Of a DNA stretch of 64,000 bases, positions 1 through 64,000 are shown one piece after another. The stretch is taken from the NCBI GenBank assembly GCA_004524445.1, contig SDNP01000007.1, positions 33,141 to 97,140 on the forward strand, written 5' to 3'. The number at the start of each line of letters is the position of its first letter. The first letter of the stretch is position 1. Below the pieces are notes generated by a model, which was given only the letters and a program-made list of their open reading frames with translations, was not told the origin of the DNA and did no database searches. Source of the DNA: Candidatus Thorarchaeota archaeon (GTDB lineage: Archaea; Asgardarchaeota; Thorarchaeia; Thorarchaeales; Thorarchaeaceae). The position numbers and the translations under genes were made by a program.

Positions 1-301
1 CATCAGCATATTTTTCGACAGTTCTAATCGTATCAGCTAAAGTTTCTCCCTTGCCCCCTGCACTTGATGAAATGACATCAGCAAAGCCTAGTACTCCTCC
101 TCCCAGTCTAATCATGGCGCTTTCGAAGGATAATCGTGTTCGTGTAGATGCCTCAAAAAATAAGCATGCCATTATTTTTCCTTTCAAGTCGTCGCTTCTC
201 TCTTTTGCGACTGCTTCCATCTCTGTTGCTTTCCCCAGTATCCGGTCAATACCATCTCGGTCAAGGTCTTGTATGCTGATTAGGTCATTGAGCGGTTTCA
301 T
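1..301 (-). CDS. pyrB: Aspartate carbamoyltransferase catalytic subunit, N-terminal part (runs off window)
   Basis: Manual minus-strand translation from ATG at 301: [18 protein letters not shown]...[22 protein letters not shown]...[10 protein letters not shown]; STRT carbamoyl-phosphate motif. Confidence 0.93.
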
Positions 302-384
302 TTCTTATGTTCTCCAATTGACTAAGACGGGCGGAATCTTCAGTTCCTCTTTAACCTTTCCAGTAAGCTAGGCTACCTGACAAA

Positions 385-867
385 TTATTGATCAATGCCA
401 TGCTGTCGTTCCATGTCTATTTTTCGAATTTTCAGATTGGACTGTTGTACAAGTTCAAGAGCTAAGTCATCAGGATACCCTTCGATGTAAATGACTTCCT
501 TGATGCCTGCGTTGATTATCATTTTTGTACAGATACTGCAGGGGAGTGTGGTGCAATACATCTTAGCCCCTTTCACACTTACTCCATGATATGCTGCTTG
601 GATAATTGCGTTTTGTTCTGCGTGTAAACCTCTACAAAGTTCATGTCTTTCTCCTGATTTTATTCCTGATTTTTCTCTTAAGCAGCCACCAATTTCTTCA
701 CAGTGAGGCAGACCCTTTGGAGCACCATTGTAACCGGTGGATAGAATTTGAGCATCCTTCACTATCACCGCTCCAACATGGTTCCGCAGACATGTGCTTC
801 TAGTACTAACTAAATCTGCAATCTCAGCGAAGTATACATCCTTGCTCTTCCTAGCCATCTCAACCAC
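385..867 (-). CDS. dCMP deaminase (ComEB family)
   Basis: RSTC, TGYNG, HAEQNAI and PCSIC zinc motifs. Confidence 0.92.
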
Positions 868-1012
868 ATCTCCGTCGAGTGTTATGGCGCTCTAAGACTT
901 ACCATCTTATGAAGTTCCCCCTAGATGGACGTGACACAGAGGAAAGGTAAAAAGTGGACATCATGTGAACGTAGTAACAAGAATCGTGTATGATACGGAA
1001 GTTAGTTGGACC

Positions 1013-1366
1013 ATGAGACAGAAGAAAGGGAAAGTCATAATTTGGCCAGAATACCTGGATTCAGAACTGTCTAGGTCAGAAGGAAGACGAATTCCAAAGA
1101 ACCTCGGAGCACCTGATGTGGATCTGAAGATTCTGAGAGAAGGGGCAGCTCTTGCTAATCTTGACGCCCAGGTAGAAACTGGGAAAACATATCCACGAGG
1201 TCACGAAGAACGTGGTGGCTACTTGATTGTGGAAAACCCAGATAGCCACAAAAAAGGACGCCTTCTTTTGATGCTGGCAAAAGGAGTCCGTCGTGCAGTA
1301 GCCGAACGGATTAAGGCCAAGAAAGAATCAGCAAAAGGCAAGGGTAGGCGTAGACGAAGAAGATAG
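1013..1366 (+). CDS. srp19: Signal recognition particle 19 kDa protein
   Basis: IIWPEYLDSELSRSEGRRIPK signature, KTYPR, basic C-terminus; ATG at 1013 preferred over GTG at 965. Confidence 0.92.
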   Translation: MRQKKGKVIIWPEYLDSELSRSEGRRIPKNLGAPDVDLKILREGAALANLDAQVETGKTYPRGHEERGGYLIVENPDSHKKGRLLLMLAKGVRRAVAERIKAKKESAKGKGRRRRRR

Positions 1367-1368
1367 TT

Positions 1369-1647
1369 TTGGCAGAAGTGATTCCCATGCGACGTTTAGG
1401 AAAAGTTCTACATATCAGCAAACGAGGCTCGATTATTGTTCGAACAAACCAAACTCCGCCTATGAAGGCAAATGTCGTAAACAAAAGGTCAGAGAATATA
1501 GGCATTGTTAAAGATGTGTTTGGGCCGGTTAACGAACCCTATGTCACAGTGCAGCCGAGAAAAAACATGGAAAATCCAGAGGGGCTTGTTGGTCAGATGC
1601 TCTACCTCTATAAGAAGAGAAATCATCGCAGAAACCAATCCATGTAA
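1369..1647 (+). CDS. gar1: H/ACA RNP subunit Gar1/Naf1
   Basis: LGKVLH...IGIVKDVFGPVNEPYV pattern; follows srp19. Confidence 0.9.
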   Translation: MAEVIPMRRLGKVLHISKRGSIIVRTNQTPPMKANVVNKRSENIGIVKDVFGPVNEPYVTVQPRKNMENPEGLVGQMLYLYKKRNHRRNQSM

Positions 1648-1755
1648 GAAGTTTAATGTTCATTTATGTACATTCGTGTTACCTCTTTAACATAATTTAA
1701 AGGGTATCTTCCGTAAGTATTAATTTGGTCCATGTCATCCTGTAGCTGTTGACAT

Positions 1756-2130
1756 GTGTCTACTTCAAAGGTCATGAAAATGGGAGGCATAGTCGACGAA
1801 GTGATTCACGCTTTCCGCGTTATAGGTCGTCGAGGTCTTACCGTCGAACAGTTGACTAAGCAATTGGATTCCGACACTAATGAAATAGCATCAACAATAA
1901 AACAATTGATAACGGAGAAACGTATTATGGAAAAAGCTGAATCGAAGGAGGCTAGATACTTCCTGAGAACACTTATGGATAACGAACAAGGCCAAGGCGG
2001 CATTGGCGACCTCGATGGGTGTCCCTGTTTCCACTGCCTCAAGATTGGTAAATGTGGAATACGACAACCAGACTCGCCAGTTGCCTGCCGCGAATTAGAT
2101 CAGTGGATGGAGAGCTCAGATTCTAACTAG
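1756..2130 (+). CDS. TFE-beta / RPC34-like factor (winged helix plus 4Fe-4S domain)
   Basis: N-terminal wHTH-like region; C-terminal CPCFHC-x5-C-x8-PVAC-x2-L-x2-W resembles the RPC34/TFE-beta cluster motif; next to gar1 and trm1. Confidence 0.72.
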   Translation: MSTSKVMKMGGIVDEVIHAFRVIGRRGLTVEQLTKQLDSDTNEIASTIKQLITEKRIMEKAESKEARYFLRTLMDNEQGQGGIGDLDGCPCFHCLKIGKCGIRQPDSPVACRELDQWMESSDSN

Positions 2131-2150
2131 TATACAGTCTATGGGATGGT

Positions 2151-2738
2151 CTAATTCTTTTTCGGACCAATAGCGAGAAGATAAATCTCGGCACTTGTTT
2201 TCCTCGAGGCATCGGGCTTCACAAGTTTAACTGAATTATAAGATTTCCTAGTTGCCGTCATAAACTCTCTAAACCCTCGCCCCTCAAAGACCTTAGTCAA
2301 GACCTTTCCATTTTTTTCCAAGAGCTTATGTCCTATTTCGAGCGTAATTCTCGCCAAGTCAAGTTGCCTTGCCACATCAATATCCCAGTGACCCGAAACA
2401 TTCGGAGAACAATCCGATAAGATAAGGTCTGCGGAGCCCCTAGTGAGTTGTTCAATCTTTTCGAGAGTGGTGTCCTCAGTTATATCTCCTTTAACAAATT
2501 TCACTCCTGGTAGAGGTGCCATTGGATTGATGTCTACGGCTACTATTTCCATAGTCCGATCCTTCTCACGCAAAACCTGCGTCCACCCCCCAGGGCTGCT
2601 ACACAGTTCTACAACCACATTAACCCCCTCTAGCAACTTGTACTTTCTAATCATTTGCTTGAGTTTAAATGCTGATCTTGCCCGGTATCCTTGTTTCTTA
2701 GCCTGTCTGTAATATTGGTCCTTTCTCGGTCTAGGCAT
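2151..2738 (-). CDS. rlmE: 23S rRNA U2552 2'-O-methyltransferase (RlmE/FtsJ)
   Basis: GYRARSAFKL, SSPGGWTQ, SDCSPNVSG, KPDASRKTSAEIY. Confidence 0.95.
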   Translation of the reverse strand: MPRPRKDQYYRQAKKQGYRARSAFKLKQMIRKYKLLEGVNVVVELCSSPGGWTQVLREKDRTMEIVAVDINPMAPLPGVKFVKGDITEDTTLEKIEQLTRGSADLILSDCSPNVSGHWDIDVARQLDLARITLEIGHKLLEKNGKVLTKVFEGRGFREFMTATRKSYNSVKLVKPDASRKTSAEIYLLAIGPKKN

Positions 2739-2742
2739 TTTC

Positions 2743-3963
2743 TCATCTCTCTCCTAGAATGCTTTTTATAACCTTCACGACTTCTTTCACGGTGGCATTG
2801 GTTCTAATGGCTGTAGGTTTGAAATGTGACCTGACACACTTGTAGCCCCTTTCTTCGAGGGATTTGATTACATCGTCTTGCTTAGGTGGGGGCCAGGAAT
2901 AGATATCACACATTTGATGTATATCTAAATAGAACTCCTGTATTGATGATTCTTGCGTGATGAGATTCAACATCAGTTTAGTCCTCCTACTAATTGAATT
3001 CTTATGCTCCTCCATAGTTTCCGCTGTTTGCGTAACAAACTCCGGGTCCTGGATGGAGCCAATCCACATTGGTCCTGCAACCTCAACTTTGTCGGGGCAG
3101 CCGGATCTAATATGCCGGAACTCTGAAGCTCTCTTCAATGCTAGAAGAGGTATTACATCCCATGCCATGCAATGCCTGCAATACCTTACTAATCCGATTC
3201 TTTCTGAATCTTGATTCCCCTCGCTTTTGCTAGCCTTTGTTTCTATCCATACTCGGATGTAGTGGTCTGTACTGAGAGATAGTATTGGTGATATCGAGAA
3301 GTCATTCATTCCCGCGACGGAGAATGCGCTACCAATTACCAGTCTAAGAGCTAACTCGTGTACAAATGGTGCCCTAATTGATATCCCGCCATACTTCCTT
3401 AGTGCTACTCTGGGATATACTCCACAAAGTGCTGGCATATCGGTAGCAGTAATACCAATGAGCCCTCTGCGGGGGTTAATCCCTTGAATGGCTGCATTGA
3501 GGAACGGATTTGGGTTGCCAAACGGGTCAATATCTATGAAATCAAAACGCTTGCCCCTACTCTCTGTGAGAAGAAGAATTCTTGCATCCCCTAAGATGAC
3601 CTGTGCCCTTTCATCAAATCCATTTGATGCTACATTTCTCTCTGCAATCTCTACGGCTTCTGAATTGGTATCAAACATGACGGAGTGAAAATCACCCTTT
3701 ACTTCATTCAAATAACGGAGGCTTCTAATGCCTGAGCCTGTGAGCGGCTCGCAAATTAGATCCACCTGGTTGGTTTTGCAGTATGTGTCAAGAACTAGGA
3801 CCGACAGGTCTCTATTGATTCTCATTCGTGGATTGTAAAACACTGGCATATCTGAAGTGGGTTGCCCCTTCTTTGAACTATAATGGTCTACATCTGCACT
3901 CAGGAAAGTCGTCTTTCCCTCTTGATATTCCTTCAGAACGGTCATGAAACAAGATGAACTCAA
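2743..3963 (-). CDS. trm1: tRNA (guanine-26) N2,N2-dimethyltransferase
   Basis: VFYNPRMRINRDLS, SGIRSLRY, DIDPFG, TATD, GPMWIG, IRTNA. Confidence 0.95.
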   Translation of the reverse strand: MSSSCFMTVLKEYQEGKTTFLSADVDHYSSKKGQPTSDMPVFYNPRMRINRDLSVLVLDTYCKTNQVDLICEPLTGSGIRSLRYLNEVKGDFHSVMFDTNSEAVEIAERNVASNGFDERAQVILGDARILLLTESRGKRFDFIDIDPFGNPNPFLNAAIQGINPRRGLIGITATDMPALCGVYPRVALRKYGGISIRAPFVHELALRLVIGSAFSVAGMNDFSISPILSLSTDHYIRVWIETKASKSEGNQDSERIGLVRYCRHCMAWDVIPLLALKRASEFRHIRSGCPDKVEVAGPMWIGSIQDPEFVTQTAETMEEHKNSISRRTKLMLNLITQESSIQEFYLDIHQMCDIYSWPPPKQDDVIKSLEERGYKCVRSHFKPTAIRTNATVKEVVKVIKSILGER

Positions 3964-4068
3964 TATTCACTCTAATAAGGCAATAGGCTCGGCCTATACC
4001 AGCATAGCATAACCTCTAAGTGGGAATCATTATGTGTGCTGGATATGCTTGGGATTGTTGGTCCCTAG

Positions 4069-4557
4069 TTGGTGATAATGATGACAACGAAAGTGAAAAT
4101 CGAAACGAAATACGGGGCTATAATTGCAGAGCTATGGGCTGATGAAGCTATGAATACTGTGAAGAATTTTGTATCTCTTGCACAGAGCGGATATTATGAT
4201 AATCTCACTTTTCATCGTGTTGTTGATAATTTTGTTGTACAAGGTGGCGACCCTCAAGGAACTGGAACCGGCGGACCTGGGTATAGGATTCCATGTGAAA
4301 CAAAAGGCGAAAACCAAGTTCACGTTGATGGGGCATTCTCTATGGCCCATGCGGGGCAAGATACCGGTGGTAGTCAGTTCTTTATCGTTCTGAATTCGGA
4401 CAATTGTAGCCATCTTGATGGCAGACACACTGTATTTGGCAAGACTATTGAAGGAATGGATGTAGTTAGGAAAATTAAACAAGGTGACAAGATGCTCAAA
4501 GTGGAAGTCTTAGAGATTGACCCAACCATTGAAGCGCATGAGCTCCAAAAACTATGA
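4069..4557 (+). CDS. Cyclophilin-type peptidyl-prolyl isomerase
   Basis: FHRVVDNFVVQGGDP, SMAHAG, GSQFFI, LDGRHTVFG. Confidence 0.95.
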   Translation: MVIMMTTKVKIETKYGAIIAELWADEAMNTVKNFVSLAQSGYYDNLTFHRVVDNFVVQGGDPQGTGTGGPGYRIPCETKGENQVHVDGAFSMAHAGQDTGGSQFFIVLNSDNCSHLDGRHTVFGKTIEGMDVVRKIKQGDKMLKVEVLEIDPTIEAHELQKL

Positions 4558-4680
4558 CTGGATGAATCATCTTTGAGTGGATAATATTTCTAAGGCGGTA
4601 CATAATACTCTGCAGATAGGGTGTCTAGGAAAAACGATATATAGCAGGCTATTTGGCATCGAGTTAAAGAGGCCAAATAA

Positions 4681-6819
4681 ATGTCCGAACTGATTTTCCT
4701 TTCAGTAAGTATAATTTCAGGCCTCCTTGCAATTTTCGTTGCTCTCTTCACTTTCAAAAAAGTGAAGAAATATGATGAGGGCGGCGAAAGAATGAGGGAG
4801 GTCAGTAGACTGATAGAGGAAGGTGCATATTCCTTTATCAAAATTCAATACAAGATTCTTGGAATTTTCACTGCGTTCCTTGCGGTAGTATTAGCCCTAG
4901 TTTTCGGAGATCTTGGAATCCCGATTGCAGTCTCGTACATTCTGGGGTCCCTCGCAAGCATGGCAGCTGGATACGTAGGTATCATAATTGCTACTATTGC
5001 AAACAGACGAACTGCGGCTGCTGCTGCATCTGGTGGGCTAAATCCCGCATTCAATGTGGCATTCAAAGCAGGCTCTGTTATGGGACTCATGATTGCGGGA
5101 ATTGCACTTGCTGGTCTAGGGTTGCTCTATATACTCTGGGACCTGATATTTCCTGCACTCACAACCATACGCCTTTGGGAAATTGTGACTGGCTTTTCAT
5201 TCGGAGCTAGCACTGTGGCTCTCTTCGCGAAAGCAGGTGGCGGAATCTATACCAAAACTGCAGACCTTGCAGCTGATATTGTTGGCAAGATTGAGCGTCA
5301 CATCCCCGAAGACGATCCTCGGAATCCTGCTGCAATTGCTGATGCAGTTGGCGACAACGTTGGGGACGTTGCTGGTACCGGAGCTGATATTTTCGATAGC
5401 AATGTTGCAGCTATTCTTGCAGCCGCGATATTAGGTGCCGCAATCGATGCTGTATTCGCTCCAGTTGCTCCCTTTGGACTCCTTCCTCTGATGATAGCTG
5501 GTCTGGGTACCCTTGCATCGGTTATCGGTGTATTTTTTGTTAGAGTTGATGAAACAGCAGACACAGATCCCGGTCCAATATTGAATCGTGGAACCTATCT
5601 GACCACTATCTTGTTTGCTATTTTCACCGTGACAATCACATGGATAATGGGCATTGATTTACTCATTGCTGGAGCGGCTATTCTGGGACTATTTACGGGG
5701 GTCATTATTGGATTTACTTCTGATGTTTTTACGAACGATCGAGGAATCGGTTTCTTCAAACCTGTACCCAATATGGTCGAATCTGCTCAAAAGAGCGCGG
5801 CAAATCTAATACTCTCAGGATACTCTTATGGTCTTCTAAGTGCAGTCCCCTCAGTCATCATGATTGCGGCTGCATTAGTTGGTTCTTTCCTTCTTGGTTC
5901 CAGTGCGACTAGTATTGGACTCGGGACCTGGCAGGGTGGAATATACGCTGTATCAATCGCTGCCGTAGGACTGTTATCAACTAACGGTATGATAATGAGT
6001 TCCGATGCATATGGCCCCATTGTAGATAATGCCAGAGGCGTCATTGAACAGGCCGATGCTGGGGAACAGGCTGTCGTAGATTGTGATAAACTGGATGCCA
6101 GCGGAAATACAGCAAAAGCAATTACAAAGGGCTTTGCTATTGGAGCATCAGCAATATCCGTGCTGGCTCTCTTTTCTGCATTTCTTGAGTCAGCAAGACC
6201 AATCATTGGTTATATTCCCATTGTAGACCTATCAAGTCCTTTCATTCTCGCTGGAGCCTTCATTGGGTCACTAGTACCTGCAGTGTTCTCCGCCATCCTC
6301 ATTCTTGGAGTGGGGCGCAACTCGGAGCGCATGATTGCAGAAATCCGCCGCCAGTTCAAGAGTGACCCAGGTATTCTTGAGGGCACTTCAAAGCCGGACT
6401 ATGAGAAGTGCATTGCGATTGCAACTTCAGGTGCCTTACGTGAACTGCTACCTGGCACAATCCTTGCTATTGTGATAACAATAATCACAGGTATAATCCT
6501 CGGCATCGAAGCACTTGCAGGGTATCTTGGTGGAGCTGTTCTAGTTGGTCTGTCAATGGCATTACTCATGTCAAACTCCGGTGGAGCATGGGACAATGCT
6601 AAGAAAATCATTGAATCCCCAGAATCGCCTATTTTGCCTGACGATCCTGGATATCAAGAGGTTCATGACAATGCGGTGCTTGGTGACATGGTTGGAGACC
6701 CCTTCAAAGATACTGCGGGACCATCTATCAATACGCTGCTAGTGGTTATCTCATTGACATCCACTCTGTTTCTCCCAGTGATTGCAGCACTAAATATTGC
6801 TCTCTCAGCTCTATTCTAG
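4681..6819 (+). CDS. hppA: Membrane-integral ion-translocating pyrophosphatase
   Basis: GGGIYTKTADLAAD, EDDPRNPA, DNVGD, YGPIVDNA, GGAWDNAKK, GDPFKDTAGP; many TM helices. Confidence 0.96.
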   Translation: MSELIFLSVSIISGLLAIFVALFTFKKVKKYDEGGERMREVSRLIEEGAYSFIKIQYKILGIFTAFLAVVLALVFGDLGIPIAVSYILGSLASMAAGYVGIIIATIANRRTAAAAASGGLNPAFNVAFKAGSVMGLMIAGIALAGLGLLYILWDLIFPALTTIRLWEIVTGFSFGASTVALFAKAGGGIYTKTADLAADIVGKIERHIPEDDPRNPAAIADAVGDNVGDVAGTGADIFDSNVAAILAAAILGAAIDAVFAPVAPFGLLPLMIAGLGTLASVIGVFFVRVDETADTDPGPILNRGTYLTTILFAIFTVTITWIMGIDLLIAGAAILGLFTGVIIGFTSDVFTNDRGIGFFKPVPNMVESAQKSAANLILSGYSYGLLSAVPSVIMIAAALVGSFLLGSSATSIGLGTWQGGIYAVSIAAVGLLSTNGMIMSSDAYGPIVDNARGVIEQADAGEQAVVDCDKLDASGNTAKAITKGFAIGASAISVLALFSAFLESARPIIGYIPIVDLSSPFILAGAFIGSLVPAVFSAILILGVGRNSERMIAEIRRQFKSDPGILEGTSKPDYEKCIAIATSGALRELLPGTILAIVITIITGIILGIEALAGYLGGAVLVGLSMALLMSNSGGAWDNAKKIIESPESPILPDDPGYQEVHDNAVLGDMVGDPFKDTAGPSINTLLVVISLTSTLFLPVIAALNIALSALF

Positions 6820-6835
6820 TAGATTCGAGAGCAAA

Positions 6836-6859
6836 GGACGACTCCACAAGGAGTCGTCC
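6836..6859 (+). terminator. Perfect 10-bp hairpin after hppA
   Basis: GGACGACTCC-ACAA-GGAGTCGTCC; function (terminator or processing site) inferred. Confidence 0.4.
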
Positions 6860-6879
6860 CCTCACAGAGGAAAAAAAAA

Positions 6880-7767
6880 ATGCGTTTTGGGATTGTTCCA
6901 CTGGAATTTCGACCTGCTGTTGAGAAGATTGTAGTAGATGGTGTGCCTGATTTCTCTAGATTTGATATTGTTCAGATAGTAGAGCAGGCTTTAGACATTG
7001 CTCACATAAGTGTCATTGAAGTAACCATGGACATCGCTCACATTATTCCAGATTCGCTGGGAGATGAGGAAATCGATCGGCTGATTGAACTGAAAGATGA
7101 ATACGGGCATTCATACACCGCTCATCTTCCTCTTTGGTCGGTAGAACCTGCGACATTCAATCAGCAGATTAGAAAAGCCAGTGTAGACACCATCGTCCAG
7201 TCAATAGAACTTGCTCAACCACTTGAACCAGAATTCTATGTCCTCCACTCTACCGGGGCCTTAGCATCAGAATTCTCTCATCTGGAGTTTCCATCTGCGA
7301 TGCAGGATGTGATTTCGGCTGCACTAGCAGGATTCTCGGCAAACAGTGTAGAAGAGATTCTAACACAATCCGAAATCGACTCCCGGAAACTAGCAATAGA
7401 AAATATTGAATTTCCCTTTGAATTTACTCTCCAAGTCGCAGAAGAATACGACACATCGATATGCTTTGATACAGGACATCTGCTTGCAAGATTTTCAGGT
7501 GATGAAGATGTTGTTGATTTCTATACGCAGCATAAAGACATCATTACTGAGATTCATCTTAATGATGGAAGCTACTTGGAAAAGCATGGTGTGAAAATTG
7601 TCGATGACCATCTTGCTCTGGGTGAAGGTCAGATGCCAGTCAAAGCATTCCTTACAGAGCTTGTTATGGATGATTTCAACGGCCCGCTAATTTTCGAGCT
7701 AACTACTGAGGAAGTCTTACAATCGCTAACCCTAATCGAGCGAGAAGTCCCACAAGCCTTGAATTGA
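6880..7767 (+). CDS. AP endonuclease 2 / xylose isomerase-like TIM-barrel metalloprotein (possibly CbiR-like)
   Basis: HLP, VLH, IENI, CFDTGH, EIHLND, DHLALG, FEL metal-ligand pattern. Confidence 0.75.
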   Translation: MRFGIVPLEFRPAVEKIVVDGVPDFSRFDIVQIVEQALDIAHISVIEVTMDIAHIIPDSLGDEEIDRLIELKDEYGHSYTAHLPLWSVEPATFNQQIRKASVDTIVQSIELAQPLEPEFYVLHSTGALASEFSHLEFPSAMQDVISAALAGFSANSVEEILTQSEIDSRKLAIENIEFPFEFTLQVAEEYDTSICFDTGHLLARFSGDEDVVDFYTQHKDIITEIHLNDGSYLEKHGVKIVDDHLALGEGQMPVKAFLTELVMDDFNGPLIFELTTEEVLQSLTLIEREVPQALN

Positions 7768-7860
7768 TGGATATACCCTGACTATCTTCGACTACTGTTG
7801 AGTGCAACGTCACAACGTTTTTATCATCTTTAGCCGTGCAAGAGCCCGTAACAACTATCT

Positions 7861-7970
7861 GGGCCCGTGGCATAGACTGGTTATTGCACCGCTCTGATAT
7901 GCGGGCGAGAGTCATAATCGCCCCCTCCGAGAGGCGGGGGCCGAGTGTTCAAATCACTCCGGGCCCACCA
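7861..7970 (+). tRNA. tRNA-Ile(GAU) with 32-nt intron at 37/38 (7900-7931)
   Basis: Acceptor GGGCCCG/CGGGCCC plus ACCA; anticodon GAT at 7896-7898; T-arm GAGTG-TTCAAAT-CACTC; BHB-like junctions [CTGA]TA|T and [TCCG]AG|A. Confidence 0.9.
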
Positions 7971-8077
7971 CTTCCTTTCTGATGGCTCATTTCCCTCGAT
8001 AACACCGGGATGCGCATTGATTATATCCGTGCAGTCATATGTCCTGTTTAGATAATTGTGCTGTTCATTGATTTGCC

Positions 8078-8542
8078 ATGAGTCCCAATGACAAAGAGAA
8101 CTCAGATTTTGAAAATCTTACCAGCAGATTAGAAGAAAGACTATCTGGTGATACCCACAACAGTTTTGCTAATGGTCAGCTAAATGAAATACGGTCGGAT
8201 AATAACTCGTTGGTCATTGACAAGTATAGAACCTCATTACTACTCATCTATCGAAATCAATGTCCTTATTGTAAGCAGCTCATGCCAAAATTAGCAGAGC
8301 TTGCCAAAGACTATCGGTCTCAAGTCTTTTTCGCAAAGATAAACATAGATACCAATAGAGATGTTGCGGAAAGATTTCACGTACTGGGAGTTCCATTAGT
8401 CATTGCTCTGAAGAAGGGACACCCAGTGGATCGTATCGAAGGACTTCGCAATATTGCGGTTTATGATGATTGGATAAACCAAATCCATAGAGGCATCAGG
8501 CCAACGAATTTCGAAAAGGGTTCTCTAAGCAAATTGGAATAA
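8078..8542 (+). CDS. Thioredoxin family protein
   Basis: CPYC active site, FFAKINID, cis-Pro in GVP. Confidence 0.9.
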   Translation: MSPNDKENSDFENLTSRLEERLSGDTHNSFANGQLNEIRSDNNSLVIDKYRTSLLLIYRNQCPYCKQLMPKLAELAKDYRSQVFFAKINIDTNRDVAERFHVLGVPLVIALKKGHPVDRIEGLRNIAVYDDWINQIHRGIRPTNFEKGSLSKLE

Positions 8543-8586
8543 CACGTGGGCAAAATCTCTTGGAACTAACTGTCGCCTATGCATAT

Positions 8587-10488
8587 CTACAGCTTCAGAG
8601 TGAATACGTATTCCTCATCAGCCATTGATAGTTTGCTTTCAACCACTTTTCCGGTCTTATGTAAGAATCGAATCATGGGTTGATTTCGTGGATGCACGTA
8701 TGCTATGAATGCATCTACTCCTTTGCTCTTTGCTATGCGCATAAGATGGTTGAGCAAGAATGTGCCAATACCCTTGTCCTGATACTCGTCTTGAATGACG
8801 ATAGCAAACTCCGCTTGGTTTGTGTTTCGATTGAGCAGATACCTTCCAGCACCAATTATCTTCTCCGTTTCACCCTCCCTATCAGGATGAATGACTGCAA
8901 CAATGGACACATCACGATCTTGGTCTACATCATAAAAGTCCTGTAAAGTCTGTCTTCGAAGGCTTCTAAGCGGAGTCAGGAAGCGGAAGAATATGGACTC
9001 CTCTGATAAGTCATAGAAGAGCTCCTTGATTCTGTCGGAATCATCAGGCCTGATTAATCTGAAGTGGACATTGATATCCCCTCCCTCGGGTCCTTGGAAG
9101 GTTTCTTGAGTTTCATATTCCGAAGCAAAGTAGGTTCCTGTCACTTTGAAGGGCACCTGATCTTCGAAGACATACCTCATGTTCTTTGCTGCTTCCAGAA
9201 GTTCATTTCTGAAATCAGGGTGGGCAATAGCTATTAGTGAGAGTACCCGTTCTCGAATGGTTTCCCCGTGTAATGTTGCTAGACCATACTCCGTGATAAC
9301 CACATCAACGTCTCCCCGGGTTGTTACAACTCCAGCCCCCTCACTTAGTCTTGGCACTATTCTGGAAACCTGTCCATCCATAGCAGTTGAACGCATACAG
9401 ATGATGGCTTTTCCGTTGATAGATCTCTCTGCACCACGAATGAAGTCCACCTGACCGCCAATTCCGCTGTAGAATTTATGACCTATTGAGTCTGCACATA
9501 CTTGACCAGTGAGATCAATTTCCAAGGCTGAGTTGATTGCTATCATCTTTCTATTCTGACCAATTATATACGGATCGTTGACGTATGCCGTGTCGCGGAA
9601 CTCAAACATCGGGTTATCGTCGATATACTCGTAAAGCTTCTTTGATCCCATGGCAAAACTTGCAATCACTTTGTCCTTGTTGATACTCTTTTTCCGATTA
9701 TTGACAATTCCATTCTGTATTAGTGGAATAAGACTATCACTGAACATTTCTGTGTGGATGCCAAGGTCCTGAACACCCGTTTCTTGTAGACTATCACAAA
9801 CTGCTTGTGGGAGGGCGCCGATACCGAGTTCCAGTGTAGATTCGTTTTCAATTAAGCGTGCCACATAAGCCCCGATTTGGTCAATAGTTTTCCCGCCTGG
9901 TTCTCCCTCAAATTCCCGTAGAGGCTCGTTATACGGTACCAAATAATCGATATCTCTGACATTGAAAAAAGAATCCCCATGAGTTATGGGCATCTTTTCA
10001 TTTACTTGGGCAATGACTAGATCCGCACTCTCTGCTGCTGATTTTGTAATATCAACTGAGATACCCAGAGAACAATATCCGTGTTCGTCGGGTGGACTTA
10101 CTTGAATGAGAGCTACATCAAGAGGCATTCTTCTTGATCGAAATAGAGTTGGAATTTCAGAAAGCATCATTGGCGTATAATCAGCTCTTCCCTCAGCTAC
10201 GGCCTCCCTTATGTTCTCAAATACAAAAAACGTATTGTGTCTATACTGTGCCTGAAATTCAGGGTCTGCTGAAGGAGTGTCTCCTAAAGTCAGAAGATGC
10301 ACAATCTCGTTGTCAGACATATTCTCTGCATTCTTTGCTAGCTCTTGTACCAAATGATAGGGTACGCCGCAACCTGTACCAAGAAATATTCTAGTTCCGC
10401 GTCTAATCTTCTTGATAGCTGCAGGTGCATTCAAGACCTTCTTCTTGTATTTTTGCATCCACTCTTCGGGGGCCATAATTGTACTCAC
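8587..10488 (-). CDS. Acetyl-CoA hydrolase/transferase fused to C-terminal GNAT acetyltransferase
   Basis: GIHTEMFSD, SGIGGQVDF, VITEYG in N-terminal part; LSEESIFFRF, AEFAIVIQDEYQDKGIGT Pat-type GNAT in C-terminal part. Confidence 0.92.
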   Translation of the reverse strand: MSTIMAPEEWMQKYKKKVLNAPAAIKKIRRGTRIFLGTGCGVPYHLVQELAKNAENMSDNEIVHLLTLGDTPSADPEFQAQYRHNTFFVFENIREAVAEGRADYTPMMLSEIPTLFRSRRMPLDVALIQVSPPDEHGYCSLGISVDITKSAAESADLVIAQVNEKMPITHGDSFFNVRDIDYLVPYNEPLREFEGEPGGKTIDQIGAYVARLIENESTLELGIGALPQAVCDSLQETGVQDLGIHTEMFSDSLIPLIQNGIVNNRKKSINKDKVIASFAMGSKKLYEYIDDNPMFEFRDTAYVNDPYIIGQNRKMIAINSALEIDLTGQVCADSIGHKFYSGIGGQVDFIRGAERSINGKAIICMRSTAMDGQVSRIVPRLSEGAGVVTTRGDVDVVITEYGLATLHGETIRERVLSLIAIAHPDFRNELLEAAKNMRYVFEDQVPFKVTGTYFASEYETQETFQGPEGGDINVHFRLIRPDDSDRIKELFYDLSEESIFFRFLTPLRSLRRQTLQDFYDVDQDRDVSIVAVIHPDREGETEKIIGAGRYLLNRNTNQAEFAIVIQDEYQDKGIGTFLLNHLMRIAKSKGVDAFIAYVHPRNQPMIRFLHKTGKVVESKLSMADEEYVFTLKL

Positions 10489-10653
10489 CTGAGGGTCGTG
10501 CTACATCATTTACCTACCCCCTATATCTATTTCCAAATGCATGTCAACTCAAATGTCACAGTTGGCAATCTCGGAGATCCGTCGGAAGGCTTAAAGTACC
10601 GTTTTAGTCGCTGACGAGTTAACACAAGACAAACTCTATGGTGTGAAATAAAT

Positions 10654-11934
10654 ATGTCTGAATCTGTGGGAAATCGTTACTTAGTCATGCTCGGAGCTAT
10701 CATAGTCCAGTTATGCCTAGGCACCATTTACGCGTGGTCTGAATTCCAGAACACGCTGACTTTAGTAAGTTCTGAAGGTGGCCTCTATGGATGGGCTGCA
10801 CTCAGCACTCAGTGGCCATTTGCTGCCGGTCTTGCATCGTTTGCTATATTTATGGTGATAGCAGGTCGTTGGCAGGATAATATTGGACCACGAAAAGTAG
10901 CCACGTTTGGTGGCATTCTTCTTGGTGCTGGATACTTTCTGGCCTCATTCATTGATACCCTTGCACTCAACGAAATGATGGGAACAATATACTTGGTCGT
11001 CACCTATGGTATAATCGGTGGTGCTGGTATTGGTTTCGCGTATGTCTGCCCAATAGCAGCCCTTGTGAAGTGGTTCCCTGACAAGAAGGGAAGCGTTTCG
11101 GGAATTGCTGTAGCCGGCTTTGGCGGCGGTGCTCTAATATTCCTCTATATTGAGCAGTATTTGATTGAAGCAGCTGGCGGTCTGATTGGTCAACCCTTCC
11201 TCATTCTTGGCATCGTCTATTTAGTCGGTGTTGTGATAGGAGCTCAAATCCTCGTTGAACCTCCCAAGGGGTGGACTCCAGAGGGATACACTCCTCTGGA
11301 AACAACCGCTGATGGGTCTGGCGGTGGAATGCTCCCAGGCGAAATGATTCGCACTGGTACTTTCTGGTTACTCTGGCTTGCCTTCATCTTCGCTGCAACA
11401 GCCGGTCTTATGACTCTCGGTAACGTGAAGAGTGCAGCCGCAGAGGTTGATCCGCTTGTCATACCCCTCGGTCTTGGTGCTGCCATTGGAGGCATCATGT
11501 CGATATTCAATGCCGCAGGTAGAATCTTCTGGGGTTCAGTGTCTGATAAGTTGGGCCGAGTCCTGGCCATGATGCTCATGTTTATTGTGCTTGCGATTGC
11601 GATGTTCACCTTCGGATACATGGTGACACTACCAGCTGCCGAGGGGATGTGGATATCAATCACTGGAATTGCCTCTGTCATTGGCTTTTGCTTCGGCGGA
11701 AATTTTGCCCTTTTCCCGTCTGCAACAGCTGATAACTTTGGCTCTGAGAATGTAGGCAAGAACTACGGAGTAGTCTTCACCGCGTATGGCATTGCAGGCA
11801 TAGTAGGTGCTTTGGTTGCAGGCTCCTTTGTTGATTTCACGGGAAGTTACTCCCTAGCTTTTGTGACCACTGGAATCCTAGCTATCCTAGCAGTGATACT
11901 AACCATCATCTTGAAGCTGAAAGGTAATAACTAG
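10654..11934 (+). CDS. OFA (oxalate/formate antiporter-like) MFS transporter
   Basis: GRWQDNIGPR, KWFPDKKG, GRIFWGSVSDKLGR; about 12 TM helices. Confidence 0.92.
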   Translation: MSESVGNRYLVMLGAIIVQLCLGTIYAWSEFQNTLTLVSSEGGLYGWAALSTQWPFAAGLASFAIFMVIAGRWQDNIGPRKVATFGGILLGAGYFLASFIDTLALNEMMGTIYLVVTYGIIGGAGIGFAYVCPIAALVKWFPDKKGSVSGIAVAGFGGGALIFLYIEQYLIEAAGGLIGQPFLILGIVYLVGVVIGAQILVEPPKGWTPEGYTPLETTADGSGGGMLPGEMIRTGTFWLLWLAFIFAATAGLMTLGNVKSAAAEVDPLVIPLGLGAAIGGIMSIFNAAGRIFWGSVSDKLGRVLAMMLMFIVLAIAMFTFGYMVTLPAAEGMWISITGIASVIGFCFGGNFALFPSATADNFGSENVGKNYGVVFTAYGIAGIVGALVAGSFVDFTGSYSLAFVTTGILAILAVILTIILKLKGNN

Positions 11935-12136
11935 TGATTTGAATTCAGGGGAGAAATTATCTTTCTTCCCTTCTTTTCTTGTTTTTCACTTTTCTAAAGA
12001 CTCGCACTGTATGTACAAGCTGACTACTTCTCAAAAGAATATGTTAGTTATTTTTTTAAAATACGGTGTTGGACAAGCTTTTTATCTCGGAATTTTGCGC
12101 CGCTACAAAAGCATCGACGCTTCTTGGTGACCAAGA

Positions 12137-14122
12137 ATGTCAGAAGATAAAATTACAGTAGTTTCAGGAGAAGAACGTCGGTTTCCGCCTCCTAAGAGCT
12201 TTGTCAAGAAGGCTTACATCAAAAGCCATGAAGAACGAATGAAGCTCTGGAAGGAGTCTATTGAGAAACCCGATGAATTCTGGCTGAAAATCGCAAAAGA
12301 ATTATGTTATTGGAAGAAAGAACCTACTAAGGGTTTTGAATGGAAAAATCCCAAAGAGGCCCGCTTCACTTGGTTTGAAGATGGGGTAACCAACATGGCC
12401 TACAACTGTCTGGACAAGCATGTCGAGGCAGGTAAGGGCGATCAGGTTGCATTAATATGGCAGGGCGAACCCTTGGAAGAGGCAAGAACATTCACATACC
12501 AACAGCTTCTATCTGAAGTTAGCAAGGCTGCGAACGTTTTGAAGAATCTTGGTGTAGAGAAGGGTGACAGAGTCACATTTTACCTCCCAATGATTCCTGA
12601 GCTCGCAATTCTCATGCTGGCTTGTGTACGTATCGGAGCAGTTCACAGCATTGTGTTTGGTGGCTTTAGTTCCGATTCAGTCAAAGATAGAATCCTTGAT
12701 TGTGAGGGTAAAATCCTCATAACTGCAGATGGCTATTACAGAAGTGGTAAGACTATACAGCAGAAGGCTGGTGCTGATGACGCAGTAGAAGGTCTTGATA
12801 TCATCGAGAAGGTTCTCGTTGTCAAGCGTTTGGGTCTAGATATCCCCTGGGATGATGACCGTGATGTCTGGTATCATGAAGAGATGAAAAAGGTTGACGA
12901 CAAATGTGAACCAGAATGGATGAACGCTGAAGACCCATTGTTCATTCTATATACTTCAGGTTCAACCGGCAAGCCAAAGGGTGTTCTGCATACTGTGGGC
13001 GGATATATGGTATACACAACTCACACTTTCCTGAACATCTTCGATTGGCATCCTGGTGATGTCTACTGGTGTACAGCTGACATTGGCTGGATTACCGGGC
13101 ACTCATACATCACATACGGCCCGCTGTCTGCTGGTGCCACAACCATGATGTTTGAAGGAGTACCAACCTATCCGGATGTTGATCGCTTCTGGCTAGAGGT
13201 GGAACGCTGGAAGGTCAATCAATTCTATACAGCCCCAACCGCTATTCGTGCACTTATGCGGTACGGTGAGGAGCCTGTGGAGAAACACGATCTCTCTAGC
13301 TTGAATCTGTTAGGTACAGTAGGAGAGCCAATTAATCCTGCGGCTTGGACATGGTATCATGAAATTGTTGGTAAGGAGAATTGTCCAATTGTGGACACAT
13401 ACTGGCAAACTGAAACCGGCGGTGTAGTAATCACACCCCTTCCAGGTGCGGACGCCACAATTCCAAGCAGTGCCACATTCCCATACTTCGGAATCGACCC
13501 CTTGATTGTAGATGCTGAGGGTAAGGAGTTGGGTGCTGATGAAGGTGGCTACCTATGTATCAGAAAACCATGGCCTGGTCTAATGAGAACGGTCTATGGC
13601 GACCATGAGCGGTTTGTTAATACTTACTGGGCTCAATACAAGGATCCCGAAAGCGGAAACCCGATGTATATGACTGGTGATGGTGCCCGATTCAACGAAG
13701 AGGGCTACTTCTTTATCATGGGACGTATCGACGACGTGCTTAAGGTGTCAGGTCATAGGCTAGGCACAGCCGAAATCGAATCTGCCCTGGTCAAGCATCC
13801 TAAGGTATCAGAAACAGCTGTTGTTGGAATGCCGCATGACATCAAGGGTGAGGCAATTTATTGCTTCGTGACCCTGAAGTCCGGCATTGAAGGCGACGAG
13901 GCTCTCGTTCAGGAACTTAAGAAGCATGTACGTAGCGAGGTAGGCCCCATTGCAACTCCGGAGAAAATCCAGTTTGCAGATGCCCTACCCAAGACCCGTT
14001 CTGGCAAAATCATGAGGAGAATCCTCAAGAAGATTGCAGCAGGTCAGCTTGATGACTTGGGCGATACAACCACCTTGGCTGATCCAACAGTTGTTGAAAC
14101 CCTCATCAAAGAACGTAAGTAG
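12137..14122 (+). CDS. acs: AMP-forming acetyl-CoA synthetase
   Basis: YTSGSTGKPKG, WQTETGG, GRIDD, PKTRSGKIMRR. Confidence 0.97.
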   Translation: MSEDKITVVSGEERRFPPPKSFVKKAYIKSHEERMKLWKESIEKPDEFWLKIAKELCYWKKEPTKGFEWKNPKEARFTWFEDGVTNMAYNCLDKHVEAGKGDQVALIWQGEPLEEARTFTYQQLLSEVSKAANVLKNLGVEKGDRVTFYLPMIPELAILMLACVRIGAVHSIVFGGFSSDSVKDRILDCEGKILITADGYYRSGKTIQQKAGADDAVEGLDIIEKVLVVKRLGLDIPWDDDRDVWYHEEMKKVDDKCEPEWMNAEDPLFILYTSGSTGKPKGVLHTVGGYMVYTTHTFLNIFDWHPGDVYWCTADIGWITGHSYITYGPLSAGATTMMFEGVPTYPDVDRFWLEVERWKVNQFYTAPTAIRALMRYGEEPVEKHDLSSLNLLGTVGEPINPAAWTWYHEIVGKENCPIVDTYWQTETGGVVITPLPGADATIPSSATFPYFGIDPLIVDAEGKELGADEGGYLCIRKPWPGLMRTVYGDHERFVNTYWAQYKDPESGNPMYMTGDGARFNEEGYFFIMGRIDDVLKVSGHRLGTAEIESALVKHPKVSETAVVGMPHDIKGEAIYCFVTLKSGIEGDEALVQELKKHVRSEVGPIATPEKIQFADALPKTRSGKIMRRILKKIAAGQLDDLGDTTTLADPTVVETLIKERK

Positions 14123-14136
14123 AATGAATAGTATAT

Positions 14137-14178
14137 GGGCGGTACACTCCGCCCTCATCTCTCTTTATTTTTGATTTT
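14137..14178 (+). terminator. Putative terminator after acs
   Basis: GGGCGG...CCGCCC hairpin followed by T-rich tract. Confidence 0.5.
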
Positions 14179-14356
14179 GAAACCCCTATAACTAGGCTGG
14201 ACCATCCTGTATCCGGTGCGAGGTATTATTTTAGGTACCAACCAACAGCTCTCGCTGGTGGTAGAATCACAGGATCGTTTTCAATATGCATATATCACAT
14301 GCATTCGTTTATTACTGGACATTGTCAATAGTTAATCAACTTGGAGAATATGGGAA

Positions 14357-14905
14357 ATGAATAAGAAAGCCGCCGCTGTAATTGTCATCATAATCGGTGC
14401 TATTGCGCTTGCCCCAGTTGCGATGTATGGAGTGGAAGTACAAGTTGCCGATGTCAGCATGACTCTTGGCATTAGCAGTATATTAGGTTCTTTAAGGTTC
14501 AATCCGGCACAGGTTCCGAGCTTCGATATTGGGCTTCAACAGGTACAGATTGATGTAAGTTCTCAAAGCTCCTATGAATATGCACTCTCACGTATAACCG
14601 GAAGAACAGAAACAAGTGAATCGAACTCGAACACTCCTGCAGATGTTCAGATAACTATAGAATTTACGCTGACTACGCCATCCAATCAAACTATAGTATT
14701 TACTCTGAATCCCGGACAGATGCAAGGAACTGGAGAAAAACAGGTGCGCACTATTTTGGGTCCAGACGAGGGTATCTCTGTAACGGGCGAGTTTCATTTG
14801 ACCATAGTCATCTCGATTCAGATAACACCCCCGACCTTTGATAACCCTGTAGTTGACTTAGAGCTCAACCCTGTAAATCGCACTTTCAGCATTCCGAGCA
14901 ATTGA
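14357..14905 (+). CDS. Hypothetical membrane-anchored/secreted beta-rich protein
   Basis: N-terminal MNKK plus hydrophobic segment; Ser/Thr-rich beta-strand pattern. Confidence 0.7.
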   Translation: MNKKAAAVIVIIIGAIALAPVAMYGVEVQVADVSMTLGISSILGSLRFNPAQVPSFDIGLQQVQIDVSSQSSYEYALSRITGRTETSESNSNTPADVQITIEFTLTTPSNQTIVFTLNPGQMQGTGEKQVRTILGPDEGISVTGEFHLTIVISIQITPPTFDNPVVDLELNPVNRTFSIPSN

Positions 14906-15002
14906 ATACGTCAAGATTAGATGTGGAGAGCCCAGGCTCTCCCTAACTCCTTCATTTTGGCTGCTAAGTGTCCCTATAAATCCAAATTTCAGTGATTTTT
15001 CC

Positions 15003-15215
15003 CTATTGTCCTTTATTAGGTGGAAGACGACCTCTCAACGTTCTACGGTATTGAGTCAGTTGGATTGAACAACCAGTCACTTCACCCTGCTCCATAGTAA
15101 TGCCTCCCGTGTATTTACCAGGTTCTAGATTGTAGAAGATTTTCACATATTTTGGTACATAAACGCCAAGATGCTTCTTATCGAATCGGTCCAATCTAAG
15201 AAATCTAATGGACAA
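15003..15215 (-). CDS. Small hypothetical protein (may extend through TAG to 14964)
   Basis: TTG at 15215 just downstream of fdhD; protein-like composition. Confidence 0.45.
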   Translation of the reverse strand: MSIRFLRLDRFDKKHLGVYVPKYVKIFYNLEPGKYTGGITMEQGEVTGCSIQLTQYRRTLRGRLPPNKGQ

Positions 15216-15240
15216 GTAACAGAAAAACCTGGAAATCTCT

Positions 15241-16038
15241 TTACTTGTCGAAGAGAAGTCTGGCGGCCCCCGTATTGTAGATGCGCATACCATTTTCATG
15301 TAGTGCCCCCACAAGTGTAAGATTCCATTTCCGAGCCAGTTTTATGCCTGCATCAGTTGCCACCGCGAAGGAAATCAACAAAGGGATGCCAGTCCATACA
15401 CATTTACTCACAACATCTGCCGTCAGGCGACCTGAAAGAATAGCTAGAGAAGTGTTCAGATTCATATTCTTTGCGACTGCTAGTCCTAATACCTTGTCCA
15501 TTGCATTATGCCTGCCAAGGTCTTCTGCCAAAACGTGTCTGCCACTCAACAGACTCGCCACGAGTGCCCCGTGAGTTGCTCCAGTTCTTGAGCGAATTTC
15601 TTGGTTTTTCAGCAGGATTTCTGAATGCTCTATGATTTTTGACTCATGAACATCAACTGCTTGAGAGATACTTGTTGCCTTACCCTCCAATTGCAACAGC
15701 TCCAAAACGTCAAAGGCCGATTGTTTCGTATTCATTACCCGACAGACTCGGGACAGGTATCTATCCAGATGAATGGAGGCACCATTTCTTGTTTCTATAT
15801 TGCATCGATGCTTCGAATACTTCGCACCCCTAATATCACGGGGCGAATTGATAACTCCCGTTGACAATAGATGTCCGACAGATAACTCTCTCTCAAACCC
15901 TGGAGTACAGATAAAAGAGGCAAGGAATTCTCCATTGATTCTGAGTTCGAATACAGACTCTATGGCAACAAGATCCTCTTCATTCTTGACTTCAGAATCC
16001 TCCACTTTTAGGGTATCAAGGGGTCTGTAGGGCTTCAT
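15241..16038 (-). CDS. fdhD: Formate dehydrogenase accessory sulfurtransferase FdhD
   Basis: TGATHGA, EDLGRHNAMDK, SGRL. Confidence 0.9.
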   Translation of the reverse strand: MKPYRPLDTLKVEDSEVKNEEDLVAIESVFELRINGEFLASFICTPGFERELSVGHLLSTGVINSPRDIRGAKYSKHRCNIETRNGASIHLDRYLSRVCRVMNTKQSAFDVLELLQLEGKATSISQAVDVHESKIIEHSEILLKNQEIRSRTGATHGALVASLLSGRHVLAEDLGRHNAMDKVLGLAVAKNMNLNTSLAILSGRLTADVVSKCVWTGIPLLISFAVATDAGIKLARKWNLTLVGALHENGMRIYNTGAARLLFDK

Positions 16039-16077
16039 TGCTAATCATTCCGGTTCCGTTCCGAGTCGATAAAAGGA

Positions 16078-16803
16078 TTAAGATGATGACCTCGAATCAA
16101 TCTCTACCTGCTCTTTCAAAGCCATTCCGAGTATGATGCATACTATCGTTGCCATGGCAACCTTAATTGGAGTAATGAACGCAGCCGCCAGCCAGAGCAT
16201 TTGCAGCTGAGAAGGTGTGAGTCCATAGAAGAACCAATATGTTTGACCTGGAATTAATATGAATATACGAAGAAGAATATCTGATTCTAGACCAATAATC
16301 CCACTAAACAGGAGTTTACACGTACTCTTTCTCTCATCGGCTTGAGGCCAGATTTTTCCTACTGACAACAATGCGGTCACTATGACAAGAGCATATCCAA
16401 CCAAAACATCCCAAATTCCCCACAGAGGCAGTAGCCACGAAACAGGTGTAATGAAGTATCCTACAAGAAGTAGTGAATATATCGCAAATACTGGTTGCCA
16501 ACGTTCACGATATGTGAAACCTGACATTAATGCTCCTAGAGGTGCCCCAATCATGAAAACAAGCTCATATGGGTTTCGGAAATAGACCATATGACCCACA
16601 AGAGTACCTAAACCCACAGAAAACGCACCAAGATATGGCCCCAGCAGAACGCCTATCAATGGACTCAGTAAGAAGGCCCACGAGTCCCATATGCCACTGT
16701 AAAATCCAGGAAAAATTGGCACGATATCTAGTACAGATATCATCGCTGCAAACACAGCGGCTAGTGAAATCAAGCGGCTTTGAAAACCCTCCTTTGACAG
16801 CAT
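16078..16803 (-). CDS. Integral membrane protein, possible ECF transporter S-component
   Basis: AAVFAA near N-terminus, GVLLGPYLGA motif, about 7 TM helices. Confidence 0.55.
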   Translation of the reverse strand: MLSKEGFQSRLISLAAVFAAMISVLDIVPIFPGFYSGIWDSWAFLLSPLIGVLLGPYLGAFSVGLGTLVGHMVYFRNPYELVFMIGAPLGALMSGFTYRERWQPVFAIYSLLLVGYFITPVSWLLPLWGIWDVLVGYALVIVTALLSVGKIWPQADERKSTCKLLFSGIIGLESDILLRIFILIPGQTYWFFYGLTPSQLQMLWLAAAFITPIKVAMATIVCIILGMALKEQVEIDSRSSS

Positions 16804-17024
16804 AGATTCCTCTGGTATTTCTTGGTCTATTTAATTTGTCCTGCTCGAGAATAATAACAGCAAATTACCTCGCGTACTCAAAAAGCAGCTATGATTATTT
16901 TTCTTAGGATGGACATGCAATGTACCACCCAAATACAATTGTTGGATAGAAACCGATATCCATTCAATCGATAGCTTATTGTAGAACAAAAGTGGTATGG
17001 CATGCTCAGAGGAGCAACTGCGTG

Positions 17025-18083
17025 ATGCAAATCGGAATAGAGTTTGTCCCAGACAAACCAATTGACAAAATCATCAAATGGACCAAACTTGCGGAAAAGG
17101 CCGGTTTCGACAATGTCTGGATAACTGACCATTACAATAACAGAAATGTATGGGCAACACTAGCTGCATTAGCTTTGAAGACTGATAAAATCATGATGGG
17201 GCCTGGAGTGACTAACCCATATCATATCAATCCCGCATTGATTGCGTCTGCAGCTGTGACAATAAATGAGCTTAGCAATGGACGCGCGCTCATCGGAATT
17301 GGCGCAGGTGACAAAGTCACGCTTAACGCATTAGGAATAAAATGGGAAAAACCTGTTAGTGCAGTCGTTGAAGCTATCGAGTACATAAGAACGCTAACTG
17401 ATGGCAGTAGTTACAAAAAGGATGGAAGAGTCTTCAGTGTGAAGAAAGCAAAGCTGGCTTGTGTGAAAAAGGAGCCTATACTAGATAAGGATGGCAAGCC
17501 GGTGCTGGAAGACGGCAAGAAGGTTAAGCGAGGACCGAAGATTCCAATATATGCCGGTGCTCAAGGTCCAATGATGTTGCGGAACACAGCAGAAGTAGCT
17601 GATGGCATTCTCATCAACGCAAGTCATAAGAAAGACTTTGAAATTGCCATTAGGAAGATTGAAGAAGGTGCCAAGAAGGCTGGCCGTACTCTCAATGATA
17701 TCGACATTTCTGCTTATACTGCTTTCAGCATTGGGGAAACTCGAAAGGATGCCCTCAAAGGAGATACCAAAATAGTCGTGGCCTTTATCGTTGCTGGATC
17801 TCCAGATCTTGTTCTCAAGCGGCACAGCCTAGACATGGATGAGTGCAACAGGGTCCGAGAACTACTTCAGCAAGGTAATTTCAAAGACCTGCCGGATGCT
17901 GTGACCGACGAAATGATAGACGCTTTTGCTGTAGTTGGAGATGCACATCAATGTATCGAGCGCATCCAATCTCTTGAGGAGGTAGGTGTTACTCAGTTCA
18001 TAGTTGGCTCACCAATTGGTCCTGACAAAGCCAAGGCAATAGAACAAGTAGGTAAAAAAATCATCCCGCACTTCAAAGATTAA
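17025..18083 (+). CDS. mer: F420-dependent methylene-H4MPT reductase
   Basis: WITDHYNNR, GPGVTNPY, GIGAGD, GAQGP, LINAS, GSPIGPD. Confidence 0.95.
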   Translation: MQIGIEFVPDKPIDKIIKWTKLAEKAGFDNVWITDHYNNRNVWATLAALALKTDKIMMGPGVTNPYHINPALIASAAVTINELSNGRALIGIGAGDKVTLNALGIKWEKPVSAVVEAIEYIRTLTDGSSYKKDGRVFSVKKAKLACVKKEPILDKDGKPVLEDGKKVKRGPKIPIYAGAQGPMMLRNTAEVADGILINASHKKDFEIAIRKIEEGAKKAGRTLNDIDISAYTAFSIGETRKDALKGDTKIVVAFIVAGSPDLVLKRHSLDMDECNRVRELLQQGNFKDLPDAVTDEMIDAFAVVGDAHQCIERIQSLEEVGVTQFIVGSPIGPDKAKAIEQVGKKIIPHFKD

Positions 18084-18406
18084 CCTGAAAACTAGAGAAG
18101 TCAAATCCTATTCGATGTGGTTTCTTAATCTATCAATTAGATAAAACATTGCATTGAATATACGGCCCATAAGAAACTGGTGATATTTCCCAGCACCTCA
18201 CGTGGAAGATAGAGGATTGAATTCTGGTCAGATTGACTTTACTCATAAGCCTAGAAAGGCCGTAGCGAGTGAATTGAGTATGGCAGACGACCAATAACCG
18301 TCATTCACCATTCATAGTGAAACCTCTCAGTGGAAAACCATGATAATTAAGACCGGAATCGTTTTATGAAAAATCCAAGGTTCTATTCTGTTTGGGAGGA
18401 AAACAC

Positions 18407-19270
18407 ATGACAAAAGATTGTACAATAGGAATTCTAAAACTAGGTGCTATTGGAGCTGCACCGCTTATTGATCTACTATTTGATGAACGCGCTGAACGCA
18501 AGGATATTGCCATTAGAACAGTCACGACAGGTGCTTCTTTAGATGAGGAAGCATGCCAAGAGGCTGCAACCAGACTTGCAGAGATGACTCCCGACTTGGT
18601 GATATTAGTGAGTCCTAATGCAGCACTTCCTGGGCCCAAGGGAGCAAGAACGTATCTCTTGGATGAGGAGTTCAAGGTGCTCTCAATATCCGATATGCCT
18701 TCAAAGAACGCATTCTATTCCAAAGATGAATCAGGGAAGAAAGTGCCCTCAGTTCCTGAAACAAGTGGTTTCATAATTCTACCAATGGACCCGATGATTG
18801 GAGCAAGGAAAGAGTTCTTGGATCCGACAGAGATGACCATTTTTAATGCTGACTTGATAAAGCTTCTCTCCTGCACTGGGGTGATGCGGTTTCTACAATA
18901 CGAGCTGGAAAAACTAGTTGATAGTATCAAGACTAAATCCGATATTGATATGCCGACCCTTATTCTCACACCTGAACTGGCATTAGAGGCAGCTGGATTT
19001 GCGAATCCATATGCGCATGCAAAAGCCTACGCAGCACTGAAAATGGCAGAAGCAGTGGCAGACATCACAACAACGGCATGTTTTATGAGAAAAGACCCTG
19101 ATGAATACGTACCGATGGTTGCAGCTGCACACGAGTTACTAGGAACTGCAGCAGAACTCGCAGCATATGCAAGAGAGATGGAGAAAGCAGGAAACTCTGT
19201 ACTTCGTACACCTCATTCTTCCTCAGGAAAGAACCTCAGAAAAACAGAGTTATTTGAAAAACCAGACTAA
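18407..19270 (+). CDS. mtd: F420-dependent methylene-H4MPT dehydrogenase
   Basis: DERAERKDI, SPNAALPGP, DPMIGARKEFLDPTEM, FANPYAHAKA, RTPH. Confidence 0.95.
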   Translation: MTKDCTIGILKLGAIGAAPLIDLLFDERAERKDIAIRTVTTGASLDEEACQEAATRLAEMTPDLVILVSPNAALPGPKGARTYLLDEEFKVLSISDMPSKNAFYSKDESGKKVPSVPETSGFIILPMDPMIGARKEFLDPTEMTIFNADLIKLLSCTGVMRFLQYELEKLVDSIKTKSDIDMPTLILTPELALEAAGFANPYAHAKAYAALKMAEAVADITTTACFMRKDPDEYVPMVAAAHELLGTAAELAAYAREMEKAGNSVLRTPHSSSGKNLRKTELFEKPD

Positions 19271-19316
19271 GATGTGGCTGCGGATGAATATTCATCTCGG
19301 GCATTTTCTTTATCGT

Positions 19317-20282
19317 CTACTCTCGCCCTAGAGAGTGCCTAAGAACCTTAGCATTCAGTGCGCCAGCTTGGTATTTATCACCTGTCTTGGTATTGCGAAG
19401 AGTTACTTTGGCAGGGCTGAAAAGAAGGGGATCCACCTTGTAGAAGTCAAAATCGAAGCTCTTGAAGAGTTCATAAAAAGGCGTCCCGTATTGAGATGAG
19501 GAAGATGACGGAACTTGCTGAACCAATATATCCAAGTCATCATCGTCTGAGGGCTCAATATCATAAAATGTCTGTCCGGCGTAGAGAATACAATCATTAG
19601 TGATTCCCATGGCTTTGGTGTCCTTCTCGACAACAGGGGCTATGGGCGCCATGCCTTTTCCAGCCTTGATTTTGGCTGGGTCAAACTTGAGTTCATGCAG
19701 CTTATGGGCACCAACTTCAACAATTCTTGCTGATATTTGTACTGAACCTACCTTACACGCTGTAGGGGCAATAATGCAGTACAAATCAGATGTGGACACC
19801 CCACATTTACGTGCAATATACTCGGTAACATTCTCTGGAGGAAATCGTCTTGTTTCCAACAAAATGACCGCCACATCTGACGAATCTTTGAAGTCGAATT
19901 CCTTGAACAGCTTCTCCACCGTGGCGAGAGCTCTTGCTGGACCTGACGCCATGCCGAAATATTTGCCTACATTGATGGTCCATCCCGCATATTGCGAACA
20001 AAGAGTTGCAGTTCGTACATGCTCTGTTTCTACTACCGCTGCCGGGAGAGTAAGGTCTCCAATACTCATCTCAGAAATCTTGACCGTACCCAGCCCAGCT
20101 AAACACACCTCACCCACAATCCTCCCCGCTTCCATTGATCCCGGAACCTCCACACCTGCATCAATAATAGTCGTTCCATTCGATTGCTTTGTCAATGTAC
20201 ATCCAAGGGCACTGCTATTATCCATAAGCTTCTCAAGAACTAAGAATGCTCTCTCATTCAACTTAGTAATCAGACTCATCAA
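19317..20282 (-). CDS. mch: Methenyl-H4MPT cyclohydrolase
   Basis: SQYAGW, SGPARAL, QISARIVE, TNDCILY, FDFYKVDPLLFSPA. Confidence 0.96.
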   Translation of the reverse strand: MMSLITKLNERAFLVLEKLMDNSSALGCTLTKQSNGTTIIDAGVEVPGSMEAGRIVGEVCLAGLGTVKISEMSIGDLTLPAAVVETEHVRTATLCSQYAGWTINVGKYFGMASGPARALATVEKLFKEFDFKDSSDVAVILLETRRFPPENVTEYIARKCGVSTSDLYCIIAPTACKVGSVQISARIVEVGAHKLHELKFDPAKIKAGKGMAPIAPVVEKDTKAMGITNDCILYAGQTFYDIEPSDDDDLDILVQQVPSSSSSQYGTPFYELFKSFDFDFYKVDPLLFSPAKVTLRNTKTGDKYQAGALNAKVLRHSLGRE

Positions 20283-21142
20283 CTCACAAGATGTTCATTT
20301 AACGCAACCCGTGCATAGATTTCCTCTCTCGGATTTCCTTCAGCAAAATCTCCCACAAACTTCACCCATTTCTCTGTTTCAGTCGGTTCCAGGCCTTCTG
20401 GCATAAAATCTGGGCGGCGCAGCTTGAGATATCGCAGATAGTATCCAGTAAACTCCCTCTTTGAAATACCACTGTACTTGTAGGTTGGTGGCAAGGAGTC
20501 TACTCTTCCAAGTGCAAAAATCATCCCTCTAGTAGCTCCAATCCCTACTCTGGGCCCCAATCCCCCTCCAATCATGATTGATCCTCCTCTCATTCTTACT
20601 GCAGCCATCTCTCCTACGTTTCCTTTCACAGCAATGAATCCTCGTCGCATTTGAGAAGCCAATTCTCGCCCGACATCTCCACCAACATAGACTCTGCCTC
20701 CCCTCATCCCTTCCGCGCTCCCTCTGTATCCAGCACAGAGATAGTCTCCTGCATTTCCCTCTATCTGAATATTTCCGCCCTCCTGTTCTGCAGCTGCCCA
20801 TGCATCAACAGATCCACTCACTTTGATTCTCCCTGCAATCATTTCAGCTCCCAGATACATCCCTGTATCTCCCTCAACACTTAGCCGTCCTCCGTTCATC
20901 CCTCTTCCAATCATCTTTACTTGCTTCAAATTCCCCTTCAAAATGATCTCAGTTTCATCAATTTCCTTGGTGCCATCACCCTCAATTTCAAAGAATTCTT
21001 CTAGAGGCAGAGATCTGTTTCCTTGATGAATTTCAATTTCACCAATCTCCATCAATGATTTTCCTGCGAACTGTGATGGGGTGATATTATCTGCTTCCAA
21101 GGGAATATCAGGTTTCTCTTTCAGAGTAAGGAGTATCGTCAA
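20279..21142 (-). CDS. fwdC: Formylmethanofuran dehydrogenase subunit C
   Basis: GXGXG beta-helix repeats (GRGMNGG, GAEMIAG, GAGYRG..GMRGG). Confidence 0.93.
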   Translation of the reverse strand: MTILLTLKEKPDIPLEADNITPSQFAGKSLMEIGEIEIHQGNRSLPLEEFFEIEGDGTKEIDETEIILKGNLKQVKMIGRGMNGGRLSVEGDTGMYLGAEMIAGRIKVSGSVDAWAAAEQEGGNIQIEGNAGDYLCAGYRGSAEGMRGGRVYVGGDVGRELASQMRRGFIAVKGNVGEMAAVRMRGGSIMIGGGLGPRVGIGATRGMIFALGRVDSLPPTYKYSGISKREFTGYYLRYLKLRRPDFMPEGLEPTETEKWVKFVGDFAEGNPREEIYARVALNEHLVS

Positions 21143-21261
21143 GAAGAATCTCTCCTAGTCGTATCGTCATAGCAAACGCTCTGATAAGCTCTTGGAAAAT
21201 TGTACTCGGAAGAAAGAAAAGCCTGCATATCCGAAGGAAAACCATCAAGAGGAGAGCTTGC

Positions 21262-22158
21262 GTGAAGATTAATGGCGTGCCTATCGAAGACACCTTTGCT
21301 GAAGCCTTTAGTATGCACATGAATAGAAGCATTATTACAGCCTACGATGCAGAATGGGCAAGGACTACAGCTTTGGAAGCAACCGGATTTGCCACATCAG
21401 TGATAATGACGCCCGCCGAAGCCGGCATTGAGTATATCTTATCTCCCGATGAAACACCAGATGGACGTCCTGGCGTACGGGTGATTTTCGCTACAGCAAA
21501 GAAGGATGCCTTAGAACAGCAGATTCTGGCACGTCTTGGGCAGTGTGTTTTGACTAGTCCAACAGCATGTGCATTTGATGACACTCCAAATGTCAAGGAT
21601 TCGTATGCCATTGGAAACAGGATTGCGATGTTTGGAGACGGATATCAAGTCAAAAAAGGAACTATTCATGGCCGTATCTTGTGGCTGGTTCCTCGAATGA
21701 GCGGCACATTTGTGATTCAAGAGAAATTTGGGAGAACCAAGGGAGTTGCAGGAGGGAATGTGATTTACTTCTGCGAGGATATCGATAGTGGAATGAGAAG
21801 TGGGAAGGCTGCCGTCAAAGCAATTGAAGGTGTGGAAGGAGCATATACCCCATTTCCGGGCGGTCTTGTTGGCTCCGGCTCAAAGCCATCTTCCAAATAC
21901 AAGGCTCTTCTTGCCTCCACTAATGAACGATATTGCCCAACCCTACGAGCTTTGGTCTCCGACACGTATGTTCCAGACGATAGCGATTTTGTAATGGAAA
22001 TTGTAATCAACGGTCTCTCCGAGGATACCGTAGGAGAGGCCATGAAGGCCGCAATTCTTGAGATTTGTCAGCATCAAGGAGTCATCAAAATATCTGCAGG
22101 TAATTTCGGAGGAGAACTAGGCAAGTATAAAATCAACCTCCATGATATTGGGCTATAG
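21262..22158 (+). CDS. ftr: Formylmethanofuran:H4MPT formyltransferase
   Basis: IEDTFAEAF, TPDGRPG, GQCVLTSPT, FGDGYQ, GNFGGELG. Confidence 0.96.
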   Translation: MKINGVPIEDTFAEAFSMHMNRSIITAYDAEWARTTALEATGFATSVIMTPAEAGIEYILSPDETPDGRPGVRVIFATAKKDALEQQILARLGQCVLTSPTACAFDDTPNVKDSYAIGNRIAMFGDGYQVKKGTIHGRILWLVPRMSGTFVIQEKFGRTKGVAGGNVIYFCEDIDSGMRSGKAAVKAIEGVEGAYTPFPGGLVGSGSKPSSKYKALLASTNERYCPTLRALVSDTYVPDDSDFVMEIVINGLSEDTVGEAMKAAILEICQHQGVIKISAGNFGGELGKYKINLHDIGL

Positions 22159-22333
22159 ACTTGAAACCTCCTAAGGGTTCAATCATAAATGAGAAATCTA
22201 TGTCTATATTCCCCCTTGTCATCAAATATCGATGGAAAACACGAGATCTTCCTCGGCGTAATCATTGCTAATCAGACCATAACCAATATCACTGACTAAT
22301 CATACACACGATGAACTATGGGATGCTTTATTC

Positions 22334-22738
22334 ATGAACGATGAAAAGGCTATAGTCCAAATAACCTCTGGCCGGACTCTTATACAAGGAAGAGCCATTG
22401 AAAAAGGAAAGACAAGCCAAGAGTATCTAGATGCGGTTGCAGTCTGCGAGCTCAGTGATAAGGACATGAGATCTCTTGGTTTAGAGAAAGGAGATACTAT
22501 TCTAGTCGAATCAGAGTTCGGAAAGACTATTGTTAGAAGTAAGCTGGACAAGAATCTGCCTGATGGATTTGCATTTATGCCCTGTGGCCCGTATTTTAAT
22601 TCGCTCATCGCTTCTGATACACAATTCAGTGGAATGCCTTCATATAAGTCCGTGAAGGCATCAATCCGCCGCGCCAATGGTAAGACAATACGGTCCATCG
22701 AGGAAATGGCTAATCCTGGCAAGAAGGTTGTTAGATGA
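22334..22738 (+). CDS. fwdD: Formylmethanofuran dehydrogenase subunit D
   Basis: SGRTLIQG, FMPCGPYFN, GMPSYK. Confidence 0.92.
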   Translation: MNDEKAIVQITSGRTLIQGRAIEKGKTSQEYLDAVAVCELSDKDMRSLGLEKGDTILVESEFGKTIVRSKLDKNLPDGFAFMPCGPYFNSLIASDTQFSGMPSYKSVKASIRRANGKTIRSIEEMANPGKKVVR

Positions 22739-24033
22739 CAGAAACTAACCATATTTTTGAGAATGTGCCATGCACATTCTGTGGCTGCTTATGTGATGAT
22801 TTGATCATCGAGGTGAGCGACAACAAAGTTATGAAAAACACGAATGGCTGCGCAATCTCAAATGAGCGATTTCTTGGTCATGCCGAGAACAGGTTGCTTC
22901 GGCCCACTGTTGACGGTACAGATGTATCTCTTGAGCAGGCTGTGGATCGAGCCGTCAAGATTCTCAAATCATCAAGGCACCCTCTCATTTACGGACTGAG
23001 TTCAACAGAGAACGATGCTCACCGTTATGCTTACAGGATTGCTGAATTAGTTGGTGGTATCGTGGACAACACCACTTCTGTTTGTCACGGCCCCACAATC
23101 TTGGGGGCCCAAGACTCCGGAGAGGTAACAGCCTCTTTGGCTGAAACTAGGCATCGAGCCGACTTAGTAATCTACTGGGGGTCAAACCCAGCGGCAGCGC
23201 ACCCGAGACATATCCCCCGTTATATTCGTCAGCCCGGGGAGTATATTACAGATCCCAAGACGGAGCGAGATATTTGGGTTGTAGACATAAGAAAAACAAC
23301 TACGGCACGAATGGCAGACCGATTCATCCAAATCACACTTGGTACTGATTTAGAGGTTCTTCTCGTTCTGAGGGCTTTGATTAGAGGACATGAGCTTGAT
23401 GTATCTGTAGTTGGCGGTTTGAAAATAGATGAACTCAAAGAAATAGCTCAAACATTGAAGGAAACAAAATACGGTGTTCTCTTTTTCGGACTTGGTCTTA
23501 CCCAAAGCAGAGGCCGTCATCGAAATGTGGATGCTGCTATTCGTCTAGTCCAAGATCTGAACTCCTATACAAAGTGGAATATGATGCCGATGAGAGGCCA
23601 TTACAACGTTTCAGGAGCTAATAAGACCTGTACATGGCAAACAGGATTTCCGTACGCTGTTGATTATTCCAGAGGCTATCCAAGGTATCAACCAGGCGAA
23701 TATTCTGCAGTAGACGCTCTCGCAAGAGAAGAAGTGGATGCAATGGTCAATATTGCAGCAGACCCAGTGGCACACTTTCCTGAGAGCGTCATTGCCCATC
23801 TTCAGAAGATACCTGTCATCAATATTGATCCTAAGGTGAATATGACATCATATGTGGCTGAAGTCAATATACCTGCAGCCATAGCTGGAATCGAATGTGA
23901 TGGGGCGGCAACCCGCATGGATGGCCTTCCACTGTATTTGAGAAAAGTCATAGATCCTCCAGATGGTATTCTTCCCGACCGGGATATTCTACGAATGATA
24001 TACGACCTACTCAAAAAGGAGATGAAGAAATGA
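22735..24033 (+). CDS. fwdB: Formylmethanofuran dehydrogenase subunit B (Cys form)
   Basis: CTFCGCLCDD, SVCHGP, HPRH, MRGHYNV, RMDG. Confidence 0.96.
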   Translation: MTETNHIFENVPCTFCGCLCDDLIIEVSDNKVMKNTNGCAISNERFLGHAENRLLRPTVDGTDVSLEQAVDRAVKILKSSRHPLIYGLSSTENDAHRYAYRIAELVGGIVDNTTSVCHGPTILGAQDSGEVTASLAETRHRADLVIYWGSNPAAAHPRHIPRYIRQPGEYITDPKTERDIWVVDIRKTTTARMADRFIQITLGTDLEVLLVLRALIRGHELDVSVVGGLKIDELKEIAQTLKETKYGVLFFGLGLTQSRGRHRNVDAAIRLVQDLNSYTKWNMMPMRGHYNVSGANKTCTWQTGFPYAVDYSRGYPRYQPGEYSAVDALAREEVDAMVNIAADPVAHFPESVIAHLQKIPVINIDPKVNMTSYVAEVNIPAAIAGIECDGAATRMDGLPLYLRKVIDPPDGILPDRDILRMIYDLLKKEMKK

Positions 24034-25778
24034 CACAGGACATTCTGCTCAAGAATGGCACAGTCTACGATCCTATTAATGACATAAATGGAGAGGTCAT
24101 GGACATATGCATCTCAGACGGAAAAATAGTTGAGAAAGTATCCGGAAGTGCCAAAGAGATAGACCTGAGTAGGTCTGCCGTGATGCCTGGCGGAGTTGAC
24201 ATGCATTCCCACATTATTGGGTCAAAACTGAATGTAGCAAGAATGACATCTCCTGATGCTAATCGACATTTCCCCTTGTATGGGTCGAAGAAGACAAGGT
24301 CTGGAGTTGCAGGAATCATACCCTCCTCTTATGCTACTGGATATCTGTATTCACGCATGGGATATACAACAGTGATTGAGCCCGCTCTTCCTGCTGTAAA
24401 GGGATTAGGCGCATGGGAGGAAGCTGAGGATATACCGGGCTTGGACATGGCAATGCTTCCACTCTTCTCTAATAGCATGATTACTTTCAGATATATTCAG
24501 GATGACGATATCAGTGGACTGGCAGCATATATTGCTTGGACTCTGAAGAGTGTGGGCGGATTCGGGGTCAAAGTTGTCAACCCGGGAGGTACCTATGCAT
24601 GGGCATATGGCAAGAACGTTCGAGAACTTGACACCGAAGTTCCCCAATGGGGTATCACGCCTCGTGAAATTGTCACAGGAATTGCTAATGCTGTGGAATC
24701 ACTAGGTCTCCCTCACCAACTTCATTTGCATCCTAATAATCTGGGACGCGTTGGAAATGTCAAGACGACGATTGAACAACTCGATGCTCTCAAGAATGTG
24801 AAGGGCCATGACAAGAGGAAGGAGATAGTCCATCTGACACATATGTCATTTGATTGTCTTGGAATGACTGAGGATGGTGATCATGAATGGAAAGATGTGT
24901 CTTCTGGAGGTGTAGAATTCGCTGAATACTATGACAAGAATGAACACTTCACCACCGATCTCGGTCAAATCACATTTGGTCCAGCAATGACCATGACGGG
25001 TGATGGACCATTTCAATTCTCTCTTTACCAGATGTCCGGAGGAACTACAAAGTGGTCGAACATTCCGGTAGATGTCGAACTCCCCGGTGGGGCAGGTATA
25101 GTCCCCTTTACATTTACTCCCTCCAGCCCTGCCAACTCTGTTCAGTGGGCCATTCCGCTCGAATTTGCTCTGAGTATAGATGATGTTTGGCGGTGTGTCA
25201 TGACAACTGACCATCCAAATGGTGGTCCATTCCAGAAGTACCCCTTGGTCATATCGTGGCTAATGAGTAAGAAACAGCGCGAGAATTGGATTGATAAGAC
25301 TCACAAGTACGTTGCAGAGAGAACAGCCTTGCCTGACATTGACAGGGAATACACACTCTCAGAGATTGCAATCGTTACAAGAGCCGGCCCTGCAAAGATA
25401 CTTGGTATGGATGTAACGAAGGGACATCTTGGTATTGGCGCAGACGCAGATATTGCAGTCTTTGGGTTCAATCCCGAAAAGATCGAATTAGCGAAAACCC
25501 CCGACAAGATAGTCAGGCATTTCAGCCAGACTTTGTTCACGTTCAAGGGCGGGCAACAAGTGGCCAAGGGAGGAAGGATTGGGGTGCATCTGCAACCAAG
25601 AGTATTTTCCATACGCCCGCAACTTAGGGAGGATCTCCAAAAACGCATAGATAAGGAGCTTGAGGAAATGATGGGGAAGTGGTTCTCACATTCCTTCAGC
25701 AACTATCCTGTTCCCAAACGTTATAGGGTCGGAATTGAACAGCAATCAATTATCGATGCTACGTCAGTAGCCGCGTAG
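24030..25778 (+). CDS. fwdA: Formylmethanofuran dehydrogenase subunit A
   Basis: DMHSH, GYTTV, GVKVVNPGG, HPNNLG, TTDHPNGGPF. Confidence 0.95.
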   Translation: MTQDILLKNGTVYDPINDINGEVMDICISDGKIVEKVSGSAKEIDLSRSAVMPGGVDMHSHIIGSKLNVARMTSPDANRHFPLYGSKKTRSGVAGIIPSSYATGYLYSRMGYTTVIEPALPAVKGLGAWEEAEDIPGLDMAMLPLFSNSMITFRYIQDDDISGLAAYIAWTLKSVGGFGVKVVNPGGTYAWAYGKNVRELDTEVPQWGITPREIVTGIANAVESLGLPHQLHLHPNNLGRVGNVKTTIEQLDALKNVKGHDKRKEIVHLTHMSFDCLGMTEDGDHEWKDVSSGGVEFAEYYDKNEHFTTDLGQITFGPAMTMTGDGPFQFSLYQMSGGTTKWSNIPVDVELPGGAGIVPFTFTPSSPANSVQWAIPLEFALSIDDVWRCVMTTDHPNGGPFQKYPLVISWLMSKKQRENWIDKTHKYVAERTALPDIDREYTLSEIAIVTRAGPAKILGMDVTKGHLGIGADADIAVFGFNPEKIELAKTPDKIVRHFSQTLFTFKGGQQVAKGGRIGVHLQPRVFSIRPQLREDLQKRIDKELEEMMGKWFSHSFSNYPVPKRYRVGIEQQSIIDATSVAA

Positions 25779-25830
25779 GAACGGAAAAAACTCGATATAG
25801 CCCTGATGTGATTCTACTCGAAACGTTTCT

Positions 25831-26037
25831 CTAGATAGAAGTGAATCCTGCATTTCTCTGGAATGCTGCTTGTATCCGGATATTATCCTAAGGCGGAACT
25901 TCTCCTGTTATCACAAAACTATCTGCAATTTCCTCGGGGACGGATAAGGAACCCCCCTCCGCAAACTGGTTCTTCTGCATCAAAGATACGACATCATCCC
26001 TTACATCCTGTTCCACTGATATTGACTGCGAAACCAT
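25831..26037 (-). pseudogene. Degenerate ribonucleotide reductase (class II-like) fragment
   Basis: Manual translation ...GSLSVPEEIADSFVITGEVPP*DNIRIQAAFQRN... resembles RNR VPE..FVTAH.I.PE.HI.MQAAFQ; in-frame TAG at 25888-25890. Confidence 0.5.
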
Positions 26038-26155
26038 TTATTCGACTGAAGTGTTAGGCATTGTCGAACAACAAAACTTTCTTTTTCCGATTTTTATCGG
26101 AGGAAATCTTCAAAAAACTACAAATCATGAAAGGAATGTCATGGCTTGATTTGAT

Positions 26156-26752
26156 ATGAAGTACATGGAGAACCAAGTGGGCATCTCAAACGCTGCGAAA
26201 CTACTCATAGCAGGCCTACTTGGAGGCAGTCTTGGAGCGGTGAGGGCAGTCATACTAATCACAGCAGACCTCTTGGGCTTGCATGTCCCGTTCGGTGCTC
26301 TGATTATAAATGCTATAACTTTGTCAGCAATTTTCTTGACAGGCCTTGGATTCTTTGGTCTTCATATGGGTCTAGACTCTGTGTTTGGATACCGTAGTTT
26401 TCAGGTTGGTGTCTTGACATGCGTCTGCTATCTATGCTATATTCTACAGAAGAGCTTTGATGGTCGAACCGACTATGTGTTGCCGGCTATTTTGGGTGAA
26501 ACATTAGCAGAAACCATCACCATTATAGGACTGCTTCTCTTATTCTCAACCTCTCTCTTTCTAATGCTCTGTGGATTGACTTTGGTACGATTTGGATATG
26601 GCTACTCTTTCGGACCGGAATTATCTTGGACTGGCTTCTTCTACATTCTTGCCTCCTTTGGTATATTCACCCCTATCGAGTACATCTTCTTACTCGTCCC
26701 CTTCCTGCTATCCACCTACATCTTCTACTCGCTTGCAAAATGGGTTGATTAA
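26156..26752 (+). CDS. Hypothetical membrane protein
   Basis: 198-aa hydrophobic ORF with 5-6 TM segments. Confidence 0.7.
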   Translation: MKYMENQVGISNAAKLLIAGLLGGSLGAVRAVILITADLLGLHVPFGALIINAITLSAIFLTGLGFFGLHMGLDSVFGYRSFQVGVLTCVCYLCYILQKSFDGRTDYVLPAILGETLAETITIIGLLLLFSTSLFLMLCGLTLVRFGYGYSFGPELSWTGFFYILASFGIFTPIEYIFLLVPFLLSTYIFYSLAKWVD

Positions 26753-26828
26753 GTGTTACTCCCATGTATGGGAAAGGACCGAAAGAATGATTTCTGGCTG
26801 GTTGTACCAATATCAAGGCGTTCCTCTC

Positions 26829-27875
26829 ATGAGTATTAGGTTCTATTCCTCAGGTGTGCAGCTACTCTTAAACAAAGCCAAAAAAGTCAAAACGGGGAGA
26901 AAATTAACTTCTAAAGAAATCAACGAAATTCTCGAAAATTCTGATATCGCGGCATGGCTCTCTGCATATGATAGTTGGATTGAAGATGTTCATAAGACCT
27001 TTCGAAGAATTCTCAAGTCTTTGCATAAGAAATCACCCCATAATTTAAACGAATGGGCTGAGAGAATCGATTTTGGCCTACGAGTGGCACTAGAAGACAC
27101 AAAACGTCTTCAGAAATCCGTCGAACTCCTACGTCAATTTGACTGGATGGGTGTTGGTGAGAGCGTTGTCGAATTCTTGCCCCCGGAAACCAAAATTCAA
27201 GCCCAAGTTTTTGCGACGATAGATGGCTTCAATGGGGGAATGTATAGGGAAGACAAAATATTCCTATCGCTGGTTCTGCTTGATGCAACGTCCCTTGAAC
27301 CAGGGTTTTTCAGACATGAATTTCATCATAACGGGTTTGACTACTGGTGGAAAAAACACCCTCTGGTTAAGAAATATAGCGAAGAGGAAAACTCTCATGA
27401 AAAATGGTTCCTTGACACCTTCGCTTACTTGGCGTCGGAGGGCTTGGCTAACGCCTTCTGTTCTCCTTCAGCTATCTCAAAGGTAGATGGGCATTCGGAG
27501 CGTATTCGCCTGCATAACTCCATCATAGAGGAATACGAGCAAAACTGGAATGACCTATTTGAACGGCTTATCAACCTACTTCATTCAATAATCAACGGAG
27601 AGGTTGAAGATATAGTGGATTGCTACGAGGATTTTGCCTTGGATATGAAAGGCGAGGGACATCCCATTGGTCACTTCGTAAGCGGAAGAATGGTCCAACG
27701 GATGGACACCTGTATCGATGTACCTCGTCAAGATATAATTGATTTGTGTAAGAATCCCTTCAAGTTTCTCAAAATCTATAACACGGCCGCACAAGGCGAC
27801 AAATTCCAGCCCATTCCGCCTGATATAATTACTTCTCTTGATAGCATGTTGAAAAAGATGCGACAGGAATTGTAG
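26829..27875 (+). CDS. Putative Zn-dependent protease (HExxH)
   Basis: HEFHH followed by SEGLA; ATG at 26829 avoids overlap with upstream gene. Confidence 0.7.
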   Translation: MSIRFYSSGVQLLLNKAKKVKTGRKLTSKEINEILENSDIAAWLSAYDSWIEDVHKTFRRILKSLHKKSPHNLNEWAERIDFGLRVALEDTKRLQKSVELLRQFDWMGVGESVVEFLPPETKIQAQVFATIDGFNGGMYREDKIFLSLVLLDATSLEPGFFRHEFHHNGFDYWWKKHPLVKKYSEEENSHEKWFLDTFAYLASEGLANAFCSPSAISKVDGHSERIRLHNSIIEEYEQNWNDLFERLINLLHSIINGEVEDIVDCYEDFALDMKGEGHPIGHFVSGRMVQRMDTCIDVPRQDIIDLCKNPFKFLKIYNTAAQGDKFQPIPPDIITSLDSMLKKMRQEL

Positions 27876-28073
27876 TCATCGGGAAATCAAACCAGCAATC
27901 AGTCGGCTCTATCATATTTTCAAAAGCCTATCTTTGGATATATATTCTTGCAGGACTCTTTGTAAACTTAGCTGATTCCTTGCATGAATCTCTCCTTGAA
28001 TAAGAATTCACCAGTAGGGAAGAGAAAACACATTTCGATAAGCTTCTAAGGCACTCTAATTCAGATTGGACAT

Positions 28074-29147
28074 ATGTCAGTTCTTTTCGACCCGTTCAAG
28101 ATTGGATCGATGCAGCTAAAAAATCGCCTTATGCGTAGTGCTACAACTTCTGCTTTCTCAAGACCTGATGGAACTATTCGTCCTGCTATTGTAGAGTTAT
28201 ACTCGGATTTGGCCAAAGGCGGAACGGGACTCATTGTAAAAGGTCATCTCTATGTCTTGGAGACTGGAAAGGCCCATGAAGGCATGGCGGGAATAAGTGA
28301 CGACAAGCACATTTCCGGATTGAAAGAAATCACAAAGGCTGTTCATGAGCATAACGGGAAGATAGTCGCTCAGCTCAATCATGCTGGCATCAATCATAAG
28401 GGTGATCGTGCAGGCCCAAGCGAATATAAGGGGGATAATTGGCAATCCAGGGCGTTATTAGAGAACGAAATCGAAGAAATCATCGATGCATTCGGTGATG
28501 CCGCTGAGAGGGCGCTACAAGCTGATTTTGATGGTGTTCAAATACATGGCGCTCATGGATACCTGATTAGTCAGTTCCTTAGTAAACTGGTAAACACCAG
28601 AGATGACCAGTGGGGTGGCAGCCTCAATAAAAGGATGAACCTTCTCATACGGGTATATGATGAGATTCGTAGAAGGGTGGGGAGGGTCCCATTGTTGCTT
28701 AAACTCAACAGTGATGACTTCAGCCCAAATGGATTCACTATAGAAGACAGTATTCGGGTTGCCCAAGTGATGTATGAGAAAGGGATTGATATCATTGAGA
28801 TAAGCGGGGGCGGCATCGGAAGAAGGCAAGATCTCAGATCTCGTGCGGAACATGACGATGATACATTCAGCGAACTTGCTTTTGCGGGACATGCTGCGAG
28901 AATTCGAAACCATACTGGTTCTGCGCCAATGGCATTAGTCAACGGATTTCGTCAACAGAAAACAATGCAAGCATCAATTGAGAGAGGTTTAGTTGACGTT
29001 GTTAGTATGAGTAGGCCCTTTATCCGGGAACCCACCTTGGTCAAAAAACTAAAAGAAGGACAAGATGAAGTCCAATGCATCAGATGTGACAAGTGTCTGG
29101 GAGAAGACGTCTTCGGAAAAGTCATGTTACAGTGTCAGTTGGATTAA
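28074..29147 (+). CDS. NADH:flavin oxidoreductase (old yellow enzyme family)
   Basis: LKNRLMRSAT, QIHGAHGYLISQFLS, RDDQWGGS, C-terminal CIRCDKC. Confidence 0.93.
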   Translation: MSVLFDPFKIGSMQLKNRLMRSATTSAFSRPDGTIRPAIVELYSDLAKGGTGLIVKGHLYVLETGKAHEGMAGISDDKHISGLKEITKAVHEHNGKIVAQLNHAGINHKGDRAGPSEYKGDNWQSRALLENEIEEIIDAFGDAAERALQADFDGVQIHGAHGYLISQFLSKLVNTRDDQWGGSLNKRMNLLIRVYDEIRRRVGRVPLLLKLNSDDFSPNGFTIEDSIRVAQVMYEKGIDIIEISGGGIGRRQDLRSRAEHDDDTFSELAFAGHAARIRNHTGSAPMALVNGFRQQKTMQASIERGLVDVVSMSRPFIREPTLVKKLKEGQDEVQCIRCDKCLGEDVFGKVMLQCQLD

Positions 29148-29313
29148 CATCTCCCAGTCAATACTCTGGAATTTTTCATCCAAGGCATCAGGACAAAATC
29201 CGTCTATATGTGAGATTTGATGACGCTATGCACAGCTGGTAATATTTATATATGTATATGACACCGTACTATACATCATACAGTGTATAACACACAGTGA
29301 AAGGCGATATATA

Positions 29314-29706
29314 ATGGACAATACCACACACCAAAAATGGAGTGATGCTCCGAAAAAAGCACTCGATGAGTTTGACCGTTGGTCTAAAGAGGTCAAACGC
29401 GGAGCAGCATCTCTTGCCATTCTGGCTGTTCTTGAAGAACAGGAGGCTTATGGTTATGAGATCGTCAGACAACTCAGTGAGCGTGTTTCATTCCTGCAAC
29501 TTGAGCAGGGCACAGTCTATCCTCTCCTTCGTCGACTTGAGAAGAGAGGCCTACTTGCAAGTGAGTGGAACTATGACGATCCATCAAAGCCAAAGAAATA
29601 CTATGGATTGACCTCTCCAGGTCAGAGTACGCTTGAGATGATGATGGAAACCTGGGTAATACTATCCCAAGAAATGAATAAGTTGATGAAAGGAGTTGAA
29701 TTCTAA
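29314..29706 (+). CDS. PadR family transcriptional regulator
   Basis: YGYEI, GTVYPLLRRLEKRG, KKYYGLT. Confidence 0.93.
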   Translation: MDNTTHQKWSDAPKKALDEFDRWSKEVKRGAASLAILAVLEEQEAYGYEIVRQLSERVSFLQLEQGTVYPLLRRLEKRGLLASEWNYDDPSKPKKYYGLTSPGQSTLEMMMETWVILSQEMNKLMKGVEF

Positions 29707-30776
29707 TGGGCGATTCGCCTAAAGATTTAATCGATAAATATCTAGAACGAGTACGAGTATATCTTCCGGTGGGAAGTGAAGAAACACTACTTGAAATGAG
29801 GACCCATCTCATTGAAGAGGCACAAAGGCTAGGAGATGGGAGAATAACGCATGGTTCTGCTATGATGGCTATTGAACGGTTTGGAGACCCCAAAGAAGCC
29901 GCTAATGCATATGCAGGCACTGGGAAGAAAGTGGGTCCGATTCCCGCTGAATATTTCCATCCTCTCTTGAGAATTGGATTGATATTAGCAGCATTGAGTG
30001 CAGTTTTTATTGTTGCCAGTTACTTCGTGGGATTGGCAGTTCCCGGATTAGGGTTCCTACAAAACTTTCCATTTAGTATCCTAGCCATGATTGCTATTTC
30101 TCTTGTCTACGCCTTCATTATCATTGGAGGATTGTCTTTATTGGATAGAGGAAAGCCACCAACAGAAAAGACCACTCTTGAGAGTGTACTTGGCATAGGG
30201 AGCGGCGTCTTCAAACCCAAAGGGCGCTGGGAGGCATTAGGTGAGGCTGTGTTTGGAACCATTTTTGGCGTCATTTTACTCCTACCCCAAATTATGCTTC
30301 TCTTTCGTCCTACGTTTCTAGTATTCCTGTACGCAGGAGCTCTGCTAATCTTTCTTGATGCTATCAAGGGACTGCTCTTCTTCCTTGCAGGAGAAAACAA
30401 TGTCACCCTCCTGATACAAGCCGCGATTGCAGCCATGTGGGTTATTCTCGCGGTCTTTCTCATCAATGTATCATGGCCCCTCGAGTCCTTCTATGTATTC
30501 AATGGAGATGTTGGGACCTGGCTGCTCGTGACTGTGGAGGACATCCAGAGTACTCTGCCACCTGAAATCAATGTCAGTCTGGGTCTGTCACTTATGTGGA
30601 TCTTCATCATCTTCATTATCGTAGTGACTAACCTTTGGTCGGTCCTGATATCTGCAATGAAGATTCCAATGTATCTTGAAGAAGGCAAGGGCTGGTGGTG
30701 GCAGGGTAGATGGACTGCTAAGGACTATGAAACCCTTATTGATGTCACGGACATGGATCAACAGGCTTCATCATGA
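29706..30776 (+). CDS. Membrane protein with N-terminal HAAS-like domain
   Basis: IDKYLERVR..L, FGDPKEAA, then multiple TM helices; coupled to padR. Confidence 0.75.
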   Translation: MGDSPKDLIDKYLERVRVYLPVGSEETLLEMRTHLIEEAQRLGDGRITHGSAMMAIERFGDPKEAANAYAGTGKKVGPIPAEYFHPLLRIGLILAALSAVFIVASYFVGLAVPGLGFLQNFPFSILAMIAISLVYAFIIIGGLSLLDRGKPPTEKTTLESVLGIGSGVFKPKGRWEALGEAVFGTIFGVILLLPQIMLLFRPTFLVFLYAGALLIFLDAIKGLLFFLAGENNVTLLIQAAIAAMWVILAVFLINVSWPLESFYVFNGDVGTWLLVTVEDIQSTLPPEINVSLGLSLMWIFIIFIIVVTNLWSVLISAMKIPMYLEEGKGWWWQGRWTAKDYETLIDVTDMDQQASS

Positions 30777-30848
30777 CCAAGCCATTTGAATGATGGATAC
30801 AACAATCGGAGTTAAGAATACGTAATAGAGAGGAGAAGGCATCTCCTC

Positions 30849-32972
30849 TCATGCCCCTTTTTTATTATTGATTTCTTGTTGAATTAGATTGTCGAGATTC
30901 TCTGCCTTTTCATGAAATCCATATTTCCGCCAAGCACCAATACACCGCTGTAGCAAATCGTTGGCCAAGTGCGAGTAAATTGGTTCGTCAAGAATTTCAC
31001 TTCCTTGAATCAGAAGCAACAAGAGGGGGGTTCCCATCATTGCCAACTCATAATCATACTCTGTGTAGTCTTGAATTGCAATTCTATTTAATGCAACGCT
31101 AACCTTCAGAACTCTTTCTACTTCCGATCTATCAAGAAGTTCAAGTATCTGCCCCGCAAGGAATGTGACAGACATGATATCATCACGACAGACCATCCCA
31201 TGTGAAACAAACCACTGATGGACAGCTAATGCCGTTCTGAAACTCTCTATCCTAATATGCAGCTTTTCTTTTGGAATCTTAATTCTCGTGCTCAAGGCGG
31301 CTATTGATACCATCAAATTTCCTACATTCGTCATATATGCGCTCGGATTACTTTCACGGAGACTCATTGTTGACTCACTATCATACTGCTTCATCGCAGA
31401 GTAGAGCAACTCCAATTCTGAATGCGAAATCCTCCCTACGCGAGCTAGAATAGGTCCAATGGCATTTATGAGCACGAAAATGGAAAGCCTAATCTGGGTC
31501 TTGTTCCACTCGCGGTGAACCACCAAAGAAACATCCGTAAGAAATTCATCAATATACTCTAGATGTGCCTCCCTTCCTTCCCCCGTGCTTATCCGGTAGT
31601 ATTCTGCACAGGCAACGCTGAGGCTTTGAAATACACTGTCCACCGTGTGAGCAAAGATTGGAATATTCAAACGAAGGAGGCTCCTGAAATACTTCCAATA
31701 AATCTCAAGTACTTCTTCAAGCACCTCTTTTCGTTCGCTGACGGTCAATACTGGTGACTCAGAAAGCGCAGTGAGAAGTGTAATATAGTTCTGAAGCTGC
31801 AATGAGCTCTGCAAAGCCATTTTGATATAGGTAACCGGTTCAGACGATATCCCTGCTTTTTCATCAAGAACACTTGATAGCTGACTGAGTATTCCTTGGA
31901 TTCGTCCTTTATAGAATCCCATTTTTGACTTGAAATCGTCGTAACTAGAAACAGAGTATAGCTTTTCAAAGATTTCATTTCTATCAATAATTGAGTAAAT
32001 ATATGCCCGGGCAACCGGTATCGCTTTTTGATAGTAATCCACCAAACGTCCAGCAAATTCTGGAAACTCTGAGATTCTGCCATCCATGAACACAAATGAT
32101 TGCAGTAAGCTTGGTGGATCCGTCCTGAATTTGAAGATATCAGCAGCTTTTCTTAAGAATTTGGAATAGTCTCTTGAATCAATCTCTCTCGAGAGAAACT
32201 TGACTAGCGCAACCACAGCAGAGCTGAACGGATTATCTGCCTTTATCCTGTCCACTCTCATCACCAGTTCACTCAAGGGTGGTGCAGAAGTCTCCGTCAT
32301 CTGTAATGCGAGTGTCCCCATCTTAATGGCGAAAGTGAGTTCGAGGGTATTCTTTGAATCAATGCTCGCAGCACACGCCTTATCGAATCTCCCTTGAAGC
32401 GCATACTCCAATGCGTCTTCCATGGAGTAATGTACTTGTGACTTGAGTTTTTGCCACTTCTCCACTAGCCCAGTGGTTTCTGTTCTTTTGTCCACTCTCT
32501 CAAGGATTTGTTCCAGTTCAGAGTCTGTCCCGATTTGACTGATAAGAGGGGGCCAGATTCTATCCAAGACTTCTTCTAGGTTAATGGCAATGTCATGTTT
32601 GACATATGTGTCGAGAATCTTATTGATTATGACAGTATGCTCCTTTGTTACACTACCATCGGCATCAGGAATATTCGAATTGTCTATCTCCTCTGCAATA
32701 ATTCTAAGCTGGCTTTCGGCATATCCTGCACCTTTGTCCACGAGCGCCACAACTGTATAACCACTCTTGGATTCAAATACAATCAGTGTATTATCTCGGA
32801 ATGCTAGGCGGTGCACTTCACCACTATCCATGGCAGCACACAGCATCTTGGCTGCCGATATTAGTGCTCCAATAAGCATCTCACCATCTGTGTCGATGAA
32901 GGAGCGTATCTCCACTGGTACACCGCCTTCTGTAAGGACGCCAACAAGTCGTATCATCACTTGCACCCGCAC
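30849..32972 (-). CDS. Hypothetical protein: N-terminal longin/roadblock-like domain plus long helical region
   Basis: IRLVGVLTEGGVP...LIGALISAA...HRLAFRDNTLIVFES..YTVVALVD secondary-structure pattern. Confidence 0.6.
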   Translation of the reverse strand: MRVQVMIRLVGVLTEGGVPVEIRSFIDTDGEMLIGALISAAKMLCAAMDSGEVHRLAFRDNTLIVFESKSGYTVVALVDKGAGYAESQLRIIAEEIDNSNIPDADGSVTKEHTVIINKILDTYVKHDIAINLEEVLDRIWPPLISQIGTDSELEQILERVDKRTETTGLVEKWQKLKSQVHYSMEDALEYALQGRFDKACAASIDSKNTLELTFAIKMGTLALQMTETSAPPLSELVMRVDRIKADNPFSSAVVALVKFLSREIDSRDYSKFLRKAADIFKFRTDPPSLLQSFVFMDGRISEFPEFAGRLVDYYQKAIPVARAYIYSIIDRNEIFEKLYSVSSYDDFKSKMGFYKGRIQGILSQLSSVLDEKAGISSEPVTYIKMALQSSLQLQNYITLLTALSESPVLTVSERKEVLEEVLEIYWKYFRSLLRLNIPIFAHTVDSVFQSLSVACAEYYRISTGEGREAHLEYIDEFLTDVSLVVHREWNKTQIRLSIFVLINAIGPILARVGRISHSELELLYSAMKQYDSESTMSLRESNPSAYMTNVGNLMVSIAALSTRIKIPKEKLHIRIESFRTALAVHQWFVSHGMVCRDDIMSVTFLAGQILELLDRSEVERVLKVSVALNRIAIQDYTEYDYELAMMGTPLLLLLIQGSEILDEPIYSHLANDLLQRCIGAWRKYGFHEKAENLDNLIQQEINNKKGA

Positions 32973-33181
32973 AGTCTACTCTGTATTCACAAGGCATCAT
33001 AAGAAAAAAGCCTTCGTCGTATTCCCTCCGAACCAGCATTATGCACCTTCTACAATAGCACAAATGGCTTGCGAATTGCCGAACATCAGGAATGGGACAC
33101 TGCCAGAATTTGAAATTTATCGGTTCTATCTAATAGAGAATACACACTCACATTTCTGCTTGACCTTGCTAATGGAACTGA

Positions 33182-33832
33182 TTATGCGTTAGACAAGAGT
33201 TTCTTTGCGACTTCTACTGCTGCCTGTGCATTTGGTGCCCAACCATCCGCCCCTATTTTCTCAGCCCATTCTTCTGTGGTTGGGGCTCCACCCACCATCA
33301 CTTTTGCTTGGTCTCTTATTCCTGCCTTTTTCATTGCATCTATTATTCCCCGCTGCATGGGTATTGTTGTAGTTAGCAAGGCAGAAAGCCCAACGATGTC
33401 CGGCTCATACTCTTTGATTTTATCAATTACGGTGTCTGTCGGAATGTCCTCCCCGAGGTCAATGACATCAAATCCATTGGCGCGCAATAGCGTTGCCACG
33501 ATGTCTTTTCCGATGCTATGGATATCTCCTTCAACAGTCACCATCAGCACTCTTCCTGCAGTTTCCACTTCAGCCTTTGATGCTTGTATATCTTGTAACA
33601 GAACCTCCATTCCGGCTTTCATTGCTCCTCCTGCAGACACCAGCTCAACCAGAAACGCCTCACCTCTCTCAAATCGGGCCCCCACTTCTCTTACTCCTTT
33701 TGCCAGTCCTTCTGAAATTGCCTTAAGGGGAGGTATTTCTTCGTCCAATGCTTTTTGGGCTGCTTTTCTAGCTCCCTCGGGATCACTGTCTATTACTGAT
33801 TGCTCCAGTTCCTTGAGTATGGCCGCTGACAT
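33182..33832 (-). CDS. Methyltransferase cognate corrinoid protein (MttC/MtbC family)
   Basis: EGDIHSIGKDIV B12-binding motif, GLSALLTTT, MVGGAP. Confidence 0.95.
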   Translation of the reverse strand: MSAAILKELEQSVIDSDPEGARKAAQKALDEEIPPLKAISEGLAKGVREVGARFERGEAFLVELVSAGGAMKAGMEVLLQDIQASKAEVETAGRVLMVTVEGDIHSIGKDIVATLLRANGFDVIDLGEDIPTDTVIDKIKEYEPDIVGLSALLTTTIPMQRGIIDAMKKAGIRDQAKVMVGGAPTTEEWAEKIGADGWAPNAQAAVEVAKKLLSNA

Positions 33833-34078
33833 TTTTGCAAACTGTCCTCTAATTGGTATCCTCCTTACATAGTAAGGATCCTAAATATATGCCTGATATG
33901 TGTCGGTTATCAAAATTATCGAATCGCTCTTATATTTCTAGCCTTATACTATTGGAAACTGCAGATTCAACATAGAGAAAAATTTGCATACCGTTCGACT
34001 CAAATTGAACTATGGTGTACCTTCTGGTACAAAATCCTAATACACCGTTAGCACAGAAAAAGATGAAGTTGAGATACT

Positions 34079-34987
34079 ATGTTAAAGTTTGAGTCAGAGC
34101 AGAAGGTCTACGATATCGGGGAAATCAAAATGGGGGGTCAACCTGGAGAGTACCCCACTGTACTTATTGGCAGCATCTTCTACCACGGTCATGACATTGT
34201 GACTGACGAGAAGGCAGGCGATTTTGACAAGGAGAAGGCTGAGGCTCTTCTGAAGAAGGAAGAAGCGGTTTCAGAAACGACTGGCAATCCGCGAATCGTA
34301 GATGTCTGTTCGGCCTGGCCTAGGTCATTTGACAAGTATATCGAATATGTAGCAGAGCATATCGAGGGGCCCTTTACTATAGACGGTACCACCTCGTCAG
34401 TTCGTATCGCTGGACTGAAGTATGTAGAGGAAGTTGGTCTGGGAGAACGAGTGATATACAATTCAGTCCAACCCCAGATCAAGGATGATGAGATCATGGC
34501 AATCAAAGATGCCAAAATCAACTCAGCAATTCTTCTCACTTACAATGCAAAGAATCCAACCATTCAAGGGCGGTTAGAATCACTCGATTCAGTACTCTCA
34601 GTAGCAAAGCAAGCAGGAATCGAAAACTGCTTGATAGATGTTGCCGTTCTGGACAAACCAGATCCCGGCCCTATCAGTAAATGCATCCATCTTGTGAAGG
34701 AGAGATATGGGCTTCCTGCCGGAGCAGGCTCACATAATGCTGTTGCTACATGGGCTGAACAACGTAATCTGGACAAGAATAAGCGTCTGATGGCTTTGAG
34801 TGTTGCCAATGCTTTACCCATCTCATTTGGTGCGGATTTTATTCTGTATGGACCAATTCATAATGCCAAATATGCCTACTTCCATACTGCATTTGCTGAT
34901 GCGTGTGTAGCCTTTAGTATGATGCAAGAATATGGAATCAAACCGGCCAATCGGTCACATCCCCTATTCCGCATATTCCGAGAATAG
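34079..34987 (+). CDS. MtrH/MtgA-like methylcorrinoid:pterin methyltransferase
   Basis: GGQPGEYPTVLIGSIFY, YNS, GAGSHNA, GADFILYGPI. Confidence 0.9.
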   Translation: MLKFESEQKVYDIGEIKMGGQPGEYPTVLIGSIFYHGHDIVTDEKAGDFDKEKAEALLKKEEAVSETTGNPRIVDVCSAWPRSFDKYIEYVAEHIEGPFTIDGTTSSVRIAGLKYVEEVGLGERVIYNSVQPQIKDDEIMAIKDAKINSAILLTYNAKNPTIQGRLESLDSVLSVAKQAGIENCLIDVAVLDKPDPGPISKCIHLVKERYGLPAGAGSHNAVATWAEQRNLDKNKRLMALSVANALPISFGADFILYGPIHNAKYAYFHTAFADACVAFSMMQEYGIKPANRSHPLFRIFRE

Positions 34988-35136
34988 ACCGATATGAACG
35001 AATCCTCTTAGGCATAATTTAGTGCCTTCACGTACTGTAGCCCACACTTGGCATTTTGTCGAATGTACATGACTAGGCACCATTGAGTTTTATATAGGCC
35101 AATTCGTGCCATGCCGAACTAGTCTGGTGAACTCCT

Positions 35137-36000
35137 GTGTGTAAATGGTGCATGGAACATGGTGCTGGCGGAAAATGGTACATGAATGCCCGCAACTACT
35201 CTGAAGAGCTCGGTGAACAACTGAAACCCTACCTTGAAGAGCAGTGGAAAAATATGGAAACGCTCTTCATCCGCAAGGTGATGGGTTTTAGCTCGATTGG
35301 TCTTGGATATAAAATGCAGATGCCACTCATTGGAAGGGTTCTTCGTACTGCTGCAGAGCGACAGATTCACAATGAGAGCCATAGTCGCAATCCTGTCCGG
35401 GGCGATGGTCACTTTGGACAGGTGTTGCCACTTGAAGATGCTCAACATATTATTGGCAATCTTGCAACTGGCAAGATTATCAAAAACTATTGCCTGTGCC
35501 GATGGATGCAACGGGGCGTAAAGGATGCGGTCTGTATCAACTTCGGTTCGCTGAGTGAAATCATTCCAAAATTAGACCGTTACATACCAGTTGATGAGAA
35601 ATGGCAGTTAGACAGAGAAGAGGCAATCCAAGCCTTGGAGGAGCAGAACAAGAAGGGCTATGTTGCATCTGTCTGGTTCCAGCCCGTGCCGTACATCAAT
35701 GCAATATGCTCATGCGAGAGTCCTGAGTGTGGCGGACTTCGTCTGCGAAATGACTTTGGACTAAAGACCGTCTACAAGGCCGAATATGTGATCGACGTTG
35801 ATGCTGACCAATGTCAAGGCTGCAAGCGTTGTGTGAGCCAGTGTCAGTTTGGCGCATTACGCTACCTTCCGTCAATTGACCGAGTCATTGTGAATCAGGA
35901 CAAGTGCTTTGGTTGCGGGACATGCAGGCATGTCTGCGCTCATGACGCTCTAAAATTAGTTCCCAGAGAAGAAGTTCCTGGTCAGGCAGGCAATTACTAG
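35137..36000 (+). CDS. 4Fe-4S dicluster protein
   Basis: N-terminal CKWC, CLCR, ICSC, two CxxCxxCxxxC motifs. Confidence 0.88.
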   Translation: MCKWCMEHGAGGKWYMNARNYSEELGEQLKPYLEEQWKNMETLFIRKVMGFSSIGLGYKMQMPLIGRVLRTAAERQIHNESHSRNPVRGDGHFGQVLPLEDAQHIIGNLATGKIIKNYCLCRWMQRGVKDAVCINFGSLSEIIPKLDRYIPVDEKWQLDREEAIQALEEQNKKGYVASVWFQPVPYINAICSCESPECGGLRLRNDFGLKTVYKAEYVIDVDADQCQGCKRCVSQCQFGALRYLPSIDRVIVNQDKCFGCGTCRHVCAHDALKLVPREEVPGQAGNY

Positions 36001-36002
36001 GA

Positions 36003-36302
36003 GTGACGAATATGGCAAAGACAAAGATAACCATAGATTATGACAAATGCGGATACAAAGACGGAGTTGAGATGGATCCAAGAAATTGTAGGAAATGTCT
36101 TGGCATTTGCGACCCTGCAGTATTCCTCATGCATCCCACACTGGATGAACATCCTGACCCGTTCAATCCAGAGAAATGGATGGTCACCCCTGTGTGGCCG
36201 TCGATGTGCATGGGATGTATGAAATGTCAAGAAGTTTGTCCCGTTGGAGCGATAACCGTAGAGCCCGGAGAATCACTCTATACAATGATTAACGAAGTGT
36301 AG
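36003..36302 (+). CDS. Ferredoxin
   Basis: C..CRKCLGIC and CMGCMKCQEVCP. Confidence 0.85.
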   Translation: MTNMAKTKITIDYDKCGYKDGVEMDPRNCRKCLGICDPAVFLMHPTLDEHPDPFNPEKWMVTPVWPSMCMGCMKCQEVCPVGAITVEPGESLYTMINEV

Positions 36303-37293
36303 TAATCGGGCGCGATTGAAGCACAACTACCCCCCTATTATGCATACACCATTCGATGTCTTGAGGATACTCGAAGGCACGTTCAATCTCTTTGCCCAGA
36401 CGAGCGACCCTGACCACATCTTCATCAGGGATTGCAAATCTCTTTTGCATATGCTCTGGTGTTTTTTCCTCCTTGATATTTCCGGCTTTCTCCGAAATAC
36501 AGGGCCTAATCATCAGCTCCTTTTTTCCTCGTTTCTTCTCCGTGATTGCCAATGAATCCTTCTTGAGAATATAGTTGTCGGGAATCACCCTGCCAGAAAC
36601 TATTGTTCCGCCTAGCCCATAGGTGGCGTCAATCAGCATTTGATTGCGGTTATTTGACACAACATTGGCAGTGAACATCACCCCAGAAACCTCAGCTGGT
36701 ATCAACTCCTGAACAATGACCGCCATTTTTATTTTTGACAGTGGAATGTCTTTACTGTTCAGATAGAGAATGGATCGTGTATTGAGGGCAGAACACCAGA
36801 CACGTTTGATTGATTCTAATACTTCTTCCAAGCCATTTGCGCCAAGATAACTTTCCGCTTGCCCTGCAAAGGAGAATTGATAGCCGTCCTCCAAAACAGC
36901 AGAAGACCTCACGGCAAAACCAGATGCATTGGAATTTCTGTTCTCTTTGAATTTTCGATAAGCTATGGAGATTTTCGTCTGGATACTCTCGGGAACCTCA
37001 CACGACAATAATGTCTTCTGGAATCCCGCGGTGACGGCCATCAGGTCTTCAAGGTCAATGGCACCATTTAGATTTTCAATCTGCTCTCCTACAGATGGGC
37101 TCTCTTGCAGGAATTCAGAATAGAAACTGCAGGGAATCACAAAGCCAGCAGGCACATTGAACCCATATTGGCGAAGACGGTACAGATTAGATGCCTTTCC
37201 TCCAAAATTCTCGACCTGACTGCAAGATATAGACGAAAGGTCATGAATTCGTCCCATCCCATCTCTTCTAGGTAACATCAAATCAGCTCTCAT
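36289..37293 (-). CDS. Stand-alone ATP-grasp (PEP/pyruvate-binding) domain of PEP synthase/dikinase type
   Basis: GGKASNL, AVRSSAVLED..SFAGQ, SGVMFT, PQDIEW, LQSRPIT; ends where the domain ends. Confidence 0.9.
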   Translation of the reverse strand: MRADLMLPRRDGMGRIHDLSSISCSQVENFGGKASNLYRLRQYGFNVPAGFVIPCSFYSEFLQESPSVGEQIENLNGAIDLEDLMAVTAGFQKTLLSCEVPESIQTKISIAYRKFKENRNSNASGFAVRSSAVLEDGYQFSFAGQAESYLGANGLEEVLESIKRVWCSALNTRSILYLNSKDIPLSKIKMAVIVQELIPAEVSGVMFTANVVSNNRNQMLIDATYGLGGTIVSGRVIPDNYILKKDSLAITEKKRGKKELMIRPCISEKAGNIKEEKTPEHMQKRFAIPDEDVVRVARLGKEIERAFEYPQDIEWCMHNRGVVVLQSRPITTLR

Positions 37294-37660
37294 CTAAAAG
37301 GAATAGCGTACCAGATGCCCCTCCATCTGGCTCAATGCGAACTCTCTTTCCGTCCAGGCTCTCAGGGTCTTCGACGGGTGTCCCCATCAAAGCTGGAATC
37401 TCGAACTCCCTAGACACAATTGCCAAGTGTGAACCCAATGCACCAGAGGTACAAACTACTCCCGCGAGTTTTGGCAATACTGGGGCTAGCGTTGTGGTTC
37501 CCGCATCATCAACAAGTACAATCTTTCCATCTGCTCCTTCTTTGTATAATTGAACGACTTCCTGAATAGAAACAATATATCTGAGTTCTCCCTCAGCTTC
37601 CAATTCCATGGAGATAAGCCCTTGTCCAACTTTTCTCAAACCAAATAGCCACCTATGCAA
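37283..37660 (-). CDS. Stand-alone PEP-utilizer mobile (phospho-His swivel) domain
   Basis: GALGSHLAIVSREFEIPALMG matches the SHAAIVARE.GIP consensus. Confidence 0.88.
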   Translation of the reverse strand: MHRWLFGLRKVGQGLISMELEAEGELRYIVSIQEVVQLYKEGADGKIVLVDDAGTTTLAPVLPKLAGVVCTSGALGSHLAIVSREFEIPALMGTPVEDPESLDGKRVRIEPDGGASGTLFLLDES

Positions 37661-37857
37661 TCTTCCTTTCCGTATTTGGCTTGGTTATAAAGAATAACGT
37701 CAAATTCCCAGTAAAAACTCACGGAAAGACTAAGAAAGTCATGTAGAATAGCAACTTGACGATACTGTAGACGTATAGGTCTGTAATGCTTAATAGCCCC
37801 ATTAGAAGGGGGTTCGTTTTAACAGCAATCCATGCCTCGCGGCGGAGATGAAATAAG

Positions 37858-39015
37858 ATGGATGTAAGGGAGATTAATGAACAAATCAGACACATATCAC
37901 ATATTTTTGAAGATGTTCTCGCAGAACGTGGATTATTAGAATCGAAGCTATTTCCTATATCAGAATACATTAGCCTGTCCTGCTACCAGTGCTATGAATA
38001 TCAATTCGATGTAATGAAACAGGTCTTTTCTAGGATATCACCAGAGGAGCTTGCCAAGCAGAGTAAAAAGCTTCTGTCTGACATCCATGCTCTCAGCATT
38101 ACCTACTGTTGGTTATACTGGTCTTTAGGAAGAATGGGCAAGATATTCAACGAATATGGGGATGATGCATCTAACGAACCGGAGGAAAAGAGAGAACAAT
38201 GGAAATGGATGTTGGAGCAGTGGCACTCGCTTGGAACCAATTACTTCAACACAGGCAAACCCTCTGTTGCCTCCTCAGGGTATGTAAACTTGGCATTCGA
38301 AGATGAAACCATAGACTGGCTTCATAACAACATGGAACCCGTCACAGTGGAACAGACAAAGAAAATCAGAAGGGCATTTGGTTCTGTTGATCTCTATGCC
38401 TTTCTAGAAGAGTGCGATGCACGAGCTAAGATTGTTGACCATGGCCCGTATTCAGTGGGTGATGATGAGATTTTAGTGGTTTCTGAATATACCAATCTAC
38501 ATGATGGAAAAGGAGATTTGTGGCTGCCCTGGTCCGATACTGAAGCCAAGTTACCAAGTTCTTCTTTGGGCGTAGCAATGACTATGAAAGATGTCACTGC
38601 ACGCTTCAATGACGTGGGTACCATGACTATAGAACCAGGTGACTACTCTAAGAGAGTTACTGGTGCTGTGGTATATGCAAATAGAGGAAATGAGGTGGTG
38701 CCAATTGGTTTTGATGAGTTAGATGCCTACGCAGAGGCAGCAGATGCTGCACAAGCTGAGCTCTATATGAAGTTCGCAGAATGGGATAAAGAACGTTTAA
38801 TGGTTGCTGGGGCAATAGCATATTGGCGTGGCTTCGCTAGATATACTGATGTTGTTGGAATAACAGACAAAATCGATTGGGGTATTGCAGATGATATCAA
38901 GGAGAAATATATACCCTTCTTCATGGATACAGATGCAGATCCCGCTTTCATGCGCTTTGGGCGGTTTGACGAGGAAATGGAGGAGGACCCGACACTCTAT
39001 CTTCTCCCAGAGTAA
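37858..39015 (+). CDS. Uncharacterised soluble protein, candidate substrate-binding subunit of split dikinase
   Basis: 385-aa acidic ORF divergent from the His-domain gene; no recognised catalytic motif. Confidence 0.6.
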   Translation: MDVREINEQIRHISHIFEDVLAERGLLESKLFPISEYISLSCYQCYEYQFDVMKQVFSRISPEELAKQSKKLLSDIHALSITYCWLYWSLGRMGKIFNEYGDDASNEPEEKREQWKWMLEQWHSLGTNYFNTGKPSVASSGYVNLAFEDETIDWLHNNMEPVTVEQTKKIRRAFGSVDLYAFLEECDARAKIVDHGPYSVGDDEILVVSEYTNLHDGKGDLWLPWSDTEAKLPSSSLGVAMTMKDVTARFNDVGTMTIEPGDYSKRVTGAVVYANRGNEVVPIGFDELDAYAEAADAAQAELYMKFAEWDKERLMVAGAIAYWRGFARYTDVVGITDKIDWGIADDIKEKYIPFFMDTDADPAFMRFGRFDEEMEEDPTLYLLPE

Positions 39016-39037
39016 ACAAATCGGAAGTTGAATTGAG

Positions 39038-39931
39038 ATGACCGAACTAGAAGAATCAGACGATTACCTACACGAACCAGGAAATGCGAAAGACTGGAGA
39101 GAGAGCTACTATTTCAATTGGGTCGATATTGATAATGAGATATCTGGCTTCAGTACCATCGGACTTCTCCCCAATGCGAAAAAGCGTGAATTTGTGTTTG
39201 CCTTGTTTTACCATGACAAACGTGAGATTCACTTTGTTGAGCCCGGTGGCAAATTTGGAGATGCTGCTGATGATGCACTTTCCGACGGTATACTCTCCTA
39301 CAAATTGCAGTCACCACTTGATAAATGGACATTGAAATACGAGAAGAATGATTTCAAAGTCCATATTGTTTGGCAAGGAAGATTTCCGTGCTACGATTTC
39401 GGTTCTGGAAGCGGCACATCTTGGGAAGGACATTTCGAACAGTCTGGCAGAGTCAAGGGGAAAGTCCACCTACCAGACGGAAACACTCTGCAAATCGATG
39501 GGTTGGGAGAACGCGACAAGAGTTGGGGGTCACGAGACTGGCATATTCAGGCCTGGTATGCATTTCATGCTCAATTCGAAGATTTCTCCATTGGATTGAG
39601 AAGGGACCGAGTAAAGAATCAATTCTACGCTTCAGGAGGGATTTCACGCAAGCAGGGTCACGTACCAATAAAACGTGTTGATGTGGAAACCGAAACGAAA
39701 CAGCTGCCAAACAAAATGCCTTACGCTGCCACTACAAAAGTGCACGGAGCTGATGGTTCAACCTACACCCTCAAATCTCGTACCGTTTCTGATACCAGCT
39801 TTGTCCGATTTGAGCGTAAATTTGACAAAGGGCGAACGGAACTATTTGAGAATATGGCTCTTCACCAACATTTGGAATCTGGTGATCAGGGTACTGGACT
39901 ACTGGAATGGTTGTTTACTCACCCTAAGTAA
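39038..39931 (+). CDS. Beta-rich protein, tocopherol cyclase/AttH-like
   Basis: WRESYYFNW, GHFEQSGRVKG, GERDKSWGSR motifs. Confidence 0.6.
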   Translation: MTELEESDDYLHEPGNAKDWRESYYFNWVDIDNEISGFSTIGLLPNAKKREFVFALFYHDKREIHFVEPGGKFGDAADDALSDGILSYKLQSPLDKWTLKYEKNDFKVHIVWQGRFPCYDFGSGSGTSWEGHFEQSGRVKGKVHLPDGNTLQIDGLGERDKSWGSRDWHIQAWYAFHAQFEDFSIGLRRDRVKNQFYASGGISRKQGHVPIKRVDVETETKQLPNKMPYAATTKVHGADGSTYTLKSRTVSDTSFVRFERKFDKGRTELFENMALHQHLESGDQGTGLLEWLFTHPK

Positions 39932-39961
39932 CCCCAAAGATACATCTCTCAACTAGACTCA

Positions 39962-41686
39962 CTAGAATGCAAGTATGGTGGCAATAATCCATCCAAATAG
40001 CAATGCATTAATCAGAGCTCCCAAGTAGTAGTTGTTTGTTTCACGATAGCACCACACGTTGATTACGGTTCCCACAGCAAACCAAGGCAAGAAGGCATAG
40101 AAGAACAGGAATGAGTATCCAATAATACCTGGGATAACCGCGACACCCGTCAAGAGTCCTATCCCTAGTTCGATTGAGATGAGAATCACATATGGTATAC
40201 ACTTCATGAAGACCGCACTGCTCGACCAAATCAACTGCCCCTTGTACCAAGGTTCGAAGTTTCCTGGCCTTAGCAGCCCCATAAACCACATTCCCTCTAT
40301 GAGGAAATAGATGCCAAATACTATCGAGTAGGTCGGGACAAAGAGCGCCCTTGAAACAGTAAGATCATTCATTCCCGGCAGGAAGCATCTGAAGTCCAAT
40401 GCAAGACCAAGGTCTACCAGAAGCGTCCAAGCATAAAGCCACATAACTACCAAGAACGCCAGCACTAGCGATTTCAGTAGTTTGGTCTTAGAGCTGCCTT
40501 CTTCTGTATCTAGGCGCCATAGTGTCCCCCATGAAATCCCCTCTCTCTTCTTCCTTTTCAAGGTCTTCCGCATTACAACGAGGGTGATTAGTGCGCTTCC
40601 GAGTATCCAAAGGGATATTGAAGGGCCATACCGCTGCGGGAATGGAATGAATGCACCAGCACCTAATAGAGGATAAAAGGTCCCAATAGATATCAGGCCG
40701 TAAATGATGCCAAAGCCAAAATAATCTTTCTTGCTAACAGAGTATTCTGCTGCTGGTCTATCTTTCAAATCACCGAAGGATGAAGTGCTGAGAAGAATGG
40801 TTATGAGAGGAAAGATGGTCAAAACAAGACCAGAAGTAGCGATGAGTCCCCCCACCAACCACCAGCCGTAAATCAGCTGATCACTATCTATCCAATGTTC
40901 ATCTTCAACTCCTCCCTTGAGGCTGTTTTGCATCCATCGAGTTGTTTCCCTCACGATTTCTGGGTCGATAGTTTCGAAGAGATGATTTGTTCTTGCAATG
41001 ACTACTCTTCGAGCAGTTCCTTCTTCAAAACTGCCATATGTTGTGTCCTCCTCAACATTAGTCACTCCAAAGACATCTGACAGAACATCCAAGTCGTCTT
41101 GAAAATTGAAGAGAGAATCAAAATCGCCCACTGTTATGAGCAGATTACTGGGGTAAGTGGTATTTGCGGCGTCTGTAACCCAGCTCCCCACTAATACCAT
41201 CGCACGAACCGATATTGTAGATTGATTAATTGCACGCCACGAGATTCCCCCTCCCATGCTGTGCCCAATCAGGCCTAATGATGATGAGTTCACATAGCCA
41301 AGGTCAGCAATATACTCTAGAGATGCGGCACCCGCACCAGTTCCGTCATCTGAATTTCCATGGCCATTCGCATCGATTGTGAGAACGACATATCCCCTTC
41401 TAGATAGTTCGATGCCAAATGCCATCAGCCACTCCTTGCTTTGCAGGGAACCATGAATTACGACTACACCAGGCAGGGGATTACTCTCTGTTGCATAGTT
41501 TGGTTTCTGTAACGTGGCATGAATATTCGAGCCATCAGTGGCACTAAAATCCACTTCTGACACTGCAACCTCACCAAATGAATTCTGAATTGTTGCTCCT
41601 AATGCGATACCTGAGCCTAAGATCAAAAGAAATACAACAAGTGACAAATAACGAAGTCGGAGCTGTTTCAAGAGTTTCACCAACAT
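39962..41686 (-). CDS. Membrane-bound alpha/beta hydrolase (extracytoplasmic hydrolase plus polytopic C-terminus)
   Basis: N-terminal TM, IHG, GHSMGG nucleophile, about 8 C-terminal TM helices. Confidence 0.85.
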   Translation of the reverse strand: MLVKLLKQLRLRYLSLVVFLLILGSGIALGATIQNSFGEVAVSEVDFSATDGSNIHATLQKPNYATESNPLPGVVVIHGSLQSKEWLMAFGIELSRRGYVVLTIDANGHGNSDDGTGAGAASLEYIADLGYVNSSSLGLIGHSMGGGISWRAINQSTISVRAMVLVGSWVTDAANTTYPSNLLITVGDFDSLFNFQDDLDVLSDVFGVTNVEEDTTYGSFEEGTARRVVIARTNHLFETIDPEIVRETTRWMQNSLKGGVEDEHWIDSDQLIYGWWLVGGLIATSGLVLTIFPLITILLSTSSFGDLKDRPAAEYSVSKKDYFGFGIIYGLISIGTFYPLLGAGAFIPFPQRYGPSISLWILGSALITLVVMRKTLKRKKREGISWGTLWRLDTEEGSSKTKLLKSLVLAFLVVMWLYAWTLLVDLGLALDFRCFLPGMNDLTVSRALFVPTYSIVFGIYFLIEGMWFMGLLRPGNFEPWYKGQLIWSSSAVFMKCIPYVILISIELGIGLLTGVAVIPGIIGYSFLFFYAFLPWFAVGTVINVWCYRETNNYYLGALINALLFGWIIATILAF

Positions 41687-41747
41687 GCAATCAAAGAACT
41701 AAGGTAATTGCCCTCTTTTATTTGTTAATGATGCATCCATGTTATGT

Positions 41748-42959
41748 TTACTTTTCTATACCATGGATGGGAAACAACAAATTCTGTACATTGCTGACTG
41801 AATCCGTGACAGCCCGACGAATATTGACAAAGGTTTCCTCCTCGGTTCTAAATGGCCTGTCGGTCCATCCGCCACGCTTGATTTCAAGATCAAAGTCTTG
41901 ACATAATCTGATCCATTCAGCAGGAAGGGTTGAAGGCAGCGGGACTTTGGCGATATCTGCCAGCACCATGGTCCAAATCTTCGCAGTGGATACCGGGTTA
42001 TATCCGCCTCCACCAACTACTGCAAGCTTCCCGTCGCTGAGTTCAACTAACTGTCTTACTGTCTTTGACATTCGATTATATGTGTCGTTGGTCAGCATTA
42101 AATCTGCCAGAGGATCCAACATGTGTGCGTCAGCACCTACGTCCCAAAAAACGAAATCAGGAGTGAATGCCAGCCATAGTGGTACTATCGCATCTTCAAA
42201 AACACGCCAATATTCATGGTCATCAGTCAATGGTGGTAACGGTATATTCACATTGTACCCTTCTCCATCCCCTGAGCCGATTTCCTCTACTCTTCCAGTT
42301 CCAGGATAAAAACCCATGCTAAGTTCATGCACGGAAATCGTCATCACATTCGGATCATCATAGAATGCATGTTGTGTCCCATCTCCATGGTGAACATCTG
42401 TATCGAGATAGAGCACTCTTTTGTTGGGATATTCTTCTCTATACTTCTTTATGGCTATCACGCAATCATTGTAATAGCAAAAGCCGCCCGCCTTACTCTC
42501 GAGGGCATGATGCAAACCTCCAAAGAATGAGAAAGCATTTCTATATTTTCCAGACGCCACTCCCATTACGGCATCTATAGCACTGCCAACCAGATAGTTT
42601 GAGTACTGGTCCATCTGCGGAAATACAGGACAGGACTCGGTGTCGAGACCAAATCTTGATGCAAAGGCTGTGCCCTGATTTCCAAACAACTCAATGGTTT
42701 CTATATAGCTGGGGTCGTGAAAGAGACCTAGCTCTTCTCTTGTCGCCAACCTCATGGGGACAAGTTCGATATTGGAGTGATCGGTTATTTCAGCCATTAC
42801 CGGCAATTGCCAAGTAGTTTCAAACCTAATTCTATTCCAGAATGGGTTTCTCTCTAATCTGAGTCTCTCAAGTTCATCTAAGCCGTATAGATTTAGGAAT
42901 TTCTTGGGATCGAAGAGAGCCGTCTTTTTGGACACTTTGGTTCCTCCAACTCTGTACAC
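41748..42959 (-). CDS. Zn-dependent deacetylase (AcuC/HDAC family)
   Basis: GGLHHA, GFCYYND, DVHHGDG, GADAH..DP, GGGGY. Confidence 0.93.
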   Translation of the reverse strand: MYRVGGTKVSKKTALFDPKKFLNLYGLDELERLRLERNPFWNRIRFETTWQLPVMAEITDHSNIELVPMRLATREELGLFHDPSYIETIELFGNQGTAFASRFGLDTESCPVFPQMDQYSNYLVGSAIDAVMGVASGKYRNAFSFFGGLHHALESKAGGFCYYNDCVIAIKKYREEYPNKRVLYLDTDVHHGDGTQHAFYDDPNVMTISVHELSMGFYPGTGRVEEIGSGDGEGYNVNIPLPPLTDDHEYWRVFEDAIVPLWLAFTPDFVFWDVGADAHMLDPLADLMLTNDTYNRMSKTVRQLVELSDGKLAVVGGGGYNPVSTAKIWTMVLADIAKVPLPSTLPAEWIRLCQDFDLEIKRGGWTDRPFRTEEETFVNIRRAVTDSVSNVQNLLFPIHGIEK

Positions 42960-43044
42960 TGATTGAATTCAGCAGTACCACAGTGCTGAAGGAAACCCCT
43001 CGCTATTTAGAGGTAATTATATGACTTCCTGTAAAATTGCATAG

Positions 43045-44037
43045 TTATCGTTCCTTCTGCAAGCCCAAGAGGTCTCTTTTGAGGAGGTTTCCAGAAACAA
43101 GCACTACCTGTTCCAATCGAAACTTCCAGAAGAATCCGATACAGGAAGCAAAAGTCAACAGAGCGATTGATAGTCCTAAAGCCATGTGTGTCGGACTGAC
43201 AAAAGACAGGTCAGGCCCTTGGACCACTGTGTCAAGAGCCACTTTGAAGCTCTCGTTGAAATAGTTAAGTAGAGTATGTGCTGCAATCGGCCCAATAAGG
43301 GAAACTCTAGAAGTGAACTTTTCATAACACACCCCAAAGACAATTCCGAGCAAGCCTGAAAATACGACCATTACAACGGCATCTCCCACCGGAAAGTATC
43401 CTTTAGTGAAATACGTATGGACTGGCCAAACAAGATGCCACACACCGAAAATGGCTGCGGAGAATAATATACCCGTTCTGGCTCCATATCTTTTCCTGAA
43501 GCCATTCTGCAAGAGCCCTCTAAAAAGGCCCTCTTCATAGACCGCATTGATGGCAAAGAAGATGAAGGTATAAGCCAGCAACTCGGGTCCAATGAGAATG
43601 GAGAACTGCAAGGTGACCGAGGGTTCTATGAAGAAATACAGAATCATGGACAAGACGTTGATACAGAAATACATCCCAAGCCCTAAGATTGTTCCGACCA
43701 ATAGATTGGCCTTTAAGTTGGAATTTGTCAATCCAAGGATTGGTCCAACCTGGTCTCTTCGACACATCCAGAATACTCCTATGAGTACAGCAAGGGAAAT
43801 CACCTTGCAAGGAAGGATATTCATCCAAGTGCTTCCGAGAGAGAATACAAAGACATCGATGTGCCGCAAGATTACTCCTAAGGCAACCATGAATAGTCCC
43901 AATGGTACGAGGCCTATCCGGGAAAGAAACGAAGATTCATCCTGTTCTTCTGTTCTTTTCACTGTTTCAAGTACTGTGATTGCAATTTCCTCCGAGATGT
44001 TGTCTCCAGTAAGGTTCCTAAGAGGAGATTTAAGCAC
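43045..44037 (-). CDS. CPBP/CAAX intramembrane metalloprotease
   Basis: EEGLFRG, FGVWH, AHTLLN. Confidence 0.9.
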   Translation of the reverse strand: MLKSPLRNLTGDNISEEIAITVLETVKRTEEQDESSFLSRIGLVPLGLFMVALGVILRHIDVFVFSLGSTWMNILPCKVISLAVLIGVFWMCRRDQVGPILGLTNSNLKANLLVGTILGLGMYFCINVLSMILYFFIEPSVTLQFSILIGPELLAYTFIFFAINAVYEEGLFRGLLQNGFRKRYGARTGILFSAAIFGVWHLVWPVHTYFTKGYFPVGDAVVMVVFSGLLGIVFGVCYEKFTSRVSLIGPIAAHTLLNYFNESFKVALDTVVQGPDLSFVSPTHMALGLSIALLTFASCIGFFWKFRLEQVVLVSGNLLKRDLLGLQKER

Positions 44038-44157
44038 CCCATTATTCCATTTATGTTCGTTTTATGACCTGTAGATTGGAGTTTTTTTCCTGACCTGCTT
44101 ATATTGTCTAATATGGAACCAGTCTACGGATTGAAATCTTCCCTGGAGGAACAATAA

Positions 44158-44835
44158 ATGCAATTAACAGATCCAACTCTTCTCCCAAGTTTCATCACAG
44201 CATTTATCGGATTCATCGTAGCAAGCTATCTGTTTTCGCTTTGGTATAGACAGTCAGCTCGCATGTATACTGATCTCCCACTAATGTTCAGTCTGAGTAT
44301 ATTAGGAACTGGAGTCAATATGCTGATACATGCCATCCCAATCATACTGCAAATGGAATCGACCCTTGCTTTATTCAAGATTCGCTCATTGGCCATTGGG
44401 CTCTCTGTAATCCCCATGATGGGAATTCTATTACATATCTGGCTTCCGAAATATACGAGGTGGCATGTACGGTTTTTGGTGTCTATAGTACTTTATTGGG
44501 CACTGGTCGCATCAGTTGGCCCCAATCAAACGAGCATCATTCTATTGACAGTTCCCGTCCTTCTCATATTTACTTTGGGACTAATAGTAACATTTGCCAT
44601 AACTTGGAAGACCGGCCGCCTTAAGGAAGTAAGAAGTGACTTGTTGGTAGTGTCATTGCTATTGGCATTCGCAACTCAAGCTTTGAAAGTCCCCTTCCTG
44701 CTTTGGGGTCTTGATACAATGACCTATCTGCTGAATGTTGCTATGATGATTCTCATCGCCATTGCCTTGGTCAATCCCTGGTATCATCGGATAGAAGCCA
44801 CAAATGAAGTGACGGTGCAAGCAGTGACCTACTAA
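44158..44835 (+). CDS. Hypothetical 7-TM membrane protein
   Basis: Seven hydrophobic segments. Confidence 0.7.
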   Translation: MQLTDPTLLPSFITAFIGFIVASYLFSLWYRQSARMYTDLPLMFSLSILGTGVNMLIHAIPIILQMESTLALFKIRSLAIGLSVIPMMGILLHIWLPKYTRWHVRFLVSIVLYWALVASVGPNQTSIILLTVPVLLIFTLGLIVTFAITWKTGRLKEVRSDLLVVSLLLAFATQALKVPFLLWGLDTMTYLLNVAMMILIAIALVNPWYHRIEATNEVTVQAVTY

Positions 44836-44881
44836 AGACGACTTCGAAACCCTCATTATCCAAGAACCCTGAGAACAAAAC

Positions 44882-45895
44882 ATGTCCAAGTACGAACTGA
44901 TTAGACAGACCTTCTTAGGGAATCCGCAAGATAGAGTTCCAATATCACTCTGGAAGCATCATCCGCAGATTGATAGAACTCCGGATGGGTTGGCTAACGC
45001 AGAGATTGCATTTCATAAGAAATTCGATCACGATTTACTCAAGATATCGTTTTTCGGCCATTATCCCTGTATCGACTTCGGTTGTCAAGCGGAGTACGAT
45101 GGAGCCGTCTCGGGTTCAACAACACTAACTGAGGCTGCAGTAACAAAGGTCAGTGATTGGGAAAGCTTAGAACAGCCGGATGTGAATTCAGGTGTTTTTG
45201 GGAAACAAATCGAGGCAGTCGAATTGATATCCGAGTACGCTCAAGGAAGAGTTCCAACCATGGGCACTATTTTCGACGGGCCTATGGTGGCAGACAAAAT
45301 CTGTGGAAAAAATCTGAATATGTATATGACAGAGGAACCCGAAATCATGCACGATGTTCTTGAGATGATAACAGATACCATGGTGGAGTTCTCGAAAGCG
45401 GTCTTGGATGCTGGTGCAGATGGTCTTTTCATCGCATCACAACACTCTACTGAGGCTGCAGTCAGTGATGAGCACTACATGGAGTTTATTCTTCCGAACG
45501 ATTCAGAGCTCATCTCACGGACGAGGGGCAATGCCGGATTCATAGTTATGCATCTTCATGCAAGAGATTAGGGTGTGAAAATCAGATTCAAGAAGATTGC
45601 AAAGACACGAGGGCTTGATGCCATAAATTGGGAGGACCAGACTTCTTCACATTCACTGAGTGATGGAAAGAAAATCTTCAGAAAGGGTGTTATTGGTGGC
45701 ATTGACCACAATGGAATTTTCCGGGAAGGCACGGCTGAAGAGGCTGAAAAGCAGGTGCTAAGTGCAATTGAGGAGGCGGGGCACAGACGTCTTGTGGTTG
45801 GTCCCGGTTGCGTCATCACAACGGACACGCCCGATCAAAACATCAGCGCCGTTGTTGATGCAGTTCGATCACTTAAGCCGTATGAAGAAGAGTAG
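44882..45895 (+). pseudogene. Uroporphyrinogen decarboxylase/MtaA-family protein interrupted by in-frame TAG at 45569-45571 (pseudogene or readthrough)
   Basis: DRVPISLWKH, AGADGLF, MHLH*, IGGID, VGPGCVI; ORFs 44882-45571 and 45575-45895 share a frame. Confidence 0.8.
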
Positions 45896-45904
45896 GAATG
45901 AAAC

Positions 45905-47620
45905 ATGACGAAGAATGCTGATGTTGCACAGGCACTGAAGGAAATATCACTCTTACTGGAGGTCGAGGGAGAAAATCCCTATCGTCTACGTGCCTATTCC
46001 AAAGCTGTCCGTTCAATATCCTCACTCGGAGAAGACATTGAGGCCATTGCAAGCAGAGATGAACTCACAAACATTCCTGGTATTGGAACAGGCATAGCTG
46101 CAAAGATAGAGGAGTACTTGAGGACTGGGACAATTGACATGCTTGACGACCTCCGTGCGCGAACTCCTGTTGATGTTCTCGAATTAGATGCAATACCGGG
46201 AGTAGGACCAAAAACCATCAAGCTAGTCTATGACGAATTGGGAGTTAACGACTTGGAATCTCTAGAAGAGGCTGCTCTGAGTGGAAAGATAGCTACTCTC
46301 AGAGGGATGGGTGAAAAGAGCCAGACCCAGATTCTAGAGGGTATCGAGCTTGTGAAGGCTGGTATCGGGAGAACACTTCTTGCAGAGGCAATGCCTCATG
46401 CTGAAACCATCAGAGAGAAACTCCTGAAACACTCTGATGTAAACCGGGCAGTGATAACGGGATCTTATCGTCGACGTCGTGAAACCGTGCGCGATATTGA
46501 TATTCTGGTGGATGCCAGTTCCGCTGAGGCCGTCATGAACTTGTTTGTTTCTATGAATAATGTAATGGATATTATTGCACAAGGCGAAACAAAGTCGTCA
46601 ATACGTCTGGAGAATAACTTGCAGGTCGACCTCAGAGTTGTCCCTTCTGAGAGTTTTGGTGCAGGACTACAGTATTTTACAGGCAGCGTTGACCATAATG
46701 TCCATCTCCGATCCAAGGCTATCAAGATGGGTCTGCTTCTCAATGAGTATGGGTTATTCAAGGATGATGAGAGAATCGCTGGAAATGATGAAGAAGATGT
46801 CTATGCCGCACTCGGTCTACCATGGATCCCTCCTGAATTACGTGAAGACAGAGGGGAGATTGAGGCTGCACAGAGTAATTCCCTTCCAATATTGATTGAA
46901 ACTGACGATATCCGTGGAGACCTGCATAGTCATACCGACCAGTCTGATGGAAGCAACACCATTGAGGAGATGCTTGATGCGGCAGACTCCTTGGGTTATG
47001 AGTACTACTGCGTATCAGACCACACCCAGAGCTTGACGATAGCAAATGGCATGGATGAGGATCGCCTTCTGAAGAGAATTGAGGAGATTGATGAGTTAAA
47101 CTCCTCTGGTAGATGGAATCTCAAAATCCTCAAGGGAGCTGAGGTTGACATCCTAGCAGATGGAATATTAGACATCGAAGACGACGTTCTTGCTCAATTA
47201 GATATCGTCACTGTGTCTGTACATAGCCGGATGAAGGATACCAAGGAAGTCATGACTGCCAGAGTGTGTGAAGCCATCAAAAACAAACATGTACATATCT
47301 TGGGCCATCCCACAGGAAGACTTCTTCTAAAGCGTTCTGAGTTTGAGATTGACCTTGAGCAGGTATTTGCTGTTGCCAAGAAACACAATGTGGCAATGGA
47401 ACTCAATGCCCATCCTTGGAGATTAGACCTTGATGCTGGGAATCTTCGTGCCGCTAAGCGGGAGGGTCTCAAAATTGCCATCAATACTGATGCACACAAG
47501 ATTCCTGAACTCCATTACATGAAATATGGTATATACCAAGCTCGCAGAGGATGGCTCACAAAGGAAGATGTTCTAAACACCTACCCTCTTGATGACTTGC
47601 TTGTCGCATTACAAAAATAG
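45905..47620 (+). CDS. polX: DNA polymerase X with PHP domain
   Basis: GSYRR, DIDIL, VDLR, YFTGS, NEYG; PHP HSH..SDG, SDH, GHPTGR, NTDAH. Confidence 0.95.
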   Translation: MTKNADVAQALKEISLLLEVEGENPYRLRAYSKAVRSISSLGEDIEAIASRDELTNIPGIGTGIAAKIEEYLRTGTIDMLDDLRARTPVDVLELDAIPGVGPKTIKLVYDELGVNDLESLEEAALSGKIATLRGMGEKSQTQILEGIELVKAGIGRTLLAEAMPHAETIREKLLKHSDVNRAVITGSYRRRRETVRDIDILVDASSAEAVMNLFVSMNNVMDIIAQGETKSSIRLENNLQVDLRVVPSESFGAGLQYFTGSVDHNVHLRSKAIKMGLLLNEYGLFKDDERIAGNDEEDVYAALGLPWIPPELREDRGEIEAAQSNSLPILIETDDIRGDLHSHTDQSDGSNTIEEMLDAADSLGYEYYCVSDHTQSLTIANGMDEDRLLKRIEEIDELNSSGRWNLKILKGAEVDILADGILDIEDDVLAQLDIVTVSVHSRMKDTKEVMTARVCEAIKNKHVHILGHPTGRLLLKRSEFEIDLEQVFAVAKKHNVAMELNAHPWRLDLDAGNLRAAKREGLKIAINTDAHKIPELHYMKYGIYQARRGWLTKEDVLNTYPLDDLLVALQK

Positions 47621-48279
47621 AATGATAACGCGATTTCACTGAAAATTTCTCGGTTGCGTTAGTAACAATTTGTGACCTATTTGTGTGACCCCGAAACGTG
47701 GCTTTGCATTATATACTAACCTTGTTCACTATTTCTTAGAAACAAAATGGCTCTAACATCCAACAACCAAGTTGTCCACGAGAAGAAGAACATCAGAAAG
47801 GCACAGTCAACAGATGCAATATCCTATGCCTACAGAACCGTCTTGAGGTGAATGGGAGATGAAAAAATCAGACTACAAGAGAAAACTCCTCTTCAGAAAC
47901 CACGACAGCACGAAGGCAATTGCGCTGAACTACTTTCGGAGATGAACACAGATGCAGTCGAAAAAAATGAACTTATCTGAAGACATCTATTCATCCGATC
48001 CCCGCAAGGGAAAAGACCTATCCTATGACGAAGTGCTCGCGTTAGAAGCAACGTGAGCATTATTTCTTTTTTCCTTCCTCTTGTCTTTATTGAGAAAATC
48101 GAATCGAATGACAAAACCCCTCTTCTAAGAGTTGCTGAGTCATACTAATGATTTCATTCTCAGTTGTTACCACTATTGGAACACGTGTTCTAATGAATGA
48201 AACCCCGTGAGCGAACTAGAATCAGAACTATCAACAAAGAAACGGCATGAACAGGCAATCAGCTGCTCCGAAAATGAAA

Positions 48280-48421
48280 TGGTGCCGAGGAGGAGATTTG
48301 AACTCCTGAACTCCTGCGAGAACGGATGTCTCATCAGGATCGAGTCAACAGATCTTGAGTCCGTCGCCGTTCTACGTTGTCCAGCCCTGGGTGCTGAACA
48401 TGACCGCTTGGCTACCTCGGC
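48280..48421 (-). tRNA. tRNA-Leu(CAA) with two introns: D-loop (48372-48401, 30 nt) and 37/38 (48328-48353, 26 nt)
   Basis: Acceptor GCCGAGG/CCTCGGC plus ACCA; long variable arm; anticodon CAA; BHB junctions [CTCA]AG|A with [TGAG]AC|A and [GCGG]TC|A with [ACGT]AG|A. Confidence 0.9.
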
Positions 48422-48579
48422 ATTTCTAGCAAGAGCATCCTCTAATGTGTATATAGTCATTTCCGTTACGCAGGAGTTTTGGTATAGGATTTCACACATC
48501 CCGACATGGCAGCTCGAAAAGCCAAGACCCATGGAGAAGCCGAAGTACTCTTTTGCGGGTTTGCACCTACGTAGCGATA

Positions 48580-49371
48580 GTGAATGAATTGGCTCGCATA
48601 GAAGTAGATGGCATCCAGCTTTTTTACCGTGTAAAGGGAGAAGGGCCTTCTGTATTGCTTATCCATGGTCTCGGTGGTGATATACGTGGCTGGGAATTTC
48701 AGGAAGATAATCTTTCAAAACATTTCACGCTCCTGATGCCCGAGTTGAGAGGTCATGGCAGGTCAGAAGGTCCGGATGCACCCGTTGTAACGGCAGAAAT
48801 GTTCGCTAAAGATATTGCAGTCTTTTTGAAGAAACTAGGATATGACGATGTACACGTAGTTGGTCAGTCTATGGGTGGAGTTATTGCTCAGCAATTCACT
48901 CTAGACTTTCCCGAGCATGTCAAGAAATTGGTCTTGATAGATACAGCACCCAAAATAACTGAAGAAACTATTGACGAGGTATATAGTTGGAGAGAGGCAC
49001 AAGTAGAGGGCGGTCAAGAGGCATACCATTTGGCTGCAACAAAGAGCACATACTCGGAAGAATTCATTGAAAATAACAGAGAATTGATTGATTATCTACT
49101 GAACAGAGAGGACCTCGTCAATGAAGAGGGGGTCTTGGCTGCAGGGCTTGGTCTTACTTCATTTGATGTCACTGATAGGCTCTCCGAGATTCAAATTGAA
49201 ACTCTCATTATCCACGGGGAAGGCGATCGCATAATAGACTACTCTCTTGGAAAAATCTTGCATGATGAAATTCCCAACTCAAAGCTGGTTTCTTTCCCAA
49301 ATTGTGGACACTCGCCCACAGTGGAGAAAAGGGAAACACTCGGTCAGATACTCATTGATTTTCTAAGATGA
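48580..49371 (+). CDS. Alpha/beta hydrolase
   Basis: LIHGLGG, RGHGRS, GQSMGG, HGEGD, GHS; GTG start at 48580 inferred. Confidence 0.92.
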   Translation: MNELARIEVDGIQLFYRVKGEGPSVLLIHGLGGDIRGWEFQEDNLSKHFTLLMPELRGHGRSEGPDAPVVTAEMFAKDIAVFLKKLGYDDVHVVGQSMGGVIAQQFTLDFPEHVKKLVLIDTAPKITEETIDEVYSWREAQVEGGQEAYHLAATKSTYSEEFIENNRELIDYLLNREDLVNEEGVLAAGLGLTSFDVTDRLSEIQIETLIIHGEGDRIIDYSLGKILHDEIPNSKLVSFPNCGHSPTVEKRETLGQILIDFLR

Positions 49372-49671
49372 CTCTTCGTCAAGTAGCTCTTCAAGATGTG
49401 GTCTAATCTTTTCATAAAAATCCGAGAGAATTTTCGCTTTTTCATCTTCTGCTTCAAGGATGAATAACCGAATCTGTTGCCCCACACGTATCTCTTTGAC
49501 TAACCCCATATCAACCAGCGGCTGCATGACTCTGTGAATAGTTGAATGGGCAAGATCAGTTTCTTTTGCAATCCGACTCAGATTAAAGAAATCTTTTGGC
49601 TTTTCAAGGAAGTGTTGCACTACACGGGTCTGAGCACGTGAGGCAAACACGATTTCAAGTAATTCATCCAT
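49363..49671 (-). CDS. Winged-helix DNA-binding protein
   Basis: NLSRIAKETDLAHSTIHRVMQPLVDMGLV. Confidence 0.8.
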   Translation of the reverse strand: MDELLEIVFASRAQTRVVQHFLEKPKDFFNLSRIAKETDLAHSTIHRVMQPLVDMGLVKEIRVGQQIRLFILEAEDEKAKILSDFYEKIRPHLEELLDEESS

Positions 49672-49696
49672 TGTAATTCATTCCTCCAAAGACAAT

Positions 49697-50386
49697 TCAA
49701 TTCTCTTCATGGGTGACCACAGTCCCAATTTCCTTTCCGGCAAGTATGGCCTCAAGATTTTTCGGATTCCTTCCATCAAAGAATATCGTTTTAATCTTAG
49801 ACCGCTCGACAACCTTCAACGCAACAGGATCAAACAGTCTATACTCACCAGCACGAACTGCGCCGCCTGAGAGTATCTTCTTCAACTCGTCGATATGTAC
49901 AGAATCTAGCTTTTTGGCATCGCTTTCATCAGGGTCCTTGTTATACACACCATCAACATCGGTTGCATTCAGCATCATATCAGCACCGACAGTTTCAGCT
50001 GCTAGAGCAGCAACCGCATTGGTTGATTGTCCTGGTGTCAACCCGCCCATGAGTATTATTCGATTCTGGCAGTCTGCAAGTGCAAGTTCGTCCAATGATT
50101 CGGCAATTCGTGGATATGCCTTCTTGCCAAGCGCAGTCCTAAGCAGCTCCGCATTGTGTCTAGCAAGTTCAATTCCAAGCCAATCACAATCAGATTCACT
50201 AGCTCCAAGCTCTCTTGCTGCAGCAATGAATGTCCGTGCGGGTTTTCCGCCTCCAACAATAACTACAAGCTTGTGCTCCTTGGAAACACCTCCAATAATG
50301 TCTGCATAGCTCCTGAACTTGTCAACTAGGATCTCGCCTGCATCATTATAGAATAGGGAACCTCCCAGCTTCACCACTACTTGCAT
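49697..50386 (-). CDS. pyrH: UMP kinase (archaeal type)
   Basis: VKLGGS, VGGG..AR, PGQSTNAVAA, TDVDGVY.KDP. Confidence 0.95.
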   Translation of the reverse strand: MQVVVKLGGSLFYNDAGEILVDKFRSYADIIGGVSKEHKLVVIVGGGKPARTFIAAARELGASESDCDWLGIELARHNAELLRTALGKKAYPRIAESLDELALADCQNRIILMGGLTPGQSTNAVAALAAETVGADMMLNATDVDGVYNKDPDESDAKKLDSVHIDELKKILSGGAVRAGEYRLFDPVALKVVERSKIKTIFFDGRNPKNLEAILAGKEIGTVVTHEEN

Positions 50387-50501
50387 GTTGAATCAACCTG
50401 CGATATCTGGACATGAGGACTTACTGCGAGTTGCTAAAGAAGTTTTCTTGAATGAACCAGTTTCTCGAATTTTCGAAACAAGTATTTTCTCTAGTTGATA
50501 A

Positions 50502-51482
50502 TTATCGCGCCAGTTCGTCCAGTTCTCTCCAATCTGATGCTTCATTTAGTTCATGAATTGCATCATCGCTGATATCGAGCTCAATGGCTTCGATATTCTC
50601 TTCAAGCTGTTCCTTGCTGTTTACTCCTATAATGGGCGCCGTTATACTTTCTCTATTCAGTACCCATGCCAACGCAATCTGAGGAATGGTCGCATCGAGG
50701 TCTTCGGATATCTCTTCAAGAGTGTCCAGAATTCTGAAATTGCGTTCCTTGTAGTACCTCTGCTTGGTGGTCTCTGCTCTCTTTGAATCGGGAGTTTCCT
50801 CTTTCGAGTACTTCCCCGTAAGGAAACCTCCACCCAACGGACTGTAACTCGTGACTCCTAGGTTGTATTTCTTCACAACAGGCTCCAGGTACTTCTCAAA
50901 ATCGCGCCTTCTTGCTAGGCTATATGAAGGCTGTAGAGCGTCGTACCTTGCCAAGCCATACTTGTCGCTCACCCATAGTGATTCCATCAATTCGGCAGCA
51001 TTGTGGTTGGAAGCTCCAATATAGTGGACACTCCCATCGTCAACAAGCTTTGTCAATGCTCTCAAAGTCTCCTCCTGTGTGACATCAGGGTCAGGCCAAT
51101 GACTCCAATAGATATCAATCCAATCCGTTCTTAACCTGTCAAGGCTGCCGTCCACGGCCTCAAGTATATGCTTCCTAGATAGACCAACATCATTTGGATT
51201 ATTGCTTATCTCCCCTCTGACTTTGGTGGCTAAGACCACTTCATCCCTTATTCCACGTTCCTCAAGCCATCGTCCAATAATCTGCTCCGATTTTCCGGCA
51301 TACGATTCTTCTGCCCACTTGCTATAGATGTCTGCTGTGTCGATTGTTGTAATCCCTGCATCAAATGCGGCATCGAGCAAATCCATCGCGTCATCTTCAC
51401 GAACAAGCCATCCCAATTGCATTGAACCAAGAACTACTTGAGATATACGCAGTCCTGTCCGTCCCAGTTTTACACTCTTCAT
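50502..51482 (-). CDS. Aldo/keto reductase
   Basis: DTADIY, LATK, GLSRKHI, IGASN, YSPLGGGFLTGKY. Confidence 0.95.
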   Translation of the reverse strand: MKSVKLGRTGLRISQVVLGSMQLGWLVREDDAMDLLDAAFDAGITTIDTADIYSKWAEESYAGKSEQIIGRWLEERGIRDEVVLATKVRGEISNNPNDVGLSRKHILEAVDGSLDRLRTDWIDIYWSHWPDPDVTQEETLRALTKLVDDGSVHYIGASNHNAAELMESLWVSDKYGLARYDALQPSYSLARRRDFEKYLEPVVKKYNLGVTSYSPLGGGFLTGKYSKEETPDSKRAETTKQRYYKERNFRILDTLEEISEDLDATIPQIALAWVLNRESITAPIIGVNSKEQLEENIEAIELDISDDAIHELNEASDWRELDELAR

Positions 51483-51592
51483 GAATTAAATATAGTTAAC
51501 ATCCCGAAATTAAATGTTTCCGTACCATGAATACGCAACACCACTTTATATGCATCAAATATGAATAGTTGTCAAAAGGTGGATGATACTCT

Positions 51593-52441
51593 TTGAAGCA
51601 ACAAAATAAGGCGCTATCAATTTTCACTTGTCTATTTATCCTACTACCTCTGCTTCCCGGGTACGTGACTGCAGATATTACCGGCAATACATACTGGTTT
51701 TCTGCAACATGGCTTAATCAGACATATCAAGAGAATTTAGGCGAAGAGTTCAAATCGTCAGTCAGTGGCGAGTTTAAAATCACTGTCCTCAATGCCATCG
51801 AAGCTGGGGGAGATGATGTCTATGAGTACAATTTCCAGGGGTTCAGCTGGTATCGGGTTCCGTACTACCTGAACGTAACCTCAGATGTCGAATTTCAGGA
51901 AAATAAGGTATCTTTTGAGATTGAAACGGAGGATGAGGATGAGGATAACCGAGCTGAAACAGCTGAATTAGCCTTATTCCCCTCGTTTCAGCATCATCAT
52001 CCAGGACACATGTTCTTTGTAAATCCGATTTGGAGTACACATAACACAGGATGGGAATCTGCTGTTAATGAGGCACAAAATGATAATACCACTGCTGAAT
52101 TGACGGAATCTTCTGGTGAGGGCTCGTTTAGCCTGCGGTTGGTAATTGACATAGAGAGTGATAGCGAAGATGAGGGGCAATTGAATGGAACTCGCACATT
52201 TGATTTCACTGCTTCATATGACTCTGATGGCATTTTGACAAACTGGGAATCAACAGCTACAACGCGCCTATCCAATGAAAATCACACCTCCCGCCACATT
52301 CTCACGGAAAAGTACTCTCGCACTACTGGTCCAAGTGGAGGATTTGGGATAGGCGGCGACACGGCAACAGCACTTGGCTTCATTGGCGTTGCTGCTGTAG
52401 CAGGTATAGTGGTTGGAGTTATCTTGGGGAAGAGGTACTGA
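51593..52441 (+). CDS. Secreted acidic protein with C-terminal membrane anchor
   Basis: Signal peptide, several N-x-S/T sequons, C-terminal TM plus KRY. Confidence 0.75.
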   Translation: MKQQNKALSIFTCLFILLPLLPGYVTADITGNTYWFSATWLNQTYQENLGEEFKSSVSGEFKITVLNAIEAGGDDVYEYNFQGFSWYRVPYYLNVTSDVEFQENKVSFEIETEDEDEDNRAETAELALFPSFQHHHPGHMFFVNPIWSTHNTGWESAVNEAQNDNTTAELTESSGEGSFSLRLVIDIESDSEDEGQLNGTRTFDFTASYDSDGILTNWESTATTRLSNENHTSRHILTEKYSRTTGPSGGFGIGGDTATALGFIGVAAVAGIVVGVILGKRY

Positions 52442-52597
52442 GCTTAGCACATCAATGAATTGGAACCTTTGCACTCTATATTTGGCACTAGTCAGAACTT
52501 TGGGCAACTTCCGTTGTCCATAACTCTTTTAGGAGTGCCTCTTTGTTCGAGTCAGAAGTGGATACAGTAATCTGCACCCTTGCTGACATCAAGGAGA

Positions 52598-55075
52598 ATG
52601 GACATTTTGCCTAAGAAATTCAAACCAGAAATTAAATCCAAGAGATGGAAGCCAGACCAGGAAGAACCCCTTATCGAAGCATGGGATGGAGAGAAGACCT
52701 ATTTTTTTGACAAAGAAAGTGAAAACACAATTTATTCTGTTGATACTCCTCCACCCTATCTCTCTGGACATGTCCATATTGGCCAACTGTTGCACTATAC
52801 ACAAATTGACATGATTGCCAGATATAGACGAATGCAAGGTCTGGAGGTTAATTTTCCTCTTGGTATCGATAGAAATGGACTTCCCGTCGAACTCCGTGTG
52901 GAGAAAGAGTACGGGTTGGACATGCATACAACTCCACGGGAGAAGTTCGTTGCCAAATGCAGAGAGCAATTAGACATGTACGAAGATGAGGTAGTAACTT
53001 GGTTCAAGCGTCTTGGCCTCAGTTTCAACACCTACGAACGAAAAGGAAGCTATCGAACCGATAGTCCTGACTATCGAGCTGTTACCCAAGCGACTTTCAT
53101 TGATCTCTGGAATCAAGGTCTCATCTACAGTGATTATCGGCCAAATAACTGGTGCTTCGAGTGTGGGACGACAATAGCTGACGCTGAGGTGGAATACACT
53201 GAGCGTCCCACAACCCTGCATTACATATACTTCGATGTTGAAGGCAAAGAGCCAATAGAAATCGCCACTACTCGTCCTGAGCTGCTTTGTGCATGTGGCG
53301 CTGTGTTCATCCATCCTGATGATGAACGCTATGAAGGATGCGGTGGGAAGACTGCAAAGGTTCCGTTATTCGATTTAGAGGTTCCTATAATTGAGAGTGC
53401 TACCGCTGATATGGAATTTGGGACTGGTGCCTTGATGGTATGTAGCTACGGTGATATGGCCGATGTGATGGCCTTTAGAGATCATGCTTTGGAGCCAATT
53501 GCAGCAATCTCCCCGCAGGGAAAAATGACTGAAGCTGCGGGAAAATTTGAAGGGAAGCCCATCGAAGAGGCAAAGACGGCTATCATTGAAGAACTCAAAG
53601 AGAAAGACCTCCTCTCGAAGCAAGAAGAGACGGTACAAAGGGTTCCTCTCTGCTGGCGGAGCAAAACCCCCATTGAGTTCATTGCTATGAACGAGTGGTA
53701 TCTTAAGCAAGTGGGTTTTTTGGATGATATACGTGAGATTGCGAAGGAAACCCCCTTCTATCCCAACTATCATCGCCAAATCCTCCTAGATTGGATAAAT
53801 AGAGTATCTGTCGACTGGCCTATTAGCCGCCGTCGCTACTATGGGACTGAGATTCCCCTCTGGTATTGCAATGCTTGTGGCGAGCCTGTAGTTCCTGAAA
53901 ATGAGAAGTTAGAGTACTATCAGCCTTGGAAGGAAGATCCTCCGTTTGACAAATGCCCCGAATGTGGAGCAAATGATGGGTTCAAGGGTGAAGAACGCAC
54001 CTTCGATACATGGATGGACTCGTCTATCTCAGGCCTTCAAATTATTGGGTATCTTCGAGACACTGTTCTCTTCGAGAAAGCATTTGGAAATGTTATGAGG
54101 CCACAAGGAAAGGAGATAGTGCGCACTTGGCTTTACTATTCTCTGCTTCGAACATATCAGCTGACCAAGAAACCTGCATTCACAGAGATATGGGTGTCTG
54201 GACACGTAGTGGATGAACATGGTGAAAAAATGAGTAAATCGAAGGGCAACTCTCCGCCCCCCGGTCCATTTGTAGACAAATACGGGGCCGATGCAATGCG
54301 TCTATTTGGAGTACTCGAAGCTGGTTTAGGTGGAGATGTCAGGTTTTCGGAAGAGCGTCTTGCTGGCGCATCAAAATTCATGACAAAACTTTGGAACGTC
54401 GCTCGGTTTATCTCAATGTTTCCTTACAGCCCTGAAATGGAAATTCATGAGCTGACACCTGTTGACAGATGGGTTTTGGCTCAAGCGAATGAGATGGTAA
54501 AGCGAATTCTCCCCGATTGCGAACGGCTAGATTTTCACAAGCCCGCCAAAGAGGTCAGAAACTTCACATGGAATGTTTTCGCAGACCATATTTTGGAGAT
54601 GCTTAAGGGGCGCTGTTTTAATAGTGATGACACTTTCTCCGAAGATGAACAGAAGTCTGCATGGTACGCACTACACAAAACCCTGTCTATTATCTTGCGC
54701 GCTATGGCTCCCATAACTCCGTTTCTAACCGATAAGGTATATCGTGAATTGTATGGAGAAGGGGGCATTCACCGAGAGACCTATCCAACTCCTCAGATTG
54801 AGCTTGAATCAGAACTCACGCAGCATACTAATCTTCTTCAAGCAGTAAATGCTGGATTTTGGGCCTTCAAACGAGAAAATGGGATTTCCCTTCGCGAAGG
54901 GGTACCAGCTGCATACATTCCCTCAGCACTCAAGCCATGGGGGAAGGATCTACAGGCTATGCACGGAATTGAATCCCTAGAGTTTGGTAACCCAGACGAT
55001 GATGATTACATAATGATAGCTCTTCCTGAGCGAGAGGTGGCAATCTACATTCTGCCCCCTCCTCAAGAAGAGTGA
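52598..55075 (+). CDS. valS: Valine--tRNA ligase
   Basis: DTPPPY, HIGQ, DWPISRRRYYG, DTWMDSS, KMSKSKGN. Confidence 0.96.
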   Translation: MDILPKKFKPEIKSKRWKPDQEEPLIEAWDGEKTYFFDKESENTIYSVDTPPPYLSGHVHIGQLLHYTQIDMIARYRRMQGLEVNFPLGIDRNGLPVELRVEKEYGLDMHTTPREKFVAKCREQLDMYEDEVVTWFKRLGLSFNTYERKGSYRTDSPDYRAVTQATFIDLWNQGLIYSDYRPNNWCFECGTTIADAEVEYTERPTTLHYIYFDVEGKEPIEIATTRPELLCACGAVFIHPDDERYEGCGGKTAKVPLFDLEVPIIESATADMEFGTGALMVCSYGDMADVMAFRDHALEPIAAISPQGKMTEAAGKFEGKPIEEAKTAIIEELKEKDLLSKQEETVQRVPLCWRSKTPIEFIAMNEWYLKQVGFLDDIREIAKETPFYPNYHRQILLDWINRVSVDWPISRRRYYGTEIPLWYCNACGEPVVPENEKLEYYQPWKEDPPFDKCPECGANDGFKGEERTFDTWMDSSISGLQIIGYLRDTVLFEKAFGNVMRPQGKEIVRTWLYYSLLRTYQLTKKPAFTEIWVSGHVVDEHGEKMSKSKGNSPPPGPFVDKYGADAMRLFGVLEAGLGGDVRFSEERLAGASKFMTKLWNVARFISMFPYSPEMEIHELTPVDRWVLAQANEMVKRILPDCERLDFHKPAKEVRNFTWNVFADHILEMLKGRCFNSDDTFSEDEQKSAWYALHKTLSIILRAMAPITPFLTDKVYRELYGEGGIHRETYPTPQIELESELTQHTNLLQAVNAGFWAFKRENGISLREGVPAAYIPSALKPWGKDLQAMHGIESLEFGNPDDDDYIMIALPEREVAIYILPPPQEE

Positions 55076-55080
55076 AGGTA

Positions 55081-55548
55081 CTACTCCACAACGATATTGT
55101 TCTTATGGACGGTTTCACATTTCATGCTGTTAGATATCAGACAGTATTTGGCAGCAAGCTCAAGGGCTCTCTCTGCCTTTGACCTGAGGTCCTCCGAGTC
55201 TACGGTCACTGTCGATTCCAGTACAATTTTGGTGAACTGAAATCCCTTCTCCATTTTCTCTAGAGTTCCCGTCCCTTCACATATGTAGCTCTTATAGTCA
55301 AATCTCATCTTCTTCGTAAAGGTAACGAAAGTTGTCATTAGACAACTTGCCGCAGCCGCCACAAACATATCCTCGGGAGATATGATTCCCTCGGGGCCCT
55401 CAAACTCGGGTGGCGAAGCAACTTCAATTTTGGGCTTTCCCTCTATGGTTAAATCTCCTACTCGGTCGTGCGTCCAATCAACTCTCACGTGGTATCGATG
55501 TGTATCCTCACTCAACGAATTCACCGAAATAGACTCATCTCTTTCCAA
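55081..55548 (-). CDS. OsmC/Ohr family protein
   Basis: SPEDMFVAAAASC, KYCLISNS. Confidence 0.9.
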   Translation of the reverse strand: MERDESISVNSLSEDTHRYHVRVDWTHDRVGDLTIEGKPKIEVASPPEFEGPEGIISPEDMFVAAAASCLMTTFVTFTKKMRFDYKSYICEGTGTLEKMEKGFQFTKIVLESTVTVDSEDLRSKAERALELAAKYCLISNSMKCETVHKNNIVVE

Positions 55549-55569
55549 GAAAAAGGCTTTCGCTACCTG

Positions 55570-56013
55570 CTATTCCATAACTACTATCTCATGGTCATGA
55601 TAGGTCGGACACTTCATGCTATTCGCTACATAGCAGTACTTCGCACCAAGCTCCAAGGCACGTTCTATCTTTTTTCTAGAGGTTTCCTTGTCTATCACTA
55701 CCCGCGTGTGTGAGTTAATCTCGGTGATCTCAAAACTCCTATCCACCTTCTCCAGATTTCCGATTGATACCACTTCGAAGGATTCGATGTCGATATGCAT
55801 CTTTTCAAGGAAGTATACAAATGAATTCATGAAGCAAACCGCACCCGACGCCACGAAAAGTTCCTCTGGGGTATAGAATTTCTTTTCTGACTCTGGATGG
55901 ATTCCCGTAGGGATTGGGGGGAGACTCTCTACGACTACTTCTCCCGATTTACCGCCAGTCCATGCAACCCTAATTTCATATTTTTTGCCTTCGTTTTCAC
56001 TCATTATTTTCAT
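55570..56013 (-). CDS. OsmC/Ohr family protein (paralog)
   Basis: TPEELFVASGAVC, KYCYVANS. Confidence 0.88.
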   Translation of the reverse strand: MKIMSENEGKKYEIRVAWTGGKSGEVVVESLPPIPTGIHPESEKKFYTPEELFVASGAVCFMNSFVYFLEKMHIDIESFEVVSIGNLEKVDRSFEITEINSHTRVVIDKETSRKKIERALELGAKYCYVANSMKCPTYHDHEIVVME

Positions 56014-56037
56014 CCCATAAAGTATCGTTTGAATAGG

Positions 56038-56829
56038 TCAAAGCCCTTCCGGAACTAACTCTGTCTTTGCGGCTTTTACTACAAGGAAGAACGGAATTCG
56101 TCGTTCTCGGTCAAAGTATTCGCTCTCAGTAATAGGCAAGGGTTCACGTAACTCCTCGACAACAAATCCAGCCTGTTTCAAAGCAGAAAAGTATGTTGAA
56201 AATGTTCTATGATAGAATACTATCGGCTCAGGAAATCTCTCTCCATCCCTTGTTTTCCAATATCGACTGTATTCTGTTTCTTTAAAGTACTCATCGATTT
56301 TGAAATAGCGTCCTCTGCGTCTATTTGTATCAGGATCTTTCTTGTCAAGCTCCCATTCACCTGGGCCGTAGAAATCAAATGCTGGATGCACCAGTGAAAT
56401 CACAAGTTCTCCTCTAGGCTTGAGCGCCCTGTTGAATTCGTTCAATGCATCTTCAAGACAGGGGACATTCAAGAGTACCAAGTTGCAAAGAACCTTATCA
56501 TAGAATGCATTCATGATTGTCTTCATTGAGCAGACGTCATCAGTTCTATAACTGATACTCAGACTCTCATCCGTCTTCTCTTTGCTAAGTTCAATCAAGC
56601 GAGAAGACACATCGATTCCAGTGACATGCGCCCCCTTGCGAGCATAATGTCTAGAAAGATAACCTTCTCCACATCCGGCATCGAGGACATTTAGTCCTTC
56701 AACATCACCCATCAGCTCCTCTACACATGGATTTAGAATCTCTTGATGGTGCGGAGTGCCTTTTCCACCGATGAGTTCAGAATAAGCTAAAGCATTCTCT
56801 TCCCATTGGGAAACAATATCATCTTTCAT
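56038..56829 (-). CDS. Class I SAM-dependent methyltransferase
   Basis: VLDAGCGEG, GIDVS, LKPRG. Confidence 0.9.
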   Translation of the reverse strand: MKDDIVSQWEENALAYSELIGGKGTPHHQEILNPCVEELMGDVEGLNVLDAGCGEGYLSRHYARKGAHVTGIDVSSRLIELSKEKTDESLSISYRTDDVCSMKTIMNAFYDKVLCNLVLLNVPCLEDALNEFNRALKPRGELVISLVHPAFDFYGPGEWELDKKDPDTNRRRGRYFKIDEYFKETEYSRYWKTRDGERFPEPIVFYHRTFSTYFSALKQAGFVVEELREPLPITESEYFDRERRIPFFLVVKAAKTELVPEGL

Positions 56830-56837
56830 TATGATGC

Positions 56838-57233
56838 TTAGATACGACTCCAGACCGCTCCCATACGCTTCCCGGTTTCATAGATGACAGAAGTCATTGC
56901 CTCTGCTGAAGCCAGGCCCGCCTCAACAGCCAGTTTCATGATGGGAGTATGAGCAACATAGATGCCATCTTCCTCCTGATAAACCACGAAACTGCAAGGA
57001 AAGAGCGTTCCCACATCTTTAGAAGCATCCAATCCCATCTTAGCCAGTTCCGGCTTGCATCCCAGTATGAAGGCATATTTTGGATAGTCTTCGATACCCA
57101 AGTTCTCTTTGAAAACATTGGATAAATCTTTCTTTAAAAGAACAGGAAATTTTTCCGCTGCTAGGGCATTCTCCACTTTCTTTATTGCCTCTTCAAATGA
57201 ACATGATACCTTTTTACGCAATACTTCTACCAT
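56838..57233 (-). CDS. DUF302 family protein
   Basis: ILGCKP, LFPCSFVVY. Confidence 0.82.
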   Translation of the reverse strand: MVEVLRKKVSCSFEEAIKKVENALAAEKFPVLLKKDLSNVFKENLGIEDYPKYAFILGCKPELAKMGLDASKDVGTLFPCSFVVYQEEDGIYVAHTPIMKLAVEAGLASAEAMTSVIYETGKRMGAVWSRI

Positions 57234-57296
57234 AACGATTCAATATGCATAGTGCCTATAAAAAGAATACATTTTGTGAATTGACGGAGTAAGAGA

Positions 57297-57405
57297 TGGT
57301 GGACCGGGCGAGATTTGAATTCGCGCCAAGCGTCTCTTAGAGACACAAGGTCTCGCGACCTTCTCGATGCGAACGAGACGATCTACCGGACTAATCTACC
57401 GGCCC
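57297..57405 (-). tRNA. tRNA-Ala(CGC) with 32-nt intron in the T-arm at 53/54 (57320-57351)
   Basis: Acceptor GGGCCGG/CCGGTCC (G3:U70) plus ACCA; anticodon arm TCTCG-TTCGCAT-CGAGA; junctions [CGCG]AG|A and [CGCG]AA|T. Confidence 0.9.
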
Positions 57406-57467
57406 ATTCTCTTTTCCGATAGCGTGGGTTCCCCTCTTAAAATTTTGTCCTAGTGAACAACAAGAGT

Positions 57468-57767
57468 TCATACTTCAATACCAAAGGCTTGAGAGAATCT
57501 CTCTATTTTCACGAATTCACTGAGAAACTCTCGTCCCTTTCCAGTCAATTTGTAGATGCGACTATTCTCGTCTTCCTGTGTTTCGTTGACTAGTCCCTTC
57601 TCTACTAGCTCCTCCAGATATTGCGTTAACCTATCATGTGAGAGATTGGCCGCATAGAGGATCTTTGTGGGGCCTGCTCCTAGCTCACCCTCCTTTTTGA
57701 TAGCGCGCATCATGTCTGCAAGGATGCGTACCTTTGAGCGATAAGAGCGCTTGTTACTCATCTCCAC
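57468..57767 (-). CDS. Winged-helix transcriptional regulator
   Basis: YRSKVRI, PTKILYAANLS, YKLTGKGREF. Confidence 0.85.
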   Translation of the reverse strand: MEMSNKRSYRSKVRILADMMRAIKKEGELGAGPTKILYAANLSHDRLTQYLEELVEKGLVNETQEDENSRIYKLTGKGREFLSEFVKIERFSQAFGIEV

Positions 57768-58395
57768 TTGCCTTCCGTAGCAATATTAGGAATGATGAGA
57801 AACCTAGAAACTGGGCTACTTGGCTCAGTGCATATCCTCGAAGGTCGGTCAGACTGAAGATACCAAGGATATGGCTCACCAGAAGCAGTACAAAACCAAT
57901 CAAGACATACAACGCGTATCTCGTTTTCACAGCTAAGTAGTTCATCAAATTCTGAAGAACTATAATCACTAGAACTATTATAGCAAGCATCTCAAGCGTC
58001 GGTGAAACTAGGATTGGTATTGCTAAAGCCAATGCCAACGGTGCCTGCTCGGGCACATCTTCCTTTCTGCTGTGTCGTGTTGCTACTGCAAATACCAGAT
58101 ATGCCATGACTCTCATGACGCCATATGCGACAATAACTACGCCCATCAGTGTTTGAGCGGAAGGGCTAGAGGGCCCTCCTTGAGCTGCTAGAACAAAAAA
58201 ATAGAGCGTACCCAAAACCCTGCCAAACATGCCTGCAGATAGGACCAGAAAGCCTGTGGAAAGGTCTGATAGCCGCTTTTGACCTGTGAGTCTGAATGCT
58301 TTGTTTGCATAATGAGACACCATCAATGCGATTACGCCACTAATAGTTTCTAGTATCAAATCCACCCTGATCCAGGATAACAGCACATTTTGCAT
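57754..58395 (-). CDS. Hypothetical polytopic membrane protein
   Basis: 6-7 TM helices; ATG at 58395 inferred; overlaps regulator start. Confidence 0.7.
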   Translation of the reverse strand: MQNVLLSWIRVDLILETISGVIALMVSHYANKAFRLTGQKRLSDLSTGFLVLSAGMFGRVLGTLYFFVLAAQGGPSSPSAQTLMGVVIVAYGVMRVMAYLVFAVATRHSRKEDVPEQAPLALALAIPILVSPTLEMLAIIVLVIIVLQNLMNYLAVKTRYALYVLIGFVLLLVSHILGIFSLTDLRGYALSQVAQFLGFSSFLILLRKASGDE

Positions 58396-58768
58396 TGCCT
58401 TGCACTTCTGTAGGTTCCTCAATTTAATTGATATGATGAATGGATGAATCATCCCCTTTTGTCTGATGTGGTGATATATTATCATCGAACTAGGGAAAAT
58501 GCGCAAATAGAAGCAGACTCGAGAATAGACTTACTATATGAATCATCTAGTGCATTCGTTCATTTTGTCTATATATCAAACCTACGTAACAATTCATAGA
58601 GGATCCGTCGGATTATAGAGCATTCTAGAAATGACGGGTCATTATGATGGAAAACAACTACTGCTGCAAAACGGCGGGTAAACCCCGCCATTCCATCATT
58701 TTTTCTCTGTCACCACGAGAGAGAGGCTAATAAGAGAAGATCCTGATATCTCTCCTGAGTGCAGGAAA

Positions 58769-59056
58769 ATGGAAAACAAATGCTCATTATGTGGCTCTCC
58801 TATTCGGCAGGATGAGGCCAGAAAAATCAGAAGAGAAACAGGTGGAGGTCTCATATGTAGAAAATGCATGGCTGAGAAGGGCATTCCTAAGAAGTCCTCC
58901 CCTCTTCTGTGTGAGAGATGTGAATCCCCGCTCACCAAGGAGCGGATTCGAATTATCAACCGGGCAAGAGAGATGGGCGAATCCCCGCCAAGAATCTGTG
59001 AGGAATGCGCCTCGAAAATTGATCCCAAGTTGCCGGGCAGACGGCTTCATGACTGA
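58769..59056 (+). CDS. Small double zinc-finger protein
   Basis: Four CxxC pairs (CSLC, CRKC, CERC, CEEC). Confidence 0.65.
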   Translation: MENKCSLCGSPIRQDEARKIRRETGGGLICRKCMAEKGIPKKSSPLLCERCESPLTKERIRIINRAREMGESPPRICEECASKIDPKLPGRRLHD

Positions 59057-59094
59057 TGCTGCTAGTGAAATTCTCAACTCACCCAGTCATCTGG

Positions 59095-61704
59095 TCAGTC
59101 TTCTCTGTCCTTCATTTGCGCCTCGATTTTTGACATTCTGTCCTTCAGTTCCCGGTTCTCTCTCTCAAGTTTCTCCACACTTTTTTTGAGAGAGTCTACT
59201 TCGTCCTTACCCTGCTTCTTCTTGAGCTCTCGAATAGAAACTCTGGCAGCACGTACCAAAGAGGACTCAACCTCTGTTTCAGCAATTCTTGTTAGTGTCG
59301 AAATGAGAGATGAATCACCGTAGGTCTTAGTAGCCAATATGGCGGCGCCTCTCACTCGGTATGACTTATCATACAGAAGTTTCTCCAGTATCTCCTTAAT
59401 GTCCGAGTGTTTCTTCTTGTATTTCTTTCCTAGCTTTACCAACAATTCCGGAATAATCCTTCTCAGGTAGTCATCTGTACCCTTCTCTAGGTATTTTTTG
59501 ACAATATCAATTGCCTTTTCCTTGTCAGTTTCTCCAAGTCCTTTTAGATATCCTTGTTTTATGATATTATGCCAGCTCTCTGGAGCGTTTTTCAACCCTC
59601 TTTTGAGGAACTCCAATGCTTGTTCATGTTTTGTCTTTCCGATCGATGCAGCTGCAGAAGACACCACAAAGTAGGACTCGTTATCCTCTGATAGCTTCTT
59701 GAGCGTTTCAAACGCTCTTTCATCTTGGAAGAATTCACCCAGCGCTCTGGCAACCGCAGTTCGTGCTCTTGAGTCTGGCAAGTCTGCGCCTTTCAGAAGA
59801 TGGTCAAGTGCGCTGTCAGTCTTGACCTCTCCAAGGGCTTTTGCTACCTCAGCTTGAAGTCCCCAAAACTCGTTTCTTAGCAGGATTTCTCCCAAAGCTT
59901 CGAGACTCTCTTGACTCCCCTTCTTACCCAATGCATGAACCGCCTTTATGCGCTGCATAAGATTCCCCCCTCTTCGGAGCTGTTCTATCCACATTGACTC
60001 TGGCTTCTCGATATCCCAATCCATCAATACGGCATAATCGGGGTCAACAACAATCTGCTCAGGTGGGTTCTTGACCGGATAATAGAAACTATGAATCCGC
60101 TCAGTGACCTCCATAGTGTACCTGGTTCTAGAACCGTCTTCTGCAACAAACTCCACCGTAAGTGGAAAACGGAACGCCTCTGGCGTCATGTCATCATCAT
60201 GGTCGTGTGTCTGTTCTATCTTGACCAGTGCGTGTCCAAGTTTCTGGTCATGTGAGCATTTTATTTTGCATTCTGGATAACCTGCCTTGTACAACCATTG
60301 CTCAAAGAACCACCCATAGTCCTCACCAGTCATTTCGGTAAACAGGCTCTCCAAATCATGTGTGTAAACAGATTGGTATGCATATCTTGTCAGCCACTCT
60401 CCAAGAATCTCCCACCACCTCTCTTCACCCACCAGATGCTTCAGCATATAGTATCTCCAAGCCGCTCCGGGGTACAGATGCCGATCAAAGACATCAGATC
60501 CCCGTTCCCACTCGTTCTTTACGATTGGTCTCCGATACTTCTTCTTGTCTTCTTCGAAGTATGCCTTCTGTTTTCCATACTGGTCGTATAGATACTCATC
60601 CATGCCCTTGTCATGCAGCTTCCACTCATTTTGCATCTGAGTGCCCCACCCCTCATTGAGCCAACCATGACTCCATGTTCTACAGGTCACCAAGTCTCCA
60701 CCCCATTGGTGGGCAAGCTCATGAGCCACAAGGGCATCAGACTGGTAGTCTTTGTGGGTCTTCTCATCATGAAGTGTTCCATCAGTCTGAGTTGTAGCAC
60801 TGACATTCTCCATTCCTCCTATCGTGAAATTCGCTGCAGTGACTTGCGCATATTTCGCCCAGGGAAATTTCACTCCGAGCTTCTCTTCGAAGAATCTAAT
60901 CATCTCTGGCGTCTTTCCGAAGGAACGATACACCGTCTCCTTGTCCCACTTCTCATGAGCGTAGTAACTGACCTCAAGCCCATCGTGTTCTTCTTTATAC
61001 TCTACATACTTGGATGCTGCCATTGTCAGTAGATAGGCTGGTATTGGCAAATCCTGGAGCCAATGAAACGTTTCCGTTCCATCATCATTCTTACGATGCT
61101 CCTTGAGTCTCCCATTGCTCATTGCGAAGTAGCCATCAGGTACGGTGAGTATAACCTGAACAGGGAACTTGTGGCTCGGATTGTCATAAACGGGGACTAC
61201 ATATCGTGCATAATCATCCTGCATCTGTGTCCAAAAACTCGACTCGATATCGGGGAATTCTGGGCATGGGTTTGTGAAGTACAACCCTCCCTGTGGGTTA
61301 TCTAGGGTGTACGTGAACGTCAGTTCTTCCTTCTGGTCCCTCTTTAGGGGCTTTGAGAGATATACAACCAAACGGTTGTCTGGTTCATAGGTGTCGAATC
61401 CAAGTTCATTACCGTTGGAGTCGCTTATCCCGCTGATATCCATACCGGCTGCATGGAAGGTCATTCGATTCGTTTCTGGTACTATGCAACTGACCTCCAT
61501 CTTTGAGATGGCATCAACACGTTCGTGCTCTATATCCACCATCCAGTCAATGGTTAACATCTTGATGTCATACTGTCTTGCTGGTGCCCACTGGGGCTTG
61601 GCAGTAGGAAACGTGAAGCTCTCACGGTCTGCCATCAGATGATATTCGGCTTGAGCCATATCTCCGCGCATCAGGCTCTCAAGATAATCATGAAAATCGG
61701 GCAT
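59095..61704 (-). CDS. M1 aminopeptidase with C-terminal HEAT repeats and coiled coil
   Basis: GGMEN, HELAH-x18-E (LNEG), repeated ALG HEAT units, terminal heptads. Confidence 0.93.
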   Translation of the reverse strand: MPDFHDYLESLMRGDMAQAEYHLMADRESFTFPTAKPQWAPARQYDIKMLTIDWMVDIEHERVDAISKMEVSCIVPETNRMTFHAAGMDISGISDSNGNELGFDTYEPDNRLVVYLSKPLKRDQKEELTFTYTLDNPQGGLYFTNPCPEFPDIESSFWTQMQDDYARYVVPVYDNPSHKFPVQVILTVPDGYFAMSNGRLKEHRKNDDGTETFHWLQDLPIPAYLLTMAASKYVEYKEEHDGLEVSYYAHEKWDKETVYRSFGKTPEMIRFFEEKLGVKFPWAKYAQVTAANFTIGGMENVSATTQTDGTLHDEKTHKDYQSDALVAHELAHQWGGDLVTCRTWSHGWLNEGWGTQMQNEWKLHDKGMDEYLYDQYGKQKAYFEEDKKKYRRPIVKNEWERGSDVFDRHLYPGAAWRYYMLKHLVGEERWWEILGEWLTRYAYQSVYTHDLESLFTEMTGEDYGWFFEQWLYKAGYPECKIKCSHDQKLGHALVKIEQTHDHDDDMTPEAFRFPLTVEFVAEDGSRTRYTMEVTERIHSFYYPVKNPPEQIVVDPDYAVLMDWDIEKPESMWIEQLRRGGNLMQRIKAVHALGKKGSQESLEALGEILLRNEFWGLQAEVAKALGEVKTDSALDHLLKGADLPDSRARTAVARALGEFFQDERAFETLKKLSEDNESYFVVSSAAASIGKTKHEQALEFLKRGLKNAPESWHNIIKQGYLKGLGETDKEKAIDIVKKYLEKGTDDYLRRIIPELLVKLGKKYKKKHSDIKEILEKLLYDKSYRVRGAAILATKTYGDSSLISTLTRIAETEVESSLVRAARVSIRELKKKQGKDEVDSLKKSVEKLERENRELKDRMSKIEAQMKDRED

Positions 61705-61932
61705 GTCTATTTCCTCCGGAGCATCTGGAAATATGCTCCATGGTCATGTATGGTGTTCCTGCAACAGGTGCGTATTAAGCTCGTGGTTTGCGCTGAAAAT
61801 CTACCCCTTCCCACACAAAGACATGTCCTGAGAATCCGTATCCATGGACAGTGATGTCTCATGGGACTATTCTGAAACGCTTTGTCGCAGGACTTATTAC
61901 CTCAAAACGTAGAGGTATAGTGTTGCTCCTTG

Positions 61933-61947
61933 GAAAGGTTTTTATTC
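61933..61947 (+). promoter_or_regulatory. Possible BRE/TATA of the rRNA transcript
   Basis: GAAAGG followed by TTTTTATT about 320 nt upstream of 16S. Confidence 0.3.
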
Positions 61948-63139
61948 TTACTCCACGGGGCAAGATTGCTTCGCGTCCAACGGTGTCATGTCGGATGCTA
62001 TTGGCAATTGCCAAGCGATGATGACAAATGATTTCCAGACGCGAGTACAAAATGCGGACGTGAGATAGACTGGCGCACGAGTGCCAGAATCCCCTCAGGT
62101 CTAAGATATGCTCAACAGTGTGCAGGTAGTATTGGGTAAGACATCCCGTCTAACCTCGTCATGCCTGTACTTCATCAAGTTTAATGTGTGCTTTAGTAAT
62201 GTGTACAATTTGCCGACTCTAGCATCGGCAGCAGACCCTTGCCGGTTGTGTACATGGTAAGATCAACTCTAGTTGATCCTGCTAGAGGACACTGCTATCG
62301 GCTTGGGGTTAAGACATGCAAGTGTAACGAACTCACATCCGAGTTCGTCGCAAACGGCTCAGTAGTGTCGTTAACCTACCCTGTAGAGGCGGAAAACGCC
62401 GGGAAACTGGCGGTAATTCGCCATAGGAGCATTGTTCTGGAAATGATATTGCTCTCAAATGGGTGCTCTAGGTATGTAGAGCTCACCGCTGCAGGACGGG
62501 ACGGCAATGGATCATACTTGTAAGTGGGGTAATTGCCCACTTAGGTTATGACCCGCGCGGGCGATGTAAGTCGTGGCCCGGAGAAGGGAACTGAGACAAG
62601 GTCCCTAGCCCCACGGGGCGCAGCAGTTACGAAACCTCACCAATGCGCGAAAGCGTGAGTGGGCCAAGCCGAGTGACGGGAGATAATTCCGTCTGTGGCG
62701 GTACCGTAGTATGGTCCGCTAGAAAGGAGAGGGCAAGGCTGGTGCCAGCCGCCGCGGTAAAACCAGCTCTTCGAGTGGTGTCCATGATTATTGAGCTTAA
62801 AGCGTTCGTAGCCGGTTTAGTAGGTCCCTGCTTAAATCCGGCCGCCTAACGGTCGGCCTGGTAGGGATACCGCTTTACTTGGGGATGGGAGACGGTGACG
62901 GTATTCCAGAGGTAGGGGTGAAATCCTATGATCTCTGGAGGACCACCAGTGGCGTAGGCGGTCGCCGAGAACATGCCCGACGGTGAGGGACGAAACCCAG
63001 GGGAGCGAATCGGATTAGATACCCGAGTAGTCCTGGGCGTAAACCATGCCCGCTAAGTGTTGCATTGGCCACGAGCCATTGCGGTGCTGTAGCAAAAGCG
63101 ATAAGCGGGCCGCTTGGGAAGTACGGTCGCAAGACTGAA

Positions 63140-63208
<69 letters not shown>

Positions 63209-63613
63209 GCTTGCGGTTTAATTGGACTCAACGCCGGAAATCTTACCTGCCCAGACAGCCGAATGAGAGCCAGGTTGATGACCTTGCTCGACGAGCTGAG
63301 AGCTGGTGCATGGCCATCGTAAATTCGTGCCGTGAGGTATCAGCTTAAGTGCTGCAACGAATGAGATCCCTGCCACCTAATTGCCAGCCGGGGGCTTCGG
63401 CCCTGCCGGGGCACATTAGGGGGACCGCCATCGAGAAGATGGAGGAAGGTGGGGGCCACGGTAGGTCAGTATGCCGCGATATGGGCAGGGCCACACGCGT
63501 GCTACAATGGCCGGGACAATGTGTTACAACGCCGAGAGGCGAAGTCAATCACTAAACCCGGTCGTAGTCGGAATCGGGGGTTGGAACTCACCCCCGTGAA
63601 CCTGGAATCCCTA

Positions 63614-63643
63614 TCATCTGTAGACTCCCTATAGATGGGGAAA
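63614..63643 (+). other. 16S intron 2 (30 nt, after about 1346)
   Basis: Removal restores GGAATCCCTAGTA; hairpin CATCTGTAG/CTATAGATG; [TCCC]TA|T and [GGGA]AA|G. Confidence 0.9.
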
Positions 63644-63683
63644 GTATCCGCGTGTCACTAACGCGCGGAGAATACGTCCCTGC

Positions 63684-63713
63684 CGGCGCCGAGATTACCT
63701 CTGTGCCGGGGAA
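63684..63713 (+). other. 16S intron 3 (30 nt, after about 1386)
   Basis: Removal restores GTCCCTGCTTCTTGCACAC; [CCCT]GC|C and [GGGG]AA|T. Confidence 0.88.
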
Positions 63714-63816
63714 TTCTTGCACACACCGCCCGTCGCTCCATGCGAGCGGGTTTGGGGTGAGGCTGTGTCCATTGGGCGCAGACGAATCTTGGGCTCGCAA
63801 GTAGGGAGAAGTCGTA

Positions 63817-63846
63817 ACTGAGTTACGCTTCGTGACTTGGCGATCA
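63817..63846 (+). other. 16S intron 4 (30 nt, after about 1499)
   Basis: Removal restores GAAGTCGTAACAAGG; hairpin CTGAGTTACG/CGTGACTTGG; [GTCG]TA|A and [CGAT]CA|A. Confidence 0.9.
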
Positions 63847-63878
63847 ACAAGGTATCCGTAGCGGAAGCTGCGGATGGA

Positions 63879-63910
63879 AGAAGGTGAGAGTCATTCTCGT
63901 CTTCCATTAT
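63879..63910 (+). other. 16S intron 5 (32 nt, after about 1531)
   Basis: Removal restores TGGATCACCTCCT; hairpin GAAGGTGAGA/TCTCGTCTTC; [GATG]GA|A and [CATT]AT|T. Confidence 0.9.
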
Positions 63911-64000
63911 TCACCTCCTAAGACTTTTTGTCTCTAAGAGGCAAAAGCAGTAGAAGTGCGGGTATGACGGGTTAGCGGTGCAACGTAGGTTGCTCCTGAA

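Follow-up and report, generated by a model that had tools for sequence, protein, structure and literature searches.

Introns that lack open reading frames, are related in sequence and occupy unrelated sites are known from tRNA genes of the Thermoproteales, where intron transposition was proposed by Fujishima et al. (2010, as cited in PMC4090602 and 10.64898/2026.10.13.758758). As summarised in these two sources, the transposed groups are at least 70% identical, are found among tRNA genes, need to form a BHB motif at the new site, and are thought to have moved at the DNA level. In the 16S rRNA genes of Thermoproteales, Jay and Inskeep (2015; PMC4496867) described short (<50 nt) hairpin introns with BHB motifs, listing 13 loci, and their account has these introns spread when a homing endonuclease close by drives co-conversion. 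In Asgard archaea, tRNA genes hold many non-canonical BHB introns, which were gained repeatedly (PMC11291895; 10.64898/2026.10.13.758758). [quoted passage not shown] Its main text makes no mention of rRNA, 16S or Thorarchaeia, and rRNA donors are therefore untouched there. No paper on intron cores common to Asgard tRNA and rRNA genes was found in a literature search that covered subscription journals thinly.

The window analysed in this study is a stretch of 64,000 nt from a Candidatus Thorarchaeota archaeon (contig SDNP01000007.1). The order is taken to be Thorarchaeales, since the 16S end of the relative G043 is identical to that on a named Ca. Thorarchaeota contig (L128). It contains a tRNA-Ile(GAU) gene (7861..7970, + strand; predicted by ARAGORN and Rfam) and a stand-alone 16S rRNA gene with five mini-introns (62266..63919, + strand; Rfam RF01959 and alignment to an intronless relative). 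The tRNA gene is interrupted at the canonical position 37/38 by a 32-nt intron (7900..7931, + strand). The 16S rRNA gene carries 30-nt introns on the + strand at sites ~908 (63140..63169), ~1346 (63614..63643), ~1387 (63684..63713) and ~1499 (63817..63846), those at ~908, ~1387 and ~1499 being defined by alignment to an intronless relative. The last of the five is 32 nt long (63879..63910, + strand) and lies between GGA and the anti-Shine-Dalgarno tail that ends the 16S (63911-63919, + strand), which it adjoins. We take its site to be about 1531/1532 in E. coli numbering, assigned by motif. A search of the whole genome with ARAGORN and Rfam found one tRNA-Ile(GAU) gene and one exon copy in the assembly. 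The 16S rRNA gene is the sole copy and is unlinked from 23S rRNA, of which none is assembled in this genome (completeness 90%). The contig ends 90 nt past the 1531 intron and 81 nt past the anti-Shine-Dalgarno tail, at the place where the repeat arrays of relatives start.

Both 32-mers are single-hairpin BHB introns. The stem from 2:26 to 9:19 is common to them; in the tRNA-Ile intron it carries a 9-nt open loop, and in the 16S-1531 intron it continues to 11:17 and a 5-nt loop. In each of them a 4-bp splice helix involving nt 27-30 lies between two 3-nt bulges, with all four pairs formed in the 16S intron and three of four in the tRNA-Ile intron. Excision of either intron restores a canonical RNA, and intronless alleles are present in relatives, one of which (G079) has a tRNA-Ile gene with near-identical exons. 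The genome encodes splicing machinery, namely two PF01974 endonuclease genes (two subunits) and one PF01139 gene (RtcB). Both elements are passive BHB mini-introns, and from their anatomy and established archaeal biochemistry we infer excision by the splicing endonuclease of the host and ligation by RtcB. Contigs from public RNA runs barely cover the 1531 site and mix organisms, and a joined end at 63613 may represent either spliced RNA or an intronless relative. A public DNA run contains a strain similar to G076 without two of the five 16S introns.

The 16S introns resemble those of Jay and Inskeep, as far as that account describes them, in being small hairpin introns of less than 50 nt without an open reading frame, with the BHB motif kept, at conserved rRNA sites. 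They differ in their Asgard host, in their near-fixed length of 30-32 nt and in that one of them stands directly before the anti-Shine-Dalgarno tail. At site 908, putative homing-endonuclease introns occur beside the small ones in some relatives as long inserts, as in Thermoproteales 16S genes. Introns of 740-900 nt were observed at 16S site 908 (L023, L027 and L029) and in 23S rRNA (L342 and L346), at sites where other genomes hold introns of 30-47 nt. Co-conversion by a homing endonuclease, as proposed for the Thermoproteales introns, would be unable to carry an intron core into a tRNA gene.

For comparison, introns were collected from the 16S, 23S and tRNA genes of relatives, giving 203 sequences at 59 sites, with nine genomes sampled broadly. 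A BHB-score filter was applied to this set, from which some introns are missing, its tRNA positions are approximate, and order-wide counts are taken over kin genomes, which are not independent. A preliminary description of the window had considered the tRNA-Ile and 16S-1531 introns homologous, noting that both are 32 nt long, align without gaps at 18 of 32 positions and have GAGAGTCAT at the same offset (nt 8-16; 7907..7915 and 63886..63894, both + strand). All of these observations were reproduced, and the identity also lies above that of shuffled hairpins, with P=6.5e-5 in a mononucleotide shuffle and P<=1.5e-5 in a hairpin-preserving one. Among real introns of the order, 18/32 identity is not exceptional: 56% is attained by 3.5% of 2684 equal-length cross-site pairs, and two other intron pairs of the same genome match or exceed it (19/30 and 18/32). 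Such values are commonplace, since every one of these introns is close to 30 nt long and has a biased tip.

The distribution of the identical positions is more informative than their number. The 9-nt in-register run is the longest, and the sole run of nine, among the 153 intron pairs of this genome; runs of this length occur in 28 of 11,776 pairs order-wide, and their probability under a length-class null is about 1e-4. Arm and loop together are identical at 12 of 15 positions, for which P is about 1.2e-4 per pair and, given position-specific composition, 0.018 such pairs are expected in the genome. Since the 9-mer is present 44 times in the genome, only its position carries information. The claim of homology is upheld in part, in that kinship of the hairpin cores is somewhat favoured by the evidence. 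With the tip fixed, the basal stem of the pair reaches just p=0.06, so that a swap directly between the tRNA-Ile and 16S genes would go beyond these data. Part of the match can be explained by a selected tip.

Both introns belong to one hairpin subtype of 31-33 nt with a purine-rich 5' arm and a GAGA-GUCA(U)/UUCG tip, which was found at 16S-1531, tRNA-Ile 37/38, tRNA-Lys(UUU) 43/44 and one 23S site; cross-site intron families in relatives, on which the preliminary description had made its proposal depend, thus exist. At intron nt 9-15, these four of the 59 sites hold the word AGAGTCA, against a chance of about 1e-4 per intron even under the length-class null. It is carried by 16 of the 31 distinct alleles of the 16S-1531 family (repeat copies included), 8 of 21 at tRNA-Lys(UUU) 43/44 and one of three at the 23S site, as well as at tRNA-Ile 37/38. 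A second tip state, GATTCG, is found at all four of these sites and at seven of the 59 overall. The first 16 nt of the Lys43 consensus equal the 16S-1531 consensus at 13 positions, and both differences that fall in the stem remain paired. When columns were permuted, identity of arm 2-9 to 16S-1531 gave p=0.008 for Ile37 and 0.009 for Lys43, which rank third and first among 58 sites; for the family arm 2-7 the value was p=0.064, and the 23S member has the tip alone in common (p 0.2-0.6).

Words resembling these tips, or C/D boxes, were also met in introns of other kinds. Four 23S introns of 144-285 nt at reference site ~2587 (L334, L338, L339 and L341) contain a tip-like GATTCG word and box C-/D-like words near their ends, and are possibly guide-RNA-bearing. 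In G000, the anticodon introns of Leu and Ser tRNAs have a common GGGGTCAT word together with TGA words, again C/D-like, and multi-intron tRNAs at C40:25160-25297, C33:114676-114813 and C33:120180-120299 include several miscalled by ARAGORN.

On the scale of the order, cross-site identity is highest at nt 10-16, and the stem is at background. About 0.8 of the sites have U at position 13, and an A-Y-U-Y-C loop is present at 13 of the 35 sites having 30-nt introns. Within one site the stem turns over faster than the tip, and tip types interconvert. Stem identity between different sites showed no excess over the 59 sites of the order (79 observed, 77 expected; Mantel r=0.018, p=0.26), stem likeness was not predicted by tip likeness over all site pairs, and a general order-wide signal of whole-intron copying was sought and none found; this null result agrees with the low copying rate in the Asgard preprint. 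Because stems show no excess over permuted controls and turn over faster than tips, most cross-site likeness in the order is ascribed to a common design, probably selected, with a few families alone arguing for descent.

The tRNA-Ile 37/38 alleles provide one such case. The intron is patchy, being present in 11 of 87 genomes, and its alleles form five mutually unrelated groups, the one of the window comprising G000, G076, G077 and G078. For each of the nine alleles tested, 16S-1531 is among the four best of 58 sites. Against that family, scores are 8-11 for the window's group and 17 for the allele of G021, where the within-family median is 11; against other Ile37 groups both score 5 or less. 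The window's group and the G021 allele are thus nearer to 16S-1531 than to any other Ile37 group; the allele of G008 is nearer to Lys43. Aligned with a single gap, the core of the G021 allele is identical to that of a 16S-1531 allele at 21 of about 26 positions, which is tied for the top of 1711 site pairs and gives p=0.002 with the tip fixed, a value expected 0.3 times among the roughly 170 introns tested. It scores 12-15 against the several 16S-intron copies of its own genome and is missing from five congeners. In the window's group, the loop-adjacent pair G10/A18 of the present intron corresponds to A10/G18 in G077, and G10 is therefore not surely ancestral. Taken together, the family data lend moderate support to what may be a common descent of the hairpin core.

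Compared with the transposed groups of Thermoproteales, at least as these are described in the sources cited, the Ile/16S pair is similar in that short, ORF-less BHB introns of related sequence reside on unrelated host genes, at four sites, with a patchy distribution in kin. It differs in joining a tRNA gene with an rRNA gene, in likeness of the core only, in an identity of 56% where the groups reach at least 70%, a level attained here only by other pairs such as 16S-1346/Met43, and in splice helices that do not re-form at the other site. The pair thus resembles a transposed intron group yet falls short of one in identity and in helix compatibility.

This last difference bears directly on the route proposed in the preliminary description, in which the same element moved whole between the tRNA and the rRNA, for example by reverse splicing, a process that would be followed by reverse transcription. 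The equal length and register of the two introns fit such a transfer, and the Ile intron forms three of four helix pairs on the 16S exon once its 3' end is shifted by two bases. In an in-register swap, however, the 16S intron forms none of the four pairs on the Ile exon and the Ile intron forms one of four on the 16S exon, whereas at least three of four are formed by 156 of 157 native introns, in a set filtered for BHB score. Positions 27-30 do differ, as had been pointed out, but the difference is not the harmless detail expected from pairing with different exons, as it blocks splice-helix pairing on a swap. The tRNA-Ile and 16S genes are, moreover, both essential and single-copy, their introns are 56% identical, and a reverse transcriptase was not found in this 90% complete genome and is present in 3 of 47 genomes of the order. 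Transfer of the whole intron between these two genes is thus highly improbable. A different pair is compatible with it: introns of the 16S-1346 and tRNA-Met 43/44 families are up to 24/30 identical (80%, across genomes; p=0.001 with the tip fixed) and keep three of four helix pairs both ways on a swap, with pairing judged by eye. It was singled out as the top one among many pairs, and its two best alleles are in different genomes (L660, and the tRNA-Met L387 of G008), but it is a better candidate for whole-intron exchange between tRNA and rRNA than Ile/16S-1531, and the best in the set. Within the 16S gene itself, a 29-nt intron at site ~1375 (L023 in G075) is identical over an in-register run of 14 nt to one of the 1531-family alleles, itself 30 nt long, and the 1531 helix makes three of four pairs at the ~1375 site, indicating a possible move within 16S.

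Convergence would dispense with any transfer: one mini-intron design of about 30 nt with an 8-9 bp stem, and few tips selected by a loop-binding protein or by processing, would arise from separate origins. The frequent A-Y-U-Y-C loop and U13, the background level of stem identity and the lack of predictive value of tip likeness for stem likeness all speak for it, as do the incompatible Ile and 16S splice helices and the 23S member with its tip alone in common; tips conserved within and across sites, with types that interconvert, indicate that tips can converge. On the other hand, other 32-nt families bear other tips, so that length does not dictate this one; tRNA-Met 43/44 and tRNA-Lys 43/44 have the same site and helix and different cores, so that the target does not set the core; and the matches of the G021 Ile37 and Lys43 introns extend through the stem, in keeping with the high ranks of the Ile37 and Lys43 arms. 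Convergence is accordingly a strong rival, though one that falls short of being probable. Chance likeness of two hairpins among many could be argued from the 3.5% of cross-site pairs that reach 56% and from the pair having been picked after the fact, but the small expected number of such pairs in the genome, the encounter of the same tip at two further sites (0.005 expected) and the position of the 16S family near the top for all nine Ile37 alleles largely refute it and leave it scarcely credible. The tRNA-Ile intron might also have arisen by tandem duplication of the T-arm in its 3' exon and then decayed: its gapped score against that exon, 20 (z=2.4), approaches the 22 obtained with the 16S intron. 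The orthologous allele of G078 scores just 10, however, and G078 and G077 keep the tip although their T-arm differs. Introns are in general unlike their own flanks (mean z 0.1), and the first stem bases are no copy of the exon end (0.29-0.30); local duplication as a general origin of introns was rejected, and for the tRNA-Ile intron this origin is close to negligible.

The reading preferred here, to which we give about an even chance (probability roughly 0.5), is that intron cores are occasionally copied between loci at the DNA level, probably for the most part from the multi-copy 16S 3' end, with splice ends fitted to the target. As the splice helices are incompatible on a swap, the moving unit, if the cores are related, is nt 2-26. 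This hairpin core would be copied in a conversion-like or template-switch event, and intron nt 1 and the last six bases would be set by the target exon or selected to fit it. After arrival, stems may drift with compensation while selection keeps the tip. The 16S 3' end, repeated with the 1531 intron inside it, would be the likelier donor because several repeats per genome carry this intron in many relatives; donor, direction and any enzyme involved are putative. Homology arms of the length needed for ordinary conversion are absent, and no near-identical recent copy of a core was found in the comparison set.

A unit made up of the final 15-35 nt of 16S, the 1531 intron, the anti-Shine-Dalgarno sequence and a trailer hairpin recurs from two to four or more times in many relatives. 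The repeats have one orientation and lie between passenger genes (PIN toxins, VapB antitoxins, DUF1801/YdeI) in a cassette-like arrangement (L061, L062-L063, L064, L065, L066, L067-L068, L069, L070, L071, L072, L076, L077 and L078). At L065, L070, L071 and L072 the true 16S is without the intron and distal copies contain it, and the 16S-end copies of L076 are intronless. No array is assembled in the present genome, where the contig ends soon after 16S. The trailer hairpin of this unit (63921..63947, + strand) has a counterpart in the window: over 63921-63940 it equals the 32-nt T-arm intron of tRNA-Ala(CGC) (57320..57351, - strand) and its flank at 17 of 20 nt, including a 12-mer present nowhere else in the genome. 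This match, a second one that involves the core alone, gives p=0.0007, post hoc, and scores 14 against 12-13 in order-wide controls. More tentatively, and with rather low confidence, the 16S 3' end, as the junction repeat of cassette arrays in Thorarchaeales, might be a standing donor of both 1531 and trailer cores to tRNA and rRNA genes, with splice ends that would be made by the target. Other insertions near the 16S 3' end were also observed: L026 (G003) has an 89-nt insert in the loop of helix 45 with three tandem hairpins of ~30 nt, two of them like the 1499-site family, and in L195, whose 16S end is of bacterial type, site 1531 is likewise occupied by a hairpin insert of 30 nt.

For the organism, the position of the 16S-1531 intron means that splicing is needed to rebuild the anti-Shine-Dalgarno end, and the intron interrupts the 3' primer region of full-length 16S work. 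A core common to tRNA and rRNA introns with incompatible splice ends points either to the core as the moving unit or to a loop-binding factor. The sharing of cores between rRNA and tRNA genes speaks to the question of how ORF-less archaeal introns arrive at their sites. If the 16S 3' end were indeed a standing donor, introns could be gained along a route from rRNA to tRNA genes, which would explain their arrival in Asgard archaea.

Follow-up and report, generated by a model that had tools for sequence, protein, structure and literature searches.

Small BHB-type introns of uniform size in the 16S rRNA and tRNA genes of a Thorarchaeota genome

Small introns without genes of their own interrupt the stable RNA genes of a Thorarchaeota MAG (Asgard, class Thorarchaeia), coded G000 among the family genomes. 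The window, the 64-kb stretch of DNA analysed here, contains four stable RNA genes (16S rRNA, tRNA-Ile, tRNA-Leu and tRNA-Ala), and these carry nine introns in total, eight of them 30 or 32 nt long. This count, proposed earlier in a reading of the sequence alone, is confirmed by exact coordinates. The inserts are very probably genuine archaeal BHB introns of the smallest, hairpin-only class. This kind of element is known, and what is new is the lineage, the sites and the size regularity; the set is unusual for its number, its uniform size and its variability between close relatives. How the RNA genes of Asgard archaea, the closest known relatives of eukaryotes, gain and tolerate introns bears on early intron evolution.

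The tRNA genes of the window were recovered with unequal ease. Rfam/Infernal returned two tRNAs in addition to a 16S rRNA gene at 62266-63852. The tRNA-Ile(GAT) gene (7861..7970, + strand), with an encoded CCA, scores 49.2 bits with Infernal, was called with an intron by ARAGORN, and reaches 32/33 in cloverleaf score once spliced. Its 32-nt intron (7900..7931, + strand) occupies the canonical position 37/38, with a central helix of 3/4 pairs and an outer exon helix of 5 bp, and 32 nt was the sole length returned by a motif-free cloverleaf search. The tRNA-Leu(CAA) gene (48280..48421, - strand), also with an encoded CCA, was overlooked by all programs, including Infernal and ARAGORN, and was spotted by eye only; its cloverleaf scores 32/33 after removal of two introns. 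One of these, a 30-nt D-loop intron (48372..48401, - strand), consists of 1 nt, a 23-nt hairpin (-10.3 kcal/mol, helix of 8 bp), the tail ACGT and a final AG; its central helix has 3/4 pairs, and since the outer helix is missing, its motif is of the relaxed kind. The other, at position 37/38 (48328..48353, - strand), has a central helix of 4/4 pairs and an outer helix of 6 bp. At 26 nt, it is the only one of the nine that is neither 30 nor 32 nt long, and its removal re-forms the anticodon stem ACGGA/TCCGT. The tRNA-Ala(CGC) gene (57297..57405, - strand; G3:U70, encoded CCA; Infernal 48.1 bits) scores 33/33 when spliced. Its 32-nt intron (57320..57351, - strand) lies at position 53/54, between T-stem and T-loop, as the unique solution of the motif-free search, and its tail CGCG pairs at 4/4 positions with the exon sequence CGCG. 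Because tRNA finders missed or mis-drew several of the genes studied here, the tRNA sets of such genomes are undercounted.

The 16S rRNA gene (62266..63919, + strand; RF01959, 1212.6 bits), whose end was moved by hand from 63852 to about 63919, is a single copy within the assembly and lies at a contig end, the contig stopping about 80 nt behind it. The assembly is 90% complete and 23S rRNA is absent from it, so the rRNA picture given here is that of the 16S half only. Five introns, all on the + strand, are located in the 3' third of the gene. Near E. coli position 908/909, a 30-nt intron (63140..63169) has a central helix of 3/4 pairs, a 9-bp hairpin with a 5-nt loop, and an outer helix of 3 bp. 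The central helix has 4/4 pairs in the remaining four: the 30-nt intron near 1346/1347 (63614..63643; GGGA with TCCC, 9-bp hairpin), the 30-nt intron near 1386/1387 (63684..63713; hairpin of 5+3 bp around one mismatch), the 30-nt intron near 1499/1500 (63817..63846; 10-bp hairpin), and the 32-nt intron near 1531/1532 (63879..63910; 11-bp hairpin). Removal of the last of these re-forms the 3' end of the molecule, GGA followed directly by TCACCTCCT. The intron at 1386/1387 adjoins the decoding centre, and that at 1531/1532 directly precedes the anti-Shine-Dalgarno tail. Together, the five introns lie under widely used primer and probe regions, namely the 907/926 primer region, the 1392-1406 region and the 3' end, and introns beneath primer or probe regions can hide a lineage in amplicon surveys and mislead rRNA annotation. 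A further hairpin, at 62463-62489, was considered as a sixth 16S intron and rejected; it has no BHB and belongs to the 1501-nt spliced 16S as a native helix, because the five introns (152 nt) explain the entire excess over the 1499-1502 nt of intron-less relatives.

All nine introns share the BHB geometry, with the layout that the sequence-only reading had described: a single nucleotide is followed by a hairpin, then by a 4-nt tail able to pair with the exon upstream, and finally by 2 nt. Positions -6 to -3 of the exon are paired with positions -6 to -3 of the intron, completely (4/4) in six introns and at 3/4 in three, so that each tail is tailored to its own exon, as had been claimed. Outside position 37/38, all seven introns have a hairpin of 23 or 25 nt; in the 16S introns, which are 30-32 nt long and have no ORF, hairpins of -8.7 to -12.9 kcal/mol fill the intron core. 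Most introns outside 37/38 fall short of the strict hBHBh' motif, which every type of EndA can cleave and which calls for 2 bp or more of outer exon-exon helix at the 3' bulge. This outer helix has 0-1 bp in six of these seven introns and 3 bp at site 908, and 5-6 bp in both 37/38 introns. As it is weak or absent outside the anticodon loop, the motif is mostly of the relaxed kind.

Removal of the introns restores mature RNAs. The spliced window tRNAs score 32-33/33 as cloverleaves, the spliced 16S measures 1501 nt, and at every 16S site the exons of G000 join in exactly the sequence that relatives have with a gap of 0. ARAGORN alone passed too many false spliced candidates and was replaced by an explicit cloverleaf score and by a version free of any splicing motif; the latter gave the same single length for the Ile and Ala tRNAs and for 14 other tRNAs of the genome. 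The agreement of the motif-free lengths, the matching length of the spliced 16S and the gap-0 junctions of relatives argue that the introns are not chance features. Of two metagenome scans for spliced forms, the first returned nothing and the second a single contig, which was DNA from a relative whose introns differ from the set described here. It is highly implausible that the inserts are retained as small expansion hairpins, or that the gene is a decaying pseudogene. Asgard rRNAs are indeed known for expansion segments (PMC7594248), but the inserts break up functional sequence that is universally conserved (the decoding region around 1400, the junction of helices 44 and 45, the anti-Shine-Dalgarno tail, and the T-loops and D-loops of tRNAs), and each keeps an exon-pairing tail at exact BHB spacing. 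Moreover, exon conservation equals that of intron-less relatives, and the assembly has no other 16S copy.

The size of the introns follows a rule that extends beyond the window. About 28 of the 43 tRNA genes in the genome carry introns, and of 31 tRNA introns, 21 are exactly 30 or 32 nt, the lengths at which the distribution peaks; the broad spread elsewhere in the genome that would have spoken against tight size selection is not seen. In the family as a whole, the small 16S insertions number 36, of which 33 measure 29-33 nt, and their stems show compensatory changes. The tight constraint on size thus held up, and selection may maintain the 30/32-nt size by favouring hairpins of one set length. 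This rule, common to rRNA and tRNA introns despite sequence drift, points to a constraint imposed either by the machinery of splicing or by the way the introns arise, although we know of no property of EndA or RtcB that accounts for the preference. One 30-nt insert elsewhere in the genome, in tRNA-Thr(CGT), is a case in which no central helix could be placed. The accompanying statement that every stable RNA gene is invaded applies to the window (4/4) and fails for the genome, where about 15 of about 43 tRNA genes are intron-less. Intron-less Thr-GGT and Pro-TGG tRNAs lie only 1.5-4.7 kb upstream of the window on the same contig, so the apparent completeness results from where the window was cut.

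It had also been suggested that similar introns could hide in mRNAs as 10-aa insertions. No support was found for a hidden intron population, coding DNA included. A scan for the strict architecture outside RNA genes gave 49 matches at 30 nt, against 40-52 in shifted-helix controls, and 18 at 32 nt, against 14-15; candidates had to combine a 4/4 tail with a stem of 7 bp or more, and as G:U pairs raise the background, a handful of real cases could escape the scan. The Cbf5 gene, a classical host of mRNA introns, is a single uninterrupted open frame of 343 aa.

Archaeal splicing depends on enzymes that this genome encodes. Its EndA is represented by two proteins with PF01974 and PF02778 domains, P0001 (alpha) and P0002 (beta), and the catalytic Tyr-His-Lys is confined to P0001. 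P0001 aligns end to end with Aeropyrum pernix 3P1Z_B (E 7.7e-50), including the loop and the Tyr, His and Lys motifs: its loop GQPVGIRKPKEPVFDKP aligns without gaps to A. pernix GQPLDVEKPRGADFEGP, placing the K of IRKPKE opposite the K of VEKPRG, and its catalytic motifs YRKGPGKDHAPF and SVRKK have counterparts in the same protein. P0002 contains both domains and has no His at the aligned catalytic place. Asgard EndA has been published as (alpha-beta)2 with an L1 loop (Kaneta 2018, PMC5829648), and P0001 has this Crenarchaea-specific (L1) loop, which probably has the function described in that work. The two-subunit architecture and the crenarchaeal-type loop with its lysine are consistent with the relaxed-specificity EndA that the sequence-only reading had proposed. 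They resemble the (alpha-beta)2 enzymes of A. pernix (3P1Z/3AJV) and Pyrobaculum aerophilum (2ZYZ), which likewise combine two paralogous subunits with the loop and lysine. P0002, at 209 aa, is full length, has both domains and carries an acidic extension at its N-terminus; its closest counterparts are the enzymes of Methanopyrus and Methanocaldococcus, not the short crenarchaeal beta subunits, and a splicing activity is predicted. RtcB is also encoded, as a 518-aa open frame.

We infer that these introns are spliced in the cell, by a route that can be outlined as follows. The 4-nt tail (the last six intron bases minus the final two) would pair with four exon bases, those located 3-6 nt before the 5' splice site, and this pairing would create a central 4-bp helix with a 3-nt bulge on each side, one cut site lying in each bulge. 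The inner helix would be supplied by the intron's own 23- or 25-nt hairpin. EndA is predicted to cut at the bulges and RtcB to ligate the exons, and the intron is probably circularised by RtcB.

Comparison with relatives reveals that the 16S mini-introns are patchy between family genomes. G001, which belongs to the same genus as G000, keeps exactly the introns at 1346, 1499 and 1531, without those at 908 and 1386. The 1386 intron is present in G002, G003 and G024; at 1346, orthologous introns with compensatory stem changes occur in G001 and G002, and site 1531 holds introns of 30-33 nt in G001, G002, G033, G004 and G031. The hairpin at 1499 shows covariation. When seven genomes are aligned, its stem cells are paired in 94.5% of cases, versus at most 54% in slid controls, and six of nine stem pairs have changed on both sides; for the central helix, 92.9% of cells preserve the pairing. 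The tRNA-Ala 53/54 intron is found in G001, G008 and G020, whereas the syntenic gene of many other relatives has none. At site 908, relatives have 30-47-nt introns, 740-900-nt LAGLIDADG introns, or nothing. The long introns of G031, G020 and G009 contain LAGLIDADG ORFs, and a 47-nt intron in G019 has both ends in common with the long forms. The small forms at site 908 therefore look like leftovers of endonuclease-bearing introns. Overall, the origin of the introns appears mixed and is partly resolved.

TnpB/omega-RNA nucleases act as RNA-guided homing endonucleases, and in collaborative homing, introns without ORFs are combined with free-standing endonucleases. A possible, though doubtful, explanation along these lines is that the 16S mini-introns persist and spread, through collaborative homing or immunity, by breaking the sites of the lineage's DNA endonucleases (LAGLIDADG at 908, and, at 1346, 1499 and 1531, an RNA-guided TnpB encoded behind 16S); alleles lacking an intron would be cut and then repaired from copies that have one. 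This proposal is compatible with the BHB reading and supplies a reason for the existence of the introns. G002 carries all five of these introns, and 11-12.6 kb behind its 16S gene it encodes a protein of 588 aa that contains a Cas12f1-like TNB domain. Its gene is followed by three units, each composed of GGTCGG(A/G) and a segment of 13-16 nt, and these segments equal 16S read across junctions 1346, 1499 and 1531. The matched 16S stretches are preceded by GGATA or GGATG, and the intron lies 1, 6 and 2 nt into the stretch, as read directly. The exons of G000 at the three sites are identical to the G002 target sequence, the three are precisely those retained by G001, and the scaffold with the 1499 guide, allowing 0-1 mismatch, occurs in 8 of 37 family genomes. 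Cleavage by this TnpB is, however, a prediction, and several observations speak against the explanation. No match in G000 spans any spliced 16S junction, although the place to look is missing, given that the contig ends so soon behind 16S; a TnpB homologue on contig C8 (51% identity) has a different guide and no target in the assembly. The guide pattern also occurs without an intron at 1499, exactly in G022 and with one mismatch in G003 and G019, and the G001 copy is decayed. In addition, site 1386 and all tRNA introns are left unexplained; junction-spanning matches for tRNAs are at chance level only. A 19-nt 16S match on contig C14 was rejected as a guide because it lies inside a coding frame. 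The resemblance to TnpB/omega-RNA homing lies in a G002 TnpB-like gene followed by segments equal to intron-less 16S at three sites, next to GGATR; in G002, several putative guides stand in a row, and the targets lie in an essential host gene rather than at a transposon donor joint. A more elaborate form of the idea, which we regard as improbable, holds that the 30/32-nt hairpins are no relics but minimal spliceable plugs in a genetic conflict; those in 16S would split nuclease sites (TnpB at 1346, 1499 and 1531, LAGLIDADG at 908) and would be driven through populations by repair copying once unplugged alleles are cut. Their length would be the shortest that EndA could reliably process in folding rRNA, and tRNA genes might follow a similar logic.

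The sequence-only reading had favoured an active, protein-free mini-intron family, that is, copying between RNA genes (for example by reverse splicing and subsequent reverse transcription and recombination) with re-tailoring of the 4-nt tail. We consider this quite unlikely. The patchy presence between close relatives, at the five 16S sites and at tRNA-Ala 53/54, agrees with it, as do the uniform size and layout across unrelated host genes and the 17 of 25 in-register core bases common to the 16S 1531 and tRNA-Ile introns (null mean maximum 12.9). Relatedness in sequence does not: mean pairwise identity is 6.3 versus 6.0 for shuffled hairpins, and the third-best pair is at null level, the exceptions being the 16S 1531/tRNA-Ile pair and two paralogous tRNA-Arg introns. 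This test is weak in both directions, as fast compensatory stem change could erase likeness. The assembly, 90% complete, yielded no reverse transcriptase domain, and a 2026 preprint on other Asgard lineages (10.64898/2026.10.13.758758), which tested whether introns arrive by copying, mobile elements or reverse transcription, identified none of these as a general route. Such evidence as bears on spread favours protein helpers: LAGLIDADG genes within the large introns at site 908 of relatives, and putative TnpB guides directed at three intron-less sites in one relative. This TnpB lead provides a concrete, testable candidate reason for the persistence of gene-less introns.

Transposing tRNA-intron families, with intron copies at different sites, are described for Thermoproteales. 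Unlike these, the introns of G000 display no general sequence similarity between non-homologous sites, and one pair exceeds the null. An intron-encoded LAGLIDADG endonuclease, the mark of homing introns, has no room within 30-32 nt. No description of mini-introns in the rRNA of Thorarchaeota or of Asgard archaea came up in literature searches. The nearest counterparts are the small (<50 nt) hairpin 16S BHB introns of Thermoproteales, Desulfurococcales and Aigarchaeota (Jay and Inskeep 2015, PMC4496867). Like those of their hairpin-only (HP) class, the present introns are shorter than about 50 nt, have no ORF, maintain the BHB through a hairpin and interrupt conserved 16S stretches. Site 908 is common to both sets, and both occur alongside homing-endonuclease introns, which occupy the same sites or nearby ones. 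The hosts differ, being TACK archaea there and an Asgard member of the Thorarchaeia here, and sites ~1346, 1386, 1499 and 1531 are outside the 13 loci of PMC4496867. Further differences are the presence of five small introns in a single gene, the lengths of nearly all introns family-wide (29-33 nt), and the extension of the same size rule to tRNA introns.

Non-canonical tRNA introns are known from Thermoproteales (Sugahara 2008, as cited in PMC11291895) and from the Asgard Atabeyarchaeia and Freyarchaeia (Valentin-Alvarado 2024, PMC11291895; bioRxiv 10.64898/2026.10.13.758758), the preprint covering neither Thorarchaeia nor rRNA. As in these groups, many tRNA genes of G000 are interrupted, often outside 37/38 (D-arm, variable loop, T-arm), with BHB sites, some multi-intron genes, and introns that standard tRNA finders miss. 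Repeated gains with no arrival route identified are likewise common to Atabeyarchaeia, Freyarchaeia and G000. The load is lower here, at about 65% of tRNA genes and about 0.7 introns per gene versus 92-95% and about 2.2, and the lengths are sharply peaked at 30 and 32 nt, compared with medians of 22-23 nt in the preprint (10.64898/2026.10.13.758758).

Rfam covariance models (Infernal) and ARAGORN, followed by reading by eye, place four stable RNA genes in the window, and no further one was found there at E<=1 with Infernal and Rfam. The archaeal 16S rRNA gene matches its covariance model at 62266-63852 on the + strand. This match is about 110 nt overlong and its final 70 nt are poorly aligned; relative to the model consensus the sequence contains five clean insertions, and removal of the last two allows the gene to be followed by hand to GGA|TCACCTCCT at 63919. 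tRNA-Ile(GAT) (7861-7967, + strand) and tRNA-Ala(CGC) (57300-57405, - strand) are likewise covariance-model matches, and the intergenic tRNA-Leu(CAA) (48421-48280, - strand), missed by both programs, was spotted by eye. All three tRNAs have a gene-encoded 3' CCA (7968-7970, 48280-48282 and 57297-57299).

To locate the tRNA introns, every possible deletion of either a single segment or two segments was scored on a defined cloverleaf model comprising four stems and 12 conserved bases (top score 33), at first with a bulge-helix-bulge (BHB) filter and then motif-free. tRNA-Ile is interrupted at position 37/38 by 32 nt (7900-7931, +), and tRNA-Leu both in the D-loop by 30 nt (48401-48372, -) and at 37/38 by 26 nt (48353-48328, -), while the tRNA-Ala intron of 32 nt lies at 53/54 (57351-57320, -). 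The 16S introns, all on the + strand, are placed at approximate E. coli positions counted by hand from the consensus: four of 30 nt at about 908/909 (63140-63169), 1346/1347 (63614-63643), 1386/1387 (63684-63713) and 1499/1500 (63817-63846), and one of 32 nt at about 1531/1532 (63879-63910). The count agrees with the sequence-only reading, which gave nine introns, eight of them of 30 or 32 nt.

The layout described in that reading, with one nucleotide, a hairpin, a 4-nt exon-complementary tail and two further nucleotides, corresponds to the BHB motif followed from one end of the intron to the other. A single 5'-bulge base comes first, then a hairpin of 23 or 25 nt that serves as the inner helix, then the four bases that make up the 3' strand of the central helix, and last two 3'-bulge bases. 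Hairpins of 9 bp have a 5-nt loop and those of 10-11 bp a loop of 3-5 nt, and the central helix is fully paired in six introns and paired at three of four positions in the other three. The outer exon-exon helix measures 5-6 bp in both anticodon-loop introns and 0-1 bp in six of the seven others, so most of these motifs are relaxed.

The introns are more than chance, as comparison with 60 related genomes, in which the 16S genes were aligned and each site measured, makes clear. The spliced 16S is 1501 nt long, within the 1499-1502 nt of insertion-free relatives, and each of the five sites is empty in some relatives, whose exon junction there is identical and uninterrupted. At site 1499, where seven genomes carry a 30-nt intron, the stems differ by compensatory changes, with six of nine pairs altered on both sides; pairing holds in 94.5% of cells, compared with 24-54% when the partner is slid, and the covariation score was reached by none of 500 shuffles. 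These introns are presumably removed by splicing.

The source assembly encodes enzymes suited to this reading. It is a metagenome-assembled genome of 2.79 Mb in 64 contigs (90% complete, 5% contamination), of which the window forms the final 64 kb of a 97-kb contig; the 23S rRNA and several tRNAs, namely Trp, Lys-CTT, Ser-GCT and Ser-CGA, were not found in it. Two EndA paralogues, both encoded outside the window, have their nearest proteins in Candidatus Thorarchaeota. EndA-alpha (P0001, 187 aa) matches the Aeropyrum pernix catalytic subunit 3P1Z_B from end to end (E 7.7e-50), in an alignment that spans the Crenarchaea-specific loop with its lysine as well as the Tyr, His and Lys motifs. In EndA-beta (P0002, 209 aa) the two EndA domains are present and the catalytic histidine is missing. 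Judged from these sequences, the enzyme has (alpha-beta)2 architecture. In Asgard archaea, including a Thorarchaeote, (alpha-beta)2 EndA with the L1 loop was described by Kaneta et al. (PMC5829648), who tied it to a broad substrate range; the relaxed specificity proposed from sequence alone thus agrees with the architecture and loop lysine found here, through the link drawn in that study. RtcB is also encoded in the assembly.

The claim that every stable RNA gene is invaded stands inside the window and fails genome-wide: among 43 candidate tRNA loci (Infernal and ARAGORN), about 28 have introns and about 15 do not; two of the latter, Thr-GGT and Pro-TGG, lie on this contig a short way upstream of the window. 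The tight size selection fares better, as lengths elsewhere in the genome form a sharp peak with tails rather than a broad distribution. Thirteen of 31 tRNA introns are 30 nt and eight are 32 nt; the other ten measure 19, 20, 20, 24, 26, 29, 33, 34, 35 and 61 nt. The motif-free search fixes 16 lengths uniquely, ten of them at 30 or 32 nt; borders and lengths of D-loop introns are ambiguous without the motif and hence depend on it. Positions include the D-stem, D-loop (six), variable loop, T-stem, 53/54 (in three different tRNAs) and T-loop. The longest intron, at 37/38 of a tRNA-Met(CAT) outside the window (G000:C33:114676-114813), folds as two tandem hairpin modules and may represent one mini-intron inserted into or beside another. 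ARAGORN also called a selenocysteine tRNA (TCA, 91 nt) outside the window at G000:C49:39356-39446, a shape that the cloverleaf scorer does not include.

Across the family, small 16S insertions occupy eight sites, and 33 of 36 measure 29-33 nt, counts that are not independent across relatives. Occupancy is patchy, with many genomes carrying one intron or none; a genome of another genus (G002) has all five sites occupied, and one of the same genus (G001, 16S identity 94%) has neither the 908 nor the 1386 intron. Site 908 holds introns of 740-900 nt encoding LAGLIDADG domains in three relatives (G031, G020 and G009) and 45-47-nt forms elsewhere. Since the 47-nt form of G019 has both ends in common with the large introns, the small introns at this site are plausibly derived from endonuclease-bearing ones. 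In one bin, G012, two differing 16S fragments occur, on contigs C33 (stretch L024) and C2, one 95% identical to the 16S of the source genome with a near-identical 908 intron and the other 86% identical; this bin is probably a mixture of two organisms. In many relatives tRNA-Ala is encoded about 5 kb upstream of 16S; G001, G008 and G020 have its 53/54 intron, which is missing from most others. Compared by length only, the tRNA precursors of G001, G004 and G019 are grouped at 101-110 nt, or at 116-117 nt if the tRNA is long-armed, some 30 nt over mature size, whereas many of those in G037, from another family of the same order, exceed it by only 15-22 nt.

Hairpin-only BHB introns shorter than 50 nt are a described class in the 16S of Thermoproteales, Desulfurococcales and Aigarchaeota (PMC4496867), where thirteen loci are listed. 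Site 908 is common to that list and the source genome, whose other four sites appear new. A heavy load of non-canonical tRNA introns has been reported in Atabeyarchaeia and Freyarchaeia (PMC11291895), and a 2026 preprint (10.64898/2026.10.13.758758) that analyses this load gives median lengths of 22-23 nt and mentions neither Thorarchaeia nor rRNA. No description of mini-introns in Thorarchaeota or in Asgard rRNA was found in the literature. As both the element type and the enzyme were known before (PMC4496867, PMC11291895, PMC5829648), the apparent novelty is confined to the lineage, to four of the five 16S sites, to how many introns a gene carries and to the 30/32-nt rule common to rRNA and tRNA.

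The sequence-only reading had also proposed an active, protein-free mini-intron family, and copying between genes found little support. Hairpin cores of same-length introns were compared in register, and permuting their stem pairs and loop bases supplied the null (mean maximum 12.9). The paralogous D-loop introns of tRNA-Arg(TCG) and tRNA-Arg(GCG) share 20 of 25 bases. The sole cross-gene similarity above the null joins the 1531 intron (63879-63910) to the tRNA-Ile intron (7900-7931), both 32 nt, with 17 of 25 core bases identical, including GAGAGTCAT; the 1531 introns of G001 and G002 likewise retain the GAGAGTCAY loop. The remaining pairs are no more alike than the null (mean 6.3, null 6.0), and no reverse-transcriptase domain was found in the 90%-complete assembly. 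There is thus at most one hint of gene-to-gene transfer, although older copying is still compatible with this comparison because stems turn over fast. For other Asgard lineages, the preprint likewise did not find a general arrival route of introns (10.64898/2026.10.13.758758). Nor did the expectation of similar introns hidden in mRNAs find support: in a scan of the whole genome, coding DNA included, the strict layout with a 30- or 32-nt intron was not in excess of controls with the central-helix exon strand displaced by 6 or 9 nt, and the Cbf5 gene is uninterrupted.

A rival or additional reason for the introns at three 16S sites, of modest probability, would be TnpB guides aimed at the intron-less 16S. 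On contig C2 of G002, 11-12.6 kb behind 16S, a 588-aa TnpB-like protein with a Cas12f1-like TNB domain (L080 11175-12941) is followed by three units (L080 12960-13120), each of GGTCGG(A/G) plus 13-16 nt, reading CTAGGGATTCCGGGTT, CCTTGTTACGACT and GATCACCTCCTAAGAC. Their guide segments are identical to 16S across the intron-less junctions 1346, 1499 and 1531; in the 16S gene GGATA or GGATG precedes each matched stretch, the intron falls 1, 6 and 2 nt inside it, and the exons of the source genome are identical there. The scaffold-plus-1499 pattern recurs with 0-1 mismatch in eight of 37 family genomes, but three of these eight have no intron at 1499, and the G001 copy is decayed. The source assembly has no junction-spanning match, its contig ending about 80 nt behind 16S, and its own TnpB homologue on another contig (594 aa, G000:C8:38075-39859, - strand; L074 1039-2823), 51% identical to that of G002, carries an unrelated guide: after the terminal GGGTCGG of its RNA scaffold comes TGCATGCAGCCAATCAC, for which the assembly contains no target and which could have one in the unassembled 23S or be just flanking DNA. 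No such guide matches were found at tRNA junctions. Given this partial fit, TnpB is kept as a rival or an addition rather than as the explanation of the mini-introns. A short TnpB zinc-ribbon-domain match in a 158-aa frame (G000:C57:1692-1760) lies about 630 nt from an intron-bearing tRNA-His (C57:2394-2487), and no guide matching the spliced tRNA-His was found.

Several dispersed minus-strand copies of the final 60-76 nt of 16S occur in G002 and G015; none were seen in the source genome. They lie at 962-1001, 7105-7163, 9636-9695 and 11496-11569 of L040 (G002:C14:36500-49000) and at 6175-6244 and 17534-17595 of L041 (G015:C54). Each comprises helix 45, GGATGGA, a 30-32-nt intron-like hairpin (the 1531 intron), TCACCTCCTAAG and a partial trailer, and the copies sit among unrelated accessory genes, including PIN, HNH, ABC transporter and HAD hydrolase genes.

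Follow-up and report, generated by a model that had tools for sequence, protein, structure and literature searches.

Two putative hairpin introns place helix 45 and the anti-Shine-Dalgarno on separate exons of a Thorarchaeota 16S rRNA gene

The 16S rRNA gene of a Candidatus Thorarchaeota archaeon carries two short inserts close to its 3' end, here called introns 4 and 5, and we consider it very likely that both are archaeal hairpin introns of minimal size with a relaxed bulge-helix-bulge (BHB) motif, near-neutral passengers that are spliced on an early precursor. Both must be removed to obtain a working ribosome, and the order in which this would happen appears to be a structural necessity, unlike a regulated checkpoint.

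Results

The window, i.e., the whole 64,000-nt stretch of DNA analysed here, is the end of contig C9 in a 2.79 Mb assembly that is 90% complete, and the contig stops 81 nt past the 3' end of the 16S gene (Table 1). This is the only 16S gene in the assembly, which likewise holds a single copy of helix 45, and since no 23S gene was found in the assembly, its rRNA loci are incomplete. Five inserts of 30–32 nt each interrupt the gene and leave exons of 874, 444, 40, 103, 32, and 9 nt, the last being 9 nt long only once it is 3'-trimmed, as its precursor version continues into the trailer. The spliced product is collinear with E. coli rrsA. The Rfam match (1212.6 bits) ends at 63852, thrown off by the inserts, and the Rfam annotation of the 16S thus stops ~70 nt before the true gene end. 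The exon and intron labels are putative, as they derive from the sequence.

Table 1. Putative features of the 16S rRNA locus in the window (positions within the 16S in E. coli numbering).
Feature	Coordinates	Strand	Remarks
Leader strand of predicted leader-trailer processing stem	62148..62173	+	predicted pairing
16S rRNA gene, archaeal, Thorarchaeota-type	62266..63919	+	six exons; 1502 nt after excision of five inserts; RF01959
Intron 1, 30 nt, after 908	63140..63169	+	central helix 3/4, A-G mismatch
Intron 2, 30 nt, after 1346	63614..63643	+	central helix 4/4
Intron 3, 30 nt, after 1386	63684..63713	+	central helix 4/4
Exon 4 end (1494-1499)	63811..63816	+	5' strand of intron-4 central helix, from the decoding-site strand of helix 44; also two bulge bases
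Intron 4, 30 nt, after A1499	63817..63846	+	central helix 4/4, 3-nt bulge on each strand, inner hairpin 9-10 bp
Exon 5, 32 nt (1500-1531)	63847..63878	+	helix 45 plus 8 nt
Intron 5, 32 nt, after A1531	63879..63910	+	central helix 4/4, 3-nt bulge on each strand, inner hairpin 10-11 bp
Exon 6 (1532-1540), entire anti-Shine-Dalgarno	63911..63919	+	predicted mature 3' end
3' trailer, cut by contig end	63920..64000	+	63953-63976 predicted to pair with leader

An earlier note on this DNA had read the gene end as helix 45 on a 32-nt micro-exon followed by the anti-Shine-Dalgarno on a terminal exon, and this reading holds, as the boundaries of introns 4 and 5 were exact and their excision gives a canonical 16S. 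Its placing of the decoding centre in the same region stood in part. The micro-exon contains helix 45 with its GGAA loop (63863–63866) and the KsgA targets A1518/A1519 (63865–63866), but A1492/A1493 (63809–63810) lie on exon 4 and, together with 1494–1499, precede intron 4 (63809–63816 in all).

Elsewhere in the window, a tRNA-Ala(CGC) gene (57298–57405, minus strand) carries an insert of ~32 nt in its T-arm region, the hairpin of which has an 11-nt stretch in common with the first trailer hairpin of the 16S (63929–63939); this may be chance. ARAGORN called introns in 19 of the 34 tRNAs of the assembly, and a selenocysteine tRNA is found on contig C49. In relatives with longer contigs, neither tRNA-Ala nor 23S follows the 16S.

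In each insert, a four-base stretch close to the 3' end pairs with a four-base stretch of the exon close to the 5' junction, each strand carries a 3-nt bulge with the junction after its second base, and the remainder forms a hairpin of 9–11 bp. In introns 4 and 5 alike, a 4/4 central helix together with a fully paired inner stem arises in a single register out of nine, which is the one restoring the canonical 16S; letter shuffles of the insert yield such a core at P ~1e-4 (intron 4) and 2e-4 (intron 5). The exon-exon outer helix of the strict hBHBh' motif is missing, with 0 bp in intron 4 and 1 bp in intron 5, and the two introns are thus of the relaxed HBh' class, outside the strict motif. 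Taken together, we strongly infer from these letters that introns 4 and 5 are spliced. A group I identity was rejected, as the inserts are single hairpins of 30–32 nt with no Rfam intron match, and so was exon skipping, since the core that exon 4 would form with the end of intron 5 pairs at 2/4 positions only.

Both cores borrow strands of the mature 16S. Intron 4 takes 1494–1497, the helix-44 strand next to the decoding adenines, and the central helix of intron 5 uses G1526–G1529 (63873–63876), the basal 3' strand of helix 45, in agreement with the pairing to the 3' part of helix 45 that the earlier note had described. In ViennaRNA predictions, which treat the RNA alone without protein binding, the intron-4 core of this organism was the ground state in short context and gave way to a rival when more upstream sequence was included (+1.6 to +4.7), while the intron-5 core was located 4.5–6.5 kcal/mol above competing folds in this organism and 0–4.9 above them in relatives. 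The rivals of the intron-5 core were an intact helix 45 with a side hairpin, or a 9-bp stem into which intron 5 can slip; the upper six helix-45 pairs and the GGAA loop are predicted to remain formed alongside the core. In a comparison of precursor and mature folds, as the note had suggested, the cores are incompatible with the mature helix-44 top and helix-45 base, and for intron 5 the lowest-energy prediction is a fold other than the core. Since the intron-5 core and the wider-context intron-4 core lie above the best folds, the enzyme or the folding kinetics would have to select a minor conformer.

The pairing is maintained in relatives, as the hairpins of both introns covary and the intron-side helix is kept by compensatory change (18 and 14 copies, respectively). 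In a gapless alignment of 18 distinct copies of intron 4, 94.9% of the cells were paired and two-sided changes were found at 7 of the 9 inner pairs (slid controls 23–56%); 94% of the central cells were paired, with four copies having G-A at one end of the central helix. The 14 gene-borne copies of intron 5 were 95.4% paired and their central helix 100%, with a single compensatory change there, in a divergent 16S end; most two-sided changes came from two divergent copies, and intron 5 is far less diverse than intron 4. For both introns the copies are related to one another, and the counts hence overstate independence. The same core was also observed at 908, 1340, 1346, and 1386 in the family (86 species-level genomes), and at 1500.

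The wider survey revealed further inserts. Introns placed one base further on, after A1500, have their own matching central helix (L131, L142, L146), and another Asgard family has an intron of its own at 1499 in four genomes, as well as BHB introns in helix 45 after 1513 and 1527, with unrelated sequences (L151–L154, including L151:381–412, minus strand, and L152:187–218, plus strand). In genome G057 (L031/L049), where the 3' part of the 16S is of a different archaeal type from the 5' part and a chimera is possible, an unrelated intron at 1531 has a compensated central helix. Site 908, occupied by a 30-nt hairpin here, holds introns of 740–900 nt in L119, L120, and L121, and further short introns were seen in relatives near 700, 1340, 1363, and 1375. 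An apparently split 16S in genome G010 was discarded as a scaffold gap. Genome G003 (contig C2, L024:1358–1517, minus strand) has an 89-nt insert in the GGAA loop of helix 45 that reads as three BHB mini-introns, one of 30 nt after G1517 and two of 29 and 30 nt in tandem after A1518, leaving the KsgA target A1518 as a 1-nt exon; the second and third central helices form only once the preceding intron has been removed (order A, B, C).

Many relatives also harbour spare copies of the 16S tail, which comprise helix 45 with intron 5 and the anti-Shine-Dalgarno as well as ~150 nt of trailer. Downstream of the 16S, each copy closes a 1–9 kb set of accessory genes; in L058–L068 and L102–L122 such tail rows separate accessory blocks, many of them PIN-toxin-like by eye. 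Intron 5 was present in 34 of 45 spare tails, compared to about one third of the genes, sometimes where the resident gene is without it. The 5' limits of the tails fall between 1498 and 1514, longer spare copies having counted as genes, and intron 4 is therefore excluded from them. Intron 5 probably travels with duplicated 16S tails, which in relatives close gene cassettes downstream of the gene. No tyrosine integrase that could serve the spare tails was found in four of the five genomes tested, and in the fifth it was not at the arrays. In the genome of the window, tail-type copies are of the distal trailer only, without helix 45, and are situated on contig C4 (2370–2405, 6400–6436, and 7306–7342), which may continue the contig of the window. 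A similar module is found just downstream of the 16S in three genera (L060:2673–9476, L069:6417–13475, and L070:7388–15724), in which a very large ORF (~1,700 aa, or split) is divergent from a 570–612 aa protein with a Cas12f1/TnpB-type zinc-ribbon domain. A more far-reaching proposal, that micro-exons, 32 nt long in this gene and 1 nt in that of a relative, are spliced one by one in a set order to build the 3' minor domain and that the rate of this step gates the formation of the decoding centre, with the terminal exon and intron 5 exchanged between cells in the duplicated tails, appears unlikely to us.

The genome encodes candidate enzymes for the splicing. Two EndA-domain proteins of the (alpha-beta)2 type, encoded on contigs C49 and C33, were identified; the catalytic subunit is nearest to A. 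pernix 3P1Z (E 7.5e-50) and retains Tyr, His and Lys as catalytic residues. Its alignment is free of gaps across the Crenarchaea-specific loop and places its Lys42 on Lys44, the residue of A. pernix EndA tied to broad specificity (PMC3241643). The second subunit is without the catalytic His. As RtcB is also encoded, on contig C19 (E 1e-180), the host would possess an EndA able to cut relaxed motifs and a ligase for joining. Genes for KsgA and a Nob1-type PIN protein are present, and no homing endonuclease (PF00961, LAGLIDADG_1) was found in the 90%-complete genome.

The terminal exon appears to be in use. Shine-Dalgarno (SD) motifs precede 50% of the operon-internal ORFs, compared to 13% in shuffled sequence and 3% further upstream, and such strong usage indicates that exon 6 is needed. 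In line with this, exons 5 and 6 do not vary across 23 gene-borne copies of intron 5, in contrast to the orphan copies, 19 of 32 of which have changes in helix 45. The base after the SD core, considered as a test of pairing with A1531 against the last U of the intron, was T in 32% of cases versus 29% in the background (n = 92).

These observations bear on the alternative that the inserts are cut without ligation, or that intron 5 is retained, which would result in a fragmented or 3'-altered 16S like those with bacterial intervening sequences. Such an outcome would fit the lack of an outer helix to hold the exons after cleavage, as well as the prediction that the BHB of intron 5 is a minor conformer, less stable than an intact helix 45 with a side hairpin. 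We nevertheless regard it as quite improbable, given that RtcB is encoded, that SD motifs are heavily used and exon 6 does not vary, and that a ribosome would hardly tolerate intron 4 in its decoding region or 89 nt in the GGAA loop of a relative. Bacterial intervening sequences, moreover, sit in variable helices.

The distribution of the two introns is patchy. Of the 42 gene ends compared within the order, both introns are found in 9 and neither in 18; a further 10 carry intron 4 alone and 5 carry intron 5 alone. The co-occurrence gave a Fisher p of 0.11 with kin that are not independent. All four states occur within a single genus, and the 16S genes of genomes G082 and G086 differ in intron 4 although their exons are 99.73% identical. 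On an exon-only tree of 25 genes, at least seven changes of state are needed for intron 4 and at least six for intron 5. In two genomes the intron contains a short copy of the start of exon 6. The micro-exon is thus an optional by-product of two independently varying introns.

For this reason, the suggestion of the earlier note that splicing could act as a checkpoint is not supported, at least in the form of introns retained so that EndA/RtcB activity gates late small-subunit maturation, a reading that we consider very unlikely. It could draw on the mutual exclusion between the cores and the mature helix-44 top and helix-45 base, on the clustering of introns from Asgard genomes within helix 45 and the final 200 nt, and on the presence of KsgA and the Nob1-type PIN gene. 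However, the absence of both introns from 18 of 42 gene ends, their differing between near-identical genes, the repeated changes on the tree and the non-significant co-occurrence all argue against it, no regulatory feature was found within the inserts, and mobile rRNA introns typically cluster at conserved sites anyway (PMC4496867). Splicing that most relatives do without amounts to a constraint, not to a conserved control.

Finally, we regard it as extremely improbable that a pseudogene, a spare tail joined in error or an assembly artefact accounts for the gene end, for although the contig stops so soon after the gene, relatives hold many decaying tails with intron 5 and the 23S is missing, the exons are undamaged, the assembly has one 16S and one helix 45 only, a same-genus genome has both introns at 99.3% exon identity with a continuing trailer, and the intron pair recurs in nine genomes and in independent metagenome contigs.

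Discussion

We propose that the tRNA-splicing endonuclease would cut after the second base of each bulge and that RtcB would ligate the exons, and that this would take place on an early precursor, ahead of the mature pairing of helices 44 and 45 and of KsgA-stage maturation. The early timing is suggested by the need of the cores for 1494–1497 at the top of helix 44 and 1526–1529 at the base of helix 45, both of which are used otherwise in the mature fold. That splicing precedes late small-subunit maturation had been proposed in the earlier note, and this geometry supports it. KsgA is a late-acting enzyme in H. volcanii, where its step follows the reopening of the circular precursor (PMC10351888), and by analogy splicing before KsgA is likely in our organism too. 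Splicing would also come ahead of 3' trimming, because without an exon-exon helix the cut exon 6 would be held chiefly by the trailer through its predicted pairing with the leader, and perhaps in addition by a 4-bp pairing of 1503–1506 with 1534–1537. The introns would be cut singly, one after the other, as otherwise the 32-nt hairpin exon would be released. An early action of EndA on this precursor is assumed, since no strict BHB was found in the window's part of the leader-trailer processing stem or in the same-genus genome, and matches in other genomes were scattered and inconsistent. Over time, the introns would be gained and lost among close relatives, with selection keeping the inserts removable.

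Short (<50 nt) hairpin BHB introns are known from the 16S of Thermoproteales, Desulfurococcales, and Aigarchaeota, at 13 loci from 374 to 1391 that include 908 (Jay and Inskeep, 2015, PMC4496867). Ours share with them the size class, the hairpin fold, the BHB core at the junctions, the conserved sites, the patchy distribution and locus 908, but 1346, 1386, 1499, and 1531 are not among the 13 loci and the host is an Asgard archaeon. With the non-canonical tRNA introns of archaea, which have relaxed hBH or HBh' motifs and are served by (alpha-beta)2 EndA (PMC4090602; PMC3241643), they have in common the central and intron-side helices, a weak or absent exon-side helix and an encoded EndA with the specificity loop, whereas here the introns sit in an rRNA, which offers no folded tRNA body to keep the cut exons together. 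An archaeal group I intron at SSU/1498 (Nawrocki et al., 2018, PMC6125680) lies one base from intron 4, marking the decoding region as a known target of archaeal introns, but it is a self-splicing ribozyme of hundreds of bases, and inserts of 30 nt are too small for its core. Late small-subunit maturation by KsgA/Dim1 and Nob1 (PMC10351888; PMC8339473) likewise involves helix 45 and the 3' end, and homologues are present here; however, those steps are near-universal and protein-driven, unlike the optional, enzyme-removed introns described here. The literature searched, which left most subscription journals outside, yielded no report of BHB introns at 1499 or 1531 and none for the 16S of Asgard archaea, and within this literature introns 4 and 5 are a known kind of hairpin intron at previously unreported sites.

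Introns 4 and 5 show no new control step in ribosome assembly. Intron 4 splits the site of the 1492R primer, and as the Rfam annotation also ends early, such genes can be missed or mis-annotated. In conclusion, the two introns would widen the range of protein-spliced rRNA introns in Asgard archaea to include the decoding region and the anti-Shine-Dalgarno, and may offer small, defined substrates for studying how an EndA of relaxed specificity and RtcB keep tiny exons in order.
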